Made by a program: the position numbers and the translations under genes
IMG/VR virus record: IMGVR_UViG_3300014590_000001
Coordinates: 128,001-192,000 of that record
Source: a virus
Taxonomy: Duplodnaviria > Caudoviricetes
Reading direction: 5' to 3' (one strand)
DNA: 64,000 nucleotides
Part shown: positions 1 to 64,000 of the stretch, one piece after another
Layout: each line of letters starts with the position of its first letter
Numbering within the stretch: position 1 is the first letter of the stretch
Notes under the pieces: model-generated
The model's database searches: none
What the model saw: the letters and a program-made list of their open reading frames with translations, nothing else
Told to the model about the DNA's origin: nothing

Positions 1-174
1 ATCAAACTCTTTGAAGTCAACATACTTCTGTAAGATCGAATGGTAGTCTGCAATAGATTTAAATCCACACGCGAGGTAGCGCACAGTTGCGGCATACACT
101 ACGCGGAAAGCAGCGGAATTCCGTTTGAGTAGAAGTTTGGTTTCAATATATTTTGACAAAGAATTGCGTTTCAC
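1..174 (-). CDS. hypothetical protein, 5' part (runs off window)
   Basis: GTG at 174 after GGAG RBS; open frame VKRNSLSKYIETK... to window edge. Confidence 0.6.
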   Translation of the reverse strand, partial: MKRNSLSKYIETKLLLKRNSAAFRVVYAATVRYLACGFKSIADYHSILQKYVDFKEFD

Positions 175-250
175 TAAAAACTCCGAATTGTTGTACACAG
201 TAGTTTGAAATAAAATCAAATAGAACAAAACTGAAAAATGTCTTTCTTGA

Positions 251-1147
251 TTACATGTCGCCCATTTCAATCGGCCCACGCATCTTAGGTTTCTTCTTCA
301 CTTTAGCTTTCGGTTTTACTTTCTTACTTTTGTGAGCAGGTTTCTGGTATTGGTCTTCGCCAAGTTCCAGAGCGCCGTCTTCATCTTCGGAGAATGCCCC
401 TAACAATCCTCCGTTGTCGATCATACTCACAAGGTCTACTAACGTGTTCGAGCGGCGTTTCTTCTTACCACCTTTGCCCTTCACGATATCATCCATGTTC
501 GGTACAGTGAATCCATCCAGAAGAGTTGGAACTTTAAACTTCACATCTTCTTCAGGCAGGTAACGCTTGCTTGTCGGAATCTCGCGTTCCGGATCGTTGA
601 TACGTCCTTCGGCTTTCATCTTTTTCGACAGCGATTTGAATTCTGATTTCGAATACAGCGACGGGCCAGCCAATCCAGTGTTCGGATAAGTCAGCACGAT
701 GTTTCCGGTTTCAGAAATCAAACGAACTTCTTTGTCATCCATATCCAGAATACGCGCAGCCATAAAGTTGTTCATGTAGTTACGCGATTCTCGACCACGA
801 TAACGAACGAACACAGGTTGCCCCATCTTCACGCCTTGCTTACGGGTACGGCTTTCTGACAACAACATGCCAGCAATAATGCGCAGATCTTTTTCTTCCA
901 TTCCGCCAAACAACTGGAACAGCGCAACCAAACCATCACCGCCTGTTTCCATCAATTCTTTCAAATCGTAAGTGTTCGTGCGGAAGTGCTTACACATTTT
1001 ACTATCTTCGAGTTTACCTAAACTTTCACAGGGCTTAGTCGAAGCTGGAATTAAAACGTCACGAGTGAGGCCGCGGCAATCACCACAAGTTACGGTTGTT
1101 TTTACCAGTTCTTTCAGATCCACGGTGCGAAGATTTTTCTTGCTCAT
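251..1147 (-). CDS. hypothetical protein with N-terminal Cys cluster and Lys-rich C-terminus
   Basis: 298 aa; CGDC...C...C; possible SH3/KOW-like segment GQPVFVRYRG. Confidence 0.75.
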   Translation of the reverse strand: MSKKNLRTVDLKELVKTTVTCGDCRGLTRDVLIPASTKPCESLGKLEDSKMCKHFRTNTYDLKELMETGGDGLVALFQLFGGMEEKDLRIIAGMLLSESRTRKQGVKMGQPVFVRYRGRESRNYMNNFMAARILDMDDKEVRLISETGNIVLTYPNTGLAGPSLYSKSEFKSLSKKMKAEGRINDPEREIPTSKRYLPEEDVKFKVPTLLDGFTVPNMDDIVKGKGGKKKRRSNTLVDLVSMIDNGGLLGAFSEDEDGALELGEDQYQKPAHKSKKVKPKAKVKKKPKMRGPIEMGDM

Positions 1148-1622
1148 TATTTTTCAAGCCTTTTCTGATCAGAGTATATTCAATACAAAAGCGAAGAACT
1201 TGCGACATAGAAGTTATGCCCGGCGAGTCACGCTTTAGCAATTCAAGGGCGTATCTTGTTTCTGCATCTACTGTAATGCTAGGAAGCAATATTGTTTTTT
1301 GTGATGGATCTATTTGAGGAACTAACATTGCGTTAACTAAAATACCTAGCCACACTTCTGCATTACGTTCCGCGTTCGGGTCATCCCAAAATTCACCTAC
1401 GGGTTGTTTTCTCTTTCCGTTTAATCTGCTAACGGTCGCACTAGCTTTCGCATGTAGCGCCGTATGGCAATTTCCATCTAACGGAATCTGGAGACTGTCC
1501 TTGCCTCCGAGCGACTGAGGAATCGTATGGTGCCAGTGTATCGCTTTCGTGAACAAACCACAAATGCAACACCGGATTAATCCGTTACGTTCTTCAGCAA
1601 ACAATTTATTTTCAGCGGCCAT
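1080..1622 (-). CDS. HNH-family nuclease domain protein with possible C-terminal ribbon-helix-helix
   Basis: CCICG...HWHHTIPQSLGG...GNCHTALH HNH pattern; C-term ITVDAETRYALELL...SMSQVLRFCIE. Confidence 0.7.
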   Translation of the reverse strand: MAAENKLFAEERNGLIRCCICGLFTKAIHWHHTIPQSLGGKDSLQIPLDGNCHTALHAKASATVSRLNGKRKQPVGEFWDDPNAERNAEVWLGILVNAMLVPQIDPSQKTILLPSITVDAETRYALELLKRDSPGITSMSQVLRFCIEYTLIRKGLKNNEQEKSSHRGSERTGKNNRNLW

Positions 1623-2856
1623 TTGACCACGGAAGGAACCACGTTTCCAATTTGGTATCCCCGTTCGTAAGTTTTAAAAGCATTTTGATTGTGGGCTTAG
1701 GCATCAGCCACAACGCGTACACATCGCTATCTGCCATAACGCCTGTCATGGGTTTCGTTGTGAACAATCCGTAGTCTGAACTTGCTTTCGCGTTGAGGCT
1801 TTCCAGAATCGGAGCCGCATAGTTCAGGATACTGATTTCCGTTGTGTTCTGGATTTGCCGTTGCACACGCGCCGTTGAATTGTGACTCTTAACGCGCTCG
1901 TTAAGTTCATCAATTTTTGCACTCAATTCAGAAATATTCTTTTCTGTTTTTGTAATGCGTTTCTCAATCGCTTTCTTGAGGTGTACGCTTGAAACTCCTT
2001 CCAGATTAATTTGCATTGCCCGTAGCTCACGGCGTTCAGAGTTCCGACGCTTTTGCAGATCGGTTCGCTCTTTGTTTACGCCGCCACTCTTAAAACGTTT
2101 CGCGGTGTCTTCAGAATTCTCCAGCGCATCGCTCATGCGGAAAAACATTACAAGCTGTTCTTCCAGTACCATTCCGAGATCGGATGAAGGTGCTGAATGA
2201 AGTCCAGCGTTGTGAACTTTAAATCCAAGCGCAGCGAGATTATCCGGATTCATCGCAAACGATCCGAACCGCGCCATGACAGGCAGAGCGACTAAATGCA
2301 GAGCGCCATTTAGTTTCTTTGGAACCTTGTGCGAGTGTGTTGCAAACATCTGGTCTAACAGTCGGGAAGTTTTTGACGAGGCCGCACGTTCACGCGCTTC
2401 ACGTCGAGAGATTGCACGGTCTTCCGGATCGCTGTTCTCGTCTTCAGGCAAATACGTCAACGCTTTGGTGGCGTCTTTGCGAATGCCTTTTAAGTTTTCC
2501 AGTACAGAGGAAATCTTACGGAGAAATACCGGACGCTGAATAGATTTGTCTTCCAGCATCGTAGCCAGCGATACGCAAGTTGTAAGTGCAGCAGTGAAAC
2601 CGCTCTTACATTCGAGCACATCAGGATAGGATTTATAGACGCTGCTACGCAATTCCTTAATCGTCTTCGCTGAGTCTGTATCGGCTTCGCGGAGCGCACC
2701 AACAACATCAGAGCGTTTGAGTAAGGAACCGTTTTTGATCAGTTGTAATGCTTCAATAACTTCATCAATACGGTTGCGCAGAGCAACAACAGGAGAGTTC
2801 ATTATAACCTCGTTTTCGAGAGTGAGAGCCATCATCGACTCTAAGTGCTTTCGCAC
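1612..2856 (-). CDS. hypothetical coiled-coil protein (start may be ATG 2835)
   Basis: 414 aa ORF with heptad-rich C-terminal half. Confidence 0.7.
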   Translation of the reverse strand: MRKHLESMMALTLENEVIMNSPVVALRNRIDEVIEALQLIKNGSLLKRSDVVGALREADTDSAKTIKELRSSVYKSYPDVLECKSGFTAALTTCVSLATMLEDKSIQRPVFLRKISSVLENLKGIRKDATKALTYLPEDENSDPEDRAISRREARERAASSKTSRLLDQMFATHSHKVPKKLNGALHLVALPVMARFGSFAMNPDNLAALGFKVHNAGLHSAPSSDLGMVLEEQLVMFFRMSDALENSEDTAKRFKSGGVNKERTDLQKRRNSERRELRAMQINLEGVSSVHLKKAIEKRITKTEKNISELSAKIDELNERVKSHNSTARVQRQIQNTTEISILNYAAPILESLNAKASSDYGLFTTKPMTGVMADSDVYALWLMPKPTIKMLLKLTNGDTKLETWFLPWSNGR

Positions 2857-2941
2857 AGAAAAGGAAATCTGTATACAGTTACCAATTACTATATATTTAC
2901 AGTATTAGGAATATTCCGAGTATACAGATTTCAATTAGTAT

Positions 2942-4612
2942 TTACAGTTTTCCGTAGCCAAGATTTGGCTTGTTGGCATCCGGATTTTTCAAATATTTCT
3001 GGACGCGATCCAGAGTATCTTTCGCCGCATATTTCCCAGGCGATTTCAACCCTTTCTGCCAGCCAGCAATATCTGCTTTCAGCGCTTTGATTTTCGTTAC
3101 CAGATCGGCACGTTCCAGCGTTGCCAGTTTACGCACCTGACGATCCAGAATAATCTTCGCATCTTCAACAGGCAACTTGATCGCTTTCGCCAGTGCTGCA
3201 TCCGGTTCCTTTGAAGCGAGAACTTTAGGCAGCGCTTTCAGAAGTTTGTCTTTGTTGTCTACCGCGTACAAATAAACTTCCTGCAAATGAAGTTCTTTCT
3301 GAGCACGTTCGATCAACCAATCCAACATTCTGATTTCGAGTTTCTTGCGATACGTTACCCACGCTTTGAAATACGAAAGATAGTCGAGATATTTAAAGCT
3401 GTTCGGTTTCCCATCGTGACGAACGGTTACGCCGAGAATGTACGAAACTGATTTGGTTGTCAGCTTCTGAACTTCCTGCGCAATCTCGTAGAAACGATCT
3501 TCGTCTACACCACGACCGACAACAACTTCAACAGCACAGCCATACGTGCCAGCGTCTTTGTTACGCTCGCCGCCGTTACTATGCGCCTGAGATACGCCCT
3601 GAATGACTGCGAACTTCTCAATCATTTTGGCAACACCATCTTCAGACGCGAAACCTAACGGCACGAAAGTTTGCACAACGATCAGTTTGCGTTTCCAATC
3701 GAGCAACATTTGCGGTTCGTAAGTTACCTTGCCGCGACCTGTACGCATCAGACCTAACATTTCAGCGTTGCTTGTAATGTTCTTACAACCAAACTCATGC
3801 TGAATAACTAACGTCTTCGCCAGTTTCTTGTGATCGTATTCCTCGCCGTTCAGCATATCGATCACAACTTTCGCTACGCTCGCAAAAGTAAACGTTGGGT
3901 TTCCGCACTTCACGCCATAAGCAGGAGCAGGAACCGTTCCGTTCAACAGCATATAAGGTAACAGCGCCGGAAGATACAGCGGCAGTTTGAGATCGTTTGA
4001 GAAGTTATTCACCATCGGCACAACTTGCAGATAGTTTTTATCGAGCAAGAATTGCTGAGTGAACTTACTCATTTTCGCTTCGGTGTAACGCATCGCAGCG
4101 TGACTATCCGTAGGCGTACCCCAATTGCCTTGACCGTCTACAGCAGGAGGAACCGTGTTCGCTACCGTTACCATCGCATCATAGCAAGCCTGATCGCCGT
4201 GCGGGTGATATTTACCGAGAGCGTCACCAACAACACGCGCTGATTTTTTGTGACCACCAGACGGACTCAAATTCAAATCCGACATTGCCCAAATGATCGA
4301 ACGGTGAACAGGCTTCAGACCATCACGGAAATCTGGAATCGCACGTTCTTCAACTACGTAACTACCGTAAATGAAAAGTGCGTTCTCCGTGTGTTCTGCC
4401 AAACCTTGATCGCGAACGTTTGCCATGTTCTGACCAGCAAGCGGATAACGGCTTTCAACCATTGCGCCTTTCGCTTTGATATCGACCTTTTTCTTTTTCG
4501 CGATCTTCACATCGGCAAGTTCAACACCAGCTTTTTTCTTTGCGACAGCTTTTGTTTTCGGTTTCACTTTTTCTTTCGTGACAACCTTTGCAACTTTCTT
4601 TGGCTTAATCAT
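2942..4612 (-). CDS. gyrA: type IIA DNA topoisomerase subunit A (GyrA/ParC-like, no CTD)
   Basis: [35 protein letters not shown], catalytic AAMRYTE motifs. Confidence 0.95.
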
Positions 4613-6675
4613 TCTGCGTCATCCGCTAATATTTCGTTCAGGCCGAGCAGACGGCGACGATAAACTGCGTCCTCTGCAACAACACCACGGAAGAAACGTT
4701 CTTGTTCAACATTCGCAAATGGGTTAATGCGAATCAGACGGCGAGTGTTTGGATCGAATGCAATCGCACGTAGCACATCAGGGTTAACTTCTCCCCATCC
4801 TTTCGCACGAACGATTTCGCTATTCTTCACAGCAGCCGGAGCAATAGCGCGACATTCTTCAAACGTCATACCGCCATAGTGTTTGCCTTTGTGCATCACG
4901 TTATACAGCGGCGCATCAACAACCCACACACGACCTTCCTTCATCAGATCCGGAAGCAGACGATAAATCACAGCGAGGAACAATGTCACGATATGACTAC
5001 CATCCGGATCGGCATCCATCAGGAACAACAGATTTCCGATACGCAATTTTTCCGTACTGAGAATTGGATTCTCCGCTTTTGGATCTAACGTTTTTAAATC
5101 TGCGCCGATACTAATCAGCAAACCCTGAACCTGTTTGTGTGTCAGCACTTTTGCCAGTGCAGCTTTCAAACCGTTGAGAGGTTTACCGCCAGCTTTCATG
5201 ATCTCTTGATAAGAAGGATCACGCGCATTCTTACCAGTACCACCTGCGGAGTCACCTTCCACCACAACCAGTTCGCGCTCATGCGGTTTACAGCGTGGCG
5301 CAGCTTCGAGGAATGACGGCAGAGAGTTACCAGCAACTTTCTTTTTCGTGTCTGCCATTGAACGAATAACAGCGCTCAATTCATCACGGCCTTTCATCAT
5401 CGCTTCTGCGCGTTTGATGATTTTCTTCGCGAGAGTTTTATTCTTGTTGAAGAATTCAGTCAGCGGTTTTTCTACAATCGCCTGAACTTCTTTTTCAACG
5501 CGGCTCGCAAGTTTATCTTTTACCTGCGACGTATATTGTGCGCCGTGCATACGCCAATCGAACAGACCAACAGCGCCCACCAGCAAATCGCTTGCCGTAA
5601 ACGTCTTGCCGCCTTTCTTCGGCTTCGGCATGTGCGGCTTCAGTGCGGCTTCGAGAGCGCTACGGAAACCAGTTACGTGCCAGCCATGATCCAGCGTAGG
5701 CGATGTGTTAACGAACGTGCGCAGCAAATCGGTATCAGGATAATCAGCCCAACTGATCGCCAGAGAAACGTAATCGGTTTTCAGTTCGAACGGCTTGCCG
5801 TCCAAAACTAATTCACGTTCTTCTGCAATACGTTTGATAACATCGCTCATTGTTTTCTTGTTCAGATAAACAGTGCGCTTGCCTTTCTTATCTTTGATAT
5901 GCGTGAAGCGAATCTCTAATCCTGGGTTCAGGTCAGACATTGCTTGCAGCCAATCGCGAGTACGCGCAACATTAAGTTTCGCGTGAACGTAATCCTTCGG
6001 AAGTTTTTTACCACGACGCGCATCGACACTCACAACAGTTTGGTCAAGCGTCCACGCAACAATCGTTCCGTATTTTTTGGCAGGATCTTGCAGCGTCTTC
6101 ATAACGTCTGCATCGACTTCCCAATTCTTAATCGGCGTAACGCATTCGCCTTTAGAATATTCCATGCCCTTCGTTTTCTTTTCGAAGTTAGACCACACAC
6201 GAATTCTTTCTGACACGGCGTTAACAGCAGTAACACCAACACCGTGAGTACCAGCAGAAGTTTTGTATGCGGAGTTATCAAACTTGCCACCAGCGTGAAC
6301 ACGCGTAAATGCGGAAGTCATGATCGCTTCGGAAGATCCATCGTAAATCTTTTTAACGGTTGTCGGAATACCGCCAGCGCCATCAGCGACGATATAAATA
6401 TCTTTGTCTTCGTTGAAAACAACTTCGATTAATTTATTTCGTCCTGCTACTGCTTCGTCGTATGCGTTGTCTGCAACTTCTTTAACAGCGCGATACGCCA
6501 TATCTTCGCCCGGCTCGCCAAGATACATGCCTGGGTTTTTACGCAGACCTTCCATTGCTGAAAGTGCGGTGAATCCGTCTTGAGCATTTTTCTTGCTCTT
6601 AACTTCTTTCGCTACAGCTTTCGCAACAGGTTTTACTTTTGCTACTGCTTTGAGTTTTGCGGCAGGTTTTGCCAT
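4609..6675 (-). CDS. gyrB: type IIA DNA topoisomerase subunit B (GyrB/ParE-like)
   Basis: [53 protein letters not shown]; AGGAG RBS before ATG 6675. Confidence 0.95.
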
Positions 6676-6733
6676 GATGCTTCTCCTAACGTGTTCCCTC
6701 ACACGTCAATTAGACCCCATATCCAGCCAGCAT

Positions 6734-6792
6734 ATTCTAATACAAAAGTATTAGATAAGCCATCGACATTTTGGACACAGATTTGCAGAGTT
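6734..6792 (-). promoter_or_regulatory. phage promoter P1 (conserved box, TGGCTT-17-TAGAAT), upstream of gyrB
   Basis: AACTCTGCAAATCTGTGTCCAAAAT then 28 nt then TAGAAT. Confidence 0.8.
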
Positions 6793-6829
6793 GGTCAAAT
6801 TTTAACCAGTGCAGCTTAGTTGACTATAA

Positions 6830-7171
6830 TCAGTCTTGAATCACCGTAGCGTCAATCAGAGTGCGGTAGCTGGCCTCGTCTACCTCGTTAACGTCGATAG
6901 GGAACGCAGCAGGATTATCAGAGTCACACCACGCCTGAATATCAGAAACGAATTCACCGTACTTGATCATTTCAACGCCATCCATTTCAGACAGCAGTTT
7001 GATTTCGTGAGCGTTGCGAGAATCAATTACGCTCGTGCGAATTGAACGAATGGTATGATCGAAAAAGCAGATTGCGAACTTAGTATTTGAAATTCTAATA
7101 GCGCGAAAAATTTCTTTGCTGAGTTGCGTTGCTTCTTCTTCGTGTTTCTTAAAACGTTCGTGAAGATTCAT
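6830..7171 (-). CDS. hypothetical protein
   Basis: 113 aa ORF in co-directional gene run. Confidence 0.7.
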   Translation of the reverse strand: MNLHERFKKHEEEATQLSKEIFRAIRISNTKFAICFFDHTIRSIRTSVIDSRNAHEIKLLSEMDGVEMIKYGEFVSDIQAWCDSDNPAAFPIDVNEVDEASYRTLIDATVIQD

Positions 7172-7205
7172 TTAGGAACCTGAGTGAGAATTTGGACTAG
7201 AAACG

Positions 7206-7240
7206 AAAAACGGGCTAGAGATATTAATCCCTAACCCGTA
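7206..7240 (-). terminator. intrinsic terminator after H1-like gene
   Basis: ACGGGTTAGGGA-loop-TCTCTAGCCCGT followed by T-tract. Confidence 0.7.
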
Positions 7241-7277
7241 AAAGTTAATCAGCGTTTGGGAACTTCGAAACTAGTTC

Positions 7278-7808
7278 TTAGTTGTCCAGTTCGAATTCAA
7301 AGTCGCCTTTGCCTTTTTTCTTGGACTTTTTATCGCCCTTCACTTTCTTGTCAGCTTTCGCTGGCTTGTCAGCTTTTGCTTTCTTACCAGCTTTCGCAGG
7401 TTTTTCTTCAGCGGCTTTCTTGCCAGCTTTTTTGTCAGCCTTAGCTGGCTTTTCAGCTTTCTCTGCTTTGGCTTTCTTACCAGCCTTAGCAGGTTTTTCT
7501 TCAGCAGCTTTCGCTTTCTTACCAGCTTTCGCAGGTTTTTCTTCAGCAGCTTTTTTGCCTTTAGCCGGAGCAGCTTTGTCAGCCTTAGCAGCTTTTGCTT
7601 TCGGTTCAGCTTTTGCTTTAGCGGCTTTAGCCGGAGCAGCTTCGCCGTTGTTTTGCAGAGCTTCTACCTGAGCGGCCAGAGAAGCGCGACGTTCAGCCAG
7701 CTTAGACTGTTCACCGGAGATCTGTTCAGCAGTTTTGCCGAGATTCTTTTCAGATTTTTCAATCGCGCGGATTTCTTTGTTCAGAGCGGAGATAACTTTC
7801 TTAGACAT
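7278..7808 (-). CDS. histone H1-like Lys/Ala/Pro-rich protein with N-terminal coiled coil
   Basis: repeated KKAAEEKPAKAGKKAKA; GAGG RBS before ATG 7808. Confidence 0.8.
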   Translation of the reverse strand: MSKKVISALNKEIRAIEKSEKNLGKTAEQISGEQSKLAERRASLAAQVEALQNNGEAAPAKAAKAKAEPKAKAAKADKAAPAKGKKAAEEKPAKAGKKAKAAEEKPAKAGKKAKAEKAEKPAKADKKAGKKAAEEKPAKAGKKAKADKPAKADKKVKGDKKSKKKGKGDFEFELDN

Positions 7809-7984
7809 AATAACCTCTATCAAAATAAATGTTCGTTGTGGAAAAACAGAAATCGTTTCTGCGTAGAAGTACATTAGCATGTTCAATGTACTTCTCGCAA
7901 TTTTTCTTCAAAGATTTTCGAAGAATTTTTTGGCCTGAGCTTAGTCCTAAAACCTATCAGGCCGCGCCACCGTCAGATGATTAC

Positions 7985-8812
7985 TTATTCGTCGTCTTCG
8001 TCTTCGTCTTCATCGTCGAAGTCTTCGTCTTCGTCATCTTCGTCTTCTTCGTCGTCACCAGCGAAGTGCGCTTCCAGAGCTTCGCGCAGTTCGTCTTCGT
8101 CTTTCTTTTTAGCCTGAGCTTTGGTGAACACGCCTTCTTCGATTGCTAAAGCGCGAAGTTCTTTTTCGTCGAGGTCGTCGAGATCTTGTTCATCTTCGTC
8201 CTCGTCGTCTTCATCTTCGTCTTCATCATCTTCATCGTCGCCGTCTTCGTCGTCTTCGTCGTCCGAGTCTTCATCATCCTCGTCTTCGTCGTCTTCGTCT
8301 TCGTCGTCACCATCTTCGTCGTCTTCGTCTTCGTCATCCTCTTCATCATCGGAATCGTCGTCAGAATCGTCGTCAGAATCGTCGTCGCCGTCTTCATCTT
8401 CGTCGTCTTCGTCTTCTTCATCTTCGTCATCAGAAGAGACACCCATCGCTTCGTTCAGCAGTTCGCGAAGTTCGTCTTCGTCCATGCTGCCAGCTTTTTT
8501 CTTGGTAGCAGCTTTAGACTTCACTGCGGCTTCACGCAGAGTTTCTTCGTCTGCGTCAGAAATATCGATCGCTTCTTCTTCTTCAATCGCTTCCACGATT
8601 TGAGCAGCGGTCACTTTCGCTTTTTTCTTACCAGCTTTAGCTTTCGGTTCAGCCTTAGCAGCTTTACCGCCTTTACCTTTAGCGGCAACAGTCAGACCAG
8701 CTTCAGCCAGCAGTTCGGCAACTTCGGAATCAGCAGATGCTTCAACCAGAATGCCAGCCATCTTAGCCAGAACTTCCATCGCTACGTTAGAGGTCTTTTT
8801 AGCTTTTGCCAT
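7985..8812 (-). CDS. highly acidic protein with two helix-loop-helix (HeH-like) repeats
   Basis: long D/E tract; repeats DADEETLREAA...MDEDELRELL and DLDEKELRALA...DEDELREAL; AAGGA RBS. Confidence 0.8.
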   Translation of the reverse strand: MAKAKKTSNVAMEVLAKMAGILVEASADSEVAELLAEAGLTVAAKGKGGKAAKAEPKAKAGKKKAKVTAAQIVEAIEEEEAIDISDADEETLREAAVKSKAATKKKAGSMDEDELRELLNEAMGVSSDDEDEEDEDDEDEDGDDDSDDDSDDDSDDEEDDEDEDDEDGDDEDEDDEDEDDEDSDDEDDEDGDDEDDEDEDEDDEDEDEQDLDDLDEKELRALAIEEGVFTKAQAKKKDEDELREALEAHFAGDDEEDEDDEDEDFDDEDEDEDDE

Positions 8813-9026
8813 GATACTTTATTTCCTTTAGAAGAATGTTTAGTATTGAAACATCGTTATGTTCAATTACTATTTACAGTATTTAAGAGAAAGTGTTTTC
8901 AAGCAACGCCACCGAAATTTATCAGCGGCGTTTCGACATTAACTGTTTACAGTTTTCTGTCTGACATAATCCGTTTACAGATTACGCCTCACGATATTAC
9001 TTTACAGATTTGCCTACGAAACTGGA

Positions 9027-9608
9027 TTAGAAGTTTTCGTCAGACTTTTTCTTTTTCTTGCCAGCTTTATCAGCTTTGCCGCCTTTGGAAGATTTCTCTT
9101 CCTTGCCGCCAGATTTTTTCTTTTCGGTCGCAACCGGAGTGCCGTACTTACGTGCAGCAACCGCCTCGTCAACAACCGCACGAACGTCGTAACCAGCAAC
9201 AGTGGTGTTAACGCGAGTGACTTCGCCAGTTTGAATATCGGTGCCGATAATCACGTCGTCTTTAACTTTTACAGTTTGACCACGGATGATCTGGACAGGC
9301 ATGTATGCGTCAACCAGCAGTTGACCCATTTCACCAGCTTCACCGATGAAGGTGATGATTTGCGATTTGGTGAAAGTGGTTACAACTTGTTTGGAAGAAC
9401 CAGCGCCTTTCTTGTGGCGAATCGTAACGCTACCATCGGAAGTAACGTCGATGATGAAACCTGAAACTTCGTGAGCGCCACGAGCAGAGATTTCAATATC
9501 GTGCGCCAGATCGCTTTGCTTGGATTTAACGCGAGCAATAGCGCCAGCTTTCTTTGCAATACGGTCGATACGTTTTGGAGCCAGTGCGGTGCTTTTAGAT
9601 TTGGACAT
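9027..9608 (-). CDS. hypothetical beta-rich protein with Lys-rich tail
   Basis: 193 aa, GGAG RBS. Confidence 0.8.
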   Translation of the reverse strand: MSKSKSTALAPKRIDRIAKKAGAIARVKSKQSDLAHDIEISARGAHEVSGFIIDVTSDGSVTIRHKKGAGSSKQVVTTFTKSQIITFIGEAGEMGQLLVDAYMPVQIIRGQTVKVKDDVIIGTDIQTGEVTRVNTTVAGYDVRAVVDEAVAARKYGTPVATEKKKSGGKEEKSSKGGKADKAGKKKKKSDENF

Positions 9609-9627
9609 TTCGAAACTCCAGTTTCAC

Positions 9628-10392
9628 TTACTTCATTTGTTCAAGGATAAATTCGACAACGGCATTTGCAGCGGCATCGAACAGTTCGGTATTAGACACT
9701 AAATCAATTAGTGACTTCGAATATTCTGTCACATTTTCATGGAACGTCTTCCATGAGACAGGAGATTCTTGCATATCGGAAATGACGTAGCGGATTGCCT
9801 CCCATTCCCAACAGTGCCTCAATTCTGACTGAACGTAAGCCCGAATGTTTTCACGTACTACCTGTTTTTCCTTTACAGATAATTCGATAAACATATTAGG
9901 CCAGCGCCCATCGAAACGATTTCGGAAAGTTTTATCAAATGCTTTCGCAGCATGAGACTGACGATTGGTGCTTAGTGTCGTGGCAGCGAGATAAACAACG
10001 ACAGTATGCAAACGAGATAGCGCTTTAATCAGCACATCCTCAACCAATCTTTCCGCAGGTGTTTCCGGAACATCCAGAATCTGTCTCTGAAGTTCAGCAA
10101 TCTGCCTATTAAGATTATCGACTTCAGAAGAATAAGTTTGAGAAATCGACTCAATCTTATGCAGAGCTTCGGCAGCATTCTTATTTGCTTGCTCTACCAC
10201 ATTACTATTTTTCAGTTGGAGGTCAGAAAAGTTTCTCTCCAAAACAGCCAACTGTATTTGCAACCTACCAACTTCCAACAAACGCTCATTATGCAGACGT
10301 TCGGTAATAGACAGTTGAGTTGTTTTTGTTTCGATTTCCTGTCTCGAAACGAACAATGCAGCATTAAGAGCATCGAGTTGTGAATCAGACAT
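9628..10392 (-). CDS. hypothetical coiled-coil protein
   Basis: GAGG RBS before ATG 10392 (MSDSQL). Confidence 0.75.
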   Translation of the reverse strand: MSDSQLDALNAALFVSRQEIETKTTQLSITERLHNERLLEVGRLQIQLAVLERNFSDLQLKNSNVVEQANKNAAEALHKIESISQTYSSEVDNLNRQIAELQRQILDVPETPAERLVEDVLIKALSRLHTVVVYLAATTLSTNRQSHAAKAFDKTFRNRFDGRWPNMFIELSVKEKQVVRENIRAYVQSELRHCWEWEAIRYVISDMQESPVSWKTFHENVTEYSKSLIDLVSNTELFDAAANAVVEFILEQMK

Positions 10393-10444
10393 TATCAATC
10401 CTCGTAAGTGGCGCAGGATATTCCCCACGCCACTTATTTACAGA

Positions 10445-13378
10445 TTACTCTTCGGATTCGTCTTCGTCTTCGTCAGCAACAATACCGCTAACATCAGACA
10501 GCAGAAGAGTCAGGTCGCCGCCGTTCGCAAACGCAGCGTCAGCAACGCCAGAGGACAGCAGAATCAGCGGCAGGTTAGTTGTGCCGAGAGACATTGCAGC
10601 TTCCATCAGATCGTCAGCTTCGTTTACACGCTGAACATCGTTCGTGGTGTAAGACGCAACTTCGATTTCGTCGCTTGCCATATCGCTAACAGATTTCACA
10701 ACGTTACGCAGCGCTTCGTCGGAAACCAGAGAACCAGCATTCAGCGTGAAACCAACGTAAACTTTCATATCGGTTTCGCCAATGTGGGAAACAACACGAT
10801 TGTATGCGCTAGTAACCAGAGCAGAAACTTTCTTCTTATCCAGACCCCAAATGCAAGGCAGTGCGATGTTCAGCACAACCGTATTCAGCACAGTGCTTTC
10901 AGTGTCCACTGTTACCGGACGAACAGAAACGTGTGCGTTGTACAGTGACGCCATCGGAACATGATCACCGATCAGTTCAGACAGATATTCTTCTGACAGA
11001 TCATCTTCGTCAATTTCGTCTTCGTCGTCGATGAAGTCACCAAGAACCAGACCGTGTTCGTAAGGATCTTGACCTGCTTCCAGACGGCCTTCATACAGCA
11101 GCGCGTCCAGTTGGCTACGCATAGTGTTGCCGAGTTTTTCGGAATAAGTTTCAACGTTGAAAGTTGAACGCTCAGACATGAACGGCAGCGCAGCAGAGCC
11201 GGACAGCAGATCGGTCGCTACAGTCAGAGGCAGATACATCGCACCTTCAACTTCGTCAGTCAGGTTGAACGGTACGCGGTAGTTAACACCGGATTGATCC
11301 GCGAGTTCTTCAGAAATATTTTCGAAGGTATCGCGATCAGTCAGGGTGAAGTTAACCAGCAGCGTTTGTTCTTGACGAACGCGCAGGAAAGTTCCGAGAT
11401 CGTTAGATGAACTTTCTTCAACGAAATTTTCGTCGTTTTGTTCTTCGGCTTCTTCCGCGTCGATATCATCGTTTTCCGCGTCGGCTTCTTCTTCCGCGTC
11501 GATATCCGCGTTTTCCGCGTCGGCTTCTTCGTCGTCTTCCAGATCTTCGGCTTCGTCTTCGTCATCAGCGACGTAGCCGTTTTCCAGACGATACTGTTCG
11601 AATTGTTTCAGCACGGCAACTTTGCCGTCGTTTTCGATTTCTTCACCAGCAGCTTCAAGCGCCGCTACACGTTGATCGTGAGACAGTTCGCCACCTTCAA
11701 ACTGGAACAGTTCGGTGTAGTCAACCGGATTAACTTCGTAACCAACGAATGACGGGAAGTGCGCCGCAACGGTTTCGTTTTCACCGAGTTCACGAACCAG
11801 TTGTTCGAATTCTTCAACGTCAGCGAATTCAGTTTCAGCCAGAGCATTCAGGATCAGTTCCAGAATGTCAGTTGCAGACTGCTTTTTGAAAGTAGTCAGG
11901 CCGAAACTTGCAGAGCGAGCGATAACGCGAACGGCATCGCGATTCAGTTCACCTTCGCCAACTTCAGCGGCAACCAGAGAAGCAAATTCAGAAACCGGAT
12001 CGAAGGTAGCGTCTTCGTCTTCGCCATCTTCGTCGTCCTGATCTTCATCGTCCTGATCTTCGTCGTCCTGATCTTCATCAGCGTCTTCAGAATCGTCTTC
12101 GTCTTCCGAATCTTCTTCAGAATCTTCTTCAGGAACGTCGTCGTTTACTTCTTCCGACTCAGCGTGGATGTAAGTCGCCAGCGCTTCGTTGCCGCCGAGT
12201 TTTTCGTTTGCTGCGATCAGGAACGCAAACAGTTCGTTGTATTCAAACGCACCAACCAGATCCAGCAGTTTGGTTGTCAGAGTTTCTTCGGTGTCAGAGG
12301 TAAACACTTTACCGCCAGCAACGAACACCAGTTTTTTCAGGCCAGCGCGATCCAGATTTGCATTCAGAAGAATACCAGCCAGAGTTTCGGCAGCGTCGAA
12401 TTCTTCTTCGTCGTCACCTTCTTCGGTTTCTTCTTCGCTTTCTTCCGCGTCGTCTTCAGTTTCCAGATCGTTTTCTTCTTCGCTTTCCGCAGCAGCTTCG
12501 CCAGCACCTTCGAGGAAGTCAGCACGTTCGCTTTGATACGCCAGTGCGATCTCTTCATCAGGCATTGCGCCGAGGTCATAGCCGATTGCGATCAGCGCTT
12601 CCGCTTTCTCTTCGATAGAAACAGAAGACTGATTTTCACGTTTGAAAACATCAAGAGCATTGCCCACTTTATTCCCCTTAATAGGATTGATCAGGAAGTT
12701 CACGCGAGATACTTCCGAGCGAACTACAAAACTTAATGCAGCACCTTCCAGCAGAACGACTTCAGCTTTGGTTTCGTTCCAGTTGATTACAGGCGCGTTG
12801 ATTTGGTCAACGTTAGCTTTCAGAGCAGGAACGAAATTCGCTTCGTTACGCTCGATTGCTTCCAGTTGGTCACGCAGAGAATTCACAACACCGTGTGAAC
12901 TACTTTCTGAAGTTACTGCGATTGCGTGTACGCCGAAACGAGAGGCATATGACGCTAACGTAGTATTATCATTTGCAGCTTTCTCTGCGACTTTAAACAA
13001 CGCTTCCGAAATAAGTTTCTGGAGGCGCTCTACGTTACCATTTACAGTATAACGCAGAATCATTGCCGCACTATCTTTCAGTTTCACGCGCTCGTCGATG
13101 GACGCGGCAGCGCCACCACGCGTACCAAGCACTTCCAGAACAGCGGCATCGTTGCCAGCGATAGCCAGAAGGTCAGTCAGACGGTTAAGCGCTTTGCCCT
13201 GCGCAACGGTTTGGGTAACGTTGCCGTTATTTTCGGCGCGGTAAATCTGATTACCATTTACAGTAGGGCACAGCAAAACAACAACAGTGCTTTTGGTTCC
13301 AGAAGAACCCTGATTCAGATTCTGCGCAGTCAGATTTGCATTGTGCGCGGCAGTTCCGAATTGTTGAGTTGAAGTCAT
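10445..13378 (-). CDS. giant acidic multidomain protein
   Basis: 977 aa with several D/E tracts; GGAG RBS. Confidence 0.85.
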   Translation of the reverse strand: MTSTQQFGTAAHNANLTAQNLNQGSSGTKSTVVVLLCPTVNGNQIYRAENNGNVTQTVAQGKALNRLTDLLAIAGNDAAVLEVLGTRGGAAASIDERVKLKDSAAMILRYTVNGNVERLQKLISEALFKVAEKAANDNTTLASYASRFGVHAIAVTSESSSHGVVNSLRDQLEAIERNEANFVPALKANVDQINAPVINWNETKAEVVLLEGAALSFVVRSEVSRVNFLINPIKGNKVGNALDVFKRENQSSVSIEEKAEALIAIGYDLGAMPDEEIALAYQSERADFLEGAGEAAAESEEENDLETEDDAEESEEETEEGDDEEEFDAAETLAGILLNANLDRAGLKKLVFVAGGKVFTSDTEETLTTKLLDLVGAFEYNELFAFLIAANEKLGGNEALATYIHAESEEVNDDVPEEDSEEDSEDEDDSEDADEDQDDEDQDDEDQDDEDGEDEDATFDPVSEFASLVAAEVGEGELNRDAVRVIARSASFGLTTFKKQSATDILELILNALAETEFADVEEFEQLVRELGENETVAAHFPSFVGYEVNPVDYTELFQFEGGELSHDQRVAALEAAGEEIENDGKVAVLKQFEQYRLENGYVADDEDEAEDLEDDEEADAENADIDAEEEADAENDDIDAEEAEEQNDENFVEESSSNDLGTFLRVRQEQTLLVNFTLTDRDTFENISEELADQSGVNYRVPFNLTDEVEGAMYLPLTVATDLLSGSAALPFMSERSTFNVETYSEKLGNTMRSQLDALLYEGRLEAGQDPYEHGLVLGDFIDDEDEIDEDDLSEEYLSELIGDHVPMASLYNAHVSVRPVTVDTESTVLNTVVLNIALPCIWGLDKKKVSALVTSAYNRVVSHIGETDMKVYVGFTLNAGSLVSDEALRNVVKSVSDMASDEIEVASYTTNDVQRVNEADDLMEAAMSLGTTNLPLILLSSGVADAAFANGGDLTLLLSDVSGIVADEDEDESEE

Positions 13379-14649
13379 GATTTTTTCTCCATATCAATTT
13401 GCCAGCTACGACGATTCGATTTTTCAATAAACTGAATTCGACGAGACATTATGTTTGGACTTTCAACCAGTGCGGTTGTGAATCCCCAAGCGTTAAGCGA
13501 ACGAGCCAGAGCTTCAGGCTTCGTGCTAGTCATTGTGCGAAGTTTGCGACTCACACCTATCACAGCCAGATCCAGTGCAAAGAATTTTGCAGAACTTACA
13601 GGGCCGTTTTCGACCAACGCATCAACACATTCAGATTCTTGTTCACGAATCTGACGTTCGATTTTACGACGTTCCGCAAAATAACGTTTTGCAGTGCGTA
13701 GTGTGTTGCGCTCGCTATTGGTAAGCACTTCCTTCAGCGAAAGTTTCTCAACAGTCGATTTGTGTTGCGCTTGCAACTCAGGATCAACCTGTAAAGATTT
13801 TCTCAACTGAAGTAATTCTTTCGAACAGTATTGTTCGTACTGGTCAATAAGAATTTCGTACTCGTCAGAACCCAAATCCTGCATATGTTTAAGTTGCACT
13901 TCAGGATCTTTCTTAGGCCAGTACAGTGTTCCGAAAACTAACACGTATTGACCGTGAGTGCGCAGCGAGTATGCCGATAAACTTTTCGGCGTACCTACAA
14001 ACTCTTTCCGCATCACAGAGGTTGAAATCGGAATCGGGAATCCAGAATCTGAAAACACATAACCGTCTACCAGATTGAATTTCGATCCGTGATAATCAGC
14101 CAGCGAATAAACCATAACGGCGGCGCGACCTTCAGGCACTGCCATCGGTTTACCTTTTACCGCTTTACCTTTGGCGATGAATTTCTGCATCGTCAAAAGT
14201 TGTTCCGTGTACGGCGCACAGTACATGTACTCATGATCGTCCATCGAAAAAGCGTAGTTGGCAATGTACTGCTTAATCATTTTGCCGATATACTTAATCG
14301 CGACTTTCTGATCTTCTGCCTGTTCAAAGTGTTCGATGAACTCAGCAACTTGTTTATGCTTAGGAACACCTAAGCCCAAGTGAAACAGAATTGAAAGTTG
14401 TTCCAGAAGAATTCCGCGTTGACCGCGACGAAGATTGCGATACAGCCGCATCACCGTACTAGCACGAATGCGAGGATACAAAACATCTACGTGCTGTTCA
14501 CGCGCACCGTATTTCGTGCGAACGTGACGAACAGAACAAACGCTTTTGGAACTCTCCATATACTTCGGAGCAATCTCAACCAATTTCCAACCAGCAAGTT
14601 TTAATAGCTTTTGACGATCTTCAAACGTCAGTAGGTGCCCTAAAAACAT
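13375..14649 (-). CDS. hypothetical protein
   Basis: 424 aa, stop overlaps next start. Confidence 0.75.
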   Translation of the reverse strand: MFLGHLLTFEDRQKLLKLAGWKLVEIAPKYMESSKSVCSVRHVRTKYGAREQHVDVLYPRIRASTVMRLYRNLRRGQRGILLEQLSILFHLGLGVPKHKQVAEFIEHFEQAEDQKVAIKYIGKMIKQYIANYAFSMDDHEYMYCAPYTEQLLTMQKFIAKGKAVKGKPMAVPEGRAAVMVYSLADYHGSKFNLVDGYVFSDSGFPIPISTSVMRKEFVGTPKSLSAYSLRTHGQYVLVFGTLYWPKKDPEVQLKHMQDLGSDEYEILIDQYEQYCSKELLQLRKSLQVDPELQAQHKSTVEKLSLKEVLTNSERNTLRTAKRYFAERRKIERQIREQESECVDALVENGPVSSAKFFALDLAVIGVSRKLRTMTSTKPEALARSLNAWGFTTALVESPNIMSRRIQFIEKSNRRSWQIDMEKKS

Positions 14650-15100
14650 ATTTATTCCTCAAATCGGCATCTGCAACTAAATCCTTATTACCATTTGCAG
14701 AAACCATTTCGAATAACGCATCAACAGTAGAGCGAGCTTCCACGCTCTGTAGATGTTCCCACGGCAGCACAACAACTGTCTCGCCGTTTAACTCAACCCC
14801 TTGCTGCGAAGGCAAAGGAAGCAAAGACAGAGGTTTCCCATTATCTTTACAGTATTTATTGAGCTTCTGCGTTATTTCTCGTAACAGCTTGTGATTCTTT
14901 TCTGAAACAACTTCCGGATCAACAACGCTCGTAATGTGCCAGTAGTTTGCAACATTGAAGAACGTTAGTTGAGTCACCATCGTTACGCTATCGCCAACAG
15001 ACGAAAGGTAGTAGGCAACAAGTTGTTCCATTTCCGCGCTTTCGTTTGGAGGAACATGTTTCGAGCGCGGAATACGTTTAACTGAAGATTTCTTTTTCAT
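14621..15100 (-). CDS. hypothetical protein
   Basis: ATGA overlap with upstream stop at 15097-15100. Confidence 0.7.
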   Translation of the reverse strand: MKKKSSVKRIPRSKHVPPNESAEMEQLVAYYLSSVGDSVTMVTQLTFFNVANYWHITSVVDPEVVSEKNHKLLREITQKLNKYCKDNGKPLSLLPLPSQQGVELNGETVVVLPWEHLQSVEARSTVDALFEMVSANGNKDLVADADLRNKYVFRAPTDV

Positions 15101-15477
15101 GATTTGTCGTCCGGCATGGAATATGATTTCCAGATCTGGTTCACTAGTTCCAACCAATCGGCTTCAGAAATATCAGTTCCATAAAGTTCTTTATAGGCCG
15201 ACCAGAAACCGGGGCCGGGAATTTTGTCACCATACTTGCGCGAGATATAAAGCGCCGCTACTGGAGGGCGTCCAGCAGCAGCATCAATCTTCATTGTCTC
15301 ATACAGAACATTCCAGATTAAATCTGCTTGTTCCTGTTTTAAGCGCGTGAATTGCATCCCGTAAATCGCGGGAGAGAGATCGTTGAAAAACAAGTGGATG
15401 TTTTGTGTGGCAGCCAGAACTAATCTGCTATAGACCTGGCCGACAACCGCACGAACAAGAACATTTGTGTTTTCCAT
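15097..15477 (-). CDS. hypothetical protein
   Basis: 126 aa, translationally coupled; GRPPVAALYISR...PGPGFW motif. Confidence 0.7.
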   Translation of the reverse strand: MENTNVLVRAVVGQVYSRLVLAATQNIHLFFNDLSPAIYGMQFTRLKQEQADLIWNVLYETMKIDAAAGRPPVAALYISRKYGDKIPGPGFWSAYKELYGTDISEADWLELVNQIWKSYSMPDDKS

Positions 15478-16424
15478 TATTCACCGCCAGAAACTTTCTG
15501 CGCCTTACGGTTTTTGTGAACCAGTTCGAATTCACCGTTACCAAAGAAGCGATCAACAACAAGCGGAATAATCTCTTCCGGAATTGTCGGAGACAGCGCA
15601 GCGATAACCGCCTTGATCTGCGTTTTGTTCAGAACGATTTTGCCACTCTCCACAAATTTCTTCATGTGGCGCGGCATACTTTGTTCAGCAGCGAGCGAAT
15701 TATAATGCGCTTTGAGTGCATTAATCGCTTTGCGTACTTTCGGCACACCGTATTTTTCAACGATAGCGCTTGCAGTGTCCGGCAGATCTTTCACAGTGAC
15801 GTTCAGACTATTAGAAAGAATTTGGTTGAATTCTTTCCATGTGCGCGGATTGGTGATTGCGGCTTGCATCGCGCCAAACAATTGTTCGGCAGTTTCAAAC
15901 TGGCGATCAACCGGAGTTGATTTAGGCATTGTCACACGTTTCGGAACAGGTTTAATCTTTTTCTGTTCGTCAGTTTTCGGCTTGACGTTGCCATTTGCTT
16001 TCGCAGTTTTAACTTTCGTAGGTTTGGCTTTATCGCCGTTCACCTTCACAGGCTTATCAGATTTGATTTTGCCAGTTTTAACAGAGCGCGGTTTGATCAC
16101 TTTTGCCGGAGCGGTTGAGCGTTTCCATTCAGTGAAAGCCGGAGGCGTTTCAACCACTTCGCCTTTCTTAATCCGGCGCATCACATCGCGAGAATGAATG
16201 TGAATGTAACCATCCATTTTAACGATACGTTCAGGCGCAATATCTTTCAGAGCATCACGCGGCAATTCAACCAGAACTTTACCGCGACGAACCAGCGTAG
16301 CTGGATCAACAGTGCGAGAACTTCCATCAATGCTGTAACCTTTTGCGTTAACGCCGATAATACGAGAAGTTTTATCGTCAGCAGTGCGCAGAACAACGTT
16401 AACCAGATTTGCATTAGTAGTCAT
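15477..16424 (-). CDS. basic protein, N-terminal domain paralogous to 16497..18128
   Basis: 315 aa, Lys/Pro-rich linker; AAGG RBS. Confidence 0.8.
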   Translation of the reverse strand: MTTNANLVNVVLRTADDKTSRIIGVNAKGYSIDGSSRTVDPATLVRRGKVLVELPRDALKDIAPERIVKMDGYIHIHSRDVMRRIKKGEVVETPPAFTEWKRSTAPAKVIKPRSVKTGKIKSDKPVKVNGDKAKPTKVKTAKANGNVKPKTDEQKKIKPVPKRVTMPKSTPVDRQFETAEQLFGAMQAAITNPRTWKEFNQILSNSLNVTVKDLPDTASAIVEKYGVPKVRKAINALKAHYNSLAAEQSMPRHMKKFVESGKIVLNKTQIKAVIAALSPTIPEEIIPLVVDRFFGNGEFELVHKNRKAQKVSGGE

Positions 16425-16496
16425 GACAAAATACCTTTTATAAAATTGGGAGAGTTTGGAGCGCGGCGTAATTACCGCGCCAATCGAATTTATTTA

Positions 16497-18128
16497 TTAG
16501 CCTTTAGCCAGCAGAGCGCGGAGTTTTTTCTCGCTCATGTTTTCGGCGGCGCGAACTTTCGCAAGACCTTTCTGAACTACGATATCGCGCAGTTCGTCTT
16601 CGTCCAGATCTTCGTAATCGTCGTCTTCGCCTTCTTCAAAATCTTCGTCTTCTTCGTTGCTGTCTTCGCCGTCTTCGTCAGAAACAACTGGTGAGTATTC
16701 TGACAGGCCGGAAATATCTTCGTTGCTAAACGCTACAACTTCTTTACCGCCTTCTTCAATCACCAGCAGATCCGCGTCTTCATCCATGCCGACATAAATC
16801 AGAGTGTCTTCGCCGTCTGTCAGTTTCAGACCAGCAACCAGCGCAGATTCAGGAACGCCCCACAGTTCGGACAGCATGGACAGGTTTTCTTCTGTCACTT
16901 CTGAATCACGTCCGGCTAACTGCTTTTTAGTCAGCGAAACATATTCGTATTCTTCGCCGTCTTCGTCTTCACCGTCTTCAGAATCGTCATCGGAATCTTC
17001 GCCGTCTTCTGAATCGTCTTCATCCTCTTCGTCCTCTTCGGACTCTTCTTCTTCCTCTTCCTCTTCTTCCTCGTCTTCATCTTCATCTTCATCTTCAGCA
17101 ACCAATTCATAGTGGCTCAAAGATCCGGTGGAGATAGTGCGGAATTTTTCGGTTTCGGTGTTGAACAGTACAGCTTTGTTGTTATCGTCAACGCTTGCGC
17201 CGCAGAAAACAAACTGACCATCTTCACCTTCGCGAACCAGCAGAGTGCCAGCAGTCATATCGCTCGCATCAACGCCGAGGTGTTCAGAGATTGCAGCCGC
17301 CAGTTTTTTACCGACAGTTTTACCAACACGCGATTTGATTTTCTTCGCCAGTTCCGGAGAAATTTCATAACCGCCGTTGATTTCTTCAGGCTCAGGCTGC
17401 GCCAGTGCGTATTTGAAATTCATCGTTACGCGAATGTCGCCACCAGTGCGATCAAACTCAGTCGAGTAACCAACTTCGAATGCGTTTTGAATCGCCGCGT
17501 TGTTTTCGTCAAACTTCGCGAGAGAAGAATCTTTCGCGACTGCCATCAGACGTTCAGTAATAACTTTCGCCAACGGTTCGCCAACTTCAGACAGTGACAC
17601 GGTGCCTTTCGGTTTGATACCAAAGTCGCTCATTTCAACGCCAGCGTTTTTAGCGCCACGACGTTTAACAGTGCGACCAGTTGTTTCTTCTACATCAACA
17701 TCCGCAGCTTTGCGGCGAACTTTAGAAGGTTTCTCTTCAACGTCTTCAACGTCTTCAGCAGGTTTGCGACCGGAAGTTTTGCGGCCAGTAGTTTTAGCTG
17801 GCTTGTCTTCAGCAGGTTTGCGACCGGAAGTTTTCTTGCCAGTTGCTTTAGCAGGTTTTTCTAAGAAAGCGTCAGTGCCAACTTTTTTCTGCATCGCTTT
17901 GTCGGAAAATTCAACGTAGCCGTTTCCGGTGTCGTTCAGTTCACGCAGAGACACGTTAGGGATTTCGTAAAACATCGCGCCCTTTTTCGCAACCTGCTTG
18001 CTGTTCACACGAACAGAGCGGTCTGCAACTTTGTAGCCAGTAGCTACAGCAGCGGTGATTTTAGTTTTGGTGCCGTCCAGCAGAACAATTGATTTACCGA
18101 TCAGAGCTTTGTTAGTTGCGATTGCCAT
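16497..18128 (-). CDS. acidic/basic modular protein with internal duplication and C-terminal HeH-like motif
   Basis: 543 aa; AGGAG RBS; KTSGRKPAED repeats; D/E tracts. Confidence 0.85.
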   Translation of the reverse strand: MAIATNKALIGKSIVLLDGTKTKITAAVATGYKVADRSVRVNSKQVAKKGAMFYEIPNVSLRELNDTGNGYVEFSDKAMQKKVGTDAFLEKPAKATGKKTSGRKPAEDKPAKTTGRKTSGRKPAEDVEDVEEKPSKVRRKAADVDVEETTGRTVKRRGAKNAGVEMSDFGIKPKGTVSLSEVGEPLAKVITERLMAVAKDSSLAKFDENNAAIQNAFEVGYSTEFDRTGGDIRVTMNFKYALAQPEPEEINGGYEISPELAKKIKSRVGKTVGKKLAAAISEHLGVDASDMTAGTLLVREGEDGQFVFCGASVDDNNKAVLFNTETEKFRTISTGSLSHYELVAEDEDEDEDEEEEEEEEEESEEDEEDEDDSEDGEDSDDDSEDGEDEDGEEYEYVSLTKKQLAGRDSEVTEENLSMLSELWGVPESALVAGLKLTDGEDTLIYVGMDEDADLLVIEEGGKEVVAFSNEDISGLSEYSPVVSDEDGEDSNEEDEDFEEGEDDDYEDLDEDELRDIVVQKGLAKVRAAENMSEKKLRALLAKG

Positions 18129-18193
18129 GATTATTTCTCCTAAGAAATAGTAGTTGAGGCTTTTAAGTTCGGCACTGCGCCGAGTGAGATTAA

Positions 18194-18252
18194 ATAGTGC
18201 ATGAAACTCTCAGAAGTTTCAATCAACATTTTAGACACTATTTTGCAGAGTT
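18194..18252 (-). promoter_or_regulatory. phage promoter P2 (TTGAAA-17-CACTAT)
   Basis: AACTCTGCAAAATAGTGTCTAAAAT, 28 nt, CACTAT. Confidence 0.8.
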
Positions 18253-18272
18253 CCCAAAGGTGGAGACTTTGC

Positions 18273-18355
18273 AAAAAAGTGTGGGCATCCATTCCCACAT
18301 AAAGGTTCCAAACAAACTACTTGATACTTGAGGGTTCAGAGCGTTGCCGCCCTGT
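18273..18355 (-). ncRNA. candidate small RNA (~83 nt)
   Basis: own promoter P3, 5' GCAA-tetraloop hairpin, 3' terminator GTGGG...CCCAC-AC-T6, no complete ORF inside. Confidence 0.55.
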
Positions 18356-18361
18356 CCTTAT

Positions 18362-18420
18362 ATTCTAGCTGAACGGAGCGGCAAATGCTATCGGTATTTT
18401 GGACACTTATTTGCAGACTT
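18362..18420 (-). promoter_or_regulatory. phage promoter P3 (TAGCAT-17-TAGAAT)
   Basis: AAGTCTGCAAATAAGTGTCCAAAAT, 28 nt, TAGAAT. Confidence 0.8.
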
Positions 18421-18427
18421 TGAAACT

Positions 18428-18976
18428 TCAGCCCTTGCGAGATTTCGCTTCAGGCATCTGCTTTTTAGGTGGAACCGTATATTTCGATTTCTTAGGTTCC
18501 TTGAATTTCTTCATGCCGTGGCGTGTGCCGTGGATTTTGTTAAAACGATACGTTGCATCCGCAATAAAGCAACGCTTCGAGAAACTGTCTTTTTTAGGCA
18601 GAACCGAATCATCGACAATGCCAAGCGCTTTTACTTCAGCGAGCAGATCTTTAAACTCAGGGAAGAAACCGCACTGGTTATTCATGATCTCGTCAGTTTT
18701 GAAAGGATCGATTTCAACATAACGAATCATGTGAAGCATTTCTTTATTCACACCAGTGACCGCCGAAACTTGTTTTTGAACAATGTCAGACGATTTGGAT
18801 AAATCAGCCAGCGCAGCAAATTCTTTTTCGGTCAGGCCGATTGTTTTCAGAATCGCTTTCTTGCTGTCCTTGTCGCTATGTTCGCTCAGGAATAATTCGA
18901 ATGCTTTTGACAAAGCAACAGAGAGCAGAGCGGCTTGTGATTGGGTTGAGGCTTCGGTGAACTTCATTGTAGTCAT
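18428..18976 (-). CDS. hypothetical protein (start may be 18967)
   Basis: 182 aa, first gene after P4. Confidence 0.75.
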   Translation of the reverse strand: MTTMKFTEASTQSQAALLSVALSKAFELFLSEHSDKDSKKAILKTIGLTEKEFAALADLSKSSDIVQKQVSAVTGVNKEMLHMIRYVEIDPFKTDEIMNNQCGFFPEFKDLLAEVKALGIVDDSVLPKKDSFSKRCFIADATYRFNKIHGTRHGMKKFKEPKKSKYTVPPKKQMPEAKSRKG

Positions 18977-19014
18977 CCTTTGTAAGTCTAAGCGGTATTG
19001 CTTAGTGAGTCTTT

Positions 19015-19073
19015 ATAGTATGAAAGTTTCGTGTCCAAAACAACCTGTATTTTGGACACTGTTTTGCAGACTT
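19015..19073 (-). promoter_or_regulatory. phage promoter P4 (TTGTTT-17-TACTAT)
   Basis: AAGTCTGCAAAACAGTGTCCAAAAT, 28 nt, TACTAT. Confidence 0.8.
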
Positions 19074-19076
19074 GCT

Positions 19077-19442
19077 TTATACAAGGCCGTCCAGTTTTCT
19101 GTCTAACTCTGCCTGAATCTTTTTGTGTCGTTCACGCTCGCCCAGCATACGGAAGAAAACGAATGTTCCCCACAGCCAGAATGTGAGCGGCAGAGGCACA
19201 ACGATCAGAATCCAGAAAGGCAGCAAAAGCAGCCACGCGAAAAACTGCGCGATTGTCATGTGCCAGCTTAATTCGCAAATCTTTTCCCACAGCGATTTAA
19301 AGCATTTGCCGATTCCATCCGCGACCAACGCCCAACAATCCAAAAGACTAGGCTTGTACGATCCAGCGCGAACCACGCCGTAGGGATTGTGGAAAAACTG
19401 ATAAATGGTTGCGCTATTTTTTACTTCTTCAATTGTTGGCAT
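19077..19442 (-). CDS. hypothetical membrane protein
   Basis: hydrophobic stretch FFAWLLLLPFWILIVVPLPLTFWLWG. Confidence 0.75.
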   Translation of the reverse strand: MPTIEEVKNSATIYQFFHNPYGVVRAGSYKPSLLDCWALVADGIGKCFKSLWEKICELSWHMTIAQFFAWLLLLPFWILIVVPLPLTFWLWGTFVFFRMLGERERHKKIQAELDRKLDGLV

Positions 19443-19819
19443 CAGAATCTCGCCTCCCCTAAAACAATTGAGCCGTCATCAATTTTCGCTTCTCGAATTT
19501 TATCTCCGCGATCCGGCAGACGAACGATGTAGGTTGCATGTTTCCATCCGCGATGTGAGTTAACAGGCTCAGTTGTGCGGTACATAATAAGAGGATGAAG
19601 ATCGTCAGAATGAAACGAATTGTAATCTGCAACGAATTTTAATTGTGCCTCTTCGCTAAAATTCGTTTCGCCCACAAAAGCCATCGCACGAATCAAATCA
19701 ATTCGAACAACGCCGCCAGCTTTGCTGGGTTTAGTTTTGAGTGCGAACGTCTGATATTTCTTACGACGATCTTGTGGATGCAGATTGTGATTTTCAACCA
19801 GCGAATCAATGTAGCCCAT
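19442..19819 (-). CDS. hypothetical protein
   Basis: GAGG RBS before ATG 19819 (MGYIDS). Confidence 0.7.
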   Translation of the reverse strand: MGYIDSLVENHNLHPQDRRKKYQTFALKTKPSKAGGVVRIDLIRAMAFVGETNFSEEAQLKFVADYNSFHSDDLHPLIMYRTTEPVNSHRGWKHATYIVRLPDRGDKIREAKIDDGSIVLGEARF

Positions 19820-19820
19820 T

Positions 19821-20054
19821 TTATTTTCCTCTTCCGTAGCCGCCGATTGCCTCTTGCACAGCAATATGTTTAAGAATGCGATGATGTAGAGCTTCGCGTG
19901 AACTCCCCTCAAAATCGCTAGGGATAACATTTGCAGCAACCATTATTTCTTTGAGTTGTTGCGTGGATAAATGCGCGAACTCTTCAGCAACATTTTCCAT
20001 AGAAGGATTGTTGCGTAACTTGCTACTGATTTGCATTGCCATGTTGTTTCTCAC
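19821..20054 (-). CDS. small HeH/SAP-like protein
   Basis: FAHLSTQQLKEIMVAANV...GSSREALHHRIL. Confidence 0.65.
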   Translation of the reverse strand: MRNNMAMQISSKLRNNPSMENVAEEFAHLSTQQLKEIMVAANVIPSDFEGSSREALHHRILKHIAVQEAIGGYGRGK

Positions 20055-20416
20055 TCTTCGTCAGGTTCGTCTTCAGGTTCAGCGCCTACCATCATATCAA
20101 GTTCTTCTATGGATAAATCAAGAGAACTTTCAACGCGACGAGCAGAAAGACGTACCCAATTTCTCGTCTGACTGATAAGCAACAATGCGTACTGGCCGCA
20201 GTCAACAGGGAAGATTAAATATCCACGTTGCCGCAAATGGAATTCCAATTCTTGAAGAACACTCGGTTCGATATAGCTGTTTCTATATCCAAACAGTCCA
20301 GCTACAACGTTGCCCGTAATAATGATACGAGTTATCGTTTTGTTCTTTTCTTCTGCATATGATTTCATGTTAAGAACAAGCAGGGCAGCGACAGCTTCAG
20401 CAGTACGGAATTTCAT
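20051..20416 (-). CDS. hypothetical protein
   Basis: 121 aa, GGAG RBS. Confidence 0.75.
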   Translation of the reverse strand: MKFRTAEAVAALLVLNMKSYAEEKNKTITRIIITGNVVAGLFGYRNSYIEPSVLQELEFHLRQRGYLIFPVDCGQYALLLISQTRNWVRLSARRVESSLDLSIEELDMMVGAEPEDEPDEE

Positions 20417-20436
20417 AAAATTTTCTCCAGAAAGTT

Positions 20437-20464
20437 AAAAAGGGCAGCACCGAAGTGCCACCCG
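20437..20464 (-). terminator. intrinsic terminator
   Basis: GGGTGGCAC-TTCG-GTGCTGCCC-TTTT. Confidence 0.8.
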
Positions 20465-20471
20465 AATTTAT

Positions 20472-21248
20472 TTACGCTTGCTCAGATTTGAAAGCATGTA
20501 CAGCAACCATCATCGAGTCGATGTTAGAAAATTCTGCATCGGAAACTTTGATTTTGTTTGCGATTGCGAAATCTTGAAGTTGCTCAAGATTCCAACCCTG
20601 CATTGCTTTCGCAGCCTTGCGAACGTTTTCTGGACGACCATCATATTCATGGTCAATGTCACGATCATCAACTACTGTTTGATCTTCGTCTTCGTCTTCG
20701 TCCTCACCCCCAAAACCATGTTCAATCAGTTTTTCCGTTGCAGGACTAATCTGGTAGTCATCACTACCTCTGGTGCGACCGATACGAGCACGGACAACTT
20801 TCGTTTTCGTATCAGGCAGACGAATGAACAGACAGTCAGGAGAATCCCAATCAACGAACACCCACGAACCGTAAACGTCAGCAATATCCAAACCGGATAA
20901 TGTGTCGTTGATCAGATCATGCAATCGCGATACGCGAGTGTTTTTCAAAGTGCGTGACATAATCAAATTGATTTCACGCATACTAACTTTGATGATGTTT
21001 TGATCGGAGCCTTCGAGATTATTCTCTTTGGCTATCCGCCATTTCTCTAAAACCGAAACAACAAAACTATTCAAACGGTCTGCATCTGTAATGCGCGCAG
21101 AAATCACTGCTTCAGAATTCTTTGCGCGAACAGAAGCGGGAGCGCCTTTTGCTTTAGCGAGTTTCTTTGCACCAGCTTTAGTTGCATCCGCGTTCTTTTT
21201 AGCACGACCAGCTTCGATTTGTTTTGCGATCACTTTAGGATTAGGCAT
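20472..21248 (-). CDS. hypothetical protein, paralog of 22358..23179, C-terminal HeH-like motif
   Basis: AAGGA RBS before ATG 21248 (MPNPKV). Confidence 0.8.
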   Translation of the reverse strand: MPNPKVIAKQIEAGRAKKNADATKAGAKKLAKAKGAPASVRAKNSEAVISARITDADRLNSFVVSVLEKWRIAKENNLEGSDQNIIKVSMREINLIMSRTLKNTRVSRLHDLINDTLSGLDIADVYGSWVFVDWDSPDCLFIRLPDTKTKVVRARIGRTRGSDDYQISPATEKLIEHGFGGEDEDEDEDQTVVDDRDIDHEYDGRPENVRKAAKAMQGWNLEQLQDFAIANKIKVSDAEFSNIDSMMVAVHAFKSEQA

Positions 21249-21340
21249 TTTGTAGTTCCTTTGGGATTTACGTTGAAAGCATGTAAGGTGAAAACCCCGT
21301 AAATCCTTACACGCTTGTTGAGGCAAGTGCCTCGGTCTTT

Positions 21341-21399
21341 ATTGTCTCAAAATAACGAGGCGATAGCCACCGATATTTTGGACACTGTTTTGCAGACTT
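21341..21399 (-). promoter_or_regulatory. phage promoter P5 (TGGCTA-17-GACAAT)
   Basis: AAGTCTGCAAAACAGTGTCCAAAAT, 28 nt, GACAAT. Confidence 0.8.
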
Positions 21400-21434
21400 G
21401 CTAGGTCTTGTTATGCGTCTTCTGAAAGGCACAT

Positions 21435-21503
21435 AAAAAGACGGCTTGATTCATCACCTCCGTCCGTGGAGGCATTCGTTGGGGAAATCCAGAATCAAGC
21501 CGT
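21435..21503 (-). terminator. terminator-like 12-bp stem with 39-nt structured loop
   Basis: ACGGCTTGATTC...GAATCAAGCCGT then CTTTTT. Confidence 0.55.
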
Positions 21504-21543
21504 GAGCAAGTTAGCTCTAATAGTTGCACAACCTTTCTAAAAC

Positions 21544-22335
21544 TTATTCCTCGTCTTCTTCTTCACCTTCTTCGACGAGATCTTCAATGATGTTATCGCC
21601 ATCGAATTCGTCAGTGAAAACTTCTTCTTCATCTTCGAAATCGAAATCTTCTTCGTCGTCTGCATCCAGTTCGAGAGACAATGAAGAGTCAACGCGATCT
21701 TTATTTTCCATGTAGGCGATTGCTTCACGCGCCATTGAAGTGAAACACATATCAGGATTCACTTTCAGTTCGTGCAGCATGAATTTGTCTTGCCACTCTG
21801 CGCGATTCTTTTCAACGATTTCGTCAACGTGATCTTCCAGTTCCTCCCCGCCGCGAATTGGCAGTTCGAGGAATTTCATTACGTGGCGCACTTCGCGAAT
21901 CGGAGACTCGCACAACATTTCATAGAGCGATTGACGTTCAATGCTGTCACGCGCTTCAATCAAAAACGCTTGCAGTTTTTCGCTGTTACGTACTGCAACG
22001 CGCTTGACCGCTTTCTTTGTAGGCACAAGTTTATCGTGCAAAGAAATCAGCGGAACTTCGGCGTATGCGTTTCCGATTTCGAGAATCGTACACATATCGA
22101 CAAAACTTTCTGCGTCCTGCATTGGATCGATTTTCACAACGCTGCGCATCACGACTTGCGAATCCAATTCGCTACCATCAGAGTAGATGATAGAAACAGG
22201 TAAGGCGCTTCCGTAGATCTTCGCAATTGCTTGCGACAGCAGAAGGCCAGGAACGTGCGGGGCAATTAACTTTCCGTTCAGCAGGAAAGAATAAGTGATA
22301 CCACAGAAACCGGTTTTACGTTGAATAGTTAACAT
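21544..22335 (-). CDS. hypothetical protein with acidic tail
   Basis: 263 aa. Confidence 0.75.
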   Translation of the reverse strand: MLTIQRKTGFCGITYSFLLNGKLIAPHVPGLLLSQAIAKIYGSALPVSIIYSDGSELDSQVVMRSVVKIDPMQDAESFVDMCTILEIGNAYAEVPLISLHDKLVPTKKAVKRVAVRNSEKLQAFLIEARDSIERQSLYEMLCESPIREVRHVMKFLELPIRGGEELEDHVDEIVEKNRAEWQDKFMLHELKVNPDMCFTSMAREAIAYMENKDRVDSSLSLELDADDEEDFDFEDEEEVFTDEFDGDNIIEDLVEEGEEEDEE

Positions 22336-22357
22336 AGCAAGATACCTACCTTTAAGT

Positions 22358-23179
22358 TTATTTTGATTGAGCGATCAGGAATTCTAACAGAGCAGCATCT
22401 GGATTGTTTCTAGCTTTAAGCGTTATGCCCATATTGTCAGCAGCATCGCGAACGCTTTCAAAATCCAGCAAATCCAAAAGTTCATTAACTGCTTGTTGCG
22501 TAGTTCCTTCTAGCTCGCCAATATTCAGAGTTGTTGCGAGTTCGTTCAACACTTCAAGATCTTGAGAGAGTAAAACGAACTTCAATTGTTGGTAAGTCCC
22601 CGAAGTTTGTCGCCGTTCTTCAGGAGTAAGGCTATCAACTTCAGCAATACGTTTGCGTGTATTGCGAAGTGAGTCAGGAGCTTTCTGTACATCAGCAGGA
22701 GAAAATTCTTCCTGCAACTTATTTTCAGTTTTAACAGGATTGGCTTTAGGTTTTGCCTCTTTAACTGGTTTCTCTTTCTTCGGCTTTTCTTCCGGTTCAG
22801 CGAAATCAGTTTCACCCAATTCAACCAACTTGCCTGTATAACCATTTTTAGAATAGACAATACCAACTACGCTTGTTGCAGAATGCGGCAATTCAATCAA
22901 AGTAAAATCAGGTGCATCATGTTTCACCAGCGCCCAATCTCCGTGAATAGCGCGGAAATTAAAATCGCCAATAACTTTTTCTACCAGTTGCGGAAGTTTA
23001 CGACGAGGCGTGTTTTCCAAAACTTTGTGAAGATCCGCAACAGAAAACTTAATGTAGTTGTCGTTAAACAACTCGCCCTTTTCGTACAGTCCACGGCGAA
23101 CAGCTTCGTTAGCTTCGAAGATACTTACCAGTGCCGCACGTACACCATCAAAATCACTCTGACTTGTTACAGCAGACAT
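22358..23179 (-). CDS. hypothetical protein, paralog of 20472..21248, HeH-like repeats
   Basis: 273 aa, GAGG RBS. Confidence 0.8.
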   Translation of the reverse strand: MSAVTSQSDFDGVRAALVSIFEANEAVRRGLYEKGELFNDNYIKFSVADLHKVLENTPRRKLPQLVEKVIGDFNFRAIHGDWALVKHDAPDFTLIELPHSATSVVGIVYSKNGYTGKLVELGETDFAEPEEKPKKEKPVKEAKPKANPVKTENKLQEEFSPADVQKAPDSLRNTRKRIAEVDSLTPEERRQTSGTYQQLKFVLLSQDLEVLNELATTLNIGELEGTTQQAVNELLDLLDFESVRDAADNMGITLKARNNPDAALLEFLIAQSK

Positions 23180-23189
23180 TTCATTTACC

Positions 23190-23597
23190 TCAACTTAAAA
23201 TTTGTTGCAGCGACAGCACCGGAATTTCCGGAATGAAGATAAAGATTTTTTGCTCAGGAATATCGGATTTGAGTACCGCATGTTTTTTCATGTACTCAGT
23301 TCCATCCGCTACCATCCAACCGCCGAACCAGTTCGCGAATTCAGGCGAGGCTAACACGCGATTAATGCAGTTGGTTGTTTCCGCTTCATCCCATTGATGA
23401 TCCACCATCGCGCCATCACCGAAAACAATGCGAACATCGTTTGCATTAGCGTAGAAGTCGATCATCGGAACGTGAAACGCGATAGCGCCATTGCGTTGCA
23501 TATGTTGATCGACTTGCGAGAAAACTTCTTCGACTTTGCGAGCAGCCGCATATAACGCCAACTTGCCAGTAAACTTATCCAAGTCTAAAACTTTCAT
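23190..23597 (-). CDS. hypothetical protein
   Basis: 135 aa, coupled to upstream ORF. Confidence 0.7.
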   Translation of the reverse strand: MKVLDLDKFTGKLALYAAARKVEEVFSQVDQHMQRNGAIAFHVPMIDFYANANDVRIVFGDGAMVDHQWDEAETTNCINRVLASPEFANWFGGWMVADGTEYMKKHAVLKSDIPEQKIFIFIPEIPVLSLQQILS

Positions 23598-23770
23598 TGT
23601 GCAGTTACCTTGTATCGAACGACGGTGCGGGTGGATGTTTCTACGTGCGCCTTTGTGAAGTGAATGCCGCGCATACGTGCAGCAAATTCAAAGTCACCTA
23701 AATCAATTCCAGTAGGAAAAACGATCTTGCCCTTACGCTGTAACTCTGCAAGTTTTTCCGAAATGCTCAT
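23594..23770 (-). CDS. small hypothetical protein (58 aa, below ORF-track cutoff)
   Basis: MSISEKLAELQRKG...; ATGA overlaps at both ends. Confidence 0.65.
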   Translation of the reverse strand: MSISEKLAELQRKGKIVFPTGIDLGDFEFAARMRGIHFTKAHVETSTRTVVRYKVTAQ

Positions 23771-24372
23771 GCGTATGCCTTTTTAAACTTTGGTGTAGCG
23801 AAAGACCATAATGCTTTGCGTACATAATAAAGGAGAGAATGCTGAACACTGAAAACGTCTACAGTGAACGTTTCAGTTTTCATACCATAACGAACGTCAG
23901 CCCATACGATTGCGCTCACGATATCTTCGAGCATCCACTCAGTAGTGAACGATGGATGAATTGAACGCTCTAAGAAAATGCGACCTGCTTTTGAAATGCC
24001 GGACAGAATATTTTCGCCGTCGTGTGTTAAGCGAACTCCATCAGCGAAATCAAAACCGCCTGGGACAAAAAACGGAATCCATTTTCCGGTCAACGAAATC
24101 TTGAACGGTGAAATAATGGATTTCAAAAACGAGTGAGATTTTTTCAGATACTCACGAACGAAATGCAAACGCATATTTGCATTGTCGATATTTTCGTAAC
24201 CTTCAATTTCAACCGGAACTTTAATCATCGTCCACTTGTGTTTGTACAAGTCGAGATTGTGTTTGTAGCTGGACAGACGCAAATCGAATGAATGCCCGAT
24301 TGCACGATCCAGTACAGCGTCTTGCAGTTCAATCAGGTTGTTTAAGTCGGCTACGGTTTTGAGAGCGAACAT
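23767..24372 (-). CDS. hypothetical protein
   Basis: 201 aa, AAGGAG RBS, first gene after P6. Confidence 0.75.
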   Translation of the reverse strand: MFALKTVADLNNLIELQDAVLDRAIGHSFDLRLSSYKHNLDLYKHKWTMIKVPVEIEGYENIDNANMRLHFVREYLKKSHSFLKSIISPFKISLTGKWIPFFVPGGFDFADGVRLTHDGENILSGISKAGRIFLERSIHPSFTTEWMLEDIVSAIVWADVRYGMKTETFTVDVFSVQHSLLYYVRKALWSFATPKFKKAYA

Positions 24373-24426
24373 ATAGAACTCCTTTGCAGTCTATATAAAA
24401 GTTTAGGTTAGGTACGGCTTACCCTT

Positions 24427-24485
24427 AGTTTACAGAATAAGCCGTTTTGTTGCCAGCGGTATTTTGGACACTTATTTGTCGAGAT
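24427..24485 (-). promoter_or_regulatory. phage promoter P6 (variant box, TGGCAA-17-TAAACT)
   Basis: ATCTCGACAAATAAGTGTCCAAAAT overlapping upstream stop, 28 nt, TAAACT. Confidence 0.7.
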
Positions 24486-25092
24486 CTACGATAGTGACCC
24501 GCTTCATTCCTTCGGGCGCGATAACCTTGCCATCGTTTGTAGTCACTGAATATTGCTCGATATGAACGCCCTTATTAAGTTGCGTCTTCAGAGCTTCAAG
24601 GAACATCGCTTTACGCGCCTGAAGTTTCGCGAGCCGTTCTTCAGCACCATCCCATTTCGCTTTGCCGAGTTGGTGAATACCGCGCTCAATGTTTTCCATG
24701 TGACGCGTGAACAGATGATATTCAATGTAACGATCAGCAGCGATGATTTCATCCACTGTTTCGTTTTGATAATACGCATTCAGGAAATTCAACATGCCGT
24801 CAGCGCTATCATCCATTTGACCGTAAGAGGCATTCGGGAATTGATTACGTCCTTCCAATCCGTTCCAGTTGAAAAGGAATCCGTCATACTTCAGTTCTTT
24901 ATTTTCTGACGTATCCCAATGGCAAGGAACTTTTTCATGATGCACACAAGTTGCTTCAATAAAAGTTACATCCAGAATTTCTGCGTCGAGATCGGTTGTT
25001 GGAAACGCGTGTGCCTTTTCAATCGGATTGCCGTTGTTATATTTGTGCTGGAAAGCGAAGAAGACGTATTTTTTATTCAGTTCGAAGCGCAT
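24472..25092 (-). CDS. hypothetical protein
   Basis: 206 aa. Confidence 0.75.
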   Translation of the reverse strand: MRFELNKKYVFFAFQHKYNNGNPIEKAHAFPTTDLDAEILDVTFIEATCVHHEKVPCHWDTSENKELKYDGFLFNWNGLEGRNQFPNASYGQMDDSADGMLNFLNAYYQNETVDEIIAADRYIEYHLFTRHMENIERGIHQLGKAKWDGAEERLAKLQARKAMFLEALKTQLNKGVHIEQYSVTTNDGKVIAPEGMKRVTIVDLDK

Positions 25093-25115
25093 GATTATTT
25101 TCCGTATCAGAGAAT

Positions 25116-25517
25116 TTATTTAGACCATTTGAAATCGACGAGAGCATTGCGGATAATCTTGCTGCGCAATTCCGCTTGCGCTTTTCGGCAATACGCTTTC
25201 CAAAGTTTGTCTTTTACTTTGGAGTAATCCGACGGGCCATCGTTAGATGAAACCATGTTGTCTTTCGCCAAATAAACCAGATTGGCAAGCAGACGTTTAA
25301 TGGAGCGGTCTAATGTGGCTTTGATTTTCAAATTGCCTTTGTCGCTAACGCGAACAACCACACGCAACAACTTTTCTTTCTCAATAGGCAGCGAGAAGGT
25401 GTACGGCGTAGAATCTACTTTCACCATCACCCTAGTTTCAATGTCAGCCTGACTAAGATTCAACAGGCTAGTGAGAGTGCGTTGCAGAAGAACATCATAA
25501 ATTGATTTCTTACTCAT
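25116..25517 (-). CDS. hypothetical basic protein
   Basis: 133 aa. Confidence 0.7.
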   Translation of the reverse strand: MSKKSIYDVLLQRTLTSLLNLSQADIETRVMVKVDSTPYTFSLPIEKEKLLRVVVRVSDKGNLKIKATLDRSIKRLLANLVYLAKDNMVSSNDGPSDYSKVKDKLWKAYCRKAQAELRSKIIRNALVDFKWSK

Positions 25518-25523
25518 GATCGC

Positions 25524-25730
25524 TTATACCTTTGTTACTTTAGGATTGATGTTGAAATGCTTCTGAACATACAGAGCACCTTTACCTGCGGCGACGTTAA
25601 ATTCCATTGTCTGCCCTTCGTCTTCGAAAGGATGAATACCGAGCGGCAGTTCGGTTGTGACAATCACTTTATCACAACCATTGCCTGTCAAAACTTCAAC
25701 GCGTTTCACACGCAGATTGATTGTTTCCAT
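25524..25730 (-). CDS. hypothetical protein
   Basis: GGAGG RBS before ATG 25730. Confidence 0.7.
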   Translation of the reverse strand: METINLRVKRVEVLTGNGCDKVIVTTELPLGIHPFEDEGQTMEFNVAAGKGALYVQKHFNINPKVTKV

Positions 25731-25731
25731 T

Positions 25732-26184
25732 TTACACCTCCACGCTTGCAATGCCGATGAAGAAATCTTCGTAAGGCAGAATTAAAAAGTTAACGACACT
25801 CAGAAGTTTTGTGTCGGGCAATCTGAACGACTGTACAAAACAATCTTCAGGATTCGTTTGCGTATAACGCACAAACAATTCGTTCAGCAGGAATTTGTAA
25901 TCGTCGTCAGCAGGTGAAAACTTCTCACCATCGTAACCGAGCATTTCCAGCAGCACGGAAGTTTGTACACGATGACCGCCTTTCGAAATCACATACACAA
26001 ATGAGATCGGAAGAATTGATTTATTGGTGCCGTGTGACTCGTTGTAGCGCTGAACCGCCTCACTCTCTACTTGCTTAAAGAATGGTTCAGTGCTTTGCCA
26101 AAGTCTATTCTGAAACAAAACCGGACGAGTGCGAAATTCTACACCACTCAATACAAGCAATCCACTTTTCGGATCGAAGTTCAT
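25732..26184 (-). CDS. hypothetical protein
   Basis: 150 aa. Confidence 0.7.
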   Translation of the reverse strand: MNFDPKSGLLVLSGVEFRTRPVLFQNRLWQSTEPFFKQVESEAVQRYNESHGTNKSILPISFVYVISKGGHRVQTSVLLEMLGYDGEKFSPADDDYKFLLNELFVRYTQTNPEDCFVQSFRLPDTKLLSVVNFLILPYEDFFIGIASVEV

Positions 26185-26708
26185 TTTATGTCCTTAGCCA
26201 TATCAGGCCAATGGGATTTATTTATGCGAGCGCGAATTGTGCGAAAGAAGTTTCCTTCAATGTAACCGCTAAACGGTTCGGCTCGTAACTCGTTTCTTAC
26301 GTGATACGATTCAATGGCAAGCATCACTTTCTCAGGATTCACCATGTCCTTCGCCGCCGCATAAATGATTTCACGAGAATTGATTTCCAGTTCAAACGTG
26401 ATTCTGCTATTGCGCACACCGATCACGAAAGGATCAATGCTTTGCGAAATAACCGGAACAACTAAAACCAATTCCCCTTTCCGATAACGAGCAGCGGAAG
26501 TAACAATCTTTTGTGCGTAAGGTTCCAGTGAGCGAAAGTACGCATTAAGAACATCAGCATCTTTAAAGTGTTTAGGAACCGGAAGACGAAACACGCGATA
26601 GTTTAGCTCGTAGTGGAGCAGCGAACCGCGCTGAATGTCGTTGTTCAGAATGTTGTTCTGAATTTCAGCAAGAGTCATTACGTCAGAGATAGCGGCGATT
26701 GGGAACAT
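26181..26708 (-). CDS. hypothetical protein
   Basis: 175 aa. Confidence 0.7.
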   Translation of the reverse strand: MFPIAAISDVMTLAEIQNNILNNDIQRGSLLHYELNYRVFRLPVPKHFKDADVLNAYFRSLEPYAQKIVTSAARYRKGELVLVVPVISQSIDPFVIGVRNSRITFELEINSREIIYAAAKDMVNPEKVMLAIESYHVRNELRAEPFSGYIEGNFFRTIRARINKSHWPDMAKDIK

Positions 26709-26719
26709 TAGTTTCTGTC

Positions 26720-27418
26720 CTAGTAGCGTTTAATTGAATTTATGTAATCCAACATTTCAAGTTTATGTTGAATCACGTAACGTTCGAACATTCTCTTTGC
26801 CTGTTCGGTACAGAATACCAGAGAGCGGAGAAAGTCGATTCGGTCATACACGAAATTGATAAGACGATGATCGTCAAATGCGTACTGCGGGAAAACTGAA
26901 ACGAGTTCACCGCGCAGACCTTCAACAATCGTTACAGCACGGCCAGGCATAACGCCCCACAAAATATCCGCATCACGTAAAACTTTTTCGTACACGGTTT
27001 GCGGCACACGGTCTTCAGTGTATGGGAATTGCGTAATCAGAATCAGCTTTTCAATTTCTTTTTCCAGACGTTTAAAATCGGGATTAGAATCGGATTGCCA
27101 AATCCAGTCATGCAGAGCAGAGATCGCGTTTTGAATATTAACATCATCGCTGAATTCCCCTAACGTGTGATCCATATCGTGAATCAACGCAGCAGCCAGC
27201 AAGGAGAAAATTTCGTCATGACTCTCTTTTGCAGATTCCGGAAGAAGATCCAAACACAACAACGCCACCCCATCCATGTGCATTGTTGTGTGGTAAAGCA
27301 TAGTTGTATTCTTCACTGAATTGTTTTGCGCGATCCACTCACGATATTGTGTTAGACCATACTGATTGCAAATTTCATTCAGACGAGAATCAAACTCAAC
27401 GCTAGTGAGCAGTGCCAT
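26720..27418 (-). CDS. HD-domain metal-dependent phosphohydrolase
   Basis: YHTTMH, LLAAALIHDMDH, LRDAD motifs; AAGGA RBS. Confidence 0.8.
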   Translation of the reverse strand: MALLTSVEFDSRLNEICNQYGLTQYREWIAQNNSVKNTTMLYHTTMHMDGVALLCLDLLPESAKESHDEIFSLLAAALIHDMDHTLGEFSDDVNIQNAISALHDWIWQSDSNPDFKRLEKEIEKLILITQFPYTEDRVPQTVYEKVLRDADILWGVMPGRAVTIVEGLRGELVSVFPQYAFDDHRLINFVYDRIDFLRSLVFCTEQAKRMFERYVIQHKLEMLDYINSIKRY

Positions 27419-27429
27419 AATTTTTTTCC

Positions 27430-27951
27430 TTACGCAGCGGCAGGAAAAAAGGATCGCCATACTGTTAAGATAGACGTACCGTTTTTCCTGCGAGTACGAA
27501 CAATGAGAGGAATGCCGGTGTAGAAACCGTGTATCATTGCAACACGTATTTCTTCTAAAGAAATTCGCGGTGAGCGATCTTGATAACCGAAGTATAACTC
27601 GTCCGGCGAGCTAACATGCTCAGGCACACGCTCTACAAAAGTAGAAAGCATTGCAGCGAATTTTTCTTCTATCTCCACTCTACCATTTTCATGAGCGAAG
27701 ATTTCTTCGCGAGCAGTTTCAGTGTGTGCAACCGGAACGATCAACGGGATTGCTTTTTCTGGACGCTTATTAGCGTACTCTTCATACAGCGGAGTGACAA
27801 ACGGATAGTTGCGAGAAACGCATTCGCAAAATTCGTATATCATCGACTCTGGAGCGCTTGGAACAATAAGCGTGAGTAAAGCAAATTCCTGCGAAGGAGC
27901 GAAAGGCTTTAACAGTTCGGTCTGGAAATCAAGTAAAGCGTTTACGTTCAT
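27430..27951 (-). CDS. hypothetical protein
   Basis: 173 aa, GAGG RBS. Confidence 0.7.
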   Translation of the reverse strand: MNVNALLDFQTELLKPFAPSQEFALLTLIVPSAPESMIYEFCECVSRNYPFVTPLYEEYANKRPEKAIPLIVPVAHTETAREEIFAHENGRVEIEEKFAAMLSTFVERVPEHVSSPDELYFGYQDRSPRISLEEIRVAMIHGFYTGIPLIVRTRRKNGTSILTVWRSFFPAAA

Positions 27952-27961
27952 AGTGTATACC

Positions 27962-28255
27962 TCAGTAATGTTTTAGGCCGCGTACAACTTCTCCCGCGAG
28001 ATTGATTAAGCGAACAATATGCAATGCGTCTTTTTCATAACGCGGTTTATATGCAACACTGTATTCGATGACTTCTTGAATTAATTTCAGTGCAACATTT
28101 TTGCGCCTGTTCATTAACTCCCGATAAGCAGCGCAACTTTTATCGGTGAGGACAGAGACAATATCATTTGGGCGCTTTGCGCGTTCAAGTTCGAGCTTGA
28201 AAGCAATGAAGTCGAGAGCCAGTTTACGAGCTTTCTCTTGAGTTCTAATGGTCAT
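27962..28255 (-). CDS. hypothetical protein
   Basis: 97 aa, first gene after P7. Confidence 0.7.
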   Translation of the reverse strand: MTIRTQEKARKLALDFIAFKLELERAKRPNDIVSVLTDKSCAAYRELMNRRKNVALKLIQEVIEYSVAYKPRYEKDALHIVRLINLAGEVVRGLKHY

Positions 28256-28299
28256 GGTCGATTACCTGTGCAAATGAGTGTATGTGTTTCCCTTCGCCT

Positions 28300-28358
28300 A
28301 GTTTACCTAAGCGAAACGGCAAATGCCATCACTATTTTGGACACCAATTTGCAGAGTT
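28300..28358 (-). promoter_or_regulatory. phage promoter P7 (TGGCAT-17-TAAACT)
   Basis: AACTCTGCAAATTGGTGTCCAAAAT, 28 nt, TAAACT. Confidence 0.8.
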
Positions 28359-28376
28359 TAACAGTTCATGGAAGCC

Positions 28377-28411
28377 AAAAAGGGAACCTGAAGTGTCCGA
28401 CAGGTTCCCTT
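28377..28411 (-). terminator. intrinsic terminator
   Basis: AAGGGAACCTG...CAGGTTCCCTTTTT. Confidence 0.8.
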
Positions 28412-28416
28412 GAGTT

Positions 28417-28992
28417 TTAAACTACGCGATGGTACTGCTTCATAACTTTAGCGTAATACTGCGGAGATCTAACGCCGCGCTTATAAGCATACTTGCCCAC
28501 GTTGTAAGAATGCACGATGCACCTAACATTGTTTCGACAAGTCTTCTTTAAGTCGGCAAGAATTTCCGCTGCCTTATCCACATTCTTTCGATAGTTCATC
28601 ATATCGCTTTTGGTTGTCGCATGATATCGAGGAATAACCTGACACATACCAACAGCACCACGATTGACGACACGTTTTCGTAAATGAGATTCGGATACAC
28701 ATACCGAAACCAGAAGTTTTGCATCTATGCCGTGTTTTTTAGCGGCGCTATCAAACACGAAACCAAGATCATCAGGTTGTGGTAGATGTGCGTACAACTT
28801 CTGCAAACGCACCGTAGCTTTTTTCTGCGGTTTTGCTTGCGTGAGTTTTACTCCCGTATTGCTTTGCTGTGATGAAACTGAAGCGTTCGCTTTGAGCGAA
28901 AATGAGATTGCTACAGCAAGGATCAGTCCCATGCAAATTTTTGCAAGGGAACCTCTTTTGATCACCTCGATGGTTTGAAGGTTGGAATTCAT
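28417..28992 (-). CDS. SLT-family lytic transglycosylase with signal peptide
   Basis: catalytic SES, GAVGMCQV, SYNVG motifs; hydrophobic N-terminus ending ANA. Confidence 0.85.
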   Translation of the reverse strand: MNSNLQTIEVIKRGSLAKICMGLILAVAISFSLKANASVSSQQSNTGVKLTQAKPQKKATVRLQKLYAHLPQPDDLGFVFDSAAKKHGIDAKLLVSVCVSESHLRKRVVNRGAVGMCQVIPRYHATTKSDMMNYRKNVDKAAEILADLKKTCRNNVRCIVHSYNVGKYAYKRGVRSPQYYAKVMKQYHRVV

Positions 28993-29032
28993 TGTTTGGA
29001 AAATCTCCTAGAGTAATTGCTGCTAGGTCAAG

Positions 29033-29302
29033 TTAAAGTAACAGACCGTATAAGTTTTTATATTTTACTAAGCCCCTCCTATTTCGTATTAGGCAATCGT
29101 AGTTGAAAGGATCGATCCACAAAACTTGCCAGCCGTTTGTCTCATACATATAAAGACGACCGAGAAAGAATCTCTCACTGCGCATTTTGCGTAATGCTTT
29201 TTCACAATGATGTTTGAAATACTTTTCGTTTTCTTCAAACTCATACGTCGCCAGATATTTTAAAACGGCGCGTAAATTCTTTAACGGCGTTTCGCGTTTC
29301 AT
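29033..29302 (-). CDS. hypothetical protein
   Basis: 89 aa. Confidence 0.6.
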   Translation of the reverse strand: MKRETPLKNLRAVLKYLATYEFEENEKYFKHHCEKALRKMRSERFFLGRLYMYETNGWQVLWIDPFNYDCLIRNRRGLVKYKNLYGLLL

Positions 29303-29323
29303 GAATCAATCCATTATTGAAAA

Positions 29324-29845
29324 TTACTTGTTGGCTTTGTTCGTGCTGCCGAAACCACCTTCACCACGAACCGTTTCAGACAATTCTGAAACGATGTTTG
29401 GAAGCAGACGACCAGTACGCACAAACAGTAATTGTCCGAGCGCCTCGCCGCGTGGAATTTTCAAACTGCGTTTGCAGTCTTCCCACTCTTCAGGTTTAGT
29501 TTTATGAGGCTGCAATCCTCCTTCATGGAGCCAAGCAGCCGCCATCCATGTGCCGCGATAATCGGGGTCAATCAGGCCGAGAGTGTTCGCCAGCGCCAGC
29601 CCAAACTTCGAACCGTAGCCGGAGCGAGGCATCAGCACACACGCGAAGTCAGCAGGGAATTCAGCTTTGAAACCGAGATCGATCAGTTGAGTTTTCTCAG
29701 TGATGATCAAATCGGTCTGCGCGAAAACATCCAGCGCCGCACTAAGCGGTGTACCGTATGCAGGAGGAATAAAGTTTTTCAATTCCGGATTAGGCAGAAT
29801 GTCGAAAGTTGTTGCCATCGGAGCAGGAGTGAAAATTTGTTCCAT
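29324..29845 (-). CDS. dut: trimeric dUTPase
   Basis: SAALD, PRSG, GLIDPDYRG, GQL, RGEGGFGST motifs. Confidence 0.95.
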   Translation of the reverse strand: MEQIFTPAPMATTFDILPNPELKNFIPPAYGTPLSAALDVFAQTDLIITEKTQLIDLGFKAEFPADFACVLMPRSGYGSKFGLALANTLGLIDPDYRGTWMAAAWLHEGGLQPHKTKPEEWEDCKRSLKIPRGEALGQLLFVRTGRLLPNIVSELSETVRGEGGFGSTNKANK

Positions 29846-29846
29846 T

Positions 29847-30191
29847 TTAAATTTTACCTTCAGTGATATTGATATTGATTGAAACGTTGAACGGGAACAT
29901 TACAGGTTCAGAATCCATAATGTTCTTTCCCAAATAAAGATGGATAACATGATCGCCATTACCGAGCGAAGTTGCGAACCACTTCATGACCTTTAAAACT
30001 TTCTCGTAGCTGTCCGTGATTCCTACGTCAGTGCCTTTACTTCCGCTGCCGAGTGACGCATAGAAAGTTTTGCCAGCTTTAAGCTGTTCCAGTTTATTCA
30101 AAGGAACTTTCTTGCGAGGTACTGGCTTTTTCTTTTTCGGGATTTGCTGCAACTGCGGATCTTTAAACGAATGCTTCTTCGTGATCTTCAT
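29847..30191 (-). CDS. hypothetical protein
   Basis: 114 aa, GAGG RBS. Confidence 0.7.
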   Translation of the reverse strand: MKITKKHSFKDPQLQQIPKKKKPVPRKKVPLNKLEQLKAGKTFYASLGSGSKGTDVGITDSYEKVLKVMKWFATSLGNGDHVIHLYLGKNIMDSEPVMFPFNVSININITEGKI

Positions 30192-30200
30192 ACGCCGTCC

Positions 30201-30647
30201 TCAGTCAGCGTGAGAATACTGACACTCAGTTGCGGAAACGATTTTGCCGTCGTGCGTACCTTCCAGAATTTTGAACAGCGTGAGAGGGCCACGATCAAAC
30301 AAACAAATACCGCGCAGCTTTTTCGAAGTGTCGTAGTGGAAAATAATATCGACAAATTTTCCTTCGAAGCAGTGCTTGCTTGTCACGTTTTCCATGAATC
30401 CAAATTCCTGCGGATAGTGCTCACGACTAACAGTGTCGTAATAGTGACACACGTTATCAGGAAAATGATCAGCGTTCAGTTCCACGATTTCACGATTGGG
30501 AAACTCTGCGTCACTGCGAACAACAGTTCCTTTCAAAGTAACAATGTTACCTTCATGCAGTTTAACGTGGACTTCAGTTTCTTTTCCCAAACGATCTTCT
30601 TTTTGAGCAGGGAACAGATCATGATTAATTGTTGCGACAACACCCAT
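30201..30647 (-). CDS. hypothetical protein, probable tandem domain duplication
   Basis: AAGGAG RBS before ATG 30647. Confidence 0.75.
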   Translation of the reverse strand: MGVVATINHDLFPAQKEDRLGKETEVHVKLHEGNIVTLKGTVVRSDAEFPNREIVELNADHFPDNVCHYYDTVSREHYPQEFGFMENVTSKHCFEGKFVDIIFHYDTSKKLRGICLFDRGPLTLFKILEGTHDGKIVSATECQYSHAD

Positions 30648-30704
30648 TTCAAATCTCCTTAGAAACAAGAATGGCGCAGCAAATGCCACGCCTATATATT
30701 TGGT

Positions 30705-30998
30705 TTACAGATTGACGATACAAGTTTCATCGTCGATTGGAAATCCACGCTCGTCAGTTTTTCCAGAGCGGCGTGACAGATGAAAATACAGATCGTTTTC
30801 TTTCGGGCCTGTTTGAATCGACGTGCATTTGTCCGTAAACTGCGTAGTCACATGCGAGATAGAAATATCTTCCAGAATTAAACGCTGGCTCAATTCTGTC
30901 AGAGTTACAAGACCGTGCGCATACAGAGTTAAAGACTCAAGCGCAGATTTGTTCAGTTCCAGTTTACGCGGTGCAGTATCGGTCGGTTCGTATGACAT
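30705..30998 (-). CDS. hypothetical protein
   Basis: 97 aa. Confidence 0.65.
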   Translation of the reverse strand: MSYEPTDTAPRKLELNKSALESLTLYAHGLVTLTELSQRLILEDISISHVTTQFTDKCTSIQTGPKENDLYFHLSRRSGKTDERGFPIDDETCIVNL

Positions 30999-31010
30999 TT
31001 TCGTTTTGCC

Positions 31011-31307
31011 TTATAAAGATTTCAGAAGTTCAAAATCTGATTCATCCATCAGATCGCGGAAAGAAGGAACGTTCGTATTCGCAGAACGTCCAATGCGATG
31101 TAACCGGATAGCAGCGCCGACACCGTCATCAACAGCGACAGCAGGATCAACGCCACGCATAATCTTGCTTACGATTTCCTCACGCAGAGGAAACATTGCG
31201 GAAGATTCCATTCCTTCCGCGTGGAAGCGCATTAAAATTTCTGTCTGCATCGCGGCATGAGCTTTCACCATAGCGTCCAGCGCTTTCTTACGATTCATCT
31301 TTGCCAC
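31011..31307 (-). CDS. hypothetical protein
   Basis: 98 aa. Confidence 0.65.
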   Translation of the reverse strand: MAKMNRKKALDAMVKAHAAMQTEILMRFHAEGMESSAMFPLREEIVSKIMRGVDPAVAVDDGVGAAIRLHRIGRSANTNVPSFRDLMDESDFELLKSL

Positions 31308-31310
31308 AAC

Positions 31311-31796
31311 TTAATTCCCCATAACCTGATTGTGCAGCGCAGTCAGAGTATCCAACAGCGCTTTTTGTGAGTTGTAATTGTTCATGAGATTGTTTTCGAA
31401 TGCGCCAATCTCAAACGCGTTTTCGTCAGTGCTTACGAAATCGTAACGCGTGGTTGTTCCGTTTGGCAGAACATACGTTACGGTAACGCCGTACTCTTCT
31501 TTCGTGATAGTAGTCTTCACGGCGTTTTCTGACAGAGAACAAATGAGAGGCCACATTGGGCGAGTCTCATATGTTGTTTCACTCACGCTAAAATCGAGAT
31601 CGGCAGTTTGCAGAAAATCATAACCAGCATAAGTTTTCTGACAACGTGCATCCACTGATTTAGTCAGCGCCAAATCTTTAGTGATGATTCGCGGCGTGAC
31701 TTCTGCGAGAGCGGCAGGGCTTGATGAAACACTAGCATTCGCTTGCTGTACCGATGCAAACAGAATTGCAGATAACACAATGCTAGATACCTTCAT
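31311..31796 (-). CDS. secreted/periplasmic hypothetical protein
   Basis: Sec signal MKVSSIVLSAILFASVQQANA; AAGGAG RBS. Confidence 0.75.
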   Translation of the reverse strand: MKVSSIVLSAILFASVQQANASVSSSPAALAEVTPRIITKDLALTKSVDARCQKTYAGYDFLQTADLDFSVSETTYETRPMWPLICSLSENAVKTTITKEEYGVTVTYVLPNGTTTRYDFVSTDENAFEIGAFENNLMNNYNSQKALLDTLTALHNQVMGN

Positions 31797-31799
31797 GAC

Positions 31800-32036
31800 T
31801 TACTCCTTTTTAGATTGAACAGTTGTGTAAACTACGCGCTCAGAAAATTCGTTGATAACGTTCCAATCCGTTTGATCACCGCTTTTCATTTTGAGCTGAT
31901 TGGCAACTTCGATTGCTTGTTCTACTTTTGGATATGATGCAATTTCGTTTGGTCTTCCGATTTCTGCCATGAACACGCCGGAGTAACCTTCTCCTTTGTA
32001 CACAACGTTTGCGTTTGCAACAGCGTAATGTGGCAT
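31800..32036 (-). CDS. hypothetical protein
   Basis: 78 aa, AAGGAG RBS. Confidence 0.7.
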   Translation of the reverse strand: MPHYAVANANVVYKGEGYSGVFMAEIGRPNEIASYPKVEQAIEVANQLKMKSGDQTDWNVINEFSERVVYTTVQSKKE

Positions 32037-32038
32037 GG

Positions 32039-32206
32039 TTATTTCTCCTTTTCTTTAAGTGTTGATGAAAGAATCACGGAAAAAGATTGCTCAGGTTTGG
32101 CAGAAACTTTTTCACGTTTGTTGGCGTGACGTTTTTCAGATTCTTGTTCCCGATCAAACTTGTTCAAACGAACAGGCGTAATTGGTGTAATGCGGGAAAG
32201 TGTCAT
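32039..32206 (-). CDS. small basic protein (55 aa, below ORF-track cutoff)
   Basis: GGAGG RBS; MTLSRITPITPVRLNKFD...; first gene after P8. Confidence 0.7.
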   Translation of the reverse strand: MTLSRITPITPVRLNKFDREQESEKRHANKREKVSAKPEQSFSVILSSTLKEKEK

Positions 32207-32277
32207 GCTGTAATCCTCCGTTGTGGGAAAGATACAGCGCTTCCCACGGGTTCGCGGTATTGCGTTCCCTGACTTAA

Positions 32278-32336
32278 ATTTTACCTAAGTAAAGGCTCAA
32301 TTCCAAGCGGTATTTTGGACACTTATTTGCAGAGTT
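32278..32336 (-). promoter_or_regulatory. phage promoter P8 (TTGGAA-17-TAAAAT)
   Basis: AACTCTGCAAATAAGTGTCCAAAAT, 28 nt, TAAAAT. Confidence 0.85.
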
Positions 32337-33020
32337 CTAGCGTTTGGCGGCTACGCGTTTTTTGCCTGATTGCAAGGCAGCGGGAATAGCGGCAATGGTT
32401 GATTCAACGGTATCGCCAGAGATCATAGAGAAGCCGTAAAGTTCCGTTAGCTTTTTGGTAAACTCAATTCCCCAACCGCCTTGCGATTCATGCGAAGAAT
32501 CAAAATGCAACGGATCATAAAATATGTCGCATTCTTTCAGACCGTATGCTTCCGCCACTTTTCGAATGCGCCCACTTTGTTCGATACATTCAGTAGCCGA
32601 CAGCGGATAATATTTCTGTTCGATGATCGTTTTAATGTTTGCAACTTCCGGAATCAACGTTGTGTTGAAGTGGAAATATTTTTCCAGCAGCGCGAACATT
32701 TCTTTTTGTTTAAGTTTGAAAGTACCGAGATACAAAATGAGAGGAATTGCGTTGTGATGTTTGGATAACTCAAAACACATTTTATGATCGGGTTCCGGTG
32801 CAACTTTGCCCTTCTTCATATTAGGATGAAGTTGGTGGCGATTCAGGTTGAGGTAGTTGGTTATTGTTTCAATATGTGCAGTGCTTGCACACAACTCACA
32901 CATTTTTAATAAGCGCGAATCTTTCGCAGAGAATCCGCATATGACGTGAAGACGATCCAACTCAACATCATTCAACTGACCCAACGCAGCAAAGATAGGA
33001 GAGGTTAAATGTTCGTTCAT
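32337..33020 (-). CDS. hypothetical protein
   Basis: 227 aa. Confidence 0.7.
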   Translation of the reverse strand: MNEHLTSPIFAALGQLNDVELDRLHVICGFSAKDSRLLKMCELCASTAHIETITNYLNLNRHQLHPNMKKGKVAPEPDHKMCFELSKHHNAIPLILYLGTFKLKQKEMFALLEKYFHFNTTLIPEVANIKTIIEQKYYPLSATECIEQSGRIRKVAEAYGLKECDIFYDPLHFDSSHESQGGWGIEFTKKLTELYGFSMISGDTVESTIAAIPAALQSGKKRVAAKR

Positions 33021-33035
33021 AAAAATTTCCCACAG

Positions 33036-33064
33036 AAAAGAAAGCGGCCTGAATTAACAGGCCA
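33036..33064 (-). terminator. possible intrinsic terminator
   Basis: GGCCTG-TTAATT-CAGGCC-GCTTTCTTTT. Confidence 0.55.
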
Positions 33065-33072
33065 ACTTTGAT

Positions 33073-34977
33073 TTAGTTTTTAGCGACAAGACGATCCATC
33101 GCAGCAATAAAGATTTCAGCAAGACGCGGCGCACCAAGTTTATTTAAACTCTTGTCGCTGTATCCGCGTGACGCCAATTCTGCGATCAGTTCCTGACGCG
33201 ACAGCACCGGAATAACTTCACGATAGTTATCTGCGGTGACGTTGCGCGACTCAGGCGCGTTTTCCATTTCCGCTTCAGCGATGAATGCTTTCAGTTCGCT
33301 GGCGCTCATGGTACGAGCTTTTGTCGGCGGCATACCTAACGCAATCGCACGTTCGAAAGCAGCAGACGGCGCGGATTCGGTTTTAGTTTCTGCTACAGGT
33401 TCAACAGCAGGTTCTTCAGGCTCAACGCTGAAGAATGGAATGCCGTGTTTCGCAGCCAGTGCATTAACGCGAGAAACAAACCTGTACATTGCGTCAGCGT
33501 TTTCTTGTTCCAGACAATGTTCAAGCAGCCACTCTTCAGCTTCTTGCGCGTCGAATGAACTTGTGTCTTGTGCTGGCACAATGCTTTCGATCAACGGACG
33601 GAAGAATTGCAGACGTTTGAAATTGGTATCTTCTAACCACTCCTCGAACGCGGCCTGAAGTTTATCGCCGTAGTCAAAGTAATCTTCATTTACGTCATTG
33701 AAGAAAAGTTCCAGCAATTCGTAATGACGCTTTTCGCCAATCGTAATGAGCGATACATCTTTGCTCAGAACGTTTTCTTGCACGGCGCGGAACAACGCGG
33801 AACGCAGAGCAGAAGTTGAAGCAAGTGCGTATTTCTTTTCTTCGAGTTTGAATTCTTCGTCGTCTTCGCTCATTGCTTTCAGTGCTGCATAAAGTTCTTC
33901 GGCAGTTGCAGGAACGATTAGAGATTTACGTTTCGGAGAAGCAGGAGTTTCATCTTCATCCTCTTCATCTTCTTCGTCGAAGTCATCTTCTTCTTCGTCT
34001 TCCTCCTCTTCCTCTTCATCGTCTTCCAGTTCTTCATCATCCTTGTAGGCAGACGCGAAACGATCAATCAGTTCTTTTGCGTTGTCATCCAACTGACCGG
34101 AAACTTTTTCTTTGCCGTCGTGTACTGCAACCCAAAACGTTGCGATGATTTGCAGAGTTTGAATGAATGACAGATCGCTGAAGTGCATCCAATCGGCGTA
34201 CTGCGCAGAAGTGATCAGGTCTTTATCGTGCAGACGCTTCAGAACTTCCTGCGGGCCGATTGCACAAATTGAACGCATCAGCGCGTAGCTGCGATTTGAT
34301 GAATCGTCAATGTCGAGCATCTGAACTAACACGCGAAACGCTTCTTCGTTCCAGTGATCGAGTTCATCGCCAATATCGCTCAGGATAATATTGTCGTCCT
34401 GACGAACCAGCTTGCTCATATCCAAACGAGAGGCAAGTTGCTGCCAGCGATCCGATTCAGAATATTTATCGTAGGCGTAACGCTCACCGAAATAATTCAG
34501 CAGCACGTTAGCAGTTGGGAACATGTGCTCGTAATTGTTCAGGTTTGCATGAATGCGGCGCACCATCATCATACGCGGATCTGGATCAGATTGACGAATC
34601 ATGCGAGTTCCAATACCACACGCTTTCGCAATCTTTTCGATATTCGCATCAGACTCAAACGCCAACAGATCGTTAACGTCCATGATACGGCGCAGATTGA
34701 GGAATTCATCAATCACGTTGGACAGCGTTACGATATTGAATGCTTCGAATTCGGACGGCAGAGTTTCAGTGTCCGGATAAACGAACGCTAAAAACATTGC
34801 GGCTTCAGATCCGCGCAGTTGCTTTTGGATAAACGCCAGAACAGATTGCTCAGGCGTTGCGTTTTCAGACAGAGACTCTTCCGATTCAATCAGAGAGCGA
34901 AACAGAACAGCGATCTGGCGAATTGCTTTTACGCGAGTCTCGCCAGTTTTCGGCAGTTGGATATTAAAGTCTAACAT
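33073..34977 (-). CDS. acidic helical protein with multiple HeH-like motifs
   Basis: 634 aa, D/E tract, C-term LSRQELIAELASRG. Confidence 0.8.
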   Translation of the reverse strand: MLDFNIQLPKTGETRVKAIRQIAVLFRSLIESEESLSENATPEQSVLAFIQKQLRGSEAAMFLAFVYPDTETLPSEFEAFNIVTLSNVIDEFLNLRRIMDVNDLLAFESDANIEKIAKACGIGTRMIRQSDPDPRMMMVRRIHANLNNYEHMFPTANVLLNYFGERYAYDKYSESDRWQQLASRLDMSKLVRQDDNIILSDIGDELDHWNEEAFRVLVQMLDIDDSSNRSYALMRSICAIGPQEVLKRLHDKDLITSAQYADWMHFSDLSFIQTLQIIATFWVAVHDGKEKVSGQLDDNAKELIDRFASAYKDDEELEDDEEEEEEDEEEDDFDEEDEEDEDETPASPKRKSLIVPATAEELYAALKAMSEDDEEFKLEEKKYALASTSALRSALFRAVQENVLSKDVSLITIGEKRHYELLELFFNDVNEDYFDYGDKLQAAFEEWLEDTNFKRLQFFRPLIESIVPAQDTSSFDAQEAEEWLLEHCLEQENADAMYRFVSRVNALAAKHGIPFFSVEPEEPAVEPVAETKTESAPSAAFERAIALGMPPTKARTMSASELKAFIAEAEMENAPESRNVTADNYREVIPVLSRQELIAELASRGYSDKSLNKLGAPRLAEIFIAAMDRLVAKN

Positions 34978-35586
34978 TTATTCTGTTTCCTCTTCTTCAG
35001 TTTGAACTTGAGCACCAAACAGGAATTCAATAATAGATTCGTGTTCGGTTTCCGCGTTTGAAAGTTCGCCGGAGCTGCGCAGGAATGTGTCGTATTCTTC
35101 TGCGAAGTCCATGCCGTTCAGAGCTTCGATCAACCACTCACGATCTTCATGTTGTGGTTCGTTGCCGTTAATCGTGTACAGGTCACGCAGTTGTTCCAGC
35201 GTCAGCGCATCCAGTACACGGTCTTTGTGAATCTGCGGATCAACGTTGGTACTGAATTCCGCACTGATAATGTTTTGCGTTACCAGAGATTCACAATCAT
35301 TGAAGTTGAACCACAGTTCCGACTTGTGCGTAGGAATGTTGTTTGGCTTCAGGAAATGATCGTTGAAGTAATCGCGCAATGTGTCGATGTGCTTACCGCT
35401 TTCTGCGAGGCGTTGCGACAGAGCGAAAACAACTTTGGTACGCTCGACAGTGTGGGCGTTTTCAATTCCCATTGCAGCCATCAGCGCCGCCAGATCAGAA
35501 TCAGAGAACAGCGCCAGCGCGTACCACCACTCACCTTCATCGAGAAGACGAGCAATTACCAGATCGGATGTGATTTGTTGAGTCAT
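34978..35586 (-). CDS. acidic protein with HeH-like repeats
   Basis: 202 aa; LDALTLEQLRDLY...DREWLIEAL. Confidence 0.75.
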   Translation of the reverse strand: MTQQITSDLVIARLLDEGEWWYALALFSDSDLAALMAAMGIENAHTVERTKVVFALSQRLAESGKHIDTLRDYFNDHFLKPNNIPTHKSELWFNFNDCESLVTQNIISAEFSTNVDPQIHKDRVLDALTLEQLRDLYTINGNEPQHEDREWLIEALNGMDFAEEYDTFLRSSGELSNAETEHESIIEFLFGAQVQTEEEETE

Positions 35587-35595
35587 GATTTTACC

Positions 35596-36414
35596 TTAAT
35601 CTTCGTTCGGGTTTGGAAGTTGCTTCAACATTTCAGCAGCAACTTCTTCAGTGAGTTTTTCGTATGCGTAAACCAGCGCCTCGAACACAGCAAGAGTTTC
35701 ATCTTCCGGTTTCCAGTTCGTCCAATCTACCCACTCCGCGTTGCCTTGCATTACGTCCAGTTCGTCCGTAATCATTTCAGAAGCAATGCGAGATTCTTCT
35801 AAATCTTCTTCGTAGTCTTCGTCATAAATATTAATGCCGAGTGAGCCGAGAAGATTGTCGCGTTGGCGAGTGTTCAGCGCCGTCTTCAGAAAGTCGTCAA
35901 TCTTTCTTTGCTGGCGCGTCACGTCAAAGTAATACACCGCCATTTCAAAAATATCCTGACGGTTGCGGCCTTCAAATTCTTCCGGCTGCGATTCAACCAT
36001 AAGTGCCATCAGACGTTGAGCAGACAACACAGAAACTTCTTTCGCGCTATCCTGCAAACGATCTTTATCAACCAGAACGTCACATGCACGGCAAAGGTTT
36101 TTCAAACTTTGCGAACCGATAGTCATCAGATAATCTTCGACATTCTGATCGGTAACGAATTGGAAAGCGCGTCCGAACATCGGATGTTTTTCGGCCATTT
36201 CTTTTAACTTTGAAAGTGCGTCAAAAGAGAGTATGCCATCAACGAGCTTGATTGCTGAATCTGCGAAATGGTGAACTTCACGCGGAGAACTACTTGCTTC
36301 CGCTTTATCCATTTCGTAATAGAAATATTGATCTTTGTTGCCAGAGGTACGTTCCACGGCAGTAATAAAACGAATGCCAGAAACGAGTTCAGATAAGGTA
36401 GCGTGGTCTTTCAT
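35596..36414 (-). CDS. acidic hypothetical protein
   Basis: GAGG RBS before ATG 36414. Confidence 0.75.
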   Translation of the reverse strand: MKDHATLSELVSGIRFITAVERTSGNKDQYFYYEMDKAEASSSPREVHHFADSAIKLVDGILSFDALSKLKEMAEKHPMFGRAFQFVTDQNVEDYLMTIGSQSLKNLCRACDVLVDKDRLQDSAKEVSVLSAQRLMALMVESQPEEFEGRNRQDIFEMAVYYFDVTRQQRKIDDFLKTALNTRQRDNLLGSLGINIYDEDYEEDLEESRIASEMITDELDVMQGNAEWVDWTNWKPEDETLAVFEALVYAYEKLTEEVAAEMLKQLPNPNED

Positions 36415-36422
36415 TTTCGGCC

Positions 36423-36521
36423 TCACTTGTTATGAAGTTTTTCGCATTCTTTATGCAGACGCTGCAAGCGCCAGTTATTGAAACGGAAACGTAACTTACG
36501 GATAAATTGTTTAAAGGACAT
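36423..36521 (-). CDS. small basic peptide (32 aa)
   Basis: GAGG RBS; MSFKQFIRKLRFRFNNWRL...; fills the gap between flanking genes. Confidence 0.5.
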   Translation of the reverse strand: MSFKQFIRKLRFRFNNWRLQRLHKECEKLHNK

Positions 36522-37473
36522 TCTTTTGCCTCTTGAGTAAATCAACAACGGCAAGGTTTTTTGCTTTCGATTCGCACATGATATCGAATTGATCAAAAGA
36601 CAGTGCCCATTCGTTTACGAGTTGATTGTGGAAGTAATCTGCATGAGCACGTAGTTTCATTTTCGAAACAGAAAGTTTATTCTGATCCGGAAATTCATCT
36701 GACGGAACAAACTCAGGACGCGATACTGAATAGTGCATTGTGGGACGAACGCCACGCCAGCTATCTATTACCTTGTTTACAGTTTTGCTCTTAGGTTTGA
36801 TGTACTCGTTTGTCATAACCCAATGGTGATGAATATCCAGCACCACAGGAAGCAAATCAGATAGCGTTAGGCAATCGTCTACATGACTCGTCAATTCGTC
36901 ATTCTCAACAGTCAACATGCGACGACATTCAGGCGACAGACGCAGAAAGTTTTTTCTGAATCCTTGTGCGCCAAGTTTACCACTCAGGTGAATGTTGATC
37001 TTGAAGTCCTGAAACTTTTTACCATAGCCCATCATTGTTGCAATGCGCGTATGGTATTCAAGATCGCGAATTGAGTTTTCCACTACGTCCGGTCTATCAC
37101 TCGCAAGCACAGTAAATTGGCCAGGATGAAACGAAAGTCTGACACGATGCAATCGGGCAAACTCACCGAGCGCACGTAACTGATTTTCGACTTCAGGCAA
37201 AACATACTTGCGACTGACCACGCTAAAATCTTTATGCGTGAACAGCGGCAAGAGTTCGCTTGTGATTCGTACCATTCGTTTTGTCTCTGAACGGATCGCC
37301 ATCATTTTGATCATGCTTATCGTAGCGCGAACATTATGAGTTCCAATCTCAATCAGTTTTTCAATTTGCTCGTCGTGAGTTAAAAGTGACAAACGAGAAG
37401 CGGTGACGGTACGACACGGAAAAGGTTGTTTGCCATCCCTGCCCATATATTTACAAGCGAACCCTACGCGCAT
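36511..37473 (-). CDS. uvsE: UV damage endonuclease (UvsE/UVDE)
   Basis: RVGFAC, RLSFHPGQFTVLAS, INIH, LTVENDE, VLDIHHHW, HYS, AHADY, DIMCESKAK motifs. Confidence 0.93.
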   Translation of the reverse strand: MRVGFACKYMGRDGKQPFPCRTVTASRLSLLTHDEQIEKLIEIGTHNVRATISMIKMMAIRSETKRMVRITSELLPLFTHKDFSVVSRKYVLPEVENQLRALGEFARLHRVRLSFHPGQFTVLASDRPDVVENSIRDLEYHTRIATMMGYGKKFQDFKINIHLSGKLGAQGFRKNFLRLSPECRRMLTVENDELTSHVDDCLTLSDLLPVVLDIHHHWVMTNEYIKPKSKTVNKVIDSWRGVRPTMHYSVSRPEFVPSDEFPDQNKLSVSKMKLRAHADYFHNQLVNEWALSFDQFDIMCESKAKNLAVVDLLKRQKNVL

Positions 37474-37481
37474 TACTTACC

Positions 37482-37928
37482 TCAATGTTCTATGATGATA
37501 CCGAAATCACTTGCTGCAAAACTATCAGAGAGAATTGCAGAGAAGATACGTGCCTCGTAAAAATTGAATGACGCATCCGGACAAGTGTTTTCGTAAACGG
37601 TATCGGAAACTTTTCTGAAGTTTCGATCAACAAGAAACTTGTGAACGAATTCTTCCAACTTGTTTGGATCGAGTACCCACTCAAGCGAATATTTCATGAG
37701 AAGGTTTTCGATGCCTTTGCCAATCTCCGCATAATAGTAATCGGCAGACTGACCAGATTCTTGCTGGCGCAAATCAATGTACAGAGCTTGCGCCTCCATA
37801 AGCAAAGTGAATGCCTCAGCCAAATCAACTTTGACATTCTTCTCCATCTGCAAATGAAGTTCGCGCAGAACAATCGGTGTGATGGTGTCACAGCCAATCG
37901 TTTTCAGTTTAAAGTGATTCGGGATCAT
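37482..37928 (-). CDS. hypothetical protein
   Basis: 148 aa. Confidence 0.7.
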   Translation of the reverse strand: MIPNHFKLKTIGCDTITPIVLRELHLQMEKNVKVDLAEAFTLLMEAQALYIDLRQQESGQSADYYYAEIGKGIENLLMKYSLEWVLDPNKLEEFVHKFLVDRNFRKVSDTVYENTCPDASFNFYEARIFSAILSDSFAASDFGIIIEH

Positions 37929-38764
37929 TCTTCATCCTCTTCAGCTTCTTCCAAATCTTCCAGATACGAAACCAGTAGACGACGCAGACGGTTTTCGGAG
38001 CAGCGCTCTACGGGCACAGACGAATGAACTTCGAAAACTTTAATCCAGTGCAGCAACTGATCGCGATTCATATTACGCGCTTCGTCGGCTGTAGGAGTGC
38101 AAGTATCTTCTCCGTTCTTAACGTCTTCGGTTTCAATTCCGGCTCGCTTCTCTACGTCGAGAACGTAGGCCATCAAAAATTCGCGACGTTTCTTGTTGGA
38201 ATATTCACGCAGCATAAGCGGAGTTTGAACTTTATATTTCTTCAGCCAGTAGCGAACATGATCATCTTCCATCGTTGCAACTTGCTTGCTGGAAATCATC
38301 GGAATCTTTCCGTCACTATCTTCTGTTTCTTCGATAGCCTGAAGAGAAACCCAAACCATATTTTCTGGCCCCGCGCGTTTGTGTACACGCGTTGCTTTGC
38401 CCCAACCAACAGCAACGAAACGCTCACGCAGTTCATCGTACACCGATTGAGGATCGATTGCGTCAAAGTGACACAGTTCCAAATGCAGCAGGTTCGGAAT
38501 CAGATCGAAAGTTTGTTGTGCATATTCAGATTCTAACCACTCGCAATATTCGGTGTAGTTCTTGACGTAATCGCCGCCACTGCCTTTGTGCTTGCCGTAG
38601 TACGGTGAAGGAATTTCGCCGCCAGCAATTTCAAGCAGACAACTGTTAGCGCGTTTGATTGCTTTCGCGATAAAGTCATCCTGCTTTTGTTTCTGTTCCG
38701 TTTTAAGTTCCTCAAACTGCGTTGGGGAAACTGCGTCACGCTGATCGTGTACTGGATGCCACAT
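37925..38764 (-). CDS. hypothetical protein with two C-terminal HeH-like repeats
   Basis: 279 aa. Confidence 0.75.
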   Translation of the reverse strand: MWHPVHDQRDAVSPTQFEELKTEQKQKQDDFIAKAIKRANSCLLEIAGGEIPSPYYGKHKGSGGDYVKNYTEYCEWLESEYAQQTFDLIPNLLHLELCHFDAIDPQSVYDELRERFVAVGWGKATRVHKRAGPENMVWVSLQAIEETEDSDGKIPMISSKQVATMEDDHVRYWLKKYKVQTPLMLREYSNKKRREFLMAYVLDVEKRAGIETEDVKNGEDTCTPTADEARNMNRDQLLHWIKVFEVHSSVPVERCSENRLRRLLVSYLEDLEEAEEDEE

Positions 38765-38769
38765 AAAAT

Positions 38770-39027
38770 TTACCTCAGTTGAGAGTCTTTACTGCCCCGA
38801 CGATTATAGTAACTGACTTGAGTTCCATCGTGTTCGGCTTGATGTTTAATGCAATACTTCGCGTTAGGCATAGCTTTCAAACGCGCAGCAGGAATTTCGT
38901 TACCGCATTCTAAACAATGCGTAGAACCTTTACCGGAAAGTTGTGACCGCGCAAAATCAATTCCATTGTTTACGTTTGTTTCAATGGTGTCATTCACGCC
39001 GTCATCTTTTACAAAACCAACTGCCAT
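38770..39027 (-). CDS. ybiI: DksA/TraR-family zinc-finger protein (YbiI-like)
   Basis: CLECGNEIPAARLKAMPNAKYCIKH; C-terminus YNRRGSKDSQLR as in enterobacterial YbiI. Confidence 0.9.
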   Translation of the reverse strand: MAVGFVKDDGVNDTIETNVNNGIDFARSQLSGKGSTHCLECGNEIPAARLKAMPNAKYCIKHQAEHDGTQVSYYNRRGSKDSQLR

Positions 39028-39035
39028 TACTTCTC

Positions 39036-39344
39036 CTAATCAGGAATTCGCATCGCGCCCTGTACGTTCAGAATTTGCACGTCAGAGAAATGGAACCACA
39101 CAACAACCGGATATTTTAAATCCTCGCACTGTTCGAGTATTCTTCCTCGAACGAATTGCAGGTTACTGCGGTCATCGTTATTGGACACGAGATATTTATT
39201 TCGTGTGTACTGTTCAATCGCATCAGCAAGACCGATTGAGTTTTTAAGCAAGAACGCATCTTCGCCTAAACGAACACTGGCTTTATTCTTGCCCATCGCC
39301 TGAACAACAGTCGGATACGAACGCACAAATAATCTTTCAAACAT
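39036..39344 (-). CDS. hypothetical protein
   Basis: 102 aa. Confidence 0.7.
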   Translation of the reverse strand: MFERLFVRSYPTVVQAMGKNKASVRLGEDAFLLKNSIGLADAIEQYTRNKYLVSNNDDRSNLQFVRGRILEQCEDLKYPVVVWFHFSDVQILNVQGAMRIPD

Positions 39345-39354
39345 TTTCTATTCC

Positions 39355-40515
39355 TTAGAAGCGACAAGAGGAACCGGAGAAGTGGAAGCGGCAACTTTCG
39401 TCTTCGTCACTCTCCCTTACAACTCGCGCACGTTTTTCGCGTACTGGCTTTTCAGGTTTCTCTGCCGGAGCGTCAACGATATCGAAATCAAACTTTTTCA
39501 GTTTTGGTTTCTTCGCTGCTTTTGCTTTCGCAGGTTTCTCACGTTGAACATTCTTAACGCTAGTAACCGGATCGTTACGTGACCAATCGTAATAAAGTTT
39601 GCCGTCCATATGGAAAACGTATTCGGTGTATTCACCTTCGTCTTCGTTCGGCTCGTAGGAACTTGCTTTCAACCATGCGCGGTTATGATTGATCCAGTTG
39701 CTAGGCAACGAGAAGCAAGACGCACACATATCAGGTTGTGGATCTGCGTCGTCATCTTCTTCAGGACGGTCAACATAGAAATGCGCAAGGAAAAGACTCA
39801 GAAGATTATCTCCATCAGACATAACATCATCTTCTGAACCCAAATCTTCTTCTTCGTACTCTTCGCGAATTTGTTTCGCGATGTGAGGCAGGTTGTAGTC
39901 AACACGAAACACAACGTCGATGTATGGATTCGCTTCCATGAACAAACGCGCTTGCTGCATTTCCCATTCGATGTTGTCAATGTTTTGAGGATTGATAACA
40001 AAGTTGATATGGAAACTTACTTGCTTACCAATCAGGCGACGGAAGCGAACCAGATCGGCGTGAGTGTAAGTGTATTCAGTTCCCATGATATCGTTGTTCA
40101 GATCCGGATCGAACGAGTGCATACTGATATTCAAGTGATGCAACTTGCTTTGCAGATCTTCGGTTGTGTTGCCGTTCAGGAAGCGCAAAATATCTTCCTG
40201 CTTATTCAGGAATCGACCGTTAGAAGTCAGGCCGATGTTTTTGATGTTTGTTGCTTCGCGAATTTCGTCCATTACTTCGAACAGATAATTCATGCGCAGC
40301 GTTGCTTCACCGCCGGATAAAGAAACGTGGTCAAACGTTCCTTCATGTTTGTTGATTTGCTCGATCAGGTTGTTCAGCCATTCACGTTGCCCTGCTTTCT
40401 TTTCCATTTCCTTTTCAGGACAGAACGAGCAGGACGCGTTGCAGGTTACAGGCAGAATCGCGGTGAAGTTGCGCATCATTTTGTTTTTCTTTTTACGGAT
40501 GTTTTTAGTTGTCAT
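39355..40515 (-). CDS. radical SAM protein
   Basis: CNASCSFC (CxxxCxxC), SGGE, TSNG, NISMH. Confidence 0.9.
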   Translation of the reverse strand: MTTKNIRKKKNKMMRNFTAILPVTCNASCSFCPEKEMEKKAGQREWLNNLIEQINKHEGTFDHVSLSGGEATLRMNYLFEVMDEIREATNIKNIGLTSNGRFLNKQEDILRFLNGNTTEDLQSKLHHLNISMHSFDPDLNNDIMGTEYTYTHADLVRFRRLIGKQVSFHINFVINPQNIDNIEWEMQQARLFMEANPYIDVVFRVDYNLPHIAKQIREEYEEEDLGSEDDVMSDGDNLLSLFLAHFYVDRPEEDDDADPQPDMCASCFSLPSNWINHNRAWLKASSYEPNEDEGEYTEYVFHMDGKLYYDWSRNDPVTSVKNVQREKPAKAKAAKKPKLKKFDFDIVDAPAEKPEKPVREKRARVVRESDEDESCRFHFSGSSCRF

Positions 40516-40517
40516 GA

Positions 40518-41345
40518 TTATGCCTCGTTGCGATTCTGGATAGTGATATTACGGATAAGACGTTTTAACTGTTCTTCGCTCAGGTGCGTAAGTTGCACGT
40601 CACGGAAAGGAAGAAGTTTCGACAGCACATAAACCATTTCGGCTTTAGGAATCGAATCAAGTTCCACGTCGCGACCACATGCGATAGAAACGTTCAGAGA
40701 AGAAACGACAGTGCGATCAATGAATGTGAAATTCAGAGGTTCGCACAGCGGCTGTCTAACTGAATCGAGATACTCAACAAGTTCTTCAGTAAGCATCATA
40801 CGATTCATGCGCGGAAATTCTTCTTTGCGATCCGGAATAACATCAATCAGCAAATCGCGCATAACGCCAACATCAACCATTTCAATATCAATCGCGTCAA
40901 CAGAAATCAAACGCACGATAACATCAGTCGGAAGAGAAATAGTTTTCTTCGGTTGCTTCGGCATATCATCTTTATTTGTGCAAAGATAAAACTTCAACCA
41001 GTTACGCGCATGTTGAACGCCGGAGAAAACTTGTGCTGTAAGTTTGTTGGTTGCGCGTAAAACAGTTTCATCGTCAACACGATCAACCATATCCATTCTT
41101 TCAATGGAATTTTCGTGTGCATCTAAAAGACCAACACGAACAGGTAAAGTTGTGTTCATGATAACGGTGTGTTCAGTTTGTCCGTTATCTGCAATCAGGC
41201 GAGCAAAACCAGTTCCGAAATAAATGATCAGTTCGTCATTGGTCAGGCCGTGTTTTTCGGCTACGGTTCCGACTGCATCCGTCAACTCGTCGAACGCTTC
41301 TTTGAGGAAAGGAGGCAGTTCAGCAGGGATATCTAGCGGTTTCAT
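40518..41345 (-). CDS. hypothetical protein with HeH-like repeats
   Basis: 275 aa, first gene after P9. Confidence 0.75.
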   Translation of the reverse strand: MKPLDIPAELPPFLKEAFDELTDAVGTVAEKHGLTNDELIIYFGTGFARLIADNGQTEHTVIMNTTLPVRVGLLDAHENSIERMDMVDRVDDETVLRATNKLTAQVFSGVQHARNWLKFYLCTNKDDMPKQPKKTISLPTDVIVRLISVDAIDIEMVDVGVMRDLLIDVIPDRKEEFPRMNRMMLTEELVEYLDSVRQPLCEPLNFTFIDRTVVSSLNVSIACGRDVELDSIPKAEMVYVLSKLLPFRDVQLTHLSEEQLKRLIRNITIQNRNEA

Positions 41346-41389
41346 ATGGTGGTTTCCTATGGGTTAAAATGACAAAAGGCTTCCCCTAT

Positions 41390-41448
41390 AGAATACAGGA
41401 AAGCCTTTTGGATAGACAGCGGTATTTTGGACACTTATTTGCAGAGTT
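41390..41448 (-). promoter_or_regulatory. phage promoter P9 (TGTCTA-17-TATTCT)
   Basis: AACTCTGCAAATAAGTGTCCAAAAT overlapping kptA stop, 28 nt, TATTCT. Confidence 0.8.
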
Positions 41449-41989
41449 CTACCGGATTCTCCGTGTGAATAAATTCAGGCGGCACTTCCTTAGTCAGCCA
41501 AACGCCGTTAGTGGAGCGGTAAACTTGATGCCCTGCTTCATGCAACGCTTTGGCGCGAATATACAACACACGGCAAAGAGCTTTGCGGCGCGAACCTACG
41601 TTTTCAGCAGTGACCCAATCTTGCGAAAGGTGAACGTGGTTTCGAGTTTGGCCTTTGAGTCCATAAACCAAAATCGAATTGAGATTGTTTACCGATGTTC
41701 CGTGATAAAGAATTTCTGGCGGCACCAAACTTTCCATATCAATTTTCACAAAGTCGAGCGAGTGACCTTGAGCGCAACGAATCTTTTTCAGATCCGGCGT
41801 GAATTCGAATCGACCTTTTTCGTCGTTCTTCACAATCGACAACAAATGATCCATGTCGATTACTTTGTTGCACTTGTTCACCAGATCTTTTGCATCGACC
41901 CAACCTTGCGAATCCATTTCCAAACCAATCTGACTTGGATTGTGTCGCAGGAAATAAGTTAGAGTAACGCCCGGACTTCTGCCTTTCAT
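41435..41989 (-). CDS. kptA: RNA 2'-phosphotransferase (Tpt1/KptA)
   Basis: LRH, KGRF, RCAQGHS, LYHGT, RNHVHLS, NGVWLT motifs. Confidence 0.93.
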   Translation of the reverse strand: MKGRSPGVTLTYFLRHNPSQIGLEMDSQGWVDAKDLVNKCNKVIDMDHLLSIVKNDEKGRFEFTPDLKKIRCAQGHSLDFVKIDMESLVPPEILYHGTSVNNLNSILVYGLKGQTRNHVHLSQDWVTAENVGSRRKALCRVLYIRAKALHEAGHQVYRSTNGVWLTKEVPPEFIHTENPVELCK

Positions 41990-42612
41990 TTTTCACCTTC
42001 AGATTTTGTTGCAGTCATTACAAACTTTCCACTAATAGGAGAAGTTTTCTCAACTTCCATATCCAAAACAACTTCGTCAGTGGATTGAATACGCGCCAGC
42101 GTGTTAGCTAAATTCATATTCAACTTCATCCCGCAACGCTGCAATTGTTCCATCGTTTTGACTTTTTCAATTGCAATATGCGCAGCAATCATCGGATCGC
42201 CACAATCAACTTTATTGCGGAAGGAATACCAGCTAATAACATCAGCAATTTGTTTCATGCTGAAGTTACGGCTTACCAGAAACGCTATCTGGTAGTTCAG
42301 TTTCACAATAGACAATTGCTTTGTGACTGTAGCGAGGCGATCACGAATGTACTCAAGCGAACGATCATCGTTGCGAATATCCAGCACTTCTTGCCAGTAC
42401 AGAGTATTGTTCGCATCAACACGACTTGCATTCTTGCGCAGCGTGGCAATCGAGTTTCGTTTGCAGTGAATCGCTTTCACCAGATCTTTAAGTTCGGCTG
42501 AGAGTTCCATGCCGAGCAGATACATCTTTTCGCAGTAGTGACCGTGAAACAATTCGTGGTCTGCCGGACGTGCTTGTTTTTCACGGTGACGCGGAGTAAA
42601 TAAATGTGGCAT
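41986..42612 (-). CDS. hypothetical protein
   Basis: 208 aa. Confidence 0.7.
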   Translation of the reverse strand: MPHLFTPRHREKQARPADHELFHGHYCEKMYLLGMELSAELKDLVKAIHCKRNSIATLRKNASRVDANNTLYWQEVLDIRNDDRSLEYIRDRLATVTKQLSIVKLNYQIAFLVSRNFSMKQIADVISWYSFRNKVDCGDPMIAAHIAIEKVKTMEQLQRCGMKLNMNLANTLARIQSTDEVVLDMEVEKTSPISGKFVMTATKSEGEK

Positions 42613-42620
42613 ACATTACC

Positions 42621-42848
42621 TTAAAAGTTTTCGTGTTTCTCTGACTTCTCACTTTGTGCATCTTTACGGGAGTAATAACGAGCGCGGGAAGAAGTCATCC
42701 ACAGCAGAGCAATGAAACCGATCCAAATCGCAACGTAGCGAAAAGTTTTTACTGGTTCCGTATTATAAATCCAATACATGAACCAGACGCCGACGATGAA
42801 GAATGCAAGTATCCAGAGAAGCATGAGAAGAAGTTCTTTGTGTTTCAT
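42621..42848 (-). CDS. small two-TM membrane protein
   Basis: GGAG RBS before ATG 42848; two hydrophobic helices. Confidence 0.7.
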   Translation of the reverse strand: MKHKELLLMLLWILAFFIVGVWFMYWIYNTEPVKTFRYVAIWIGFIALLWMTSSRARYYSRKDAQSEKSEKHENF

Positions 42849-42850
42849 AT

Positions 42851-43084
42851 TTATCTCCGTTTCGATTTTCTCGAACGACGAGGCAGCACTAAAGTTTTGT
42901 ACTGCCGTCGAGTCATCGAATGTGGCGCAGGTTTTTGAGAGCCAGAATAACACGCCGCCGAAAACTGATCGTCGTCTTGCGGATCGTTAAGCGTCTTTAT
43001 TTCTACAAATTTACCAGACTGACTTTCGGCATAACGACGATCAATGGCTGCGAAAAGTACAGCAAGGAGTGTTATTCGTGACAT
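42851..43084 (-). CDS. hypothetical protein
   Basis: 77 aa. Confidence 0.6.
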   Translation of the reverse strand: MSRITLLAVLFAAIDRRYAESQSGKFVEIKTLNDPQDDDQFSAACYSGSQKPAPHSMTRRQYKTLVLPRRSRKSKRR

Positions 43085-43170
43085 TGTATTTCCCTATCTA
43101 AATTTTTAATAGATTGCCATACAGCTTCCGCATGTTTTGGAAAGATCCAGAATAGGAAGAGAAGCGCGAT

Positions 43171-43305
43171 TCACTCGTCCTCCTCTTCTTGTTCGCCACG
43201 TTCCAGATCACAGGATTGGCACAGGTCATCCCACTCACCATACACCTCACCCTCATTCAGATCTTCGCCGCAATCAGTGCAACGGGAATACGCTTCTTTT
43301 GTCAT
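43171..43305 (-). CDS. small acidic zinc-ribbon-like protein (44 aa)
   Basis: CTDCG...LCQSC; ATGA overlap with upstream stop. Confidence 0.6.
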   Translation of the reverse strand: MTKEAYSRCTDCGEDLNEGEVYGEWDDLCQSCDLERGEQEEEDE

Positions 43306-43976
43306 AAGGATTTTCTCTCATTAATCAAATCAACAACTTCTTGAGGAATGGATTCGATATCCTGATCGATATACACAGGATTGATTTTGATCGGGAAAGA
43401 AAGTCTTCCTTCCGCAACTCGTTTGCAAATTTCGCCCCAACGCATTCCGGCAGGAACATCCAGCGCGTGATCCCAAAAATCTTTTTGAAGCGCATCAATG
43501 TAGGACGACGCAAGTTTCACAAACGGTTTTATATGCAGAACGTAAATCGGAACCATACGTGAAAGTGTCGCACTTAGATTAAACTTTCGTTCCTGAACAT
43601 CAATAGCGATTGGGACAAGAAAACGCTCACCCTCTTTTGCTTGCCGCACGTTTGGAATAGTTCCCGCGAAAGCCATCGGAGTTTCATCAGTAACGACGCG
43701 AAGAATGTCCGTTGTGAAAACGGAAAGAATTCCGATAGAACGATTCACGATATCTTCCGATACATGCTGAACACGCAGCACAGGAATTTTCGTATAGTTC
43801 TTAACGTGTCTGCCTGAAACTTTTTGATCGGCAATCACAGGCAATTTAATTTCGCGCCCTTCTTTGGTAAGCATTGGCATCCAGAACAAACGCACACCAA
43901 TATAGTGACCGTTCAGCGCGAAGTATGAAGTTGTATTTAGATTTTCAGACACACGGAAATGTTCAAGAGGTTCCAT
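43302..43976 (-). CDS. hypothetical protein
   Basis: 224 aa. Confidence 0.7.
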   Translation of the reverse strand: MEPLEHFRVSENLNTTSYFALNGHYIGVRLFWMPMLTKEGREIKLPVIADQKVSGRHVKNYTKIPVLRVQHVSEDIVNRSIGILSVFTTDILRVVTDETPMAFAGTIPNVRQAKEGERFLVPIAIDVQERKFNLSATLSRMVPIYVLHIKPFVKLASSYIDALQKDFWDHALDVPAGMRWGEICKRVAEGRLSFPIKINPVYIDQDIESIPQEVVDLINERKSL

Positions 43977-44713
43977 TAGCGTTCCACCTTTACCTGTTCC
44001 GGATCTTCTTGCCCGTCAAAATCAGGCAGACACTGACACGATGCTGAATGGCATTTGTTGCACACCGATTCTTCATCAATATCGCAATCGCAATTACGGC
44101 AGCCGCAATGTTCGCAATCTGCATCCGCCCACTCTTCGTCTTCGTCTTCGTCTTCCTCGTCGTACTCTTCTTCGTTGCAGGAACAGTCATCGCCAATCTG
44201 ACCGCCACAAGTTTCACACCATTCAACGGCATGTTCCTGATACATGTCTTCGTAAGCATACGGCGTAGGTTCGATTTCAACCGGAACAAAACCAGTGAAG
44301 CGCACAACAGAGTCACGCGCATATTCCAGCATTTGCTCTTTGGTGTACGCCGGATAAGAATGATCCGCAAAGGTAGCCGCAGGTTTCGGCAGCACCGGAT
44401 AGCCAGTAGGCAAAGTTTCAACTTGCTGTTCATCTTCCGGATCAAGATGAATGCCTAAGCGATACATCGCGAAACAAAGTGCGCTCACTTCATCACTGAA
44501 AAGAATTTCCGCATCGTTCAGGTTCGACGCGACAATCATGATCTTTTCTTCGGCAGGAGTGAGAATCACGTTGCATTCGCCCATAATCGCAATGTTGTCT
44601 TCGTTCACACGAACTTCCAGATCGTTTGCGGGATCTTGCAGCACTGGTAGGAAAACGCCAGATTGTTCGTGAGTACCGATCATGATAGAAAGGAGTGCAG
44701 TGAATTTTCTCAT
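43976..44713 (-). CDS. hypothetical protein with Cys-rich acidic C-terminus
   Basis: CETCGGQIGDDCSC, CEHCGCRNCDC, CNKCHSASCQC. Confidence 0.75.
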   Translation of the reverse strand: MRKFTALLSIMIGTHEQSGVFLPVLQDPANDLEVRVNEDNIAIMGECNVILTPAEEKIMIVASNLNDAEILFSDEVSALCFAMYRLGIHLDPEDEQQVETLPTGYPVLPKPAATFADHSYPAYTKEQMLEYARDSVVRFTGFVPVEIEPTPYAYEDMYQEHAVEWCETCGGQIGDDCSCNEEEYDEEDEDEDEEWADADCEHCGCRNCDCDIDEESVCNKCHSASCQCLPDFDGQEDPEQVKVER

Positions 44714-45306
44714 TTTGAGCCTCGAATAAAGAAGTGGAGTGAAGAAATAATTAAACCGATTGTTGCCGAATAGATAGCAGGAACAACCATTGTCGGATCA
44801 TTGAAACGATAGGCACCGTGAATCAGAAAAGCGAGTACCGCAGCCCCAACGACGGCCTGAGTAGTAGCAACAATCTTGAAAGTTTTGCTCATACGTTCCG
44901 GACGCGCTACAAACATTTTCAATTTGTTTTGATCGCGCACTACAGTGAGTACGCGATAAAAGTTTTTGTCCAGACGAATACGGCGAGAGCCAAACCAGAA
45001 TGGATATGAAAAGATTCCACCAATCCAATCTGCGATCTGTTCATCAGTAAATTCCACGACAACAGTTTTGCGATCATGCTCGTAGATTTTACCTCCCAAC
45101 ACAGGAGCTATATAAACGCCGTGAAGCAAAACAGTTTTATATTGCATTTCATGCGGAAACTTACCCGTAGCCAGAGCGCGATCAATCGCATCAGTTTTGT
45201 CGCGAGCAAACAAACGATAAAACCAGAAACGCACTTCTGGATTCAAGATGTTTACGATCAAAATAGCAGCAAGCAAAACAATCAGAGCAGTGATCATATC
45301 GTTCAT
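44710..45306 (-). CDS. membrane protein
   Basis: N-terminal and two C-terminal hydrophobic helices. Confidence 0.7.
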   Translation of the reverse strand: MNDMITALIVLLAAILIVNILNPEVRFWFYRLFARDKTDAIDRALATGKFPHEMQYKTVLLHGVYIAPVLGGKIYEHDRKTVVVEFTDEQIADWIGGIFSYPFWFGSRRIRLDKNFYRVLTVVRDQNKLKMFVARPERMSKTFKIVATTQAVVGAAVLAFLIHGAYRFNDPTMVVPAIYSATIGLIISSLHFFIRGSK

Positions 45307-46163
45307 AGTTTCGCCCACTTTTTTAAACGGTCAATAACTTTGGTGCGTTTGTCTACGCGAGTAAATCGAGGCTCATTCAGAACGCATTCGATGATATCGA
45401 AACCGTCATCCCAATCCAATTGATCTACATCCGTATCGACTACGTACTTGTCGAAGAAATCAATCAGACAATCCATTTCAATCGACGCAATGGCGGCAAT
45501 GGTAGATTCTTTATCCATGCCTAACGTGATTCCAAAATCTTTCAACATGCGATTGAATGCGGGACGCTGGCTGTATTTATCGTACCAGTCGGAGCGTTTA
45601 CGCTGCGTCGATTCTCGATCCAACCGTTCCCAATTTTCACGATTTTCATCTTTGCGATCCTGTTCCGCAAAGAGAGCTTCAAGTTTATCGTGCTCGTCGT
45701 CGAAATCTTCGTGAAATTCACGTTCACATTCAGATTCGTCTTCATCAAGATCGTCGTCGTAATCGTTGAGATTGTTTTCATCAGAAACAACAGGCGCAGA
45801 GTTCGGACGTAACTCAACAAACAAATTGAATTGACCGATAACGGAAGTTGCGTAATAAAGCGCATCAGTCGAGTTATCGAAAACAATAGTGCGCTCGCGT
45901 GGAAGTTCACATTCATCAAAGAGAACGTCATCGGATTGTTGCGCTTTGACGCACACGTTGCCGTTTGCAGCACCGGAAAACTCAATGAAATAATTCACAT
46001 CATCTTCAGGATCGTTCGCGCAGATTTCAATTGTGTGGGGAGTGATTTTGATTTCACACATTTGAATCAATGCGCGAAGAGTTTGGACTTCGATGCTGTC
46101 AGTTTTATCTTCAGAAAATGCAGCAACGAAAAGAGAGGCGATTAGAGTAAGTTTGCTGTTCAT
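45303..46163 (-). CDS. acidic hypothetical protein
   Basis: 286 aa, AAGGA RBS. Confidence 0.75.
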   Translation of the reverse strand: MNSKLTLIASLFVAAFSEDKTDSIEVQTLRALIQMCEIKITPHTIEICANDPEDDVNYFIEFSGAANGNVCVKAQQSDDVLFDECELPRERTIVFDNSTDALYYATSVIGQFNLFVELRPNSAPVVSDENNLNDYDDDLDEDESECEREFHEDFDDEHDKLEALFAEQDRKDENRENWERLDRESTQRKRSDWYDKYSQRPAFNRMLKDFGITLGMDKESTIAAIASIEMDCLIDFFDKYVVDTDVDQLDWDDGFDIIECVLNEPRFTRVDKRTKVIDRLKKWAKL

Positions 46164-46186
46164 AGCAATTCCTTATTAAGAAGTGA

Positions 46187-46480
46187 TTAGCAGTGATTGT
46201 TTTGGGTAAAGATGCCGTGCTCGTCGTACTTAGCCAGAGAGAAGTGATCGTTCCAGACTTTTTCAGTCAACGAATACAGGTCACTCATTTCCGGAGGCAT
46301 GTTAAAATACTTGTTAAAATTCGTAGCGTCTTCCACACGATCAAAAAACACAACAACGGAACGAGCCAGATGGTATTCAATACCGCCTGGGATATACCAA
46401 ACTGAGCAAGCAGCAACACTTGTTTCAGTGCGAACAAAAGAACCATTATTTTCTTTAGCCTTGTCAGAAATTTCAGACAT
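46187..46480 (-). CDS. hypothetical protein
   Basis: 97 aa. Confidence 0.65.
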   Translation of the reverse strand: MSEISDKAKENNGSFVRTETSVAACSVWYIPGGIEYHLARSVVVFFDRVEDATNFNKYFNMPPEMSDLYSLTEKVWNDHFSLAKYDEHGIFTQNNHC

Positions 46481-46481
46481 T

Positions 46482-46925
46482 TTAGTTTGTACCTTTCAAA
46501 ATACGGAATTTTTTAGGTACAGGACTTTTAAGAATCTCCATACGCGGAAGTTTAAGTTCTTCGGCATTTTGCTTTTTGATAGCAGTTGCGAAACTTCTTG
46601 CTATCCTCTGCTTGTCGCCCATAGACAAGGCAGAGTAGGCAGGTGCTGAAGGAATGAGATAATAAAAATCTGACACAGCGTAATTCACGCCCTCGTCAAA
46701 ATCTTCAGAGGAAAGAACAAGCGCCAGAAGATCCTCTGCGTAGATATCGGCTACGTCTTTAGGCAAAATATCAGCAGTAGCGATGCCGCCGGATTCTTTG
46801 GCTTCCGCTGCCTTAGAAATAGCATAGGCCAAAAGATCGTTAACTGCCGTATTGAACGATTTGGTTTTGTCCATATTGAGAATATCTTTAACCAAACTGT
46901 CCGAAAGTTTCAAAGTAATCTGCAT
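46482..46925 (-). CDS. putative DNA-binding protein (N-terminal RHH-like)
   Basis: MQITLKLSDSLVKDIL...SFNTAVNDLLAYAI strand-helix-helix pattern. Confidence 0.6.
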   Translation of the reverse strand: MQITLKLSDSLVKDILNMDKTKSFNTAVNDLLAYAISKAAEAKESGGIATADILPKDVADIYAEDLLALVLSSEDFDEGVNYAVSDFYYLIPSAPAYSALSMGDKQRIARSFATAIKKQNAEELKLPRMEILKSPVPKKFRILKGTN

Positions 46926-46973
46926 TTTTATTTCCTTTAAGGTAGAAAGCCGCCCGTTAAGGCGGCGAGAAGA

Positions 46974-47399
46974 TTAATATTCGTTGTGGCGTTTGCCATC
47001 GTGACGGCGACGAATTGCACCGTGTTCATCGCGAAAGTAATATTGTTCGCGTGGAAAACCTTTCGGCGTACACCACAGATCTGGTTCGTCGCGATACGGA
47101 TCGATGTGTTCTTCGAAGTCGATGAAATCCGTAATCGGCTTTTCGTTTTCATCAGAGTAATAGAACACCGGAATCCATTCGCTAGTTTCGTAACGGTAAC
47201 GCCATTTCGAATCTGCGAACCCAGGAACAGTTAAAAGCTGTTCAGCGGTTACATGCGATGTTTGCAGACAGGCTTCAATTTTAGAAGCGTCTTTCGCGCG
47301 AACAACAAAGTTCAGCGAAGGGATATCGCGTAACTTCAGATCGTTTTCAATCTGAGCCAGAGTATAAACTTCGTTGCGCAGTGGATACATTTTTCTCAT
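46974..47399 (-). CDS. hypothetical protein
   Basis: 141 aa, AAGGAG RBS. Confidence 0.7.
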   Translation of the reverse strand: MRKMYPLRNEVYTLAQIENDLKLRDIPSLNFVVRAKDASKIEACLQTSHVTAEQLLTVPGFADSKWRYRYETSEWIPVFYYSDENEKPITDFIDFEEHIDPYRDEPDLWCTPKGFPREQYYFRDEHGAIRRRHDGKRHNEY

Positions 47400-47458
47400 T
47401 TCGATTCTCCTTTGACCGGACTTATCCGCGTCGTAGTTAGAGTTAGTTTACACATTTC

Positions 47459-47483
47459 AAAAGGCACTCGTTAGAATGCCTTT
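47459..47483 (-). terminator. intrinsic terminator
   Basis: AAAGGCATTC...GAGTGCCTTTT. Confidence 0.6.
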
Positions 47484-47491
47484 CACAATGT

Positions 47492-47800
47492 TTATCGAAT
47501 GTGACGAAAGATTAACATCACGCCAGCGTAAACTTCTTCAGGCGCAGGATTATATTCGTTGCGATCCTCTTGCGCTCGAATCTCTTCCATCAACATTAAG
47601 TTGACTAAGTTTCGATGCCAGAGAGGAAGTGCATTCTGGAATTTAATTCCGTACATGCAATCCATCGCTTTCTGACGTTCCCAAATTTCTTCTCTGTTCT
47701 CTTCGACGTAGAAACGATCAGCTACATCGCGAGATCCCAACGTAACGGTGAACGTTGTGTTGTTGGAGAAGTTCATGGTGATTTCAGTAGTTGAGGACAT
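47492..47800 (-). CDS. hypothetical protein
   Basis: 102 aa, AAGGAG RBS, first gene after P10. Confidence 0.75.
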   Translation of the reverse strand: MSSTTEITMNFSNNTTFTVTLGSRDVADRFYVEENREEIWERQKAMDCMYGIKFQNALPLWHRNLVNLMLMEEIRAQEDRNEYNPAPEEVYAGVMLIFRHIR

Positions 47801-47851
47801 AAAGGACTCCTTGATAAATGGGTTGTTTTTTGGTGTGCAGCCTTCCCCTCT

Positions 47852-47910
47852 ATTTTGCCTAAAAAGCCTGAGACTTTCTACCGGTATTTTGGACAGCTAT
47901 TTGCAGACTT
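47852..47910 (-). promoter_or_regulatory. phage promoter P10 (TAGAAA-17-CAAAAT)
   Basis: AAGTCTGCAAATAGCTGTCCAAAAT, 28 nt, CAAAAT. Confidence 0.8.
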
Positions 47911-47913
47911 GTC

Positions 47914-48255
47914 TTAGCTCCAGCGCGGGAATCCGTTCTCGTCATACAGGACAATAAGAGCCGTTGACGTGTGGCGATGCCCGACCAGCGATTGCTGAAG
48001 TTCTTCATCAGGGATTTCTTTGAGGTGCGTAGCAGTCTCATAAAACTTTCTTGCTGCCGCAGAGTCGGAGAAACACCAGCGATATTTCATGATCTCCATT
48101 TTGGTTATGCCGACACAAACAGCTAACGAAAACGCGAGAGAAATAATCCCAATCCATTCCCCATCAGGAAGACGACGCACACAATGAAAGTTGCTTTCGT
48201 TTTTCAACCACGCTTCAACTTCTTCGTCGGTCATATCAGGAAATGCGTTAACCAT
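47914..48255 (-). CDS. hypothetical phage protein
   Basis: 113 aa. Confidence 0.7.
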   Translation of the reverse strand: MVNAFPDMTDEEVEAWLKNESNFHCVRRLPDGEWIGIISLAFSLAVCVGITKMEIMKYRWCFSDSAAARKFYETATHLKEIPDEELQQSLVGHRHTSTALIVLYDENGFPRWS

Positions 48256-48282
48256 TTTTATACTCTCTTTGCAGGTGAAACG

Positions 48283-48314
48283 AAAAATGGGAATGAGCTT
48301 TCGCCCACTCCCAA
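48283..48314 (-). terminator. intrinsic terminator
   Basis: TGGGAGTGGGC-GAAA-GCTCATTCCCA-TTTTT. Confidence 0.8.
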
Positions 48315-48318
48315 TGTT

Positions 48319-48567
48319 TTATTTTTGGATGGAATCTACAACATCGCCCAAACCCATCGCACGTAAAAGTGCAGCCGGATCGTTTTGCTGTTCATCCCAA
48401 CCTTTTCCGGTTCGAATTTCCGCAGACTCAACACGATCAACGTTGACCATGAAATCTGCGAGAGCATTACGAAACTCTGCTTCAGTTTCGTTTTCGTTTG
48501 GTTGACGGAAACCGCGTTGTGCTGCGCGAGCTTTCAGAGAATCGAAATCAGGAAATGACATTGGCAT
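48319..48567 (-). CDS. hypothetical phage protein
   Basis: 82 aa. Confidence 0.7.
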   Translation of the reverse strand: MPMSFPDFDSLKARAAQRGFRQPNENETEAEFRNALADFMVNVDRVESAEIRTGKGWDEQQNDPAALLRAMGLGDVVDSIQK

Positions 48568-48577
48568 AACGTTTACC

Positions 48578-48931
48578 TTAGTAGAGAAGTTTTAAACGGT
48601 AGCAGCGGCCTTTGAAACCGCCGTTGTAAAAATTGCCGCGCTCGATAGAGGCTTGCGACCATTCTTGTTCGTCTTTAACACGTCGCTCAACTTCACGCAT
48701 ATCGTCATGCGAAACATTGGCGAGGATTTCGAAATCAGGAAACAATACCTGAATTCCTTTTTCGCCGTCTTCAACCTGTTCGTGAGTGAAGCCAGCAATA
48801 ACAGGGAAGCCGGAAGCGGCAAGAATCGCGAATTGAACAACGCAATCTAACGTGTCAGCCTCGGACAACTCTGAACGGAAACTATTTTCTTTTAAAACCA
48901 ACTCTCGAAAGATTGCGCTGTTCATTTTCAT
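48578..48931 (-). CDS. hypothetical protein
   Basis: 117 aa, GAGG RBS. Confidence 0.7.
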   Translation of the reverse strand: MKMNSAIFRELVLKENSFRSELSEADTLDCVVQFAILAASGFPVIAGFTHEQVEDGEKGIQVLFPDFEILANVSHDDMREVERRVKDEQEWSQASIERGNFYNGGFKGRCYRLKLLY

Positions 48932-48942
48932 ACTACACCTCT

Positions 48943-49308
48943 TTAGGATTCTTGCAGACAGGCAGGAACGGAAACAACCACACCTGCATAGTCATTGATT
49001 AAAACTTTGTACGCAGCGTGTGCCATCTTTTCTGCGCGTTGGATGTTTCGAGTTTCAGGCGATTGCGCCGTCCACCCGTCGGTACTGTTCCAACTAAATT
49101 CGATATGCTTCTCTTCGACTTCATGGAACAATTGGAAATCAACAGTGCGTGAAGCGGAGAAATGTTTCACGCCCGTAACGATGCCGTTAGCGTCTTCAAC
49201 ATAGCGCGTAGAAACAATTGGATTGCAGCCGTTCATCTTTGCCAGATACCAGTGCATTGCTTCTTCCGAAAGATCCGCTACGTGAACAATAACCATTTCG
49301 TTTTTCAT
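48943..49308 (-). CDS. hypothetical protein
   Basis: 121 aa, GAGG RBS. Confidence 0.7.
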   Translation of the reverse strand: MKNEMVIVHVADLSEEAMHWYLAKMNGCNPIVSTRYVEDANGIVTGVKHFSASRTVDFQLFHEVEEKHIEFSWNSTDGWTAQSPETRNIQRAEKMAHAAYKVLINDYAGVVVSVPACLQES

Positions 49309-49314
49309 AATCCC

Positions 49315-49686
49315 TCACACGATGTTGTTATGTTTAGCGCCGACTTCCCAAATCCACGGACGATGAAGATCGCTGCGATGTTTGGAAAGTTCTTTAGCGT
49401 ATGCTGCATCAACCTGAACAAGTTCAGTGTTTATGATTTCAGAATAGCATTCGCCTTGCGAAAGTTGTTTTTGTTGTTGGATAAAACTTTTGAACGCTTC
49501 GAGATTTTGTTTTGTTTCGAGATAAACAAAACCGTCAGGACGTTTACCCACACCGCGCTCACGTTCGATCATGTGACACACGATAACAATGTTTGGAATG
49601 CCGACAGCAGGACGAAGTTCTTCGCCAGTGTTCGGACAGAAATGTTTAGTATCCGACATCATCAGCCATCCCCTGCGTTTGAACAT
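49315..49686 (-). CDS. hypothetical protein (start may be about 49659)
   Basis: 123 aa ORF. Confidence 0.65.
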   Translation of the reverse strand: MFKRRGWLMMSDTKHFCPNTGEELRPAVGIPNIVIVCHMIERERGVGKRPDGFVYLETKQNLEAFKSFIQQQKQLSQGECYSEIINTELVQVDAAYAKELSKHRSDLHRPWIWEVGAKHNNIV

Positions 49687-50230
49687 AGACAGAATCTTTC
49701 TTCCGATTGTAATCGGCGGTCACGGTTACAACCATGTTGTTAGAAAGATGAACGCGACCTTTCCAGAATCCAGAATACTGTTCGGAAAAGTTATAGGCAC
49801 GTAGGCACGTAATGTTTGCGTCACGGTAAATATCAATCGTACTGACGACAGGACAAACATCAGCAGCAACGCGATCTGGATTTTTAGCATCGTCAATTTT
49901 GAATGACGTAAGCAAGTAGATAATCAGAATAACCAGATACGCCCACGCGACGTTTAAGTTTTTCTTGCCAGCACGTTTCTCACGCTTGAACATGTAGACC
50001 GGCATAAGCAGACACCAGAAAACATTTGGCGGGTTATCGACACCGTTTTTCATTAGTGTTTTCTGATCGCTATGAATGATCGCCATATTCATAATAACAG
50101 TGGCAACTGCGCCCCACACGAAATACTGATCAGGAACAGCGAAGTCCATAATCGAATACACGATGAAGATTAAAAAGAACGCTGCCAGATTCAGGCCATC
50201 GAAAGAACGTAAATCAAAAAACTTTTTCAC
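49646..50230 (-). CDS. multi-pass membrane protein
   Basis: 3-4 hydrophobic helices; GAGG RBS, GTG start. Confidence 0.7.
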   Translation of the reverse strand: MKKFFDLRSFDGLNLAAFFLIFIVYSIMDFAVPDQYFVWGAVATVIMNMAIIHSDQKTLMKNGVDNPPNVFWCLLMPVYMFKREKRAGKKNLNVAWAYLVILIIYLLTSFKIDDAKNPDRVAADVCPVVSTIDIYRDANITCLRAYNFSEQYSGFWKGRVHLSNNMVVTVTADYNRKKDSVYVQTQGMADDVGY

Positions 50231-50240
50231 AGGATTTTCC

Positions 50241-50336
50241 TCAGTTGAGAGAGATAACTATTAATAATGCAAGTGCAAGTAAAGTCCAAAACTTGCGCGT
50301 TGACATGCGGTATTTGATTTCACCGTACTGAACCAC
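50241..50336 (-). CDS. small membrane peptide (31 aa)
   Basis: GGAGG RBS, GTG start; ...RKFWTLLALALLIVISLN. Confidence 0.5.
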   Translation of the reverse strand: MVQYGEIKYRMSTRKFWTLLALALLIVISLN

Positions 50337-50337
50337 G

Positions 50338-50592
50338 TTAACGCCTCCGAGGGAATGGAAACGCTATTGCTACAGAGAATCCAAAATACATTGTGTACAA
50401 ACTTATCACCGGAATTTTAATATACGGCGGCAAGTGCCAAACTTTCACGTCCACATAAATGAACAAGAAATACAGAGCGAGGCCAGCAAAGAAACTAATT
50501 CGTGCCTTTGCTTTGGTGCCGAATAAGATCCGATACAAAGGAGAAGAAATCTTCTTTAGCGAAGACGATACTTTCTGAATCAAGATTGACAT
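50338..50592 (-). CDS. small two-TM membrane protein
   Basis: 84 aa, GGAG RBS. Confidence 0.6.
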   Translation of the reverse strand: MSILIQKVSSSLKKISSPLYRILFGTKAKARISFFAGLALYFLFIYVDVKVWHLPPYIKIPVISLYTMYFGFSVAIAFPFPRRR

Positions 50593-51256
50593 TGTGCTTC
50601 TCCAGCATGTGTTGAATCGCCTTTACCTCATGGCGTAAAAGTTTTGGCAACGCATCTTCGACAGGGCCACCGCCAAAAAGAATGTACGTGGCTTTATCGA
50701 TCAACTGCGCATCAGTTTGCGGTTCGCAACAGAAACACTGTTCACCCTTCACATACAGGCAAAGTCGCACACGTTGATTTGCGCCCGTTTGCTGAATGTG
50801 AAGTTCTGTAGAATAGTTTACAGTTTTGTCGCGAATGATGATTCGATCCGGAAACTCCGAAACAGATACGCCGCTCGCAGTATTGTTTTTCAGTGACTGC
50901 GCATAGACAACAGCAGTTTCAAAAAGCGGTGTGCGTTTGAAACTTTGTGCAGCGAGATATTTATAGATCGCGTCCATCGCCTGTTCCATTGTTTCGGCGT
51001 GAACCATATCGCTGAAAGTTCCCTGCGTACAAATCACATTCACGTAATGCAGGTCACTACGCATGATTGCGATTTCGCGCAAGTCGGCTGCGTCCTCATT
51101 CCACACAGCAGGACGCAACACCAATTTAAACTGCAACTGCGTTACAACTTTCGGCACAGCTACGCGCAGAATATCTTGCGTCTGCGCGTCCGGTTTGCTG
51201 CCTAAGAATTTAACGTACAGTTCATCAAACAAAGTTTCTTTTTTCTGCTTAGGCAT
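50495..51256 (-). CDS. hypothetical protein
   Basis: 253 aa. Confidence 0.7.
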   Translation of the reverse strand: MPKQKKETLFDELYVKFLGSKPDAQTQDILRVAVPKVVTQLQFKLVLRPAVWNEDAADLREIAIMRSDLHYVNVICTQGTFSDMVHAETMEQAMDAIYKYLAAQSFKRTPLFETAVVYAQSLKNNTASGVSVSEFPDRIIIRDKTVNYSTELHIQQTGANQRVRLCLYVKGEQCFCCEPQTDAQLIDKATYILFGGGPVEDALPKLLRHEVKAIQHMLEKHNVNLDSESIVFAKEDFFSFVSDLIRHQSKGTN

Positions 51257-51257
51257 T

Positions 51258-51488
51258 TTAGTCTCTCGTCATGATGGAATTTTTCAGACGCTTCAGCGCA
51301 TATTCGTTTTCGCGTTGCAGCATTTCGTCGGCGTCTTTCTGCGCGTCCAGAATATCGTTGACCATTTCTTCTTTCGAAGGTTCATCGTCATCATCCTGTA
51401 GATCGTCATACAGGCGATATTCATCCGCAACATCATGCAGAGTTTGGAGATCCATTGCCTCCAGTTCTTCGCGAGTTCTCTTACTCAT
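51258..51488 (-). CDS. small Rho-N/HeH-like protein
   Basis: TREELEAMDLQTLHDVADEYRL...SKEEMVNDILDAQ. Confidence 0.65.
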   Translation of the reverse strand: MSKRTREELEAMDLQTLHDVADEYRLYDDLQDDDDEPSKEEMVNDILDAQKDADEMLQRENEYALKRLKNSIMTRD

Positions 51489-51765
51489 TTGGTTTACCTT
51501 TACCGATGTATCCGATTTTCATTGTGAACAACAGGAACGTAATCACCAGCAGATTAGCGTTTAAGTTTTTCTGCGGTGACGGCATTTGCGTAAGTCCGAT
51601 ATGCAGCAGATGATGAATGCGATAGTCATTGTGCTTTCCGGAGCGCGTGAAATACCAGAGTTCCCAACCGATGCCTAATTCCAAAACGGCGCGACCAAAG
51701 AACCACGTTCCTTTAATTGATCGCTTGCCGTCTTTATGAATGTGCTTGCGCAGAAACTTTTTCAT
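51481..51765 (-). CDS. hypothetical protein
   Basis: 94 aa. Confidence 0.6.
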   Translation of the reverse strand: MKKFLRKHIHKDGKRSIKGTWFFGRAVLELGIGWELWYFTRSGKHNDYRIHHLLHIGLTQMPSPQKNLNANLLVITFLLFTMKIGYIGKGKPNE

Positions 51766-52181
51766 TTCTTTTGATGCCTAAGTCTGAAAACTTCCAGTAC
51801 GTAGCCGCCTGTCAGTCGCGTATCGAAACGACACTGCCACTGCGAATAAATATCCGTAAGGTGAGCATTTGCAAACTGCAATAGTTCGTGTGTTCCGGTA
51901 AAGCGCAACGAAACACGATAGCCGTGAAGTCTGCCGAAAAGGTTATCCACAAATTCTAAAAACTCTTTGCAGGAAACCATAGGGCAATCTTCAAGAACGG
52001 CAACAATCAAATACGAATCCGTTTTGACCGTCACGTTCGTTGTGCCGTCGCCAAATGAAACAGGCACAGCATTAAAAACGCGCTCAGTATTTCGAGCGCA
52101 ATCACGTACCATCCCCGAAATCAGGTTGCTTGCGTAATTATTCTGCATTGCGGTACGCCTCGATATTATAGAAAGGTTCAT
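51762..52181 (-). CDS. hypothetical protein (start may be 52148)
   Basis: ORF coupled to neighbours. Confidence 0.65.
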   Translation of the reverse strand: MNLSIISRRTAMQNNYASNLISGMVRDCARNTERVFNAVPVSFGDGTTNVTVKTDSYLIVAVLEDCPMVSCKEFLEFVDNLFGRLHGYRVSLRFTGTHELLQFANAHLTDIYSQWQCRFDTRLTGGYVLEVFRLRHQKK

Positions 52182-52656
52182 CGCTGATCTGACCTTCTTT
52201 CAACGGGCTGTAATACGTGCCGAGGCCAAACGGATCTTTGAAGTAGCAAACAAATCCTAAATCGAGGAGGAAGTTTTGGAAGAAATCTTCCAACGGATTT
52301 TCAACTGACAGAATAACTTTTCGTTCCTGACACTCTGCCATCAATGCGTACAGCAACGCAGTGAATAAATTTTTGCGGCGTAATGATTCAGGTAACTCGA
52401 TATTCGAAATGCAAAGATAGGAGTGACCGAAACGACCGTAACGCATCGCACCATAACGCATATAGCAACTGATTTTGCTGATCGGCTTGATGTATTCCGA
52501 TTCTGATTTGATAAACTTACGTTGCTCGACTTTTGCCAACTTGTCGAAAACTTGATTGACGAATGAATTAATGATCGGTTCAAATTCTTCCAGCGCAGCT
52601 TTAACGCGATTGATACGAGCAGCAGGAACGAGAGCCAGAATTTTATCAGTGTTCAT
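52138..52656 (-). CDS. GNAT-like acetyltransferase
   Basis: ISNIELPESLRRKNLFTALL (motif A-like) and FLLDLGF (motif B-like). Confidence 0.55.
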   Translation of the reverse strand: MNTDKILALVPAARINRVKAALEEFEPIINSFVNQVFDKLAKVEQRKFIKSESEYIKPISKISCYMRYGAMRYGRFGHSYLCISNIELPESLRRKNLFTALLYALMAECQERKVILSVENPLEDFFQNFLLDLGFVCYFKDPFGLGTYYSPLKEGQISDEPFYNIEAYRNAE

Positions 52657-53138
52657 TAGCAGAATCCTTTTTCAAATGTGTGAGCTTTTTCCCAACCAAA
52701 GAACATGCGAACAATTTCAACTTTATCTTCGCATGATTTATCTTTGCGGTTCAACCAAACGCGGAAGCAGTCGCGCAGTTCTTGCGTAGTTCCTTCTTCC
52801 GGTTCACCAATGCCTACCATCACTTCGAAAAGTTCGTCATGCGAGGCTTCGTCAAGCAGACGATCAACCACTTCTTGTCGGCGGCGATCTTTATCTTCTA
52901 AACAATTACGTTCGCCACGCAACACAGCTTGCACGTTGCTGGCAAAACGGCTTGATGCCAACATGCCTTGCTCAACCTCTTCAACAGACATGCAGTAATC
53001 AACACGCAGACGTTTACCTTCATAGTTGAAATAAACGTAGGGGTTGCCGTGACGTTCAACCATATCAATTTTGGTAACGGTGTGAACATCAGGCAGACGC
53101 GAAATGATCGCCTGAACGATTTCATTCATGGAGTACAT
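52656..53138 (-). CDS. hypothetical protein with SAP-like C-terminal motif
   Basis: ASHDELFEVMVGIGEPEEGTTQELRDCF. Confidence 0.7.
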   Translation of the reverse strand: MYSMNEIVQAIISRLPDVHTVTKIDMVERHGNPYVYFNYEGKRLRVDYCMSVEEVEQGMLASSRFASNVQAVLRGERNCLEDKDRRRQEVVDRLLDEASHDELFEVMVGIGEPEEGTTQELRDCFRVWLNRKDKSCEDKVEIVRMFFGWEKAHTFEKGFC

Positions 53139-53190
53139 AATATTTTTCCTTAAACGATTTAAGCGCCCGACCTACGAGCGCACGAATTAG

Positions 53191-53790
53191 TTAGGCAACG
53201 AGTGCAGTGATCGCGTCAACATGTTTCGCATCGCAACAACCTTCAACGAAAACGAAAGGACGCAAACCAAGCTGATTGTTTGACTTCATCATGAAGTAAT
53301 AAACAGCGTCGTCAACATACAGCGTTACGACAGGCTTAGTTAGTGAGAAGTGGAACGCAAAGTTAGTGCCTACCAGTTCCTGAATTTTGTACCAGACCGG
53401 AGCCAGCTTATTAATCACCGACTCAATGAGCATTTTGTTAATGAGTTTTTCGTCGCTCAGATCGGCAATGCAGGAATCCGACAGATTAGGTTCCTCGTCA
53501 TCAAACGTATTCATCAGGCCGTGAAGTTCTTTCGACAGCGGAGTGATAACGCGTTTAGGAAACATTTCATCTTCTGATTCTTGCAGCGCACAAGTGCGTC
53601 CATAAGAATCGACTGCAATAACTTCGTTGCCGTCACGGAACCAGAATTCAGTTTCGTCAATGCGCGGAACCCATTTGAGATCTTGCAGCGCTGTTACGTT
53701 CGGATGATTTTTGAAAATGCGCGTAACGATGGAACACGCAAATGGAACAGACAGAACACGCGGATCAACATTATCGGCTTTCTTGCTCAT
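53191..53790 (-). CDS. hypothetical protein
   Basis: 199 aa, AAGGA RBS. Confidence 0.7.
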   Translation of the reverse strand: MSKKADNVDPRVLSVPFACSIVTRIFKNHPNVTALQDLKWVPRIDETEFWFRDGNEVIAVDSYGRTCALQESEDEMFPKRVITPLSKELHGLMNTFDDEEPNLSDSCIADLSDEKLINKMLIESVINKLAPVWYKIQELVGTNFAFHFSLTKPVVTLYVDDAVYYFMMKSNNQLGLRPFVFVEGCCDAKHVDAITALVA

Positions 53791-53847
53791 GGTTTTTCCT
53801 TAGTAAAGTTTGGTTAAAGTTTTTGGTTGCAGGTGAAAAGTTTTTAG

Positions 53848-54168
53848 TTAGCTGCGATTGAATTGATTGCGATCCATCATTTCCATATAGAAGTGATAAT
53901 CGGTTTTGGAATAGTGCTTCGACAGAAAATCTTCGACCGCATTCCATTCACCGCGCAAAAGGAATTTTGTTTCTTCGCCACATTGAACAGTGATTGAAAC
54001 TGTCACGTCGCTTTGTTCCAAATCTTCGGCGCGAATATGATTCAGATCTTCGCGCTTCATAACAACATAGTTTGGGAGAGTTGTTGCGACCTGCCCGACG
54101 TGAATAGTGAGCGGTTCAACGGTTTTCAGGGAGTCGATCATGGATGCGATACGTGGAATAACGAGCAT
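53848..54168 (-). CDS. hypothetical protein
   Basis: 106 aa, first gene after P11. Confidence 0.7.
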   Translation of the reverse strand: MLVIPRIASMIDSLKTVEPLTIHVGQVATTLPNYVVMKREDLNHIRAEDLEQSDVTVSITVQCGEETKFLLRGEWNAVEDFLSKHYSKTDYHFYMEMMDRNQFNRS

Positions 54169-54218
54169 GGCGGTTTCCTTTATATAGGTGCAAATGGGCA
54201 GTGCGCCCGTGAGCCTCT

Positions 54219-54277
54219 ATAGTATCAAGGATTTAAGCCAAATTCGAGGGGTATTTTGGACAGAGATTTGCAGAGTT
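54219..54277 (-). promoter_or_regulatory. phage promoter P11 (TCGAAT-17-TACTAT)
   Basis: AACTCTGCAAATCTCTGTCCAAAAT, 28 nt, TACTAT. Confidence 0.8.
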
Positions 54278-54302
54278 GGAAGGGTAATGCAGTGGGAAAT
54301 TT

Positions 54303-54325
54303 AAAGGGCAGTTCCATTGCCCTTT
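54303..54325 (-). terminator. possible terminator hairpin
   Basis: AAAGGGCA-loop-TGCCCTTT after MTase stop. Confidence 0.55.
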
Positions 54326-54330
54326 GAGGA

Positions 54331-55656
54331 TTACGAGGAAAGCAGAGGACGATAATGCTTACGATAGCTTTTGGCGATCTTCTCTTTGGCAATATCGTAA
54401 TGTTCGTGACCTATTCCAATCAAATGGCGATTCAGTTTAGCGCACACAACACCGATTCTTCCTTTACCGATGTTTGGCGAGAAAACAGTTTGACCTTCCG
54501 TTGTGTTCGATAGAATAAGTTCGGTTAATTCTTCGACCGAGAGTTTTCTATCCAAGACAAAAGCGGAACCACCTTCTGATTTGATTCGAGAGATTTCGGA
54601 AATAGGCAGATCTGTTTTCTCAGCGATAACGAGATCAACACTTCCTTTTTTCACCTTGCGAATCTTTTTGCTGTCACGGAAAAGAACGAGTGGAACTTTC
54701 TTCTTCGCCAGATATTTTTCTGCAACATCATCAACGCGAGTTTTAGTGAGTGCAGCAAATTCTGGATTCAGTTCGCAAAGAATTGCGTTGCGATTTAAGA
54801 AAACTGAAACAGCGCCTGTAGTTCCTGAACCGCCAAACGGATCTAAAACCGTATCACCTTCTCGCGATCCTGCAAGAATACACGGCTTGATTAAATCCGG
54901 TGGATAAACTGCAAAGTGTGCGCCTTTAAACGGCTGACTTGCTAAAGTCCACACGCTACGTTTATTTGCTTTCGCATAACTTTTCTCAAGTCCGGAATGC
55001 GGCGTTAATCCGGTTCCTTCGTTGTGATATTTTCCATCCTTACGATTGCGAACGCCCCAATCTTGTTTGACCGGAGTTTTGATCGCTTCGTTATCGAAGT
55101 AGTATTTAGGTTTCTTCGACAGCAGGAAAACATATTCATGCGAACGCGTACAGCGATCACGAACGCTTTCCGGCATAGGAGAAAGTTTCTGCCAGATAAT
55201 ATCTTGTCGCAGATACCAGCCATCGGCACGTAAGGCAAAGGCCAGCATCCACGGAATGCCAATCAAATCTTTCTCTTTATATCCTTCCAGCTTCTGACCG
55301 CGCTTAGTTTGCGTTGTGTCTTTAGGCATCCCACGTTTATTCTTCGCAGTACGTTCACCGCCAAAACTATGAGCCGGATAATCCTCTTTGCTGCCTGGCC
55401 GATAGTTGTAATAGCTATCGCCAATGTTCAGCCACAACACGCCGTCATCTTTTAATGTGCGTCTTACTTCACGGAAAACTTCAACCAAAGATTGAATGTA
55501 TTCTTCCGGAGTTTTTTCTAATCCGATCTGCGCGTCATTTCCATAATCACGCAGACCATAATAAGGAGGACTAGTTACGCACATTTGAACACTGCTATCA
55601 GGAATCTTTTTAAGTTTCTTTTTGCAGTCTCCTACTAAAACTTTTAGCTTCGCCAT
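54331..55656 (-). CDS. beta-class N4-C/N6-A DNA methyltransferase with degenerate C-terminal MTase-like repeat
   Basis: TSPPY catalytic motif precedes VLDPFGGSGTT SAM motif; HFAVYP. Confidence 0.9.
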   Translation of the reverse strand: MAKLKVLVGDCKKKLKKIPDSSVQMCVTSPPYYGLRDYGNDAQIGLEKTPEEYIQSLVEVFREVRRTLKDDGVLWLNIGDSYYNYRPGSKEDYPAHSFGGERTAKNKRGMPKDTTQTKRGQKLEGYKEKDLIGIPWMLAFALRADGWYLRQDIIWQKLSPMPESVRDRCTRSHEYVFLLSKKPKYYFDNEAIKTPVKQDWGVRNRKDGKYHNEGTGLTPHSGLEKSYAKANKRSVWTLASQPFKGAHFAVYPPDLIKPCILAGSREGDTVLDPFGGSGTTGAVSVFLNRNAILCELNPEFAALTKTRVDDVAEKYLAKKKVPLVLFRDSKKIRKVKKGSVDLVIAEKTDLPISEISRIKSEGGSAFVLDRKLSVEELTELILSNTTEGQTVFSPNIGKGRIGVVCAKLNRHLIGIGHEHYDIAKEKIAKSYRKHYRPLLSS

Positions 55657-55835
55657 CGGGTATCCTTTATCCAAAGATTCTTGCCACTCGCTAAAACACG
55701 CCGCTTGAATTCTTCATCCGTGATAGGCATGTAGTGCCAATTATAGTCAGAAGTTTCATACGGCGAATAGGCTGCAATAGCAGTGCCGCGATATAACGCA
55801 GCATTTATGCAGAGGGCAAGAATTTTCTTGTTCAT
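55644..55835 (-). CDS. hypothetical protein
   Basis: 63 aa, AAGGA RBS. Confidence 0.6.
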   Translation of the reverse strand: MNKKILALCINAALYRGTAIAAYSPYETSDYNWHYMPITDEEFKRRVLASGKNLWIKDTRWRS

Positions 55836-55844
55836 TTGTATCCT

Positions 55845-56144
55845 TTAATTATCGTTAGTAACCATCATTTCAACTTTCCAATCAGTAGTTGGAAGTTCAA
55901 ACGTATAGCGCCAGCGTTTTTCCCCTACGCGCTCGATCAATCTTATTTTCCAGTTGCTGCCAATCTTACGCAGCACACGCGAAATATAAAACGTGCCAAG
56001 CGATGCACCTGCAACGAACCCAGGAATTAGCGGAACAATATCTTTCGAATCGACCGTTACAACTTTGTCTGCGAAATTTAATCCGGTAGGCAAAATTACT
56101 TTGGTAACGCCGAAAGAAATAAAAGCTAAACGTGCTTTATTCAT
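55845..56144 (-). CDS. hypothetical protein
   Basis: 99 aa. Confidence 0.6.
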   Translation of the reverse strand: MNKARLAFISFGVTKVILPTGLNFADKVVTVDSKDIVPLIPGFVAGASLGTFYISRVLRKIGSNWKIRLIERVGEKRWRYTFELPTTDWKVEMMVTNDN

Positions 56145-56769
56145 CAGCAGCCAGCGCCAAATGTGAATTGCGGGAGGCTTCGAGAATCAGATCGCGAAGT
56201 TGTTGTGCTGTCATTAGTACCGGACAGTTAAGCGACTTGATGTGATTCGAATTGAAATCATCTTGCCAGATCCAATAATCTTTGCGAAGTGCGGCACGGT
56301 GAAGATTTAATTCTTCTTGTTGTGCTTCAATCGTTTTATCTTTCGCTGCCAGATGTTCAGAGTAGCCAGCAACGCGTGTTAAGATCTGGCGATTCTGAAT
56401 GATCGGAAGATCCATCATTCGACTACGTGCTGAAATTTCAGAAAGACGTTCTTCACACAAAACAAAATCTGAATGAATAACTGTTTCGCAGAAATCTGTC
56501 TCAAAAATTCCAGTGCCGGGGTAACGAGCCAGAGCGGTGCCGCTATTTGGAGAGAAGCGGATGAAATATTCGCTGCCGTTAAAATCAATTTCCGCAAAGT
56601 GGCAGAAGTGAATTTTGTAATCGTGGTTCGTGCCATTTTGAACAAACACGCAAAGAATCTTAGGAAGACTCTCGACAATCTTTTTCATTGTCTGTTCATC
56701 AATTGTGAACGAGCGATTGATCCATTGCTGTTCATTCATTTTTAAGTAGAGCGCAGAAACTTTTTGCAT
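56137..56769 (-). CDS. hypothetical protein
   Basis: 210 aa, GAGG RBS. Confidence 0.7.
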   Translation of the reverse strand: MQKVSALYLKMNEQQWINRSFTIDEQTMKKIVESLPKILCVFVQNGTNHDYKIHFCHFAEIDFNGSEYFIRFSPNSGTALARYPGTGIFETDFCETVIHSDFVLCEERLSEISARSRMMDLPIIQNRQILTRVAGYSEHLAAKDKTIEAQQEELNLHRAALRKDYWIWQDDFNSNHIKSLNCPVLMTAQQLRDLILEASRNSHLALAADE

Positions 56770-56778
56770 GTTCTTTCC

Positions 56779-57417
56779 TCAGATGATCCACTGTTCGTAC
56801 CAGAGCGGAATTGGTTCTAACATTAACGCCATTGCGATGCAGAATCCGTGACCAAATTTTTTATCCGGATTGTTCAGCGCATATAAAAATGGATGGCGCG
56901 ATTGGTCTTTGTACGCTTTCACTGCGTCGTAAGTATCGTAATCACGAATCACAATGTTAGCGCCTTTCTTATATTGCTTTTGTAACTTACGGAATTTTGT
57001 GCAAGGCAAAAGAAGTTTCGCATATTCCGGAACGTAGATTTGTTTACGCGCAGAAATATAGGACAGGCGTTGATTTCCCCACTTAGAGAAAATCGCTTTC
57101 TTTCCTTTACCCATCGGATAGCGAACGCCCTTGCGAGTTCGCGCACCTTCCAAATGCCAGCGAAACCACTCAGCGGAAACTTCACCACTCAACAAAGTTG
57201 AATCGTGTTCTAAATGTTCTTCATAGACTTTGCTGTACTGCCACATGTTTTCAAAGTTGAAAAACAAAATGCCGTCAGGAGTTCGGCAAGGGCCAAGTTT
57301 AAACGGACTCAGCGCTGACCATTCTGCGTCAGTTGAAACAGGCGTTATATCCAGATCAACATTCTTCGGCGCTTTGTCCTTCAGTGATAGCACCGTCACT
57401 GTTCCCATTTTCTTCAA
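56779..57417 (-). CDS. conserved phage protein (DUF6939-like from memory)
   Basis: LSPF, FENMWQYSKVY, ARKQIYVPEY, FGHG motifs. Confidence 0.6.
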   Translation of the reverse strand: MKKMGTVTVLSLKDKAPKNVDLDITPVSTDAEWSALSPFKLGPCRTPDGILFFNFENMWQYSKVYEEHLEHDSTLLSGEVSAEWFRWHLEGARTRKGVRYPMGKGKKAIFSKWGNQRLSYISARKQIYVPEYAKLLLPCTKFRKLQKQYKKGANIVIRDYDTYDAVKAYKDQSRHPFLYALNNPDKKFGHGFCIAMALMLEPIPLWYEQWII

Positions 57418-57613
57418 GATACTTCTCCACGATTTCGCACATCAAAGTACGCAAAGAAATATCACGCTTGTTCGCAATCTTTTGCAGACGTGCTTTATTC
57501 TCAATCGTACCGTAGGCTGGCAGATGTTCAGTCTGCCGTTTGATATTCTTTTTCTTAGTCGCCGGAGGAACAAACGCATGGCGATTCAAACGCACACCCA
57601 TCGGAATTTTCAT
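57356..57613 (-). CDS. ribbon-helix-helix (CopG/Arc-like) DNA-binding protein
   Basis: KARLQKIANKRDISLRTLMCEIVEKYL; AAGGA RBS. Confidence 0.65.
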   Translation of the reverse strand: MKIPMGVRLNRHAFVPPATKKKNIKRQTEHLPAYGTIENKARLQKIANKRDISLRTLMCEIVEKYLEENGNSDGAITEGQSAEEC

Positions 57614-57621
57614 TTGTATCC

Positions 57622-57846
57622 TTACGCAAAATACCAAAAGATTAAATAAAGCAGATAAGATACAGCCATTACAATTGCCGTGCTGTTCGTACTTTTATTC
57701 ATTACCTCTGCAATCTTTTTTCCGAAAACAAATTCCAGATCAACGCCGAGGTGAAGAAGACGCAATCGAACGAGAGTCGAAATCACAGCAGACAAAACAT
57801 TGAGACAGAAGATTGCATAAAACAGACAGGCAAGAAAGGCGCACAT
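57622..57846 (-). CDS. small membrane protein
   Basis: two hydrophobic segments. Confidence 0.55.
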   Translation of the reverse strand: MCAFLACLFYAIFCLNVLSAVISTLVRLRLLHLGVDLEFVFGKKIAEVMNKSTNSTAIVMAVSYLLYLIFWYFA

Positions 57847-57849
57847 ATT

Positions 57850-58392
57850 TTATTCCGTAGGTATAGGTTCGTAAGTCATAGTGTAACCACGGCGTTTCAT
57901 TTCTTCGATCATTTCGCCAATGGTTGCGGATTTTAAAAACGGGTTGCGCTCAACAGTGCGACGAACTTGCTTGCGCGGCGTAGTTGTTTTTGGATCGACA
58001 AAGAAACGCATACAGTGAGACAGACCGATACCTGCATTCGCATCCAGTGCCGACTCTGTATAGCCTTTATCTAATCCTGCATTTGAATTCAGGAAATCTA
58101 CTACAACACGCTTACGCCACGGAGCAAACATAGTGTCGTTTGAAATTTCCGGACGCTCTTTCCAAGTGATCGTAAACGGTTTATCCGTGTGAGAAGCACC
58201 TTTGATATTTGCAAAGTAATAAACATCGCGCAGCAGATAAAACTCGTACTCACCTGCATCCTCAACAGCCAGCAACACAGACGCGACAGTTGAAAGTTTT
58301 GATTTGATACGCAGGAACGAAAAAATTTCCTTTGCTTCAAACTGTCTTTTACTGCATTTAATTACCAAACACGAAACGGTAGACTTACCCAT
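57850..58392 (-). CDS. hypothetical protein
   Basis: 180 aa, GGAG RBS. Confidence 0.7.
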   Translation of the reverse strand: MGKSTVSCLVIKCSKRQFEAKEIFSFLRIKSKLSTVASVLLAVEDAGEYEFYLLRDVYYFANIKGASHTDKPFTITWKERPEISNDTMFAPWRKRVVVDFLNSNAGLDKGYTESALDANAGIGLSHCMRFFVDPKTTTPRKQVRRTVERNPFLKSATIGEMIEEMKRRGYTMTYEPIPTE

Positions 58393-58413
58393 AAAAATTT
58401 ACTCCAGAAAATG

Positions 58414-58444
58414 AAAAAGGGAATGAACCGAAGTCCACTCCCTT
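58414..58444 (-). terminator. intrinsic terminator
   Basis: AGGGAGTGGAC-TTCG-GTTCATTCCCT-TTTT. Confidence 0.8.
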
Positions 58445-58448
58445 ATAT

Positions 58449-60227
58449 TTACACTTTTTGAATGATCATCGCATCCAGCATAACTTTGTCACGAACTTGC
58501 GCAGTGCGGCAAGCGATCTTAAAGTTGTTCGGAGCAATGATATCAAGGGTTGCAGCACCGTCCGAGTTATCCAAAGCATTGCGGAAACGACTTTGATAAA
58601 TCGCGCCTACAGTTGCCGGAGCGCCTGTAAGGAAAATGGAGTTTCCGGTAATGCGGAGTTCACATTTTTTATCAAACGTCATAATAACAGTTTCAGGTTC
58701 CGGATTGTATGCGCGTCCGTCAACCAACACATAACGCTTGCTGGAACTGGCGACAAAATTCGCCACAGTTGAGACAAGACCTTTCACAAACTTATGCGTG
58801 TTGTGTGCAATGCCCGGAGTGAGAACTTTGAAAGCCGGATGATTGTTCAATGCAAAACTGAATCCAGATTTCGAATTGAAACGCAAACGAATCGGAAGCG
58901 AAACACCAGTAGGCATTTTGTACGTGCAATCCCAAACAATAGTTTCGTTGTCTGTCAGATTTGGCACAGGCACTTCATCGAAAACTTTCAGAGAAGAAGT
59001 TGCGATCATCGACATTAACTCTTCTTTGGCGCGAAGCAGTTTTGTGTTCATTGTGCCTACAGCTTTCTGTTTGGAAACTTTGTTCTTATCAATCGCGAAC
59101 ATTTCCAGCAGCGTATCGATCACATGACCTGCATCGTAGAACTGACCAATATCTTTGATCGCGTGAGTGCGTTGATACGGCGTGAGCGTCCAACGTTCTT
59201 TCTCAAACGTCAGAGTACCGAAAGCACCGGAGCCGTAAGTGAGTTCCATGCCAGCGCCTTTAACATGGCACTTCAGCCCAGGAATATTACGGCAAAGGTT
59301 TTGTGCAATCGCGTTGAAATGATCTGCATACTTGTCGGTATTCTTCGCGAGCGTTTGCGGCATCACGTCAGAAATTTCATCGATCAATGCGAGTTCAGTT
59401 TTCTTCGGAGCGGTGCCAGCAGTAGTGTTGTTACCTGCATTCTGTTTATCAATCGCAGCTTTCAAACGCATACACGCATTGGCGAGATTCACGTTATCCT
59501 GAAACTCAGTGCCAACACCTTTTTCGTTGTAAGCACCGTGACTGAATTTTCCATCGCCGTGAATCTGAAGCGCCCAACTCAGTTTAGGATCATCTTTCTT
59601 CGGCTGAAGAACAATCATCGTGCTACCGCGTGGCGTTTTCACAATGTCATGATCGTTAACAGTCAGGCCAAGTTTCACCAGAATGCGAACGGCAATATTA
59701 ACCGTGTGCGCTTGAATTGGTTTTTTATCACGATCAGGAACTTCAGGCCAACTCATTGTGATCGGTTTGTCTTGAGTCTTCGGCGGCGCAGGAGCGGGTT
59801 CAGAAACTGGCGCAACTTTCGGTTCTTTTGGCGGCTTAACTTTTGGCACAGGCTTAACAACGTTTTTAGTTTTGCCCGCAGCCTCTTGCCATTTCTTCGC
59901 GACCTTAATACCGCTCAGTGCTTTGAGACTTGTCTCCAGAGTTTTCGCTTTCAGAAGATCTTGCATTGCTTTGATCGTTGCTTTGCCGGAAGCGAGTTTT
60001 TGGAATTTGATAATCTCGTCATCTTCCGCATCACGCAGCATAAGCAGGAAACCGCGAAGGTTTGGAGACAGAACGATTTTTGATTTAGAAAGTTTCTCAA
60101 TGCTTTCCAGAATTTTCAGGTAGTTCTTACCTAAGAGATATTTTGCCGCCTCTTTTTGAGCAACAGTTGCTGACAGAGAGATCACGTCAACAGCGGAGTT
60201 CAAGTGAGGCAAAGAAATAGTTGTCAT
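58449..60227 (-). CDS. large basic hypothetical protein
   Basis: GAGG RBS before ATG 60227 (MTTISLPH); Pro/Lys linker. Confidence 0.8.
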   Translation of the reverse strand: MTTISLPHLNSAVDVISLSATVAQKEAAKYLLGKNYLKILESIEKLSKSKIVLSPNLRGFLLMLRDAEDDEIIKFQKLASGKATIKAMQDLLKAKTLETSLKALSGIKVAKKWQEAAGKTKNVVKPVPKVKPPKEPKVAPVSEPAPAPPKTQDKPITMSWPEVPDRDKKPIQAHTVNIAVRILVKLGLTVNDHDIVKTPRGSTMIVLQPKKDDPKLSWALQIHGDGKFSHGAYNEKGVGTEFQDNVNLANACMRLKAAIDKQNAGNNTTAGTAPKKTELALIDEISDVMPQTLAKNTDKYADHFNAIAQNLCRNIPGLKCHVKGAGMELTYGSGAFGTLTFEKERWTLTPYQRTHAIKDIGQFYDAGHVIDTLLEMFAIDKNKVSKQKAVGTMNTKLLRAKEELMSMIATSSLKVFDEVPVPNLTDNETIVWDCTYKMPTGVSLPIRLRFNSKSGFSFALNNHPAFKVLTPGIAHNTHKFVKGLVSTVANFVASSSKRYVLVDGRAYNPEPETVIMTFDKKCELRITGNSIFLTGAPATVGAIYQSRFRNALDNSDGAATLDIIAPNNFKIACRTAQVRDKVMLDAMIIQKV

Positions 60228-60245
60228 AAATCCTCGCTGAAAATA

Positions 60246-60279
60246 AAAAAGGCTACCGCCCATAAGAGAAGTAGCCTTT
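60246..60279 (-). terminator. intrinsic terminator
   Basis: AAAGGCTAC...GTAGCCTTTTTT. Confidence 0.7.
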
Positions 60280-60283
60280 GTGT

Positions 60284-60535
60284 TTACGTGATTAATCGAA
60301 ATTGTGTTCCATCTTCGACCCACACGACTTGACCAATCAGTGCATTCTTACGGTAGTAAGAAATTACCTTCCTGTCAGTGGATTGTTCAGAAACACAATC
60401 AGTTGTGCAACGGACAAACATACGGCAGTCAACTTCCCGAAAAGTTTTCACAGTCGAAATTTCTTCCGGCTCTTTTGAAAACCATTCAGAACGTCGATTA
60501 TTATATGCGAGTCTAAGTTCACCGCGATTCGCCAT
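60284..60535 (-). CDS. hypothetical protein
   Basis: 83 aa, GAGG RBS. Confidence 0.65.
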   Translation of the reverse strand: MANRGELRLAYNNRRSEWFSKEPEEISTVKTFREVDCRMFVRCTTDCVSEQSTDRKVISYYRKNALIGQVVWVEDGTQFRLIT

Positions 60536-60639
60536 AACAATGTCCTCATTCTATTTTGTAGTGACAATACTATGTCACCTAAATAAATTAGGAACAAAGT
60601 TAGGAAATTGTTAGCAGCCTAAGTGAAAGTTTTTAGTGT

Positions 60640-61146
60640 TTATTTTGCACTAACAGTTGAAGAAATCGCGAACAGATCGTGCAGCAGATCAATTTGTTTG
60701 ATCAGAATCTTTTTGTGAGCGTCACTGAAATTGTCGAACCGTTCCGCGTGACCTTCACCGAGGAACGCTGCAACAACGCTTTGATTGCGCGTAGAGATCG
60801 TGGTGCCATCTTCATCTTCAATCACTTCCTCTTCGTCAATTTGCTCAGGCTTCTTGAGCATTTCCAGAGTGAAACTAACCTGATATTCCCGACCGCGTGA
60901 GCCAGGCATTTCGACTTGTTGGTAGTTGCCGATTTGGACAATTTCAAAACCGTCCGGATAGTTAGTGCGGAACCATTCAGCGTCTTCAGAAATAATATTA
61001 AAGTTATTACTGAATTCATTCACACTCACTTTAAAGTGTGCAGTAATTTTAACGCCGCTTTCATCTGAATCAAAATTTGGCGTAGCCTTATAGTTGGCAA
61101 CGAGGTGTTCAATCAATGCGTGAATTGCGTGATTAGAGTCAATCAT
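60640..61146 (-). CDS. hypothetical protein
   Basis: 168 aa. Confidence 0.7.
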   Translation of the reverse strand: MIDSNHAIHALIEHLVANYKATPNFDSDESGVKITAHFKVSVNEFSNNFNIISEDAEWFRTNYPDGFEIVQIGNYQQVEMPGSRGREYQVSFTLEMLKKPEQIDEEEVIEDEDGTTISTRNQSVVAAFLGEGHAERFDNFSDAHKKILIKQIDLLHDLFAISSTVSAK

Positions 61147-61783
61147 TTTTCAGTCCAAATAGATCAGTGAGAATTGGATTTAAACTATGCACCGTTCGAG
61201 AAGAATAGCGCCCATCAAAAATAACTGTCATGAGTAACGTGTGGTAATCAACGTACACAGAAAAGTTATGCAGCTTGACCGTGTAGCCGCGCAAGTCTTC
61301 TTCGACATGAATATACACATCGTGGCGGCATTTCAGTTTTGTTTCTTCTGCAATCTTCGCAACAGAATACGTAACTGAACGTGCGAGTTCTACGCGAGGA
61401 CAGCGCTTAAACGCATCGGCTTGCGTAATGATTTCCTGATAAACTTTTGCAATCAGAACAACAAAGTCTAAAGGCAATTCGTCGAAACCATTTCGAGTAA
61501 GGCCGACAACATAGTGAGGTGCAGGAACGTAACCACCGTCCATTGGAACGTTGATACCACGCAGTTTAAGATCGTCACGGACAATCTGCGGTACGTTTAT
61601 CCAGTGGCTTCGAAAATCAATCTCGTTCCAAAATCCGCTAACTCTTTCTTTTAGTTCGTCAGAGTTCACGTACACAGAGAAACCAAATTGCGGTTCATGA
61701 TTCACGTCAGTAACGAATCTGATTTGTGGTTTGCATTGAGCAGAAATAATCTTTTGACAGAATTCATCCGTGGTAAGAATCAT
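61139..61783 (-). CDS. hypothetical protein
   Basis: 214 aa. Confidence 0.7.
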   Translation of the reverse strand: MILTTDEFCQKIISAQCKPQIRFVTDVNHEPQFGFSVYVNSDELKERVSGFWNEIDFRSHWINVPQIVRDDLKLRGINVPMDGGYVPAPHYVVGLTRNGFDELPLDFVVLIAKVYQEIITQADAFKRCPRVELARSVTYSVAKIAEETKLKCRHDVYIHVEEDLRGYTVKLHNFSVYVDYHTLLMTVIFDGRYSSRTVHSLNPILTDLFGLKND

Positions 61784-62541
61784 ACAATCGCCTCAGAGAT
61801 TGAAATGTAGTTACGCATAACATAACTGCGGAAACGTGAAGTCGGAATATACAGATGTTTTTTATTTACCTTTAATGTTCCTGCAACGCGAGTGATCATT
61901 TCATCGGAGAGAAATTTGCACAGGTCTTCTTCGATAACAATGTAATCGAGATCTTTCACGCGACCTTTGATAAAGTTCCCTTCAAGGAAGCAATCAAAGA
62001 ATTCACGATACGTAATATTCTGTACGAGATCGTCAACATTAGGCATATAGTTCAGGCCACGAGTGTTGCGGATATCGTTGGTGTGGAGATTGAACAACGC
62101 TTCCTTCAGGCAGTAGATAAGTTTCTCACTAAGTTGTGCGGAAGCGATGTAACGAATTTGAGTGCCGCTAGAATTGGTTGCATTCCAAACGGATTTAAAC
62201 ATTTGAGACAACGCACGGATAAATTTTTCTTTATCGAGCACGTCGAGGTTGTCAGAGAAAATAAACGTTGGGCGAACTAACGTGTTGCCTCGAATAACAT
62301 GATCGGTCTGGAAAATTCCAATCGGAACAATATCGGCAGGAGGATCGCGGCGCAGCGTACTGAAGATAGAACCCTTTGCAGCGTTCTCAGTTACGTCAAC
62401 GTAATACAAAAGATTTCCTTTAGCTTCTTCGAGAGAAAGGCCGAGATCGTCTTCTGATTTCGAACGGTGATAAGTACCGTGAACGATTCCATCAATCACG
62501 AACTGATCTTTGAACAATACAACTTCGATGAAGTTTTGCAT
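61780..62541 (-). CDS. hypothetical protein
   Basis: 253 aa, AGGAG RBS. Confidence 0.7.
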   Translation of the reverse strand: MQNFIEVVLFKDQFVIDGIVHGTYHRSKSEDDLGLSLEEAKGNLLYYVDVTENAAKGSIFSTLRRDPPADIVPIGIFQTDHVIRGNTLVRPTFIFSDNLDVLDKEKFIRALSQMFKSVWNATNSSGTQIRYIASAQLSEKLIYCLKEALFNLHTNDIRNTRGLNYMPNVDDLVQNITYREFFDCFLEGNFIKGRVKDLDYIVIEEDLCKFLSDEMITRVAGTLKVNKKHLYIPTSRFRSYVMRNYISISEAIV

Positions 62542-62578
62542 ACATAATCTCCTGTCCGGATAGGACTATCGAGAGTTT

Positions 62579-62604
62579 AAAAAAGAAGGGAACCGAAGTT
62601 CCCC
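62579..62604 (-). terminator. intrinsic terminator
   Basis: GGGAAC-TTCG-GTTCCC-TTCTTTTTT. Confidence 0.75.
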
Positions 62605-62636
62605 CGCCAAATGGCGCTACACACAGCACCTTAGTG

Positions 62637-63056
62637 CTATTCTTTATTTACAGTTTCCGGTGAGAAATCTTTTGAAAGCTGGCAAACAGAATCAAGCCAA
62701 CCATCAGGCGAAAGATGGAACACAGAAACGCTTAACGTGTACGGCGAAACTTCGCTGTCTTTATAAATCGGGCAACCTAACAATGAGCCGAGCAGCGGAG
62801 ATTTTATTTCAGTGTTTGGATCGATATATCCGTAGAACGTTCCTTGATTTTCAAAATCAACCGCCATGTTTTCAAACACAGTTGCTATTTCTTCGCCTAC
62901 GAAAATAACAAGGTGATCTTCTGAAACAGCTTGCGTCTGCGCGTCAATGACTAGTTTTGAAACTGCATTAAACGACAGTGGAACATCAGAACGTTCGGTA
63001 GCAGAAAAGATTTTAGTGCCAGCACGAACCTCTTCAGGTTTAAAGATTTTTTCCAT
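62637..63056 (-). CDS. hypothetical protein (possible capsid-fold fragment)
   Basis: GGAG RBS before ATG 63056; LLGSLLGCPIYKD. Confidence 0.65.
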   Translation of the reverse strand: MEKIFKPEEVRAGTKIFSATERSDVPLSFNAVSKLVIDAQTQAVSEDHLVIFVGEEIATVFENMAVDFENQGTFYGYIDPNTEIKSPLLGSLLGCPIYKDSEVSPYTLSVSVFHLSPDGWLDSVCQLSKDFSPETVNKE

Positions 63057-63092
63057 TAGAAACTCCAAGCGCCCCCGAAGGAGCGCTTTTTA

Positions 63093-64000
63093 TTAATCGT
63101 CGTCGCCACCATCATCGGAAGATGATTTGCCTTTTGCAATAATACTTGCGCGAAGCATTTCACGACCTTTAGGTGATACGATGAATTTGAAACACCACGC
63201 ACGTAAGCTGTTAGGCTTAACGTCCATCTTCTTGCAGATTTTCGTAATCTGTTCTTTGTTGCCATTGATCAGAGTACGGAATTCCTGCCAGTCGATTGCA
63301 ACTTTACTTGCGAGAGGACACGGCGCGACAAACTTAATGCGGTTACGAGTACCAGCGATCAGCCCGATAGTTTTCATGTAGTGCCATGTATCGAACACCG
63401 GATCGAAACCACGCGCTTCACCTTTACCGTCAGATTCCCACAGACGAACCCACGTTGTTTGGTTTGGAATGCCGCCCATTTTATTTTTGATTGTGCGAAT
63501 CGCAATAAAACGATAACGGTCAATGCCACCTTCATGAGTTACGCTGTCTTCACCAACGATTCCCGGCGCATCTTTCAGTACAGGCCAACCTTGCGGAACA
63601 GCACGGCTTGCCATACGTAGACGAACATCAGAATAAAACTTCAGTGCATCGCCGCACGGTTCGTATTCCGGAGATCCAAACATCGTCGCAGGTTTTTGAC
63701 GCAACTGGTTAATACCAATGATCGTCATCATCTTACGACGCATACCACCACGGAAACGTTTGATACCGTCAGAGAACATACGCGCTTGCAACGCCATTGC
63801 TTTTGAACCTTCGTCATCATCGACTTGATCCGGCATCATTGCAGGATACGAATCGACGAGCGTAAGACTTTGCATGTGTGCATCAGGCGCAGGAACTTTG
63901 AATTGGTTGTGAGCACTGAACCACTTCTTATCGAAATGGCTGCCGACCAGCTTTCTGTTTTCTTGCGTATTTTCGAAAACAAAGAATGCTTTGCCGTCCT
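63093..64000 (-). CDS. recA: RecA/UvsX-family recombinase, 3' part (5' end outside window)
   Basis: Walker B LVDS, MALQARMFS, INQLRQK, FGSPEYEPCGDALKFYSDVRL, KNK motifs; frame open to 64000. Confidence 0.88.
   Translation of the reverse strand, partial: DGKAFFVFENTQENRKLVGSHFDKKWFSAHNQFKVPAPDAHMQSLTLVDSYPAMMPDQVDDDEGSKAMALQARMFSDGIKRFRGGMRRKMMTIIGINQLRQKPATMFGSPEYEPCGDALKFYSDVRLRMASRAVPQGWPVLKDAPGIVGEDSVTHEGGIDRYRFIAIRTIKNKMGGIPNQTTWVRLWESDGKGEARGFDPVFDTWHYMKTIGLIAGTRNRIKFVAPCPLASKVAIDWQEFRTLINGNKEQITKICKKMDVKPNSLRAWCFKFIVSPKGREMLRASIIAKGKSSSDDGGDDD

Follow-up and report, generated by a model that had tools for sequence, protein, structure and literature searches.

What reads a 25-bp box that recurs along a 48-kb block of a jumbo phage genome, always at the same distance from a -10-like hexamer? 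An earlier note on the window analysed here (the whole stretch of DNA, 64 kb) had described an eleven-copy promoter built around such a box, and we find that this observation holds as a whole, with one correction to the consensus. As originally written, with an N5 gap, the consensus string gives 0 matches at ≤3 mismatches; the corrected box is AAsTCTGCAAA-N4-TGTCCAAAAT (25 bp), and with this N4 string there are 11 matches at exactly the claimed sites, all on the minus strand (nine perfect, one with 1 mismatch and one with 3 mismatches), and 0 matches in 100 shuffled controls. A position-weight matrix applied to all 256,657 bp of the genome recovers exactly the same 11 copies, with scores of 42-52 bits, the next best site in the genome scoring 14 bits. 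All copies fall between 134.7 and 182.3 kb (~48 kb) of the 257-kb genome. As claimed, they point with the genes and lie at intergenic gaps, each being intergenic or overlapping the stop codon of the upstream ORF; the TAA stop is inside the box at 24461 and 41424, and the first half of the box of promoter 6 has diverged because the upstream ORF ends within it. Rfam and tRNA scans of the window returned no matches, and a literature search found no paper describing the box motif.

Table 1. Predicted box promoters and the candidate small RNA (positions are those of the window).
Feature	Position	Strand	Box end (+ coordinate)	-35 / -10	Downstream or associated features
Box promoter 1	6734..6792	-	6768 (box 6768-6792)	TGGCTT / TAGAAT	topoisomerase II large and small subunit genes (~6663 down to 2942)
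Box promoter 2	18194..18252	-	18228	TTGAAA / CACTAT	543-aa gene 16497-18128 and operon below
Box promoter 3	18362..18420	-	18396	TAGCAT / TAGAAT	short non-coding unit
Candidate small RNA, ~75-83 nt	18273..18355	-			downstream of box promoter 3
Box promoter 4	19015..19073	-	19049	TTGTTT / TACTAT	182-aa gene 18428-18976
Box promoter 5	21341..21399	-	21375	TGGCTA / GACAAT	20472-21326 and following genes
Box promoter 6	24427..24485	-	24461	TGGCAA / TAAACT	-10 in loop of conserved hairpin
Box promoter 7	28300..28358	-	28334	TGGCAT / TAAACT	27962-28255 and following genes, including phosphohydrolase
Box promoter 8	32278..32336	-	32312	TTGGAA / TAAAAT	small ORFs down to dUTPase and transglycosylase genes
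Box promoter 9	41390..41448	-	41424	TGTCTA / TATTCT	40518-41345, radical-SAM gene, DksA-like gene, UvsE-like endonuclease
Box promoter 10	47852..47910	-	47886	TAGAAA / CAAAAT	47492-47800 and following genes
Box promoter 11	54219..54277	-	54253	TCGAAT / TACTAT	53848-54168 and following genes; first in transcription order

With respect to the DNA downstream of the box, 11/11 copies share one layout: the box, 5 nt, a TnGnnn element, 17 nt and a hexamer whose second base is A and whose sixth is T. The hexamers 28 nt past the box are as listed before, TAGAAT, TACTAT and TAAACT occurring twice each and TAAAAT, TATTCT, CACTAT, GACAAT and CAAAAT once. The -35, which had been called poorly conserved, is better kept than that (T-35 in 11/11 copies, G-33 in 10/11). 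Across 41 copies from four genomes the spacing is identical, with a spacer of exactly 17 bp throughout; the -10 is of the sigma70 type (A-11 and T-7, both 41/41), and the -35 retains T-35 (41/41) and G-33 (37/41), with T-34, normally strong in sigma70 -35 elements, being variable (G19, T10, A7, C5). Within the box, C-61, C-58, G-49 and C-47 are each present in 41/41. A generic promoter scanner makes no call at the box sites, and canonical sigma70 promoter matches in intergenic DNA number only seven, all weak, one of them being box promoter 8. With its centre at about -53, upstream of the -35 of a weak core, the box has the placement expected of a class I activator site, and it is better conserved than the core: between orthologous promoters, identity is 88-90% in the box and 78-82% in the -10, against 33-56% in flanks and spacer. 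The invariant spacing, which extends to more distant genera, and the contrast between a conserved box and -10 and drifting flanks make a strong comparative case for a class of promoters whose upstream element, at about -65 to -41, is functional; to that extent the earlier interpretation as promoters of sigma70 geometry is supported. The core would consist of TnGnWW at -35, a 17-bp spacer and TAnnnT at -10, with a predicted start ~7 nt further, and the 25-bp upstream element would be obligatory for the class.

From these promoters a 48-kb block would be transcribed that comprises ~85 genes of unknown function, mostly small, together with topoisomerase II (the JA11 orthologue of the first gene behind promoter 1 is annotated as DNA topoisomerase II large subunit). 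The block looks like an early or delayed-early one, and the promoter class is probably early. The set amounts to a first regulatory map for these uncharacterised genes; the clade that carries them consists of jumbo phages of plant pathogens and Yersinia, a few of them already employed in biocontrol.

The same layout is found at matching positions in the Dickeya phages JA11 and JA29 and in two metagenomic contigs; promoter 4 and its 182-aa gene are missing from the JA phages. AD1, Yoloswag and Yersinia phage fHe-Yen9-02 also have the layout, including the distance of 53 nt from box start to hexamer, with lineage-specific second halves of the box and a near-perfect TATAAT. The second half contains TGTCC in the JA phages and TGGAC or TGGTC in AD1, both of which infect Dickeya solani MK10. 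Phage fHe-Yen9-02 mixes second-half variants (GGCT, GTCT, GTCC, GGTC), which may reflect tolerance of variation by the reader and would weaken an argument from co-evolution. Exact-pattern matches in viral contigs outside the JA-like clade were rejected, as they fall within coding sequence conserved in unrelated viruses and show no -35/-10 layout. The layout is absent from the two Pseudomonas phages examined, PaBG and Lu11, and only phages with enterobacterial hosts carry the box class, a distribution that also fits a host-specific reader.

On balance we favour a single phage promoter class of sigma70 geometry, in which the box at -65 to -41 is read by a base-specific recruiter that is likely phage-encoded or phage-delivered. 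Most likely, host RNA polymerase with sigma70 would read the -35/-10 skeleton, a base-specific box protein would recruit or stabilise the polymerase from upstream in the style of a class I activator, and the alpha C-terminal domains might possibly sit on both A-tracts. Sequence-specific readout had been suggested before, and that certain G/C positions are invariant is indeed an argument for base-specific reading. Going by the distribution of the box, a phage-encoded or phage-delivered reader appears more likely than a host protein: the reader is probably phage-coded because the second halves of the JA phages and AD1 differ despite the shared host D. solani MK10, and because the box is not the motif of a host regulon (a single copy in each host genome). 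The promoters of P2 Ogr/P4 delta and Mu Mor/C are comparable in having a poor -35 and a conserved activator site at about -55 to -45 that recruits host polymerase; unlike the P2 Ogr/P4 delta sites, the box is asymmetric and has no TGT-N12-ACA dyad, and a search of the genome for the Ogr_Delta family (PF04606) gave no match. T4 middle promoters likewise define a temporal class by a sigma70 -10 and a phage-specific upstream box, but there the MotA box at -30 replaces the -35, whereas here the box lies at -65 to -41 and TnG is kept at -35; the MotA and AsiA families (PF09114, PF09010) had no match in the genome.

A DNA-binding candidate common to all box-bearing phages was not found, and the three binders proposed in the earlier note did not stand up. 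The protein at 38770, called YbiI-like, is a DksA/TraR zinc finger, a family that binds the RNA polymerase channel and not DNA; that at 46482 has no family match and no homologue in JA11 (itself a box carrier), AD1, Yoloswag, Yen9 or Lu11. The protein at 57356 also lacks a family match and is patchily conserved, with weak or absent homologues (none in AD1); its assignment as ribbon-helix-helix comes from weak leads, since Atlas leads to such families appear only at rank 19 and below, and a single-sequence fold gives two helices at pLDDT 61. A 315-aa protein (15477-16424) was discarded because its Omega_Repress match lies in a Lys-rich low-complexity stretch. The question of how a phage-encoded reader would first be expressed was counted against such a reader. 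The 25-bp box itself could serve as bait to isolate whichever protein switches on the block.

The box also occurs in host chromosomes, and one may ask whether it is the site of an Enterobacterales transcription factor that the phages have co-opted, the Leclercia-type copy being the native target. In Leclercia, Silvania and two of their enterobacterial relatives, the chromosome has a single copy of the full box with TTGTTT (seven enterobacterial genomes, one copy each). This copy stands ahead of a pentapeptide-repeat gene, which is transcribed divergently from a CHAT-like protease gene on the other side of the box. Its second half shows the kind of variation seen among phage lineages, and its G/C positions are fixed while the flanking proteins fall to 50-60% identity; judging from sequence comparison, the complete box with TTGTTT is under selection in the seven host chromosomes. 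This, and the restriction of the box class to enterobacterial-host phages, speaks for a host factor, which we nevertheless consider unlikely, given one box per host genome and the different second halves in JA and AD1 phages of the same host strain. Furthermore, 401 sampled genomes of the order contain no copy beyond that of Leclercia, except for a single, chance-like one-mismatch match; a scan of one genome per species with the exact pattern found no match in Dickeya, Erwinia or Yersinia; and no regulator gene was found beside the islet. Most of the 52 bacterial exact-pattern matches are single and attributable to chance. Consensus sites of known host factors were also compared, and those of IHF, Fis, CRP, the marbox, the Pho box and CpxR do not match the spacing.

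A box reader that is a phage early activator would give the chromosomal copy a different meaning. Tentatively, Leclercia, Silvania and the two relatives may have wired the CHAT-like and pentapeptide-repeat islet to the box, so that infection by phages of this jumbo clade switches the islet on. The islet would then be an infection sensor working by promoter mimicry, and the pentapeptide-repeat protein, whose fold mimics DNA, might act on either the topoisomerase II of the phage or the reader of the box. If the host copy does respond to infection, a bacterium would be borrowing the promoter code of a lytic phage to time its response. In the P2 Ogr/P4 delta and Mu systems, satellites and other elements copy the activator site so that the phage turns them on.

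The box could instead be an unusually conserved UP element, bound by the alpha C-terminal domains of host polymerase on its A-tracts with no extra factor, which we hold to be distinctly unlikely. The A-tracts do fall at UP-subsite positions (-57 to -55 and -45 to -42), as had been claimed, and are in register with the UP consensus that Estrem et al. reportedly derived in 1998 (-59 to -38, nnAAAWWTWTTTTnnAAAAnnn; 9-10 of 15 specified positions match); the -35/-10 skeleton is also sigma70-like. An UP element of the rrnB P1 type shares the position (-59 to -38) and a pair of A-tracts aligned with the distal and proximal subsites, but the box has in addition conserved TCTGC and GTGTCC bases and lineage-specific variants. 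T4 early promoters resemble the box promoters in having A-tracts upstream (near -42 and -55), stand in many near-identical copies before small-gene clusters, have sigma70 geometry and are conserved to about -55/-65, T4 having an Alt-modified alpha. The box promoters differ from them in their invariant upstream G/C, in an upstream region better conserved than -35 and -10, and in a -35 that keeps only T and G. Against alpha alone, C-61, C-58, G-49 and C-47 are invariant (41/41), which minor-groove A/T readout would not select; the lineage-specific second halves in phages of one host strain and the fixed G/C positions in host chromosomes argue in the same direction.

A second motif bears on the phage's own sigma factor. 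The claim that the box regulon includes most accessory operons holds reasonably well inside the 48-kb block, but elsewhere the genome relies on another motif, CTGTAAATA, which is -10-only, lacks a -35, occurs genome-wide and precedes the sigma gene; the genome thus has two promoter classes or more. One base separates the first half of the box, TCTGCAAAT, from CTGTAAATA. The invariant C-58 of the box class is a T in the CTGTAAATA class. It is the CTGTAAATA class that resembles T4 late-type promoters (TATAAATA, read by gp55), which are likewise -10-only, unlike the box class with its -35/-10 pair 28 nt downstream and conserved -35 positions. The sigma factor is a 348-aa phrog_17569 protein found only through PHROGs (Sigma70_r2 and Sigma70_r4 Pfam searches of the genome gave no matches); its alignment to SigA is weak but retains the Y..WW melting motif of region 2. 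It is conceivable that this protein, or its 412-aa neighbour, reads the box promoters on host core as a middle class, an extra domain or partner binding the box, and its Y..WW motif could read TAnnnT. We regard this as quite improbable: sigma factors do not reach -65 to -41, the relatives' -10 is a perfect TATAAT, the host sigma70 consensus, and the sigma gene family and CTGTAAATA are both shared with Lu11, which has no box (PMC7412058). The phage sigma would go with the CTGTAAATA motif and not with the box class. The 412-aa neighbour was dropped as a sigma candidate, with no sigma match in Pfam, PHROGs or PDB sequences.

Highly improbable is an operator at which a phage repressor shuts off early transcription: genes for small ribbon-helix-helix-like proteins may lie nearby (weak leads) and the box looks like a pair of direct repeats, ~10-12 bp in period, but the site lies wholly upstream of the -35 without overlapping -35, -10 or +1, the weak -35/-10 elements accompany the most perfect boxes and better -10s the looser ones (AD1, Yen9), consistent with compensation, and a host gene gains nothing from a phage repressor site.

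Returning to the promoters of the favoured class, most copies have stem-loops starting a few nt past the predicted start, which lends that position indirect support, as does the terminator-bounded unit described below, and the 5' UTR of promoter 2, with its stem-loop, is identical in four genomes. Promoter 9 has its -10 within a hairpin of 12-14 bp with a T-run after it; a hairpin at this place was rejected as a hallmark of the class, as it is strong only at 41424 and 24461 and weaker at 28334 and 18396. Public RNA runs cover the stretch as assembled contigs only, which carry no starts, ends or strand, and contig ends near 18232-18248 and loose ends at 18386 and 18420 were discarded as transcript ends, since they come from diverged relatives. 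A conserved intrinsic terminator ~80 nt past one box promoter delimits a self-contained unit, the candidate small RNA, in which the predicted +1 is followed by a 5' stem with a GCAA loop, a variable middle, a terminator hairpin (18299-18280) and a T6 run. This unit is conserved, with compensatory changes, in JA11, JA29 and a metagenomic genome.

The 25-bp box is a real and non-random feature of this genome. Written with N5 between its halves, as in the earlier note, the consensus has no match; with N4 (AAsTCTGCAAA-N4-second half) it gives 11 matches, exactly at the coordinates and with the 25-bp length that the note had reported. All 11 lie on the minus strand, 100 shuffles yield none, and when the entire genome (256,657 bp, of which the window is bases 128,001-192,000) is scanned with a position-weight matrix, these sites, which extend over genome 134.7-182.3 kb, score 42 to 52 bits and everything else at most 14 bits. 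The genes of the region are likewise all on the minus strand, and each box either is intergenic or shares bases with the stop codon that ends the upstream ORF, in keeping with the orientation and intergenic placement already proposed. We observe the same order 3' of each box, with 5 nt, a TnGnnn hexamer, 17 nt and a (T/C/G)AnnnT hexamer, and the hexamers listed previously agree with those read at the 11 copies. Canonical sigma70 matches in intergenic DNA number seven, all weak, one being box promoter 8 (box end 32312). Judged from sequence, this would be a promoter class of a generally familiar type whose upstream element is unusually long, base-specific and stable across the phylogeny.

Among public sequences, the Dickeya phages JA11, JA13, JA29 and JA33 are closest (part of a 4-kb probe aligns at about 76-79% DNA identity); they fall in the PaBG/Lu11/Yoloswag/Alexandra/AD1 group of jumbo myoviruses. 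The box is present in 9-10 copies in JA11, 10 in JA29 and 11 in two overlapping metagenomic contigs, all gene-oriented, within the corresponding 48-kb block and in unchanged order. Across 41 copies pooled from four genomes, the core positions A-11, T-7 and T-35 are invariant (G-33 in 37), as are C-61, C-58, A-57 to A-55, T-50, G-49, C-47 and A-44 to A-42 of the box. Orthologous promoters are 88-90% identical in the box and 78-82% in the -10, above the 33-67% of the upstream flank, spacer and downstream sequence, which argues for selection on box and -10. AD1, Yoloswag and fHe-Yen9-02, which are more distant, retain the first half, AAsTCTGCAAA, with (T/C)GG(A/T/C)(C/T)AAAAT as second half; their hexamer (mostly TATAAT, TACAAT or TATACT) lies 53 nt from the box start, as in this genome. 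No copy was found in PaBG, and the search of Lu11 gave noise-level matches alone. Within IMG/VR, only JA-like genomes combine the exact pattern with the complete layout; the remaining matches are unrelated coding segments.

A second motif, (A/T)CTGTAAA(T/G)A, has 22 gene-oriented copies genome-wide without a conserved -35; it resembles T4 late promoters, from whose consensus it differs by one base. It precedes replication and structural operons and sits about 30 nt upstream of the sigma factor gene, as does a copy in AD1 and fHe-Yen9-02 relative to their annotated sigma genes. Lu11 has 31 copies versus 1 in the control, and the motif is also abundant in AD1, Yoloswag and fHe-Yen9-02, with no copy in PaBG. 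Aligned weakly to region 2 of SigA, the phage sigma keeps the Y..WW motif. For this phage group, a paper on PaBG describes sigma-factor genes alone under RNA polymerases (PMC7412058). Since the second motif lies upstream of the sigma gene and is abundant in the box-less Lu11, the phage sigma would fit this motif better, and the box class would therefore need another reader. The box first half TCTGCAAAT and the second-class motif TCTGTAAATA differ by a single base, C-58, which is invariant in the 41 copies.

The two A-tracts of the box coincide with the subsites of the UP-element consensus, and the G/C positions that never vary speak for base-specific contacts. We consider a reader encoded or delivered by the phage more likely than a host protein because the JA phages (second half TGTCC) and AD1 (TGGAC or TGGTC) keep different second halves in the same host strain, Dickeya solani MK10, because host genomes have no more than one box each, and because 401 sampled genomes of the order, the Leclercia copy aside, hold one single-mismatch match, apparently by chance. 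Against this reading, however, second-half variants are mixed within fHe-Yen9-02, and the box class is limited to phages of enterobacterial hosts. Searches for MotA, AsiA and Ogr/Delta homologues found none. The binders suggested in the earlier note (57356, 46482, 38770) do not stand up; none of the small conserved proteins examined matches a DNA-binding family.

A scan of prokaryotes, with one genome per species, gave 52 single matches, mostly chance. Five of them, in Leclercia and Silvania chromosomes, have a complete 25-bp box identical to window copies 32312 and 41424, followed by 5 nt, TTGTTT, 17 nt, (T/G)(A/C)ATTA, a conserved 5' stem-loop, a ribosome-binding site and a 134-aa pentapeptide-repeat gene. 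This box occurs once per genome, between the latter and a divergent CHAT/DUF6642-like gene, whose 238-aa product is grouped with CHAT/DUF6642 clusters in the Atlas (a lead only, with no Pfam match). No homologue of either protein is present in the phage. The same gene pair, at 50-60% protein identity, is found in two further Enterobacteriaceae genomes, where TTGTTT and the initial 14 nt of the box are unchanged and the second halves are TGGAC (the AD1 type) and TGGAT; the host second half (TGTCC, TGGAC, TGGAT) varies as among phage lineages, and the first half is invariant despite protein divergence. That the box start and TTGTTT are kept while the flanking proteins diverge indicates that the single-copy box is under selection in host chromosomes. 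Either a host factor recognises it or the islet would be wired for switch-on by the phage's reader, and we tentatively favour the latter.

In most phage copies, a stable stem-loop opens a few nucleotides past the predicted +1, several having GCAA or GCAnT loops kept among orthologues. Promoter 18396 is followed about 80 nt downstream by an intrinsic terminator, and the candidate small RNA so bounded (5' stem with GCAA loop, variable middle, terminator) is conserved, compensatory changes included, in four genomes, among them JA11, JA29 and the metagenomic genome. The stem-loops and this unit indirectly point to transcription starting immediately downstream of the hexamer. At promoters 41424 and 24461, the -10 hexamer lies inside a hairpin loop, and in orthologues G-T pairs and compensatory changes preserve the pairing. 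A T-run follows the hairpin at 41424; both hairpins may be upstream-operon terminators overlapping the next promoter.

Positions of features in the window, the whole virus genome (G000) and examined DNA segments (L-numbers)
Feature	Position	Strand	Sequence	Remark
Second motif, example copies	2903, 2948, 8880, 10444, 14853, 62654	-	window	
Candidate 75-83-nt small RNA	18273-18355	-	window	between tandem box promoters 18396 and 18228
Hairpins with -10 in loop	41380-41425 and 24415-24460	-	window	10-14 bp, z -6 to -7
Host box locus	L116:5592-6901		Leclercia adecarboxylata LR590464.1	also segments L130, L134, L137, L145, L156, L157
Sigma factor gene	193,927-194,973	-	genome	phrog_17569, E 7e-139
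149-aa Acb1-like protein	195268-195717 (= L090:3268-3717)	-	G000	Pfam E 3e-14
Asp/Glu-rich conserved protein	7985-8812		window	
Genes for DNA methyltransferase, radical-SAM, DksA/TraR zinc-finger and DUF6939 proteins	54331-55674, 39355-40515, 38770-39027, 56779-57417	-	window	

Adjoining the sigma gene, the 149-aa protein matches anti-CBASS protein Acb1 / 2H phosphoesterase families and is likely a counter-defence gene product. The DNA methyltransferase gene is immediately upstream of the first box, and the operon of box 9 (41424), on the minus strand, includes genes for a radical-SAM and a DksA/TraR zinc-finger protein. The Asp/Glu-rich protein and the orthologous regions of relatives have long acidic repeats, with GAAGACGAAG-type DNA repeats, which gave repeat-related joints when contigs were compared with the window. 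DNA near-identical or 90-95% similar to 16001-26000 is found in seed, wastewater, food-production, insect, plant and banknote metagenomes, suggesting that the phage's relatives are widespread in the environment.

What the first reader, a model, noticed from the sequence alone, without database searches (positions are those of the whole stretch)
18273..18420. Stand-alone small RNA gene with its own promoter and terminator
Seen: promoter P3 lies only 168 bp upstream of promoter P2, and between them is a complete terminator (GTGGG-AATGGATG-CCCAC-AC-TTTTTT). The predicted ~83-nt transcript begins with CAGGGCG-GCAA-CGCTCTG (GNRA-capped hairpin). It has a single-stranded middle containing a TCAAGTA direct repeat and a U-rich stretch, then ends in the terminator. 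The only ORF (20 aa) starts at the terminator stem and crosses it. Inference: architecture of an Hfq-type trans-acting sRNA or a protein-sponge RNA made early in infection.
Basis: partly seen in the sequence, partly recalled or inferred. Interest (0 to 1): 0.7.

Follow-up and report, generated by a model that had tools for sequence, protein, structure and literature searches.

The report
Orphan small-RNA unit in jumbo phage
Between two genes of a 257-kb jumbo phage, a host-type promoter fires straight into a terminator and should make an ~83-base non-coding RNA; the unit is real and kept, with structure-preserving changes, in related Dickeya phages, but no expression data exist and its function is unproven.

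Summary
All features lie on the minus strand. P3 is one of 11 copies of a 21-nt box that occurs nowhere else in the 256,657-bp genome. Each box sits 28 nt upstream of a sigma70-type -10 hexamer. P3 is the only copy not followed by a ribosome site and a gene. Its predicted transcript (about 18355 to 18273) has a 7-bp GCAA-capped 5' hairpin, a ~36-nt open linker and a weak terminator with six U.

Dickeya phages JA11/JA13/JA29/JA33 (~78% nt identity) have the same unit, with one compensatory pair change in each hairpin. No small ORF is conserved. Some more distant genera carry analogous units at the same place. There is no Rfam match and no annotation.

The function is unproven. The linker is the least conserved part, no phage mRNA target exceeds shuffled controls, and the U-tail falls one short of the Hfq rule. 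In the window phage the unit looks like a decayed tandem copy of the P2 promoter and leader.

My best reading (0.42) is a chaperone-bound trans-acting sRNA. The main rival (0.30) is a cis by-product of a tandem promoter and a leaky terminator.

The scan noted this same stretch once before, in an overlapping window (e1-5482070), and not on other DNA.

The parts
18396..18416 (-). P3 'box': the 21-nt upstream promoter element CTGCAAATAAGTGTCCAAAAT
   Evidence: An exact copy of the consensus. It is one of 11 copies in the genome, all on the minus strand. It is 19/21 identical in the JA phages.
18385..18390 (-). P3 -35-like hexamer TAGCAT, 17 nt upstream of the -10
   Evidence: Its position matches the T(+6), invariant in 19 box promoters, and G(+8), present in 18 of 19.
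18362..18367 (-). P3 -10 hexamer TAGAAT, 28 nt after the box
   Evidence: The 28-nt spacing is fixed. Hexamer position 2 (A) and position 6 (T) are invariant in 19/19 box promoters.
18273..18355 (-). Predicted ~83-nt non-coding transcript (start inferred 7 nt after the -10; end inferred in the T-run)
   Evidence: Sequence and fold. The same unit occurs in JA33/JA29/JA13. No experimental ends are known.
18337..18354 (-). 5' hairpin: 7-bp stem with a GCAA (GNRA) loop, containing one G-U pair
   Evidence: Found in the MFE and centroid folds. Against JA there is one compensatory G:C to A:U change and one G-U to G-C change. The G-U pair is allowed only on this strand.
18300..18336 (-). Single-stranded linker: TCAAGTA x2 (18331-18318), GTTT x2, then the conserved UGGAACCUUUAU
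   Evidence: Unpaired in the centroid fold. Tandem repeat D5. Only 16/36 positions match JA, with a 9-nt indel. The 3' third is conserved.
18273..18299 (-). Intrinsic terminator: 6-bp stem, 8-nt loop AAUGGAUG (GGA at 18290-18288), one spacer base, then T6
   Evidence: Terminator scan. Hairpin energy is -8.3 kcal/mol, against -14.9 for one typical strong terminator of this phage. One compensatory G:C to A:U change against JA. The loop GGA is invariant.
18235..18282 (.). 22-nt imperfect palindrome: the terminator T-run plus GCAAAGTCTCC is an inverted copy of the first half of the P2 box
   Evidence: Inverted repeat I2, 82% complementary. It also surfaced as a spurious miRNA-model hit. It explains why the DNA just after the terminator is 100% conserved in JA.
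18228..18248 (-). P2 box, the promoter of the 543-aa acidic protein gene (16497-18128)
   Evidence: The -10 CACTAT lies at 18199-18194. A conserved 5' leader hairpin lies at 18183-18169.
18344..18384 (.). Inverted repeat spanning the P3 -10. Its 3' arm overlaps the 5' arm of the RNA hairpin
   Evidence: Inverted repeat I5, 12 nt, 83% complementary. The G-to-A change in JA is compensated in the RNA hairpin, not in this repeat.

Best explanation
This is a real, selectively maintained, non-coding transcription unit in the host-polymerase-dependent (probably early) region of a PaBG/Lu11-group jumbo phage.

**How the RNA is made (inferred).**
- Host sigma70 RNA polymerase starts at P3, at about 18355.
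- It transcribes a stabilising 5' GNRA hairpin, a ~36-nt open linker and a weak intrinsic terminator.
- It releases an RNA of about 80-83 nt.
- The same terminator also ends the upstream operon. The unit therefore resembles a 3'-UTR-embedded sRNA gene with its own internal promoter.

**How the RNA acts (inferred; the weakest step).**
- I think it acts in trans as a small regulatory RNA.
- A host RNA chaperone would hold it through its 3' module: a U-rich stretch, the hairpin and the U-tail. That pattern is Hfq-like rather than ProQ-like.
- It would act on host transcripts rather than phage transcripts.

**Shown here:** the promoter-family membership, the fold, the conservation and the lack of coding potential.

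**Origin (suggested).** In the window phage the unit looks like a decayed tandem copy of the P2 promoter, leader and start codon.
For: - **P3 belongs to a tight promoter family.** There are 11 boxes against 0.2 expected, and they occur only in this 48-kb block, all on one strand. The spacing to the -10 is fixed at 28 nt. The -10 A/T positions and the -35 T are invariant across 19 promoters of two phages, and the -35 G is present in 18 of 19.
- **P3 is the only copy not followed by a ribosome site and a gene**.
- **The unit is conserved in JA33/JA29/JA13.** Identity is 19/21 for the P3 box, 15/20 for hairpin 1 and 22/27 for the terminator. Each hairpin has one compensatory double change, plus one G-U to G-C change.
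- **The G-U pair is strand-specific.** It is a standard pair only in the minus-strand RNA.
- **A closer relative conserves this stretch best.** In run X16, the P3-plus-RNA stretch differs at 3 of 151 positions. The gene downstream differs at 47 of 892 and the gene upstream at 57 of 368 (table 8).
- **No small ORF is conserved.** The window's ATG is absent in JA. The one frame shared with JA shows no third-position excess (5/8/11 differences by codon position), and its C-terminus changes frame between JA strains.
[quoted passage not shown] That is the Hfq-type pattern as opposed to the A-rich ProQ-type pattern (PMC7367173, PMC5558911). By contrast, 19 of 43 predicted terminators of this phage are A-rich there.
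- **Analogous units exist in other genera.** A box promoter followed by a terminator sits at the same locus in phB78-type Alexandravirus, the SNUABM_7 group, Y3 and Yoloswag.
Against: - **No expression evidence.** No discrete transcript has been shown.
- **The linker is poorly conserved.** It is where a seed should lie, yet identity to JA is only 44%, with a 9-nt indel, and it is built from micro-duplications.
- **No phage target stands out.** No phage translation-initiation region pairs better than with shuffled RNA, either alone or jointly in the window phage and JA11. The best summed energy is -43.0, shuffles range from -36.7 to -45.8, and the correlation is r = 0.02.
- **The U-tail is short.** There are six T, and seven or more are reported as needed for stable Hfq binding (PMC5558911).
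- **The U-rich flank is not unique.** 9 of 43 predicted terminators share it.
- **The terminator is weak** (-8.3 kcal/mol, 8-nt loop), so much of P3 transcription may read through.
- **The unit always sits directly upstream of the acidic-protein promoter.** That linkage suits a cis role.
- **Most Alexandravirus phages and Yersinia phage fHe-Yen9-02 lack it**.
- **It resembles the P2 leader.** In the window phage the part after the hairpin aligns to the P2 leader with z = 3.3 (9 of 2000 shuffles reach the score), which suits a relic.
- **Fold energy is unremarkable** (z = -0.58).
Confidence: 0.42

Rival explanations
1. The RNA is a cis-acting by-product. P3 and P2 are tandem promoters for the acidic-protein operon, produced by a partial tandem duplication of promoter, leader and start codon. 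The weak hairpin between them is mainly the terminator or insulator of the upstream operon, and it shields P2. The ~83-nt RNA is just the attenuated fraction of P3 transcription and has no function of its own.
For: - Three direct repeats tie the P3 unit to the P2 unit, at spacings of 168, 151 and 174 nt: box, upstream flank and leader piece.
- In the window phage the part after the hairpin aligns to the P2 leader. UUUGGAAC lies opposite the Shine-Dalgarno UUAGGAG, and ATG 18300 lies opposite the gene's ATG (z = 3.3, 9 of 2000 shuffles).
- The terminator is much weaker than a typical strong terminator of this phage.
- In every genus the unit is glued to the upstream side of P2, while the neighbours further upstream vary.
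- The linker evolves almost freely.
- A terminator followed directly by a box promoter is also seen at 28409/28354.
Against: - The P3 box, the -10 and both hairpins are maintained at ~78% overall divergence, with compensatory and strand-specific (G-U) changes. A dead relic would not keep these.
- An insulating terminator does not need a promoter in front of it.
- The leader similarity is not significant in JA33 (z = -0.45).
Confidence: 0.3
2. The RNA is a decoy for the host global regulator CsrA/RsmA. It would offer one dimer two GGA sites, one displayed in the terminator-hairpin loop and one single-stranded 19 nt upstream (start to start). When made in bulk early in infection, it would relieve CsrA control of host metabolism.
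For: - The loop GGA is invariant while the rest of the loop and the stem change: AAUGGAUG here, AGGGAA in JA33, AAGGAA in JA29.
- These loops resemble the CsrB-type repeat and the SELEX consensus, where GGA lies in a hairpin loop (PMC7652899).
- The second site, UGGAA, is invariant. Its spacing is conserved and lies within the 10-63 nt bridging range (PMC7652899).
- The loop is unusually large for this phage's terminators, and by my reading of the listed loops only about 2 of 43 predicted terminators carry GGA there.
- phB78 displays GAGGAG in the loop of its 5' hairpin.
Against: - There are only two or three GGA motifs, against far more in CsrB/RsmB-type RNAs (from memory).
- About 1.3 GGA would be expected by chance in 84 nt.
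- The upstream GGAA is part of a GAAACUUUU-like context that recurs before several ordinary terminators of this phage.
- In the window phage it aligns to the relic of the Shine-Dalgarno sequence.
- The Y3 and SNUABM_7-group units have no GGA at all.
- No CsrB/Rsm family matched in Rfam.
Confidence: 0.1
3. The unit is an antitermination-type leader. P3 transcripts normally stop at the hairpin, like the lambda pR'-tR' 6S RNA or nut/put leaders. A phage factor would let them read through into the acidic-protein operon later in infection.
For: - A promoter followed closely by a terminator upstream of an operon is the classic lambda late layout (established knowledge).
- The hairpin's 3' arm, CGCUCUGA, resembles lambda boxA CGCUCUUA (boxA sequence quoted from memory).
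- The weak terminator would be easy to override.
Against: - A complete promoter (P2) lies between the terminator and the genes, so read-through is not needed.
- The boxA-like string is base-paired inside the hairpin, and in JA it is UGCCCUAC.
- There is no -10-like pause element in the first 25 nt.
- No antiterminator gene was identified, and none was searched for specifically.
Confidence: 0.06
4. The unit encodes a small protein: either the 20-aa ORF from ATG 18300, or the 52-aa frame from GTG 18298.
For: - Both ORFs exist.
- The 52-aa frame is also open in JA33, and a 3-nt insertion in JA13 keeps it in frame.
Against: - The ATG is absent in JA.
- There is no Shine-Dalgarno sequence.
- The frame runs through the terminator and the whole P2 promoter.
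- Differences by codon position are 5/8/11, which is not significant.
- The C-terminus changes frame among JA33, JA13 and JA29.
Confidence: 0.03

Closest known systems
3'-UTR-embedded enterobacterial sRNAs with their own internal promoter (MicL and DapZ type; from memory)
   Same: The promoter lies downstream of a stop codon. The sRNA shares the Rho-independent terminator of the upstream mRNA. It is short and has a U-rich stretch before the terminator hairpin.
   Different: Those RNAs are host-encoded, are proven to bind Hfq and have conserved seeds. This one is phage-encoded, has a variable linker, has only six U, and has no shown chaperone or target.
Lambda OOP RNA (77 nt; from memory) and lambda LPR1/PreS sRNA (bioRxiv 10.1101/2024.10.31.621285)
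   Same: Both are short phage-encoded RNAs. OOP has its own promoter and terminator. By its abstract, the newly described lambda sRNA regulates key E. coli genes and helps the infection cycle; the work used RIL-seq.
   Different: OOP is antisense to cII, whereas nothing is encoded opposite this RNA. Both lambda RNAs come from a temperate siphovirus. There is no sequence or Rfam relationship.
Lambda pR'-tR' 6S RNA and nut/put leaders (from memory)
   Same: A constitutive promoter runs into a nearby terminator just upstream of an operon.
   Different: Here a second full promoter follows the terminator. No boxA/boxB, Q-binding element or pause element is conserved.
Non-coding RNAs reported for virulent and jumbo Pseudomonas phages (phiKZ ncRNAs, PMC13282480; PAK_P4 antisense RNAs, PMC12197685)
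   Same: They are non-coding RNAs of virulent phages. Their functions are mostly unknown.
   Different: They come from a different phage group and show no sequence similarity. phiKZ uses its own RNA polymerases, whereas this group relies on the host enzyme (PMC7412058). The PAK_P4 RNAs described are antisense RNAs.
CsrB/RsmB and small CsrA-binding sRNAs such as McaS (PMC7652899; McaS from memory)
   Same: GGA is displayed in a hairpin loop, with a second GGA within bridging distance.
   Different: There are only two or three sites. No Rfam match was found. The motifs are not shared by the analogous units in Y3 or the SNUABM_7 group.

Membership tests
Hfq-binding class I sRNA (Hfq-binding module of Ishikawa 2012, as summarised in PMC5558911 and PMC7367173) | Rho-independent terminator hairpin at the 3' end | tested here: met
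   The stem is conserved, with one compensatory change.
Hfq-binding class I sRNA | Seven or more T residues after the hairpin (PMC5558911) | tested here: not met
   Six T in the window (18278-18273) and six in JA33/JA29/JA13.
Hfq-binding class I sRNA | U-rich single-stranded sequence directly 5' of the terminator hairpin (A-rich there marks ProQ ligands, PMC7367173) | tested here: met
   CCUUUAU in the window and CUUUUU in JA. This is not exclusive: 9 of 43 predicted terminators of the phage are also U-rich there, and 19 of 43 are A-rich.
Hfq-binding class I sRNA | Conserved single-stranded seed complementary to target mRNAs | tested here: inconclusive
   The linker is 44% identical to JA. No phage translation-initiation region exceeds shuffled controls. 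Host transcripts could not be tested because the host genome is unknown or not available.
Hfq-binding class I sRNA | Physical association with Hfq and dependence on it | not testable with these tools
   Needs co-immunoprecipitation, CLIP or RIL-seq in infected cells.
CsrA/RsmA-sequestering RNAs (CsrB, RsmB, RsmX/Y/Z) | Many GGA motifs, mostly in hairpin loops | tested here: not met
   There are only two or three GGA motifs: 18309-18307, 18290-18288, and one at the stem-loop edge. One lies in a loop.
CsrA/RsmA-sequestering RNAs | Match to the curated covariance models | tested here: not met
   No Rfam match at gathering score anywhere in the window. At E up to 10 there were only a spurious miRNA-model hit and a weak hit to the freshwater-2 RNA model in the P2 leader.
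Lambda-type nut/Q antitermination leader | Single-stranded boxA plus a boxB hairpin, or a Q-binding site with a promoter-proximal pause. The terminator is followed directly by the regulated genes. | tested here: not met
   The boxA-like CGCUCUGA is paired inside the hairpin and is not conserved in JA. P2 lies between the terminator and the genes.
Box promoter family of this phage (sigma70-type with a conserved upstream element) | 21-nt box, -35-like T-n-G 5 nt later, 17-nt spacer, and a -10 T-A-n-n-(A/C)-T exactly 28 nt after the box | tested here: met
   P3 has the consensus box, TAGCAT and TAGAAT at the family positions.
Small protein gene | Conserved start codon, ribosome site and reading frame with a codon-position bias | tested here: not met

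The most novel reading that the evidence does not exclude
The RNA is an early phage decoy. It is made in bulk from a strong host-type promoter. It ties up a global host RNA-binding regulator: CsrA/RsmA through the loop GGA and the upstream GGA, or Hfq through the 3' module. In this way it would reprogramme host post-transcriptional control within minutes of infection. No chaperone-titrating RNA is known to me for a virulent phage.
Probability: 0.1. Interest if true: 0.75.

Novelty: new member of a known kind. Interest (0 to 1): 0.45.

Why it matters
- Small RNAs of virulent phages, and of jumbo phages in particular, are barely charted. A 2025 review of phage-derived sRNAs does not mention jumbo phages at all (PMC12197685).
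- This is a clean candidate that can be tested directly. Its promoter, start and end are predicted to the nucleotide.
- It is unannotated and absent from Rfam.
- It is conserved in cultivable Dickeya solani phages (JA11, JA13, JA29, JA33), so standard genetics and RNA mapping are possible.
- It also illustrates a route by which phage sRNA genes may arise: partial tandem duplication of a promoter and leader that then acquires a terminator.
- If the RNA turns out to titrate a host chaperone, or to target host mRNAs, it would add an RNA layer to host take-over by phages that depend on the host polymerase.

Tried and rejected
- **Rfam.** Nothing reached gathering score in the whole window. At E up to 10 around the locus there were only a spurious mir-4662 hit, which in fact reveals the DNA palindrome at 18235-18282, and a weak hit to the freshwater-2 RNA model in the P2 leader.
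- **tRNA/tmRNA.** None in the window.
- **Phage mRNA targets.** Duplex energies of the linker against 408 called initiation regions gave a best real value of -30.5, while shuffled minima ranged from -24.6 to -30.9. A joint test on 222 orthologous initiation regions of this phage and JA11 showed no signal. Pairing with the adjacent P2 leader in six phages gave z from -1.6 to +1.5.
- **Replication-origin primer.** The cumulative GC-skew extremes lie at about 86 kb and 198 kb, not at 146 kb.
- **Host sRNA mimicry.** There was no blastn match in 5,426 E. coli genomes. The true host could not be searched.
- **Phage-encoded partners.** No CsrA, Hfq, sigma-70 region 2, T7-type or multisubunit RNA polymerase domains were found in the genome.
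- **Covariance model.** A model built from the three close sequences found only the window's own locus among the loci searched, plus a weak hit (E 0.035, rough) in a Rivsvirus-like contig. Homology across genera therefore rests on synteny and on the similar terminator tail.
- **Reads.** All four runs were Logan contigs, so they give no starts, ends or expression levels. In RNA library X16, one contig ends at 18295 and the next begins at 18248, which leaves the terminator uncovered. A second RNA library stops elsewhere (18332). I count neither as evidence. The apparent absence of differences in run X1 between 18209 and 18578 comes from a truncated list, so I do not use it.
- **CRISPR-repeat mimic and ToxI-like repeat ideas.** I considered both from memory and dropped them. 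The resemblance is limited to a hairpin plus AACC, or to a 7-nt repeat, and it is not conserved in JA.
- **Spot 42 complementarity.** I recalled a 9-nt match from memory for the JA RNA. That is the level expected by chance, and it is not shared by the window RNA.
- **N-terminal domain of the downstream 543-aa protein.** The model is all-beta (pLDDT 82). It gave only weak matches to PRC-barrel proteins (E 0.1-0.8), so it gives no link to RNA.

Full report
**What the window is**

The window is bases 128001-192000 of a 256,657-bp viral record with direct terminal repeats. Its closest GenBank relatives are the Dickeya solani jumbo phages JA11, JA13, JA29 and JA33 (genus Salmondvirus), at about 78% nucleotide identity around the locus. 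Next come Erwinia and Dickeya phages of Alexandravirus, Rivsvirus, Sasquatchvirus (Y3) and Yoloswagvirus, and Yersinia phage fHe-Yen9-02.

The literature places these phages in the PaBG/Lu11 group. That paper reports sigma-like factor genes for the group but no phage RNA polymerase (PMC7412058). I found no T7-type or multisubunit polymerase domain in this genome either. All genes around the finding lie on the minus strand and have no known function.

**Checking the observation**

Read on the minus strand, the order of features is as follows.
- Stop codon of a 182-aa gene, at 18428.
- P3 box, 18416-18396.
- -10 hexamer TAGAAT, 18367-18362.
- Hairpin CAGGGCG-GCAA-CGCTCTG, 18354-18337.
- Open stretch with TCAAGTA x2 and GTTT x2.
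- Terminator: stem 18299-18294 / 18285-18280, loop AATGGATG, T6 at 18278-18273.
- P2 box, 18248-18228.
- A ~60-nt leader, then the ATG (18128) of a 543-aa acidic protein.

The two boxes are 168 bp apart. The 20-aa ORF starts at ATG 18300 and crosses the terminator.

**Is P3 a real promoter?**

The box pattern has 11 matches in the window against 0.2 expected. These are the only copies in the whole genome. All are on the minus strand, within 48 kb. JA11 has eight or nine copies, again on one strand within about 47 kb.

I aligned 19 boxes from the two phages. An invariant T at +6 and a G at +8 (18 of 19) form a -35-like T-n-G. Seventeen nucleotides later comes a hexamer with A at +30 and T at +34 in 19 of 19 promoters, and T at +29 in 15 of 19.

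This is the geometry of a sigma70 promoter. The box occupies roughly -37 to -57, where UP elements and activators act. That last point rests on established knowledge; which factor binds the box is not shown.

Ten of the 11 promoters are followed within 40-100 nt by a ribosome site and a gene. P3 alone is followed by a terminator. The start at A 18355 is inferred from the usual 7-nt distance from the -10.

**The RNA itself**

The minimum-energy and centroid folds give a 5' hairpin starting at +2, an open middle and the terminator hairpin. Overall stability does not differ from shuffled sequence (z = -0.58), so fold energy alone is not evidence.

The terminator hairpin has -8.3 kcal/mol, against -14.9 for one typical GGGTGGC...GCTGCCC terminator of this phage. 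Some read-through is therefore likely.

**Conservation in close relatives**

JA33, JA13 and JA29 have the same layout upstream of the orthologous gene. Identity to the window, by segment:

| Segment | Identity to JA |
|---|---|
| P3 box | 19/21 |
| Hairpin 1 | 15/20 |
| Linker | 16/36, with a 9-nt indel |
| Terminator | 22/27 |
| DNA just after the terminator | nearly invariant |

RNAalifold finds 13 pairs. One pair in each hairpin has changed on both sides (G:C to A:U), and one G-U has become G-C. The G-U pair is a standard pair only on the minus-strand transcript, which points to the RNA rather than to a DNA cruciform. Only two independent lineages are available, so this is supportive rather than statistically strong.

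In run X16, a relative about 5% diverged in the flanking acidic-protein gene carries the P3-plus-RNA stretch with 3 differences in 151 nt. The acidic-protein side has 47 in 892, and the upstream gene has 57 in 368 (table 8).

The JA records annotate nothing in this stretch.

**Coding potential**

- ATG 18300 is missing in JA.
- One 52-55-aa frame is open in both phages, but it runs through the terminator, the P2 box, the P2 -10 and the leader.
- It shows no significant codon-position bias (5/8/11).
- Its end changes frame among the JA strains.

I regard it as an accident of constrained non-coding DNA.

**Wider family**

The long gap upstream of the acidic-protein gene recurs across genera.
- **With an analogous unit.** A box promoter followed by a short gene-free stretch and a terminator is present in phB78-type Alexandravirus (two metagenome contigs and pEa_SNUABM_30), the SNUABM_7 group, Y3 and Yoloswag. 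Predicted RNAs are 54-126 nt.
- **Shared details.** The Y3 and phB78 units also begin with a hairpin at +1/+2. The phB78 stem shares AGGGCG/CGCUCU, including the same G-U, with the window. The terminator tail CCACAC...CUUUUUGCA(A/G)AG is shared between the window and Yoloswag.
- **Without the unit.** Most Alexandravirus phages (AD1 type), a misbinned MAG contig and fHe-Yen9-02 lack it.
- **Limits.** A covariance model built from the three close sequences did not recover the distant units. Their common descent is therefore plausible but not shown.

**Origin**

Within the window, three direct repeats link the P3 unit to the P2 unit: box, upstream flank and a leader piece.

The part of the RNA after the hairpin aligns to the P2 leader. 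UUUGGAAC lies opposite the Shine-Dalgarno UUAGGAG, and ATG 18300 lies opposite the gene's ATG. The score is reached by 9 of 2000 shuffles (z = 3.3). The same test is not significant in JA33.

In the window phage the unit thus looks like a decayed tandem copy of the P2 promoter, leader and start codon that acquired a terminator.

Relative to JA, the window phage also carries an extra cassette (box promoter at 19069 plus the 182-aa gene) inserted upstream of P3.

**Mechanism**

Shown here: a promoter-family member, a conserved fold, no coding capacity, and purifying selection on the promoter and both hairpins. Everything about what the RNA does is inference.

For a chaperone-bound trans-acting sRNA:
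- The 3' module (U-rich stretch, hairpin, U-tail) has the Hfq-type pattern rather than the ProQ-type pattern (PMC7367173).
- The unit is laid out like known 3'-UTR sRNAs that have their own promoters.

Against it:
- The tail has six U, where seven or more are reported as needed (PMC5558911).
- The linker is the least conserved part.
- No phage target emerges.

For the cis by-product reading (tandem promoter plus leaky insulating terminator):
- It fits the weak terminator, the strict linkage to P2, the free-running linker and the duplication origin.
- It does not explain why a promoter in front of a terminator is kept, or why the RNA hairpin co-varies.

For the CsrA/RsmA-decoy reading:
- It rests on an invariant GGA in an unusually large terminator loop, plus a second GGA 19 nt upstream (PMC7652899).
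- The motifs are few. One is the Shine-Dalgarno relic, and two of the analogous units have none.

My weights are: trans-acting sRNA 0.42, cis by-product 0.30, CsrA decoy 0.10, antitermination leader 0.06, peptide 0.03, and the remainder unknown.

**Verdict**

This is a new, unannotated candidate member of a known kind (phage-encoded small RNAs). It is of moderate interest, and it can be tested directly in the cultivable JA phages.

Noticed in passing
window 6768-54273, minus strand (11 sites); JA11 record 200796-247237: A family of box promoters has two phased CAAAAT tracts in a 21-nt box, a -35-like T-n-G, a 17-nt spacer and a -10 T-A-n-n-(A/C)-T exactly 28 nt after the box. The family is confined to one ~48-kb block, all on one strand, in both phages. 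The box sits where UP elements or activators act; which factor binds it is unknown.
   Followed up: partly
window 18235-18282: The terminator's T-run plus GCAAAGTCTCC forms a 22-nt imperfect palindrome with the first half of the P2 box (an inverted half-box). The same TTTTGCA...TGCAAAA arrangement is present upstream of P2 in Yoloswag and in Rivsvirus phages. It may be an operator for a box-binding factor.
   Followed up: partly
window 18428-19069 versus L001/L017: The box promoter at 19069 and the 182-aa gene form a cassette that is absent from the JA phages. There, P3 directly follows the homologue of the 121-aa membrane-like protein. Box promoters may therefore flank mobile gene cassettes.
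   Followed up: partly
window 18169-18183 and about 54215-54230, minus strand: Two box-promoter leaders start with near-identical hairpins (CTCAC, then a 4-5-bp GC stem with a GCAGT or GCACT loop). P2 leaders in all genera also start with a hairpin within a few nt of the predicted start. A 5'-terminal hairpin therefore seems to be a general feature of these transcripts.
   Followed up: no
window 41380-41420, 24420-24450, 28300-28330 and 32270-32300, minus strand: Inverted repeats span the -10 of several box promoters, with the 5' arm in the spacer and the 3' arm at the start site. The one at 41444 looks like a full terminator (12-bp stem plus a T-rich tail) whose loop holds the next promoter's -10.
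   Followed up: no
whole genome: Most strong predicted terminators share a near-identical stem, GGGTGGC-(UUCG-like loop)-GCTGCCC. They are often preceded by an A-rich run. This stereotyped terminator family recurs around the genome on both strands.
   Followed up: no
L033 about 2230-2290 (Yoloswag); L031 and L016 about 2200-2260 (Rivsvirus): The long terminator hairpin upstream of P2 carries a conserved loop sequence, ATGTCCGATGA(A)TACGCG, in two genera. It is not a conserved ORF, because a 1-nt indel follows the fourth codon. phB78 has a similar string in its second hairpin.
   Followed up: no
L031 about 2090-2170, L033 about 2130-2170, L032 about 2250-2290, L019 about 2270-2310: A conserved element, AAAGTG(Y)TCT ... 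GCTTTA(C/A)AAAG, follows the first T-run upstream of P2 in several Erwinia phage genera. Its function is unknown, and no such T-run-linked motif recurs elsewhere in the window genome.
   Followed up: partly
window 17859-18128, minus strand (N-terminal 90 aa of the 543-aa acidic protein): The conserved N-terminal domain is predicted to be all-beta (seven strands, pLDDT 82). It gives only weak matches (E 0.1-0.8), almost all to PRC-barrel proteins: photosynthetic reaction-centre H subunit, RimM, CdvA and archaeal PRC proteins.
   Followed up: partly
L008 1177-1329 (Dickeya phage AD1) and other Alexandravirus loci: Where the orphan RNA unit is absent, the upstream neighbour ends in (or is) a ~50-aa module with the motif KIIKPEAAAKL...L..YY. 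A hairpin without a T-run follows, directly before P2.
   Followed up: no
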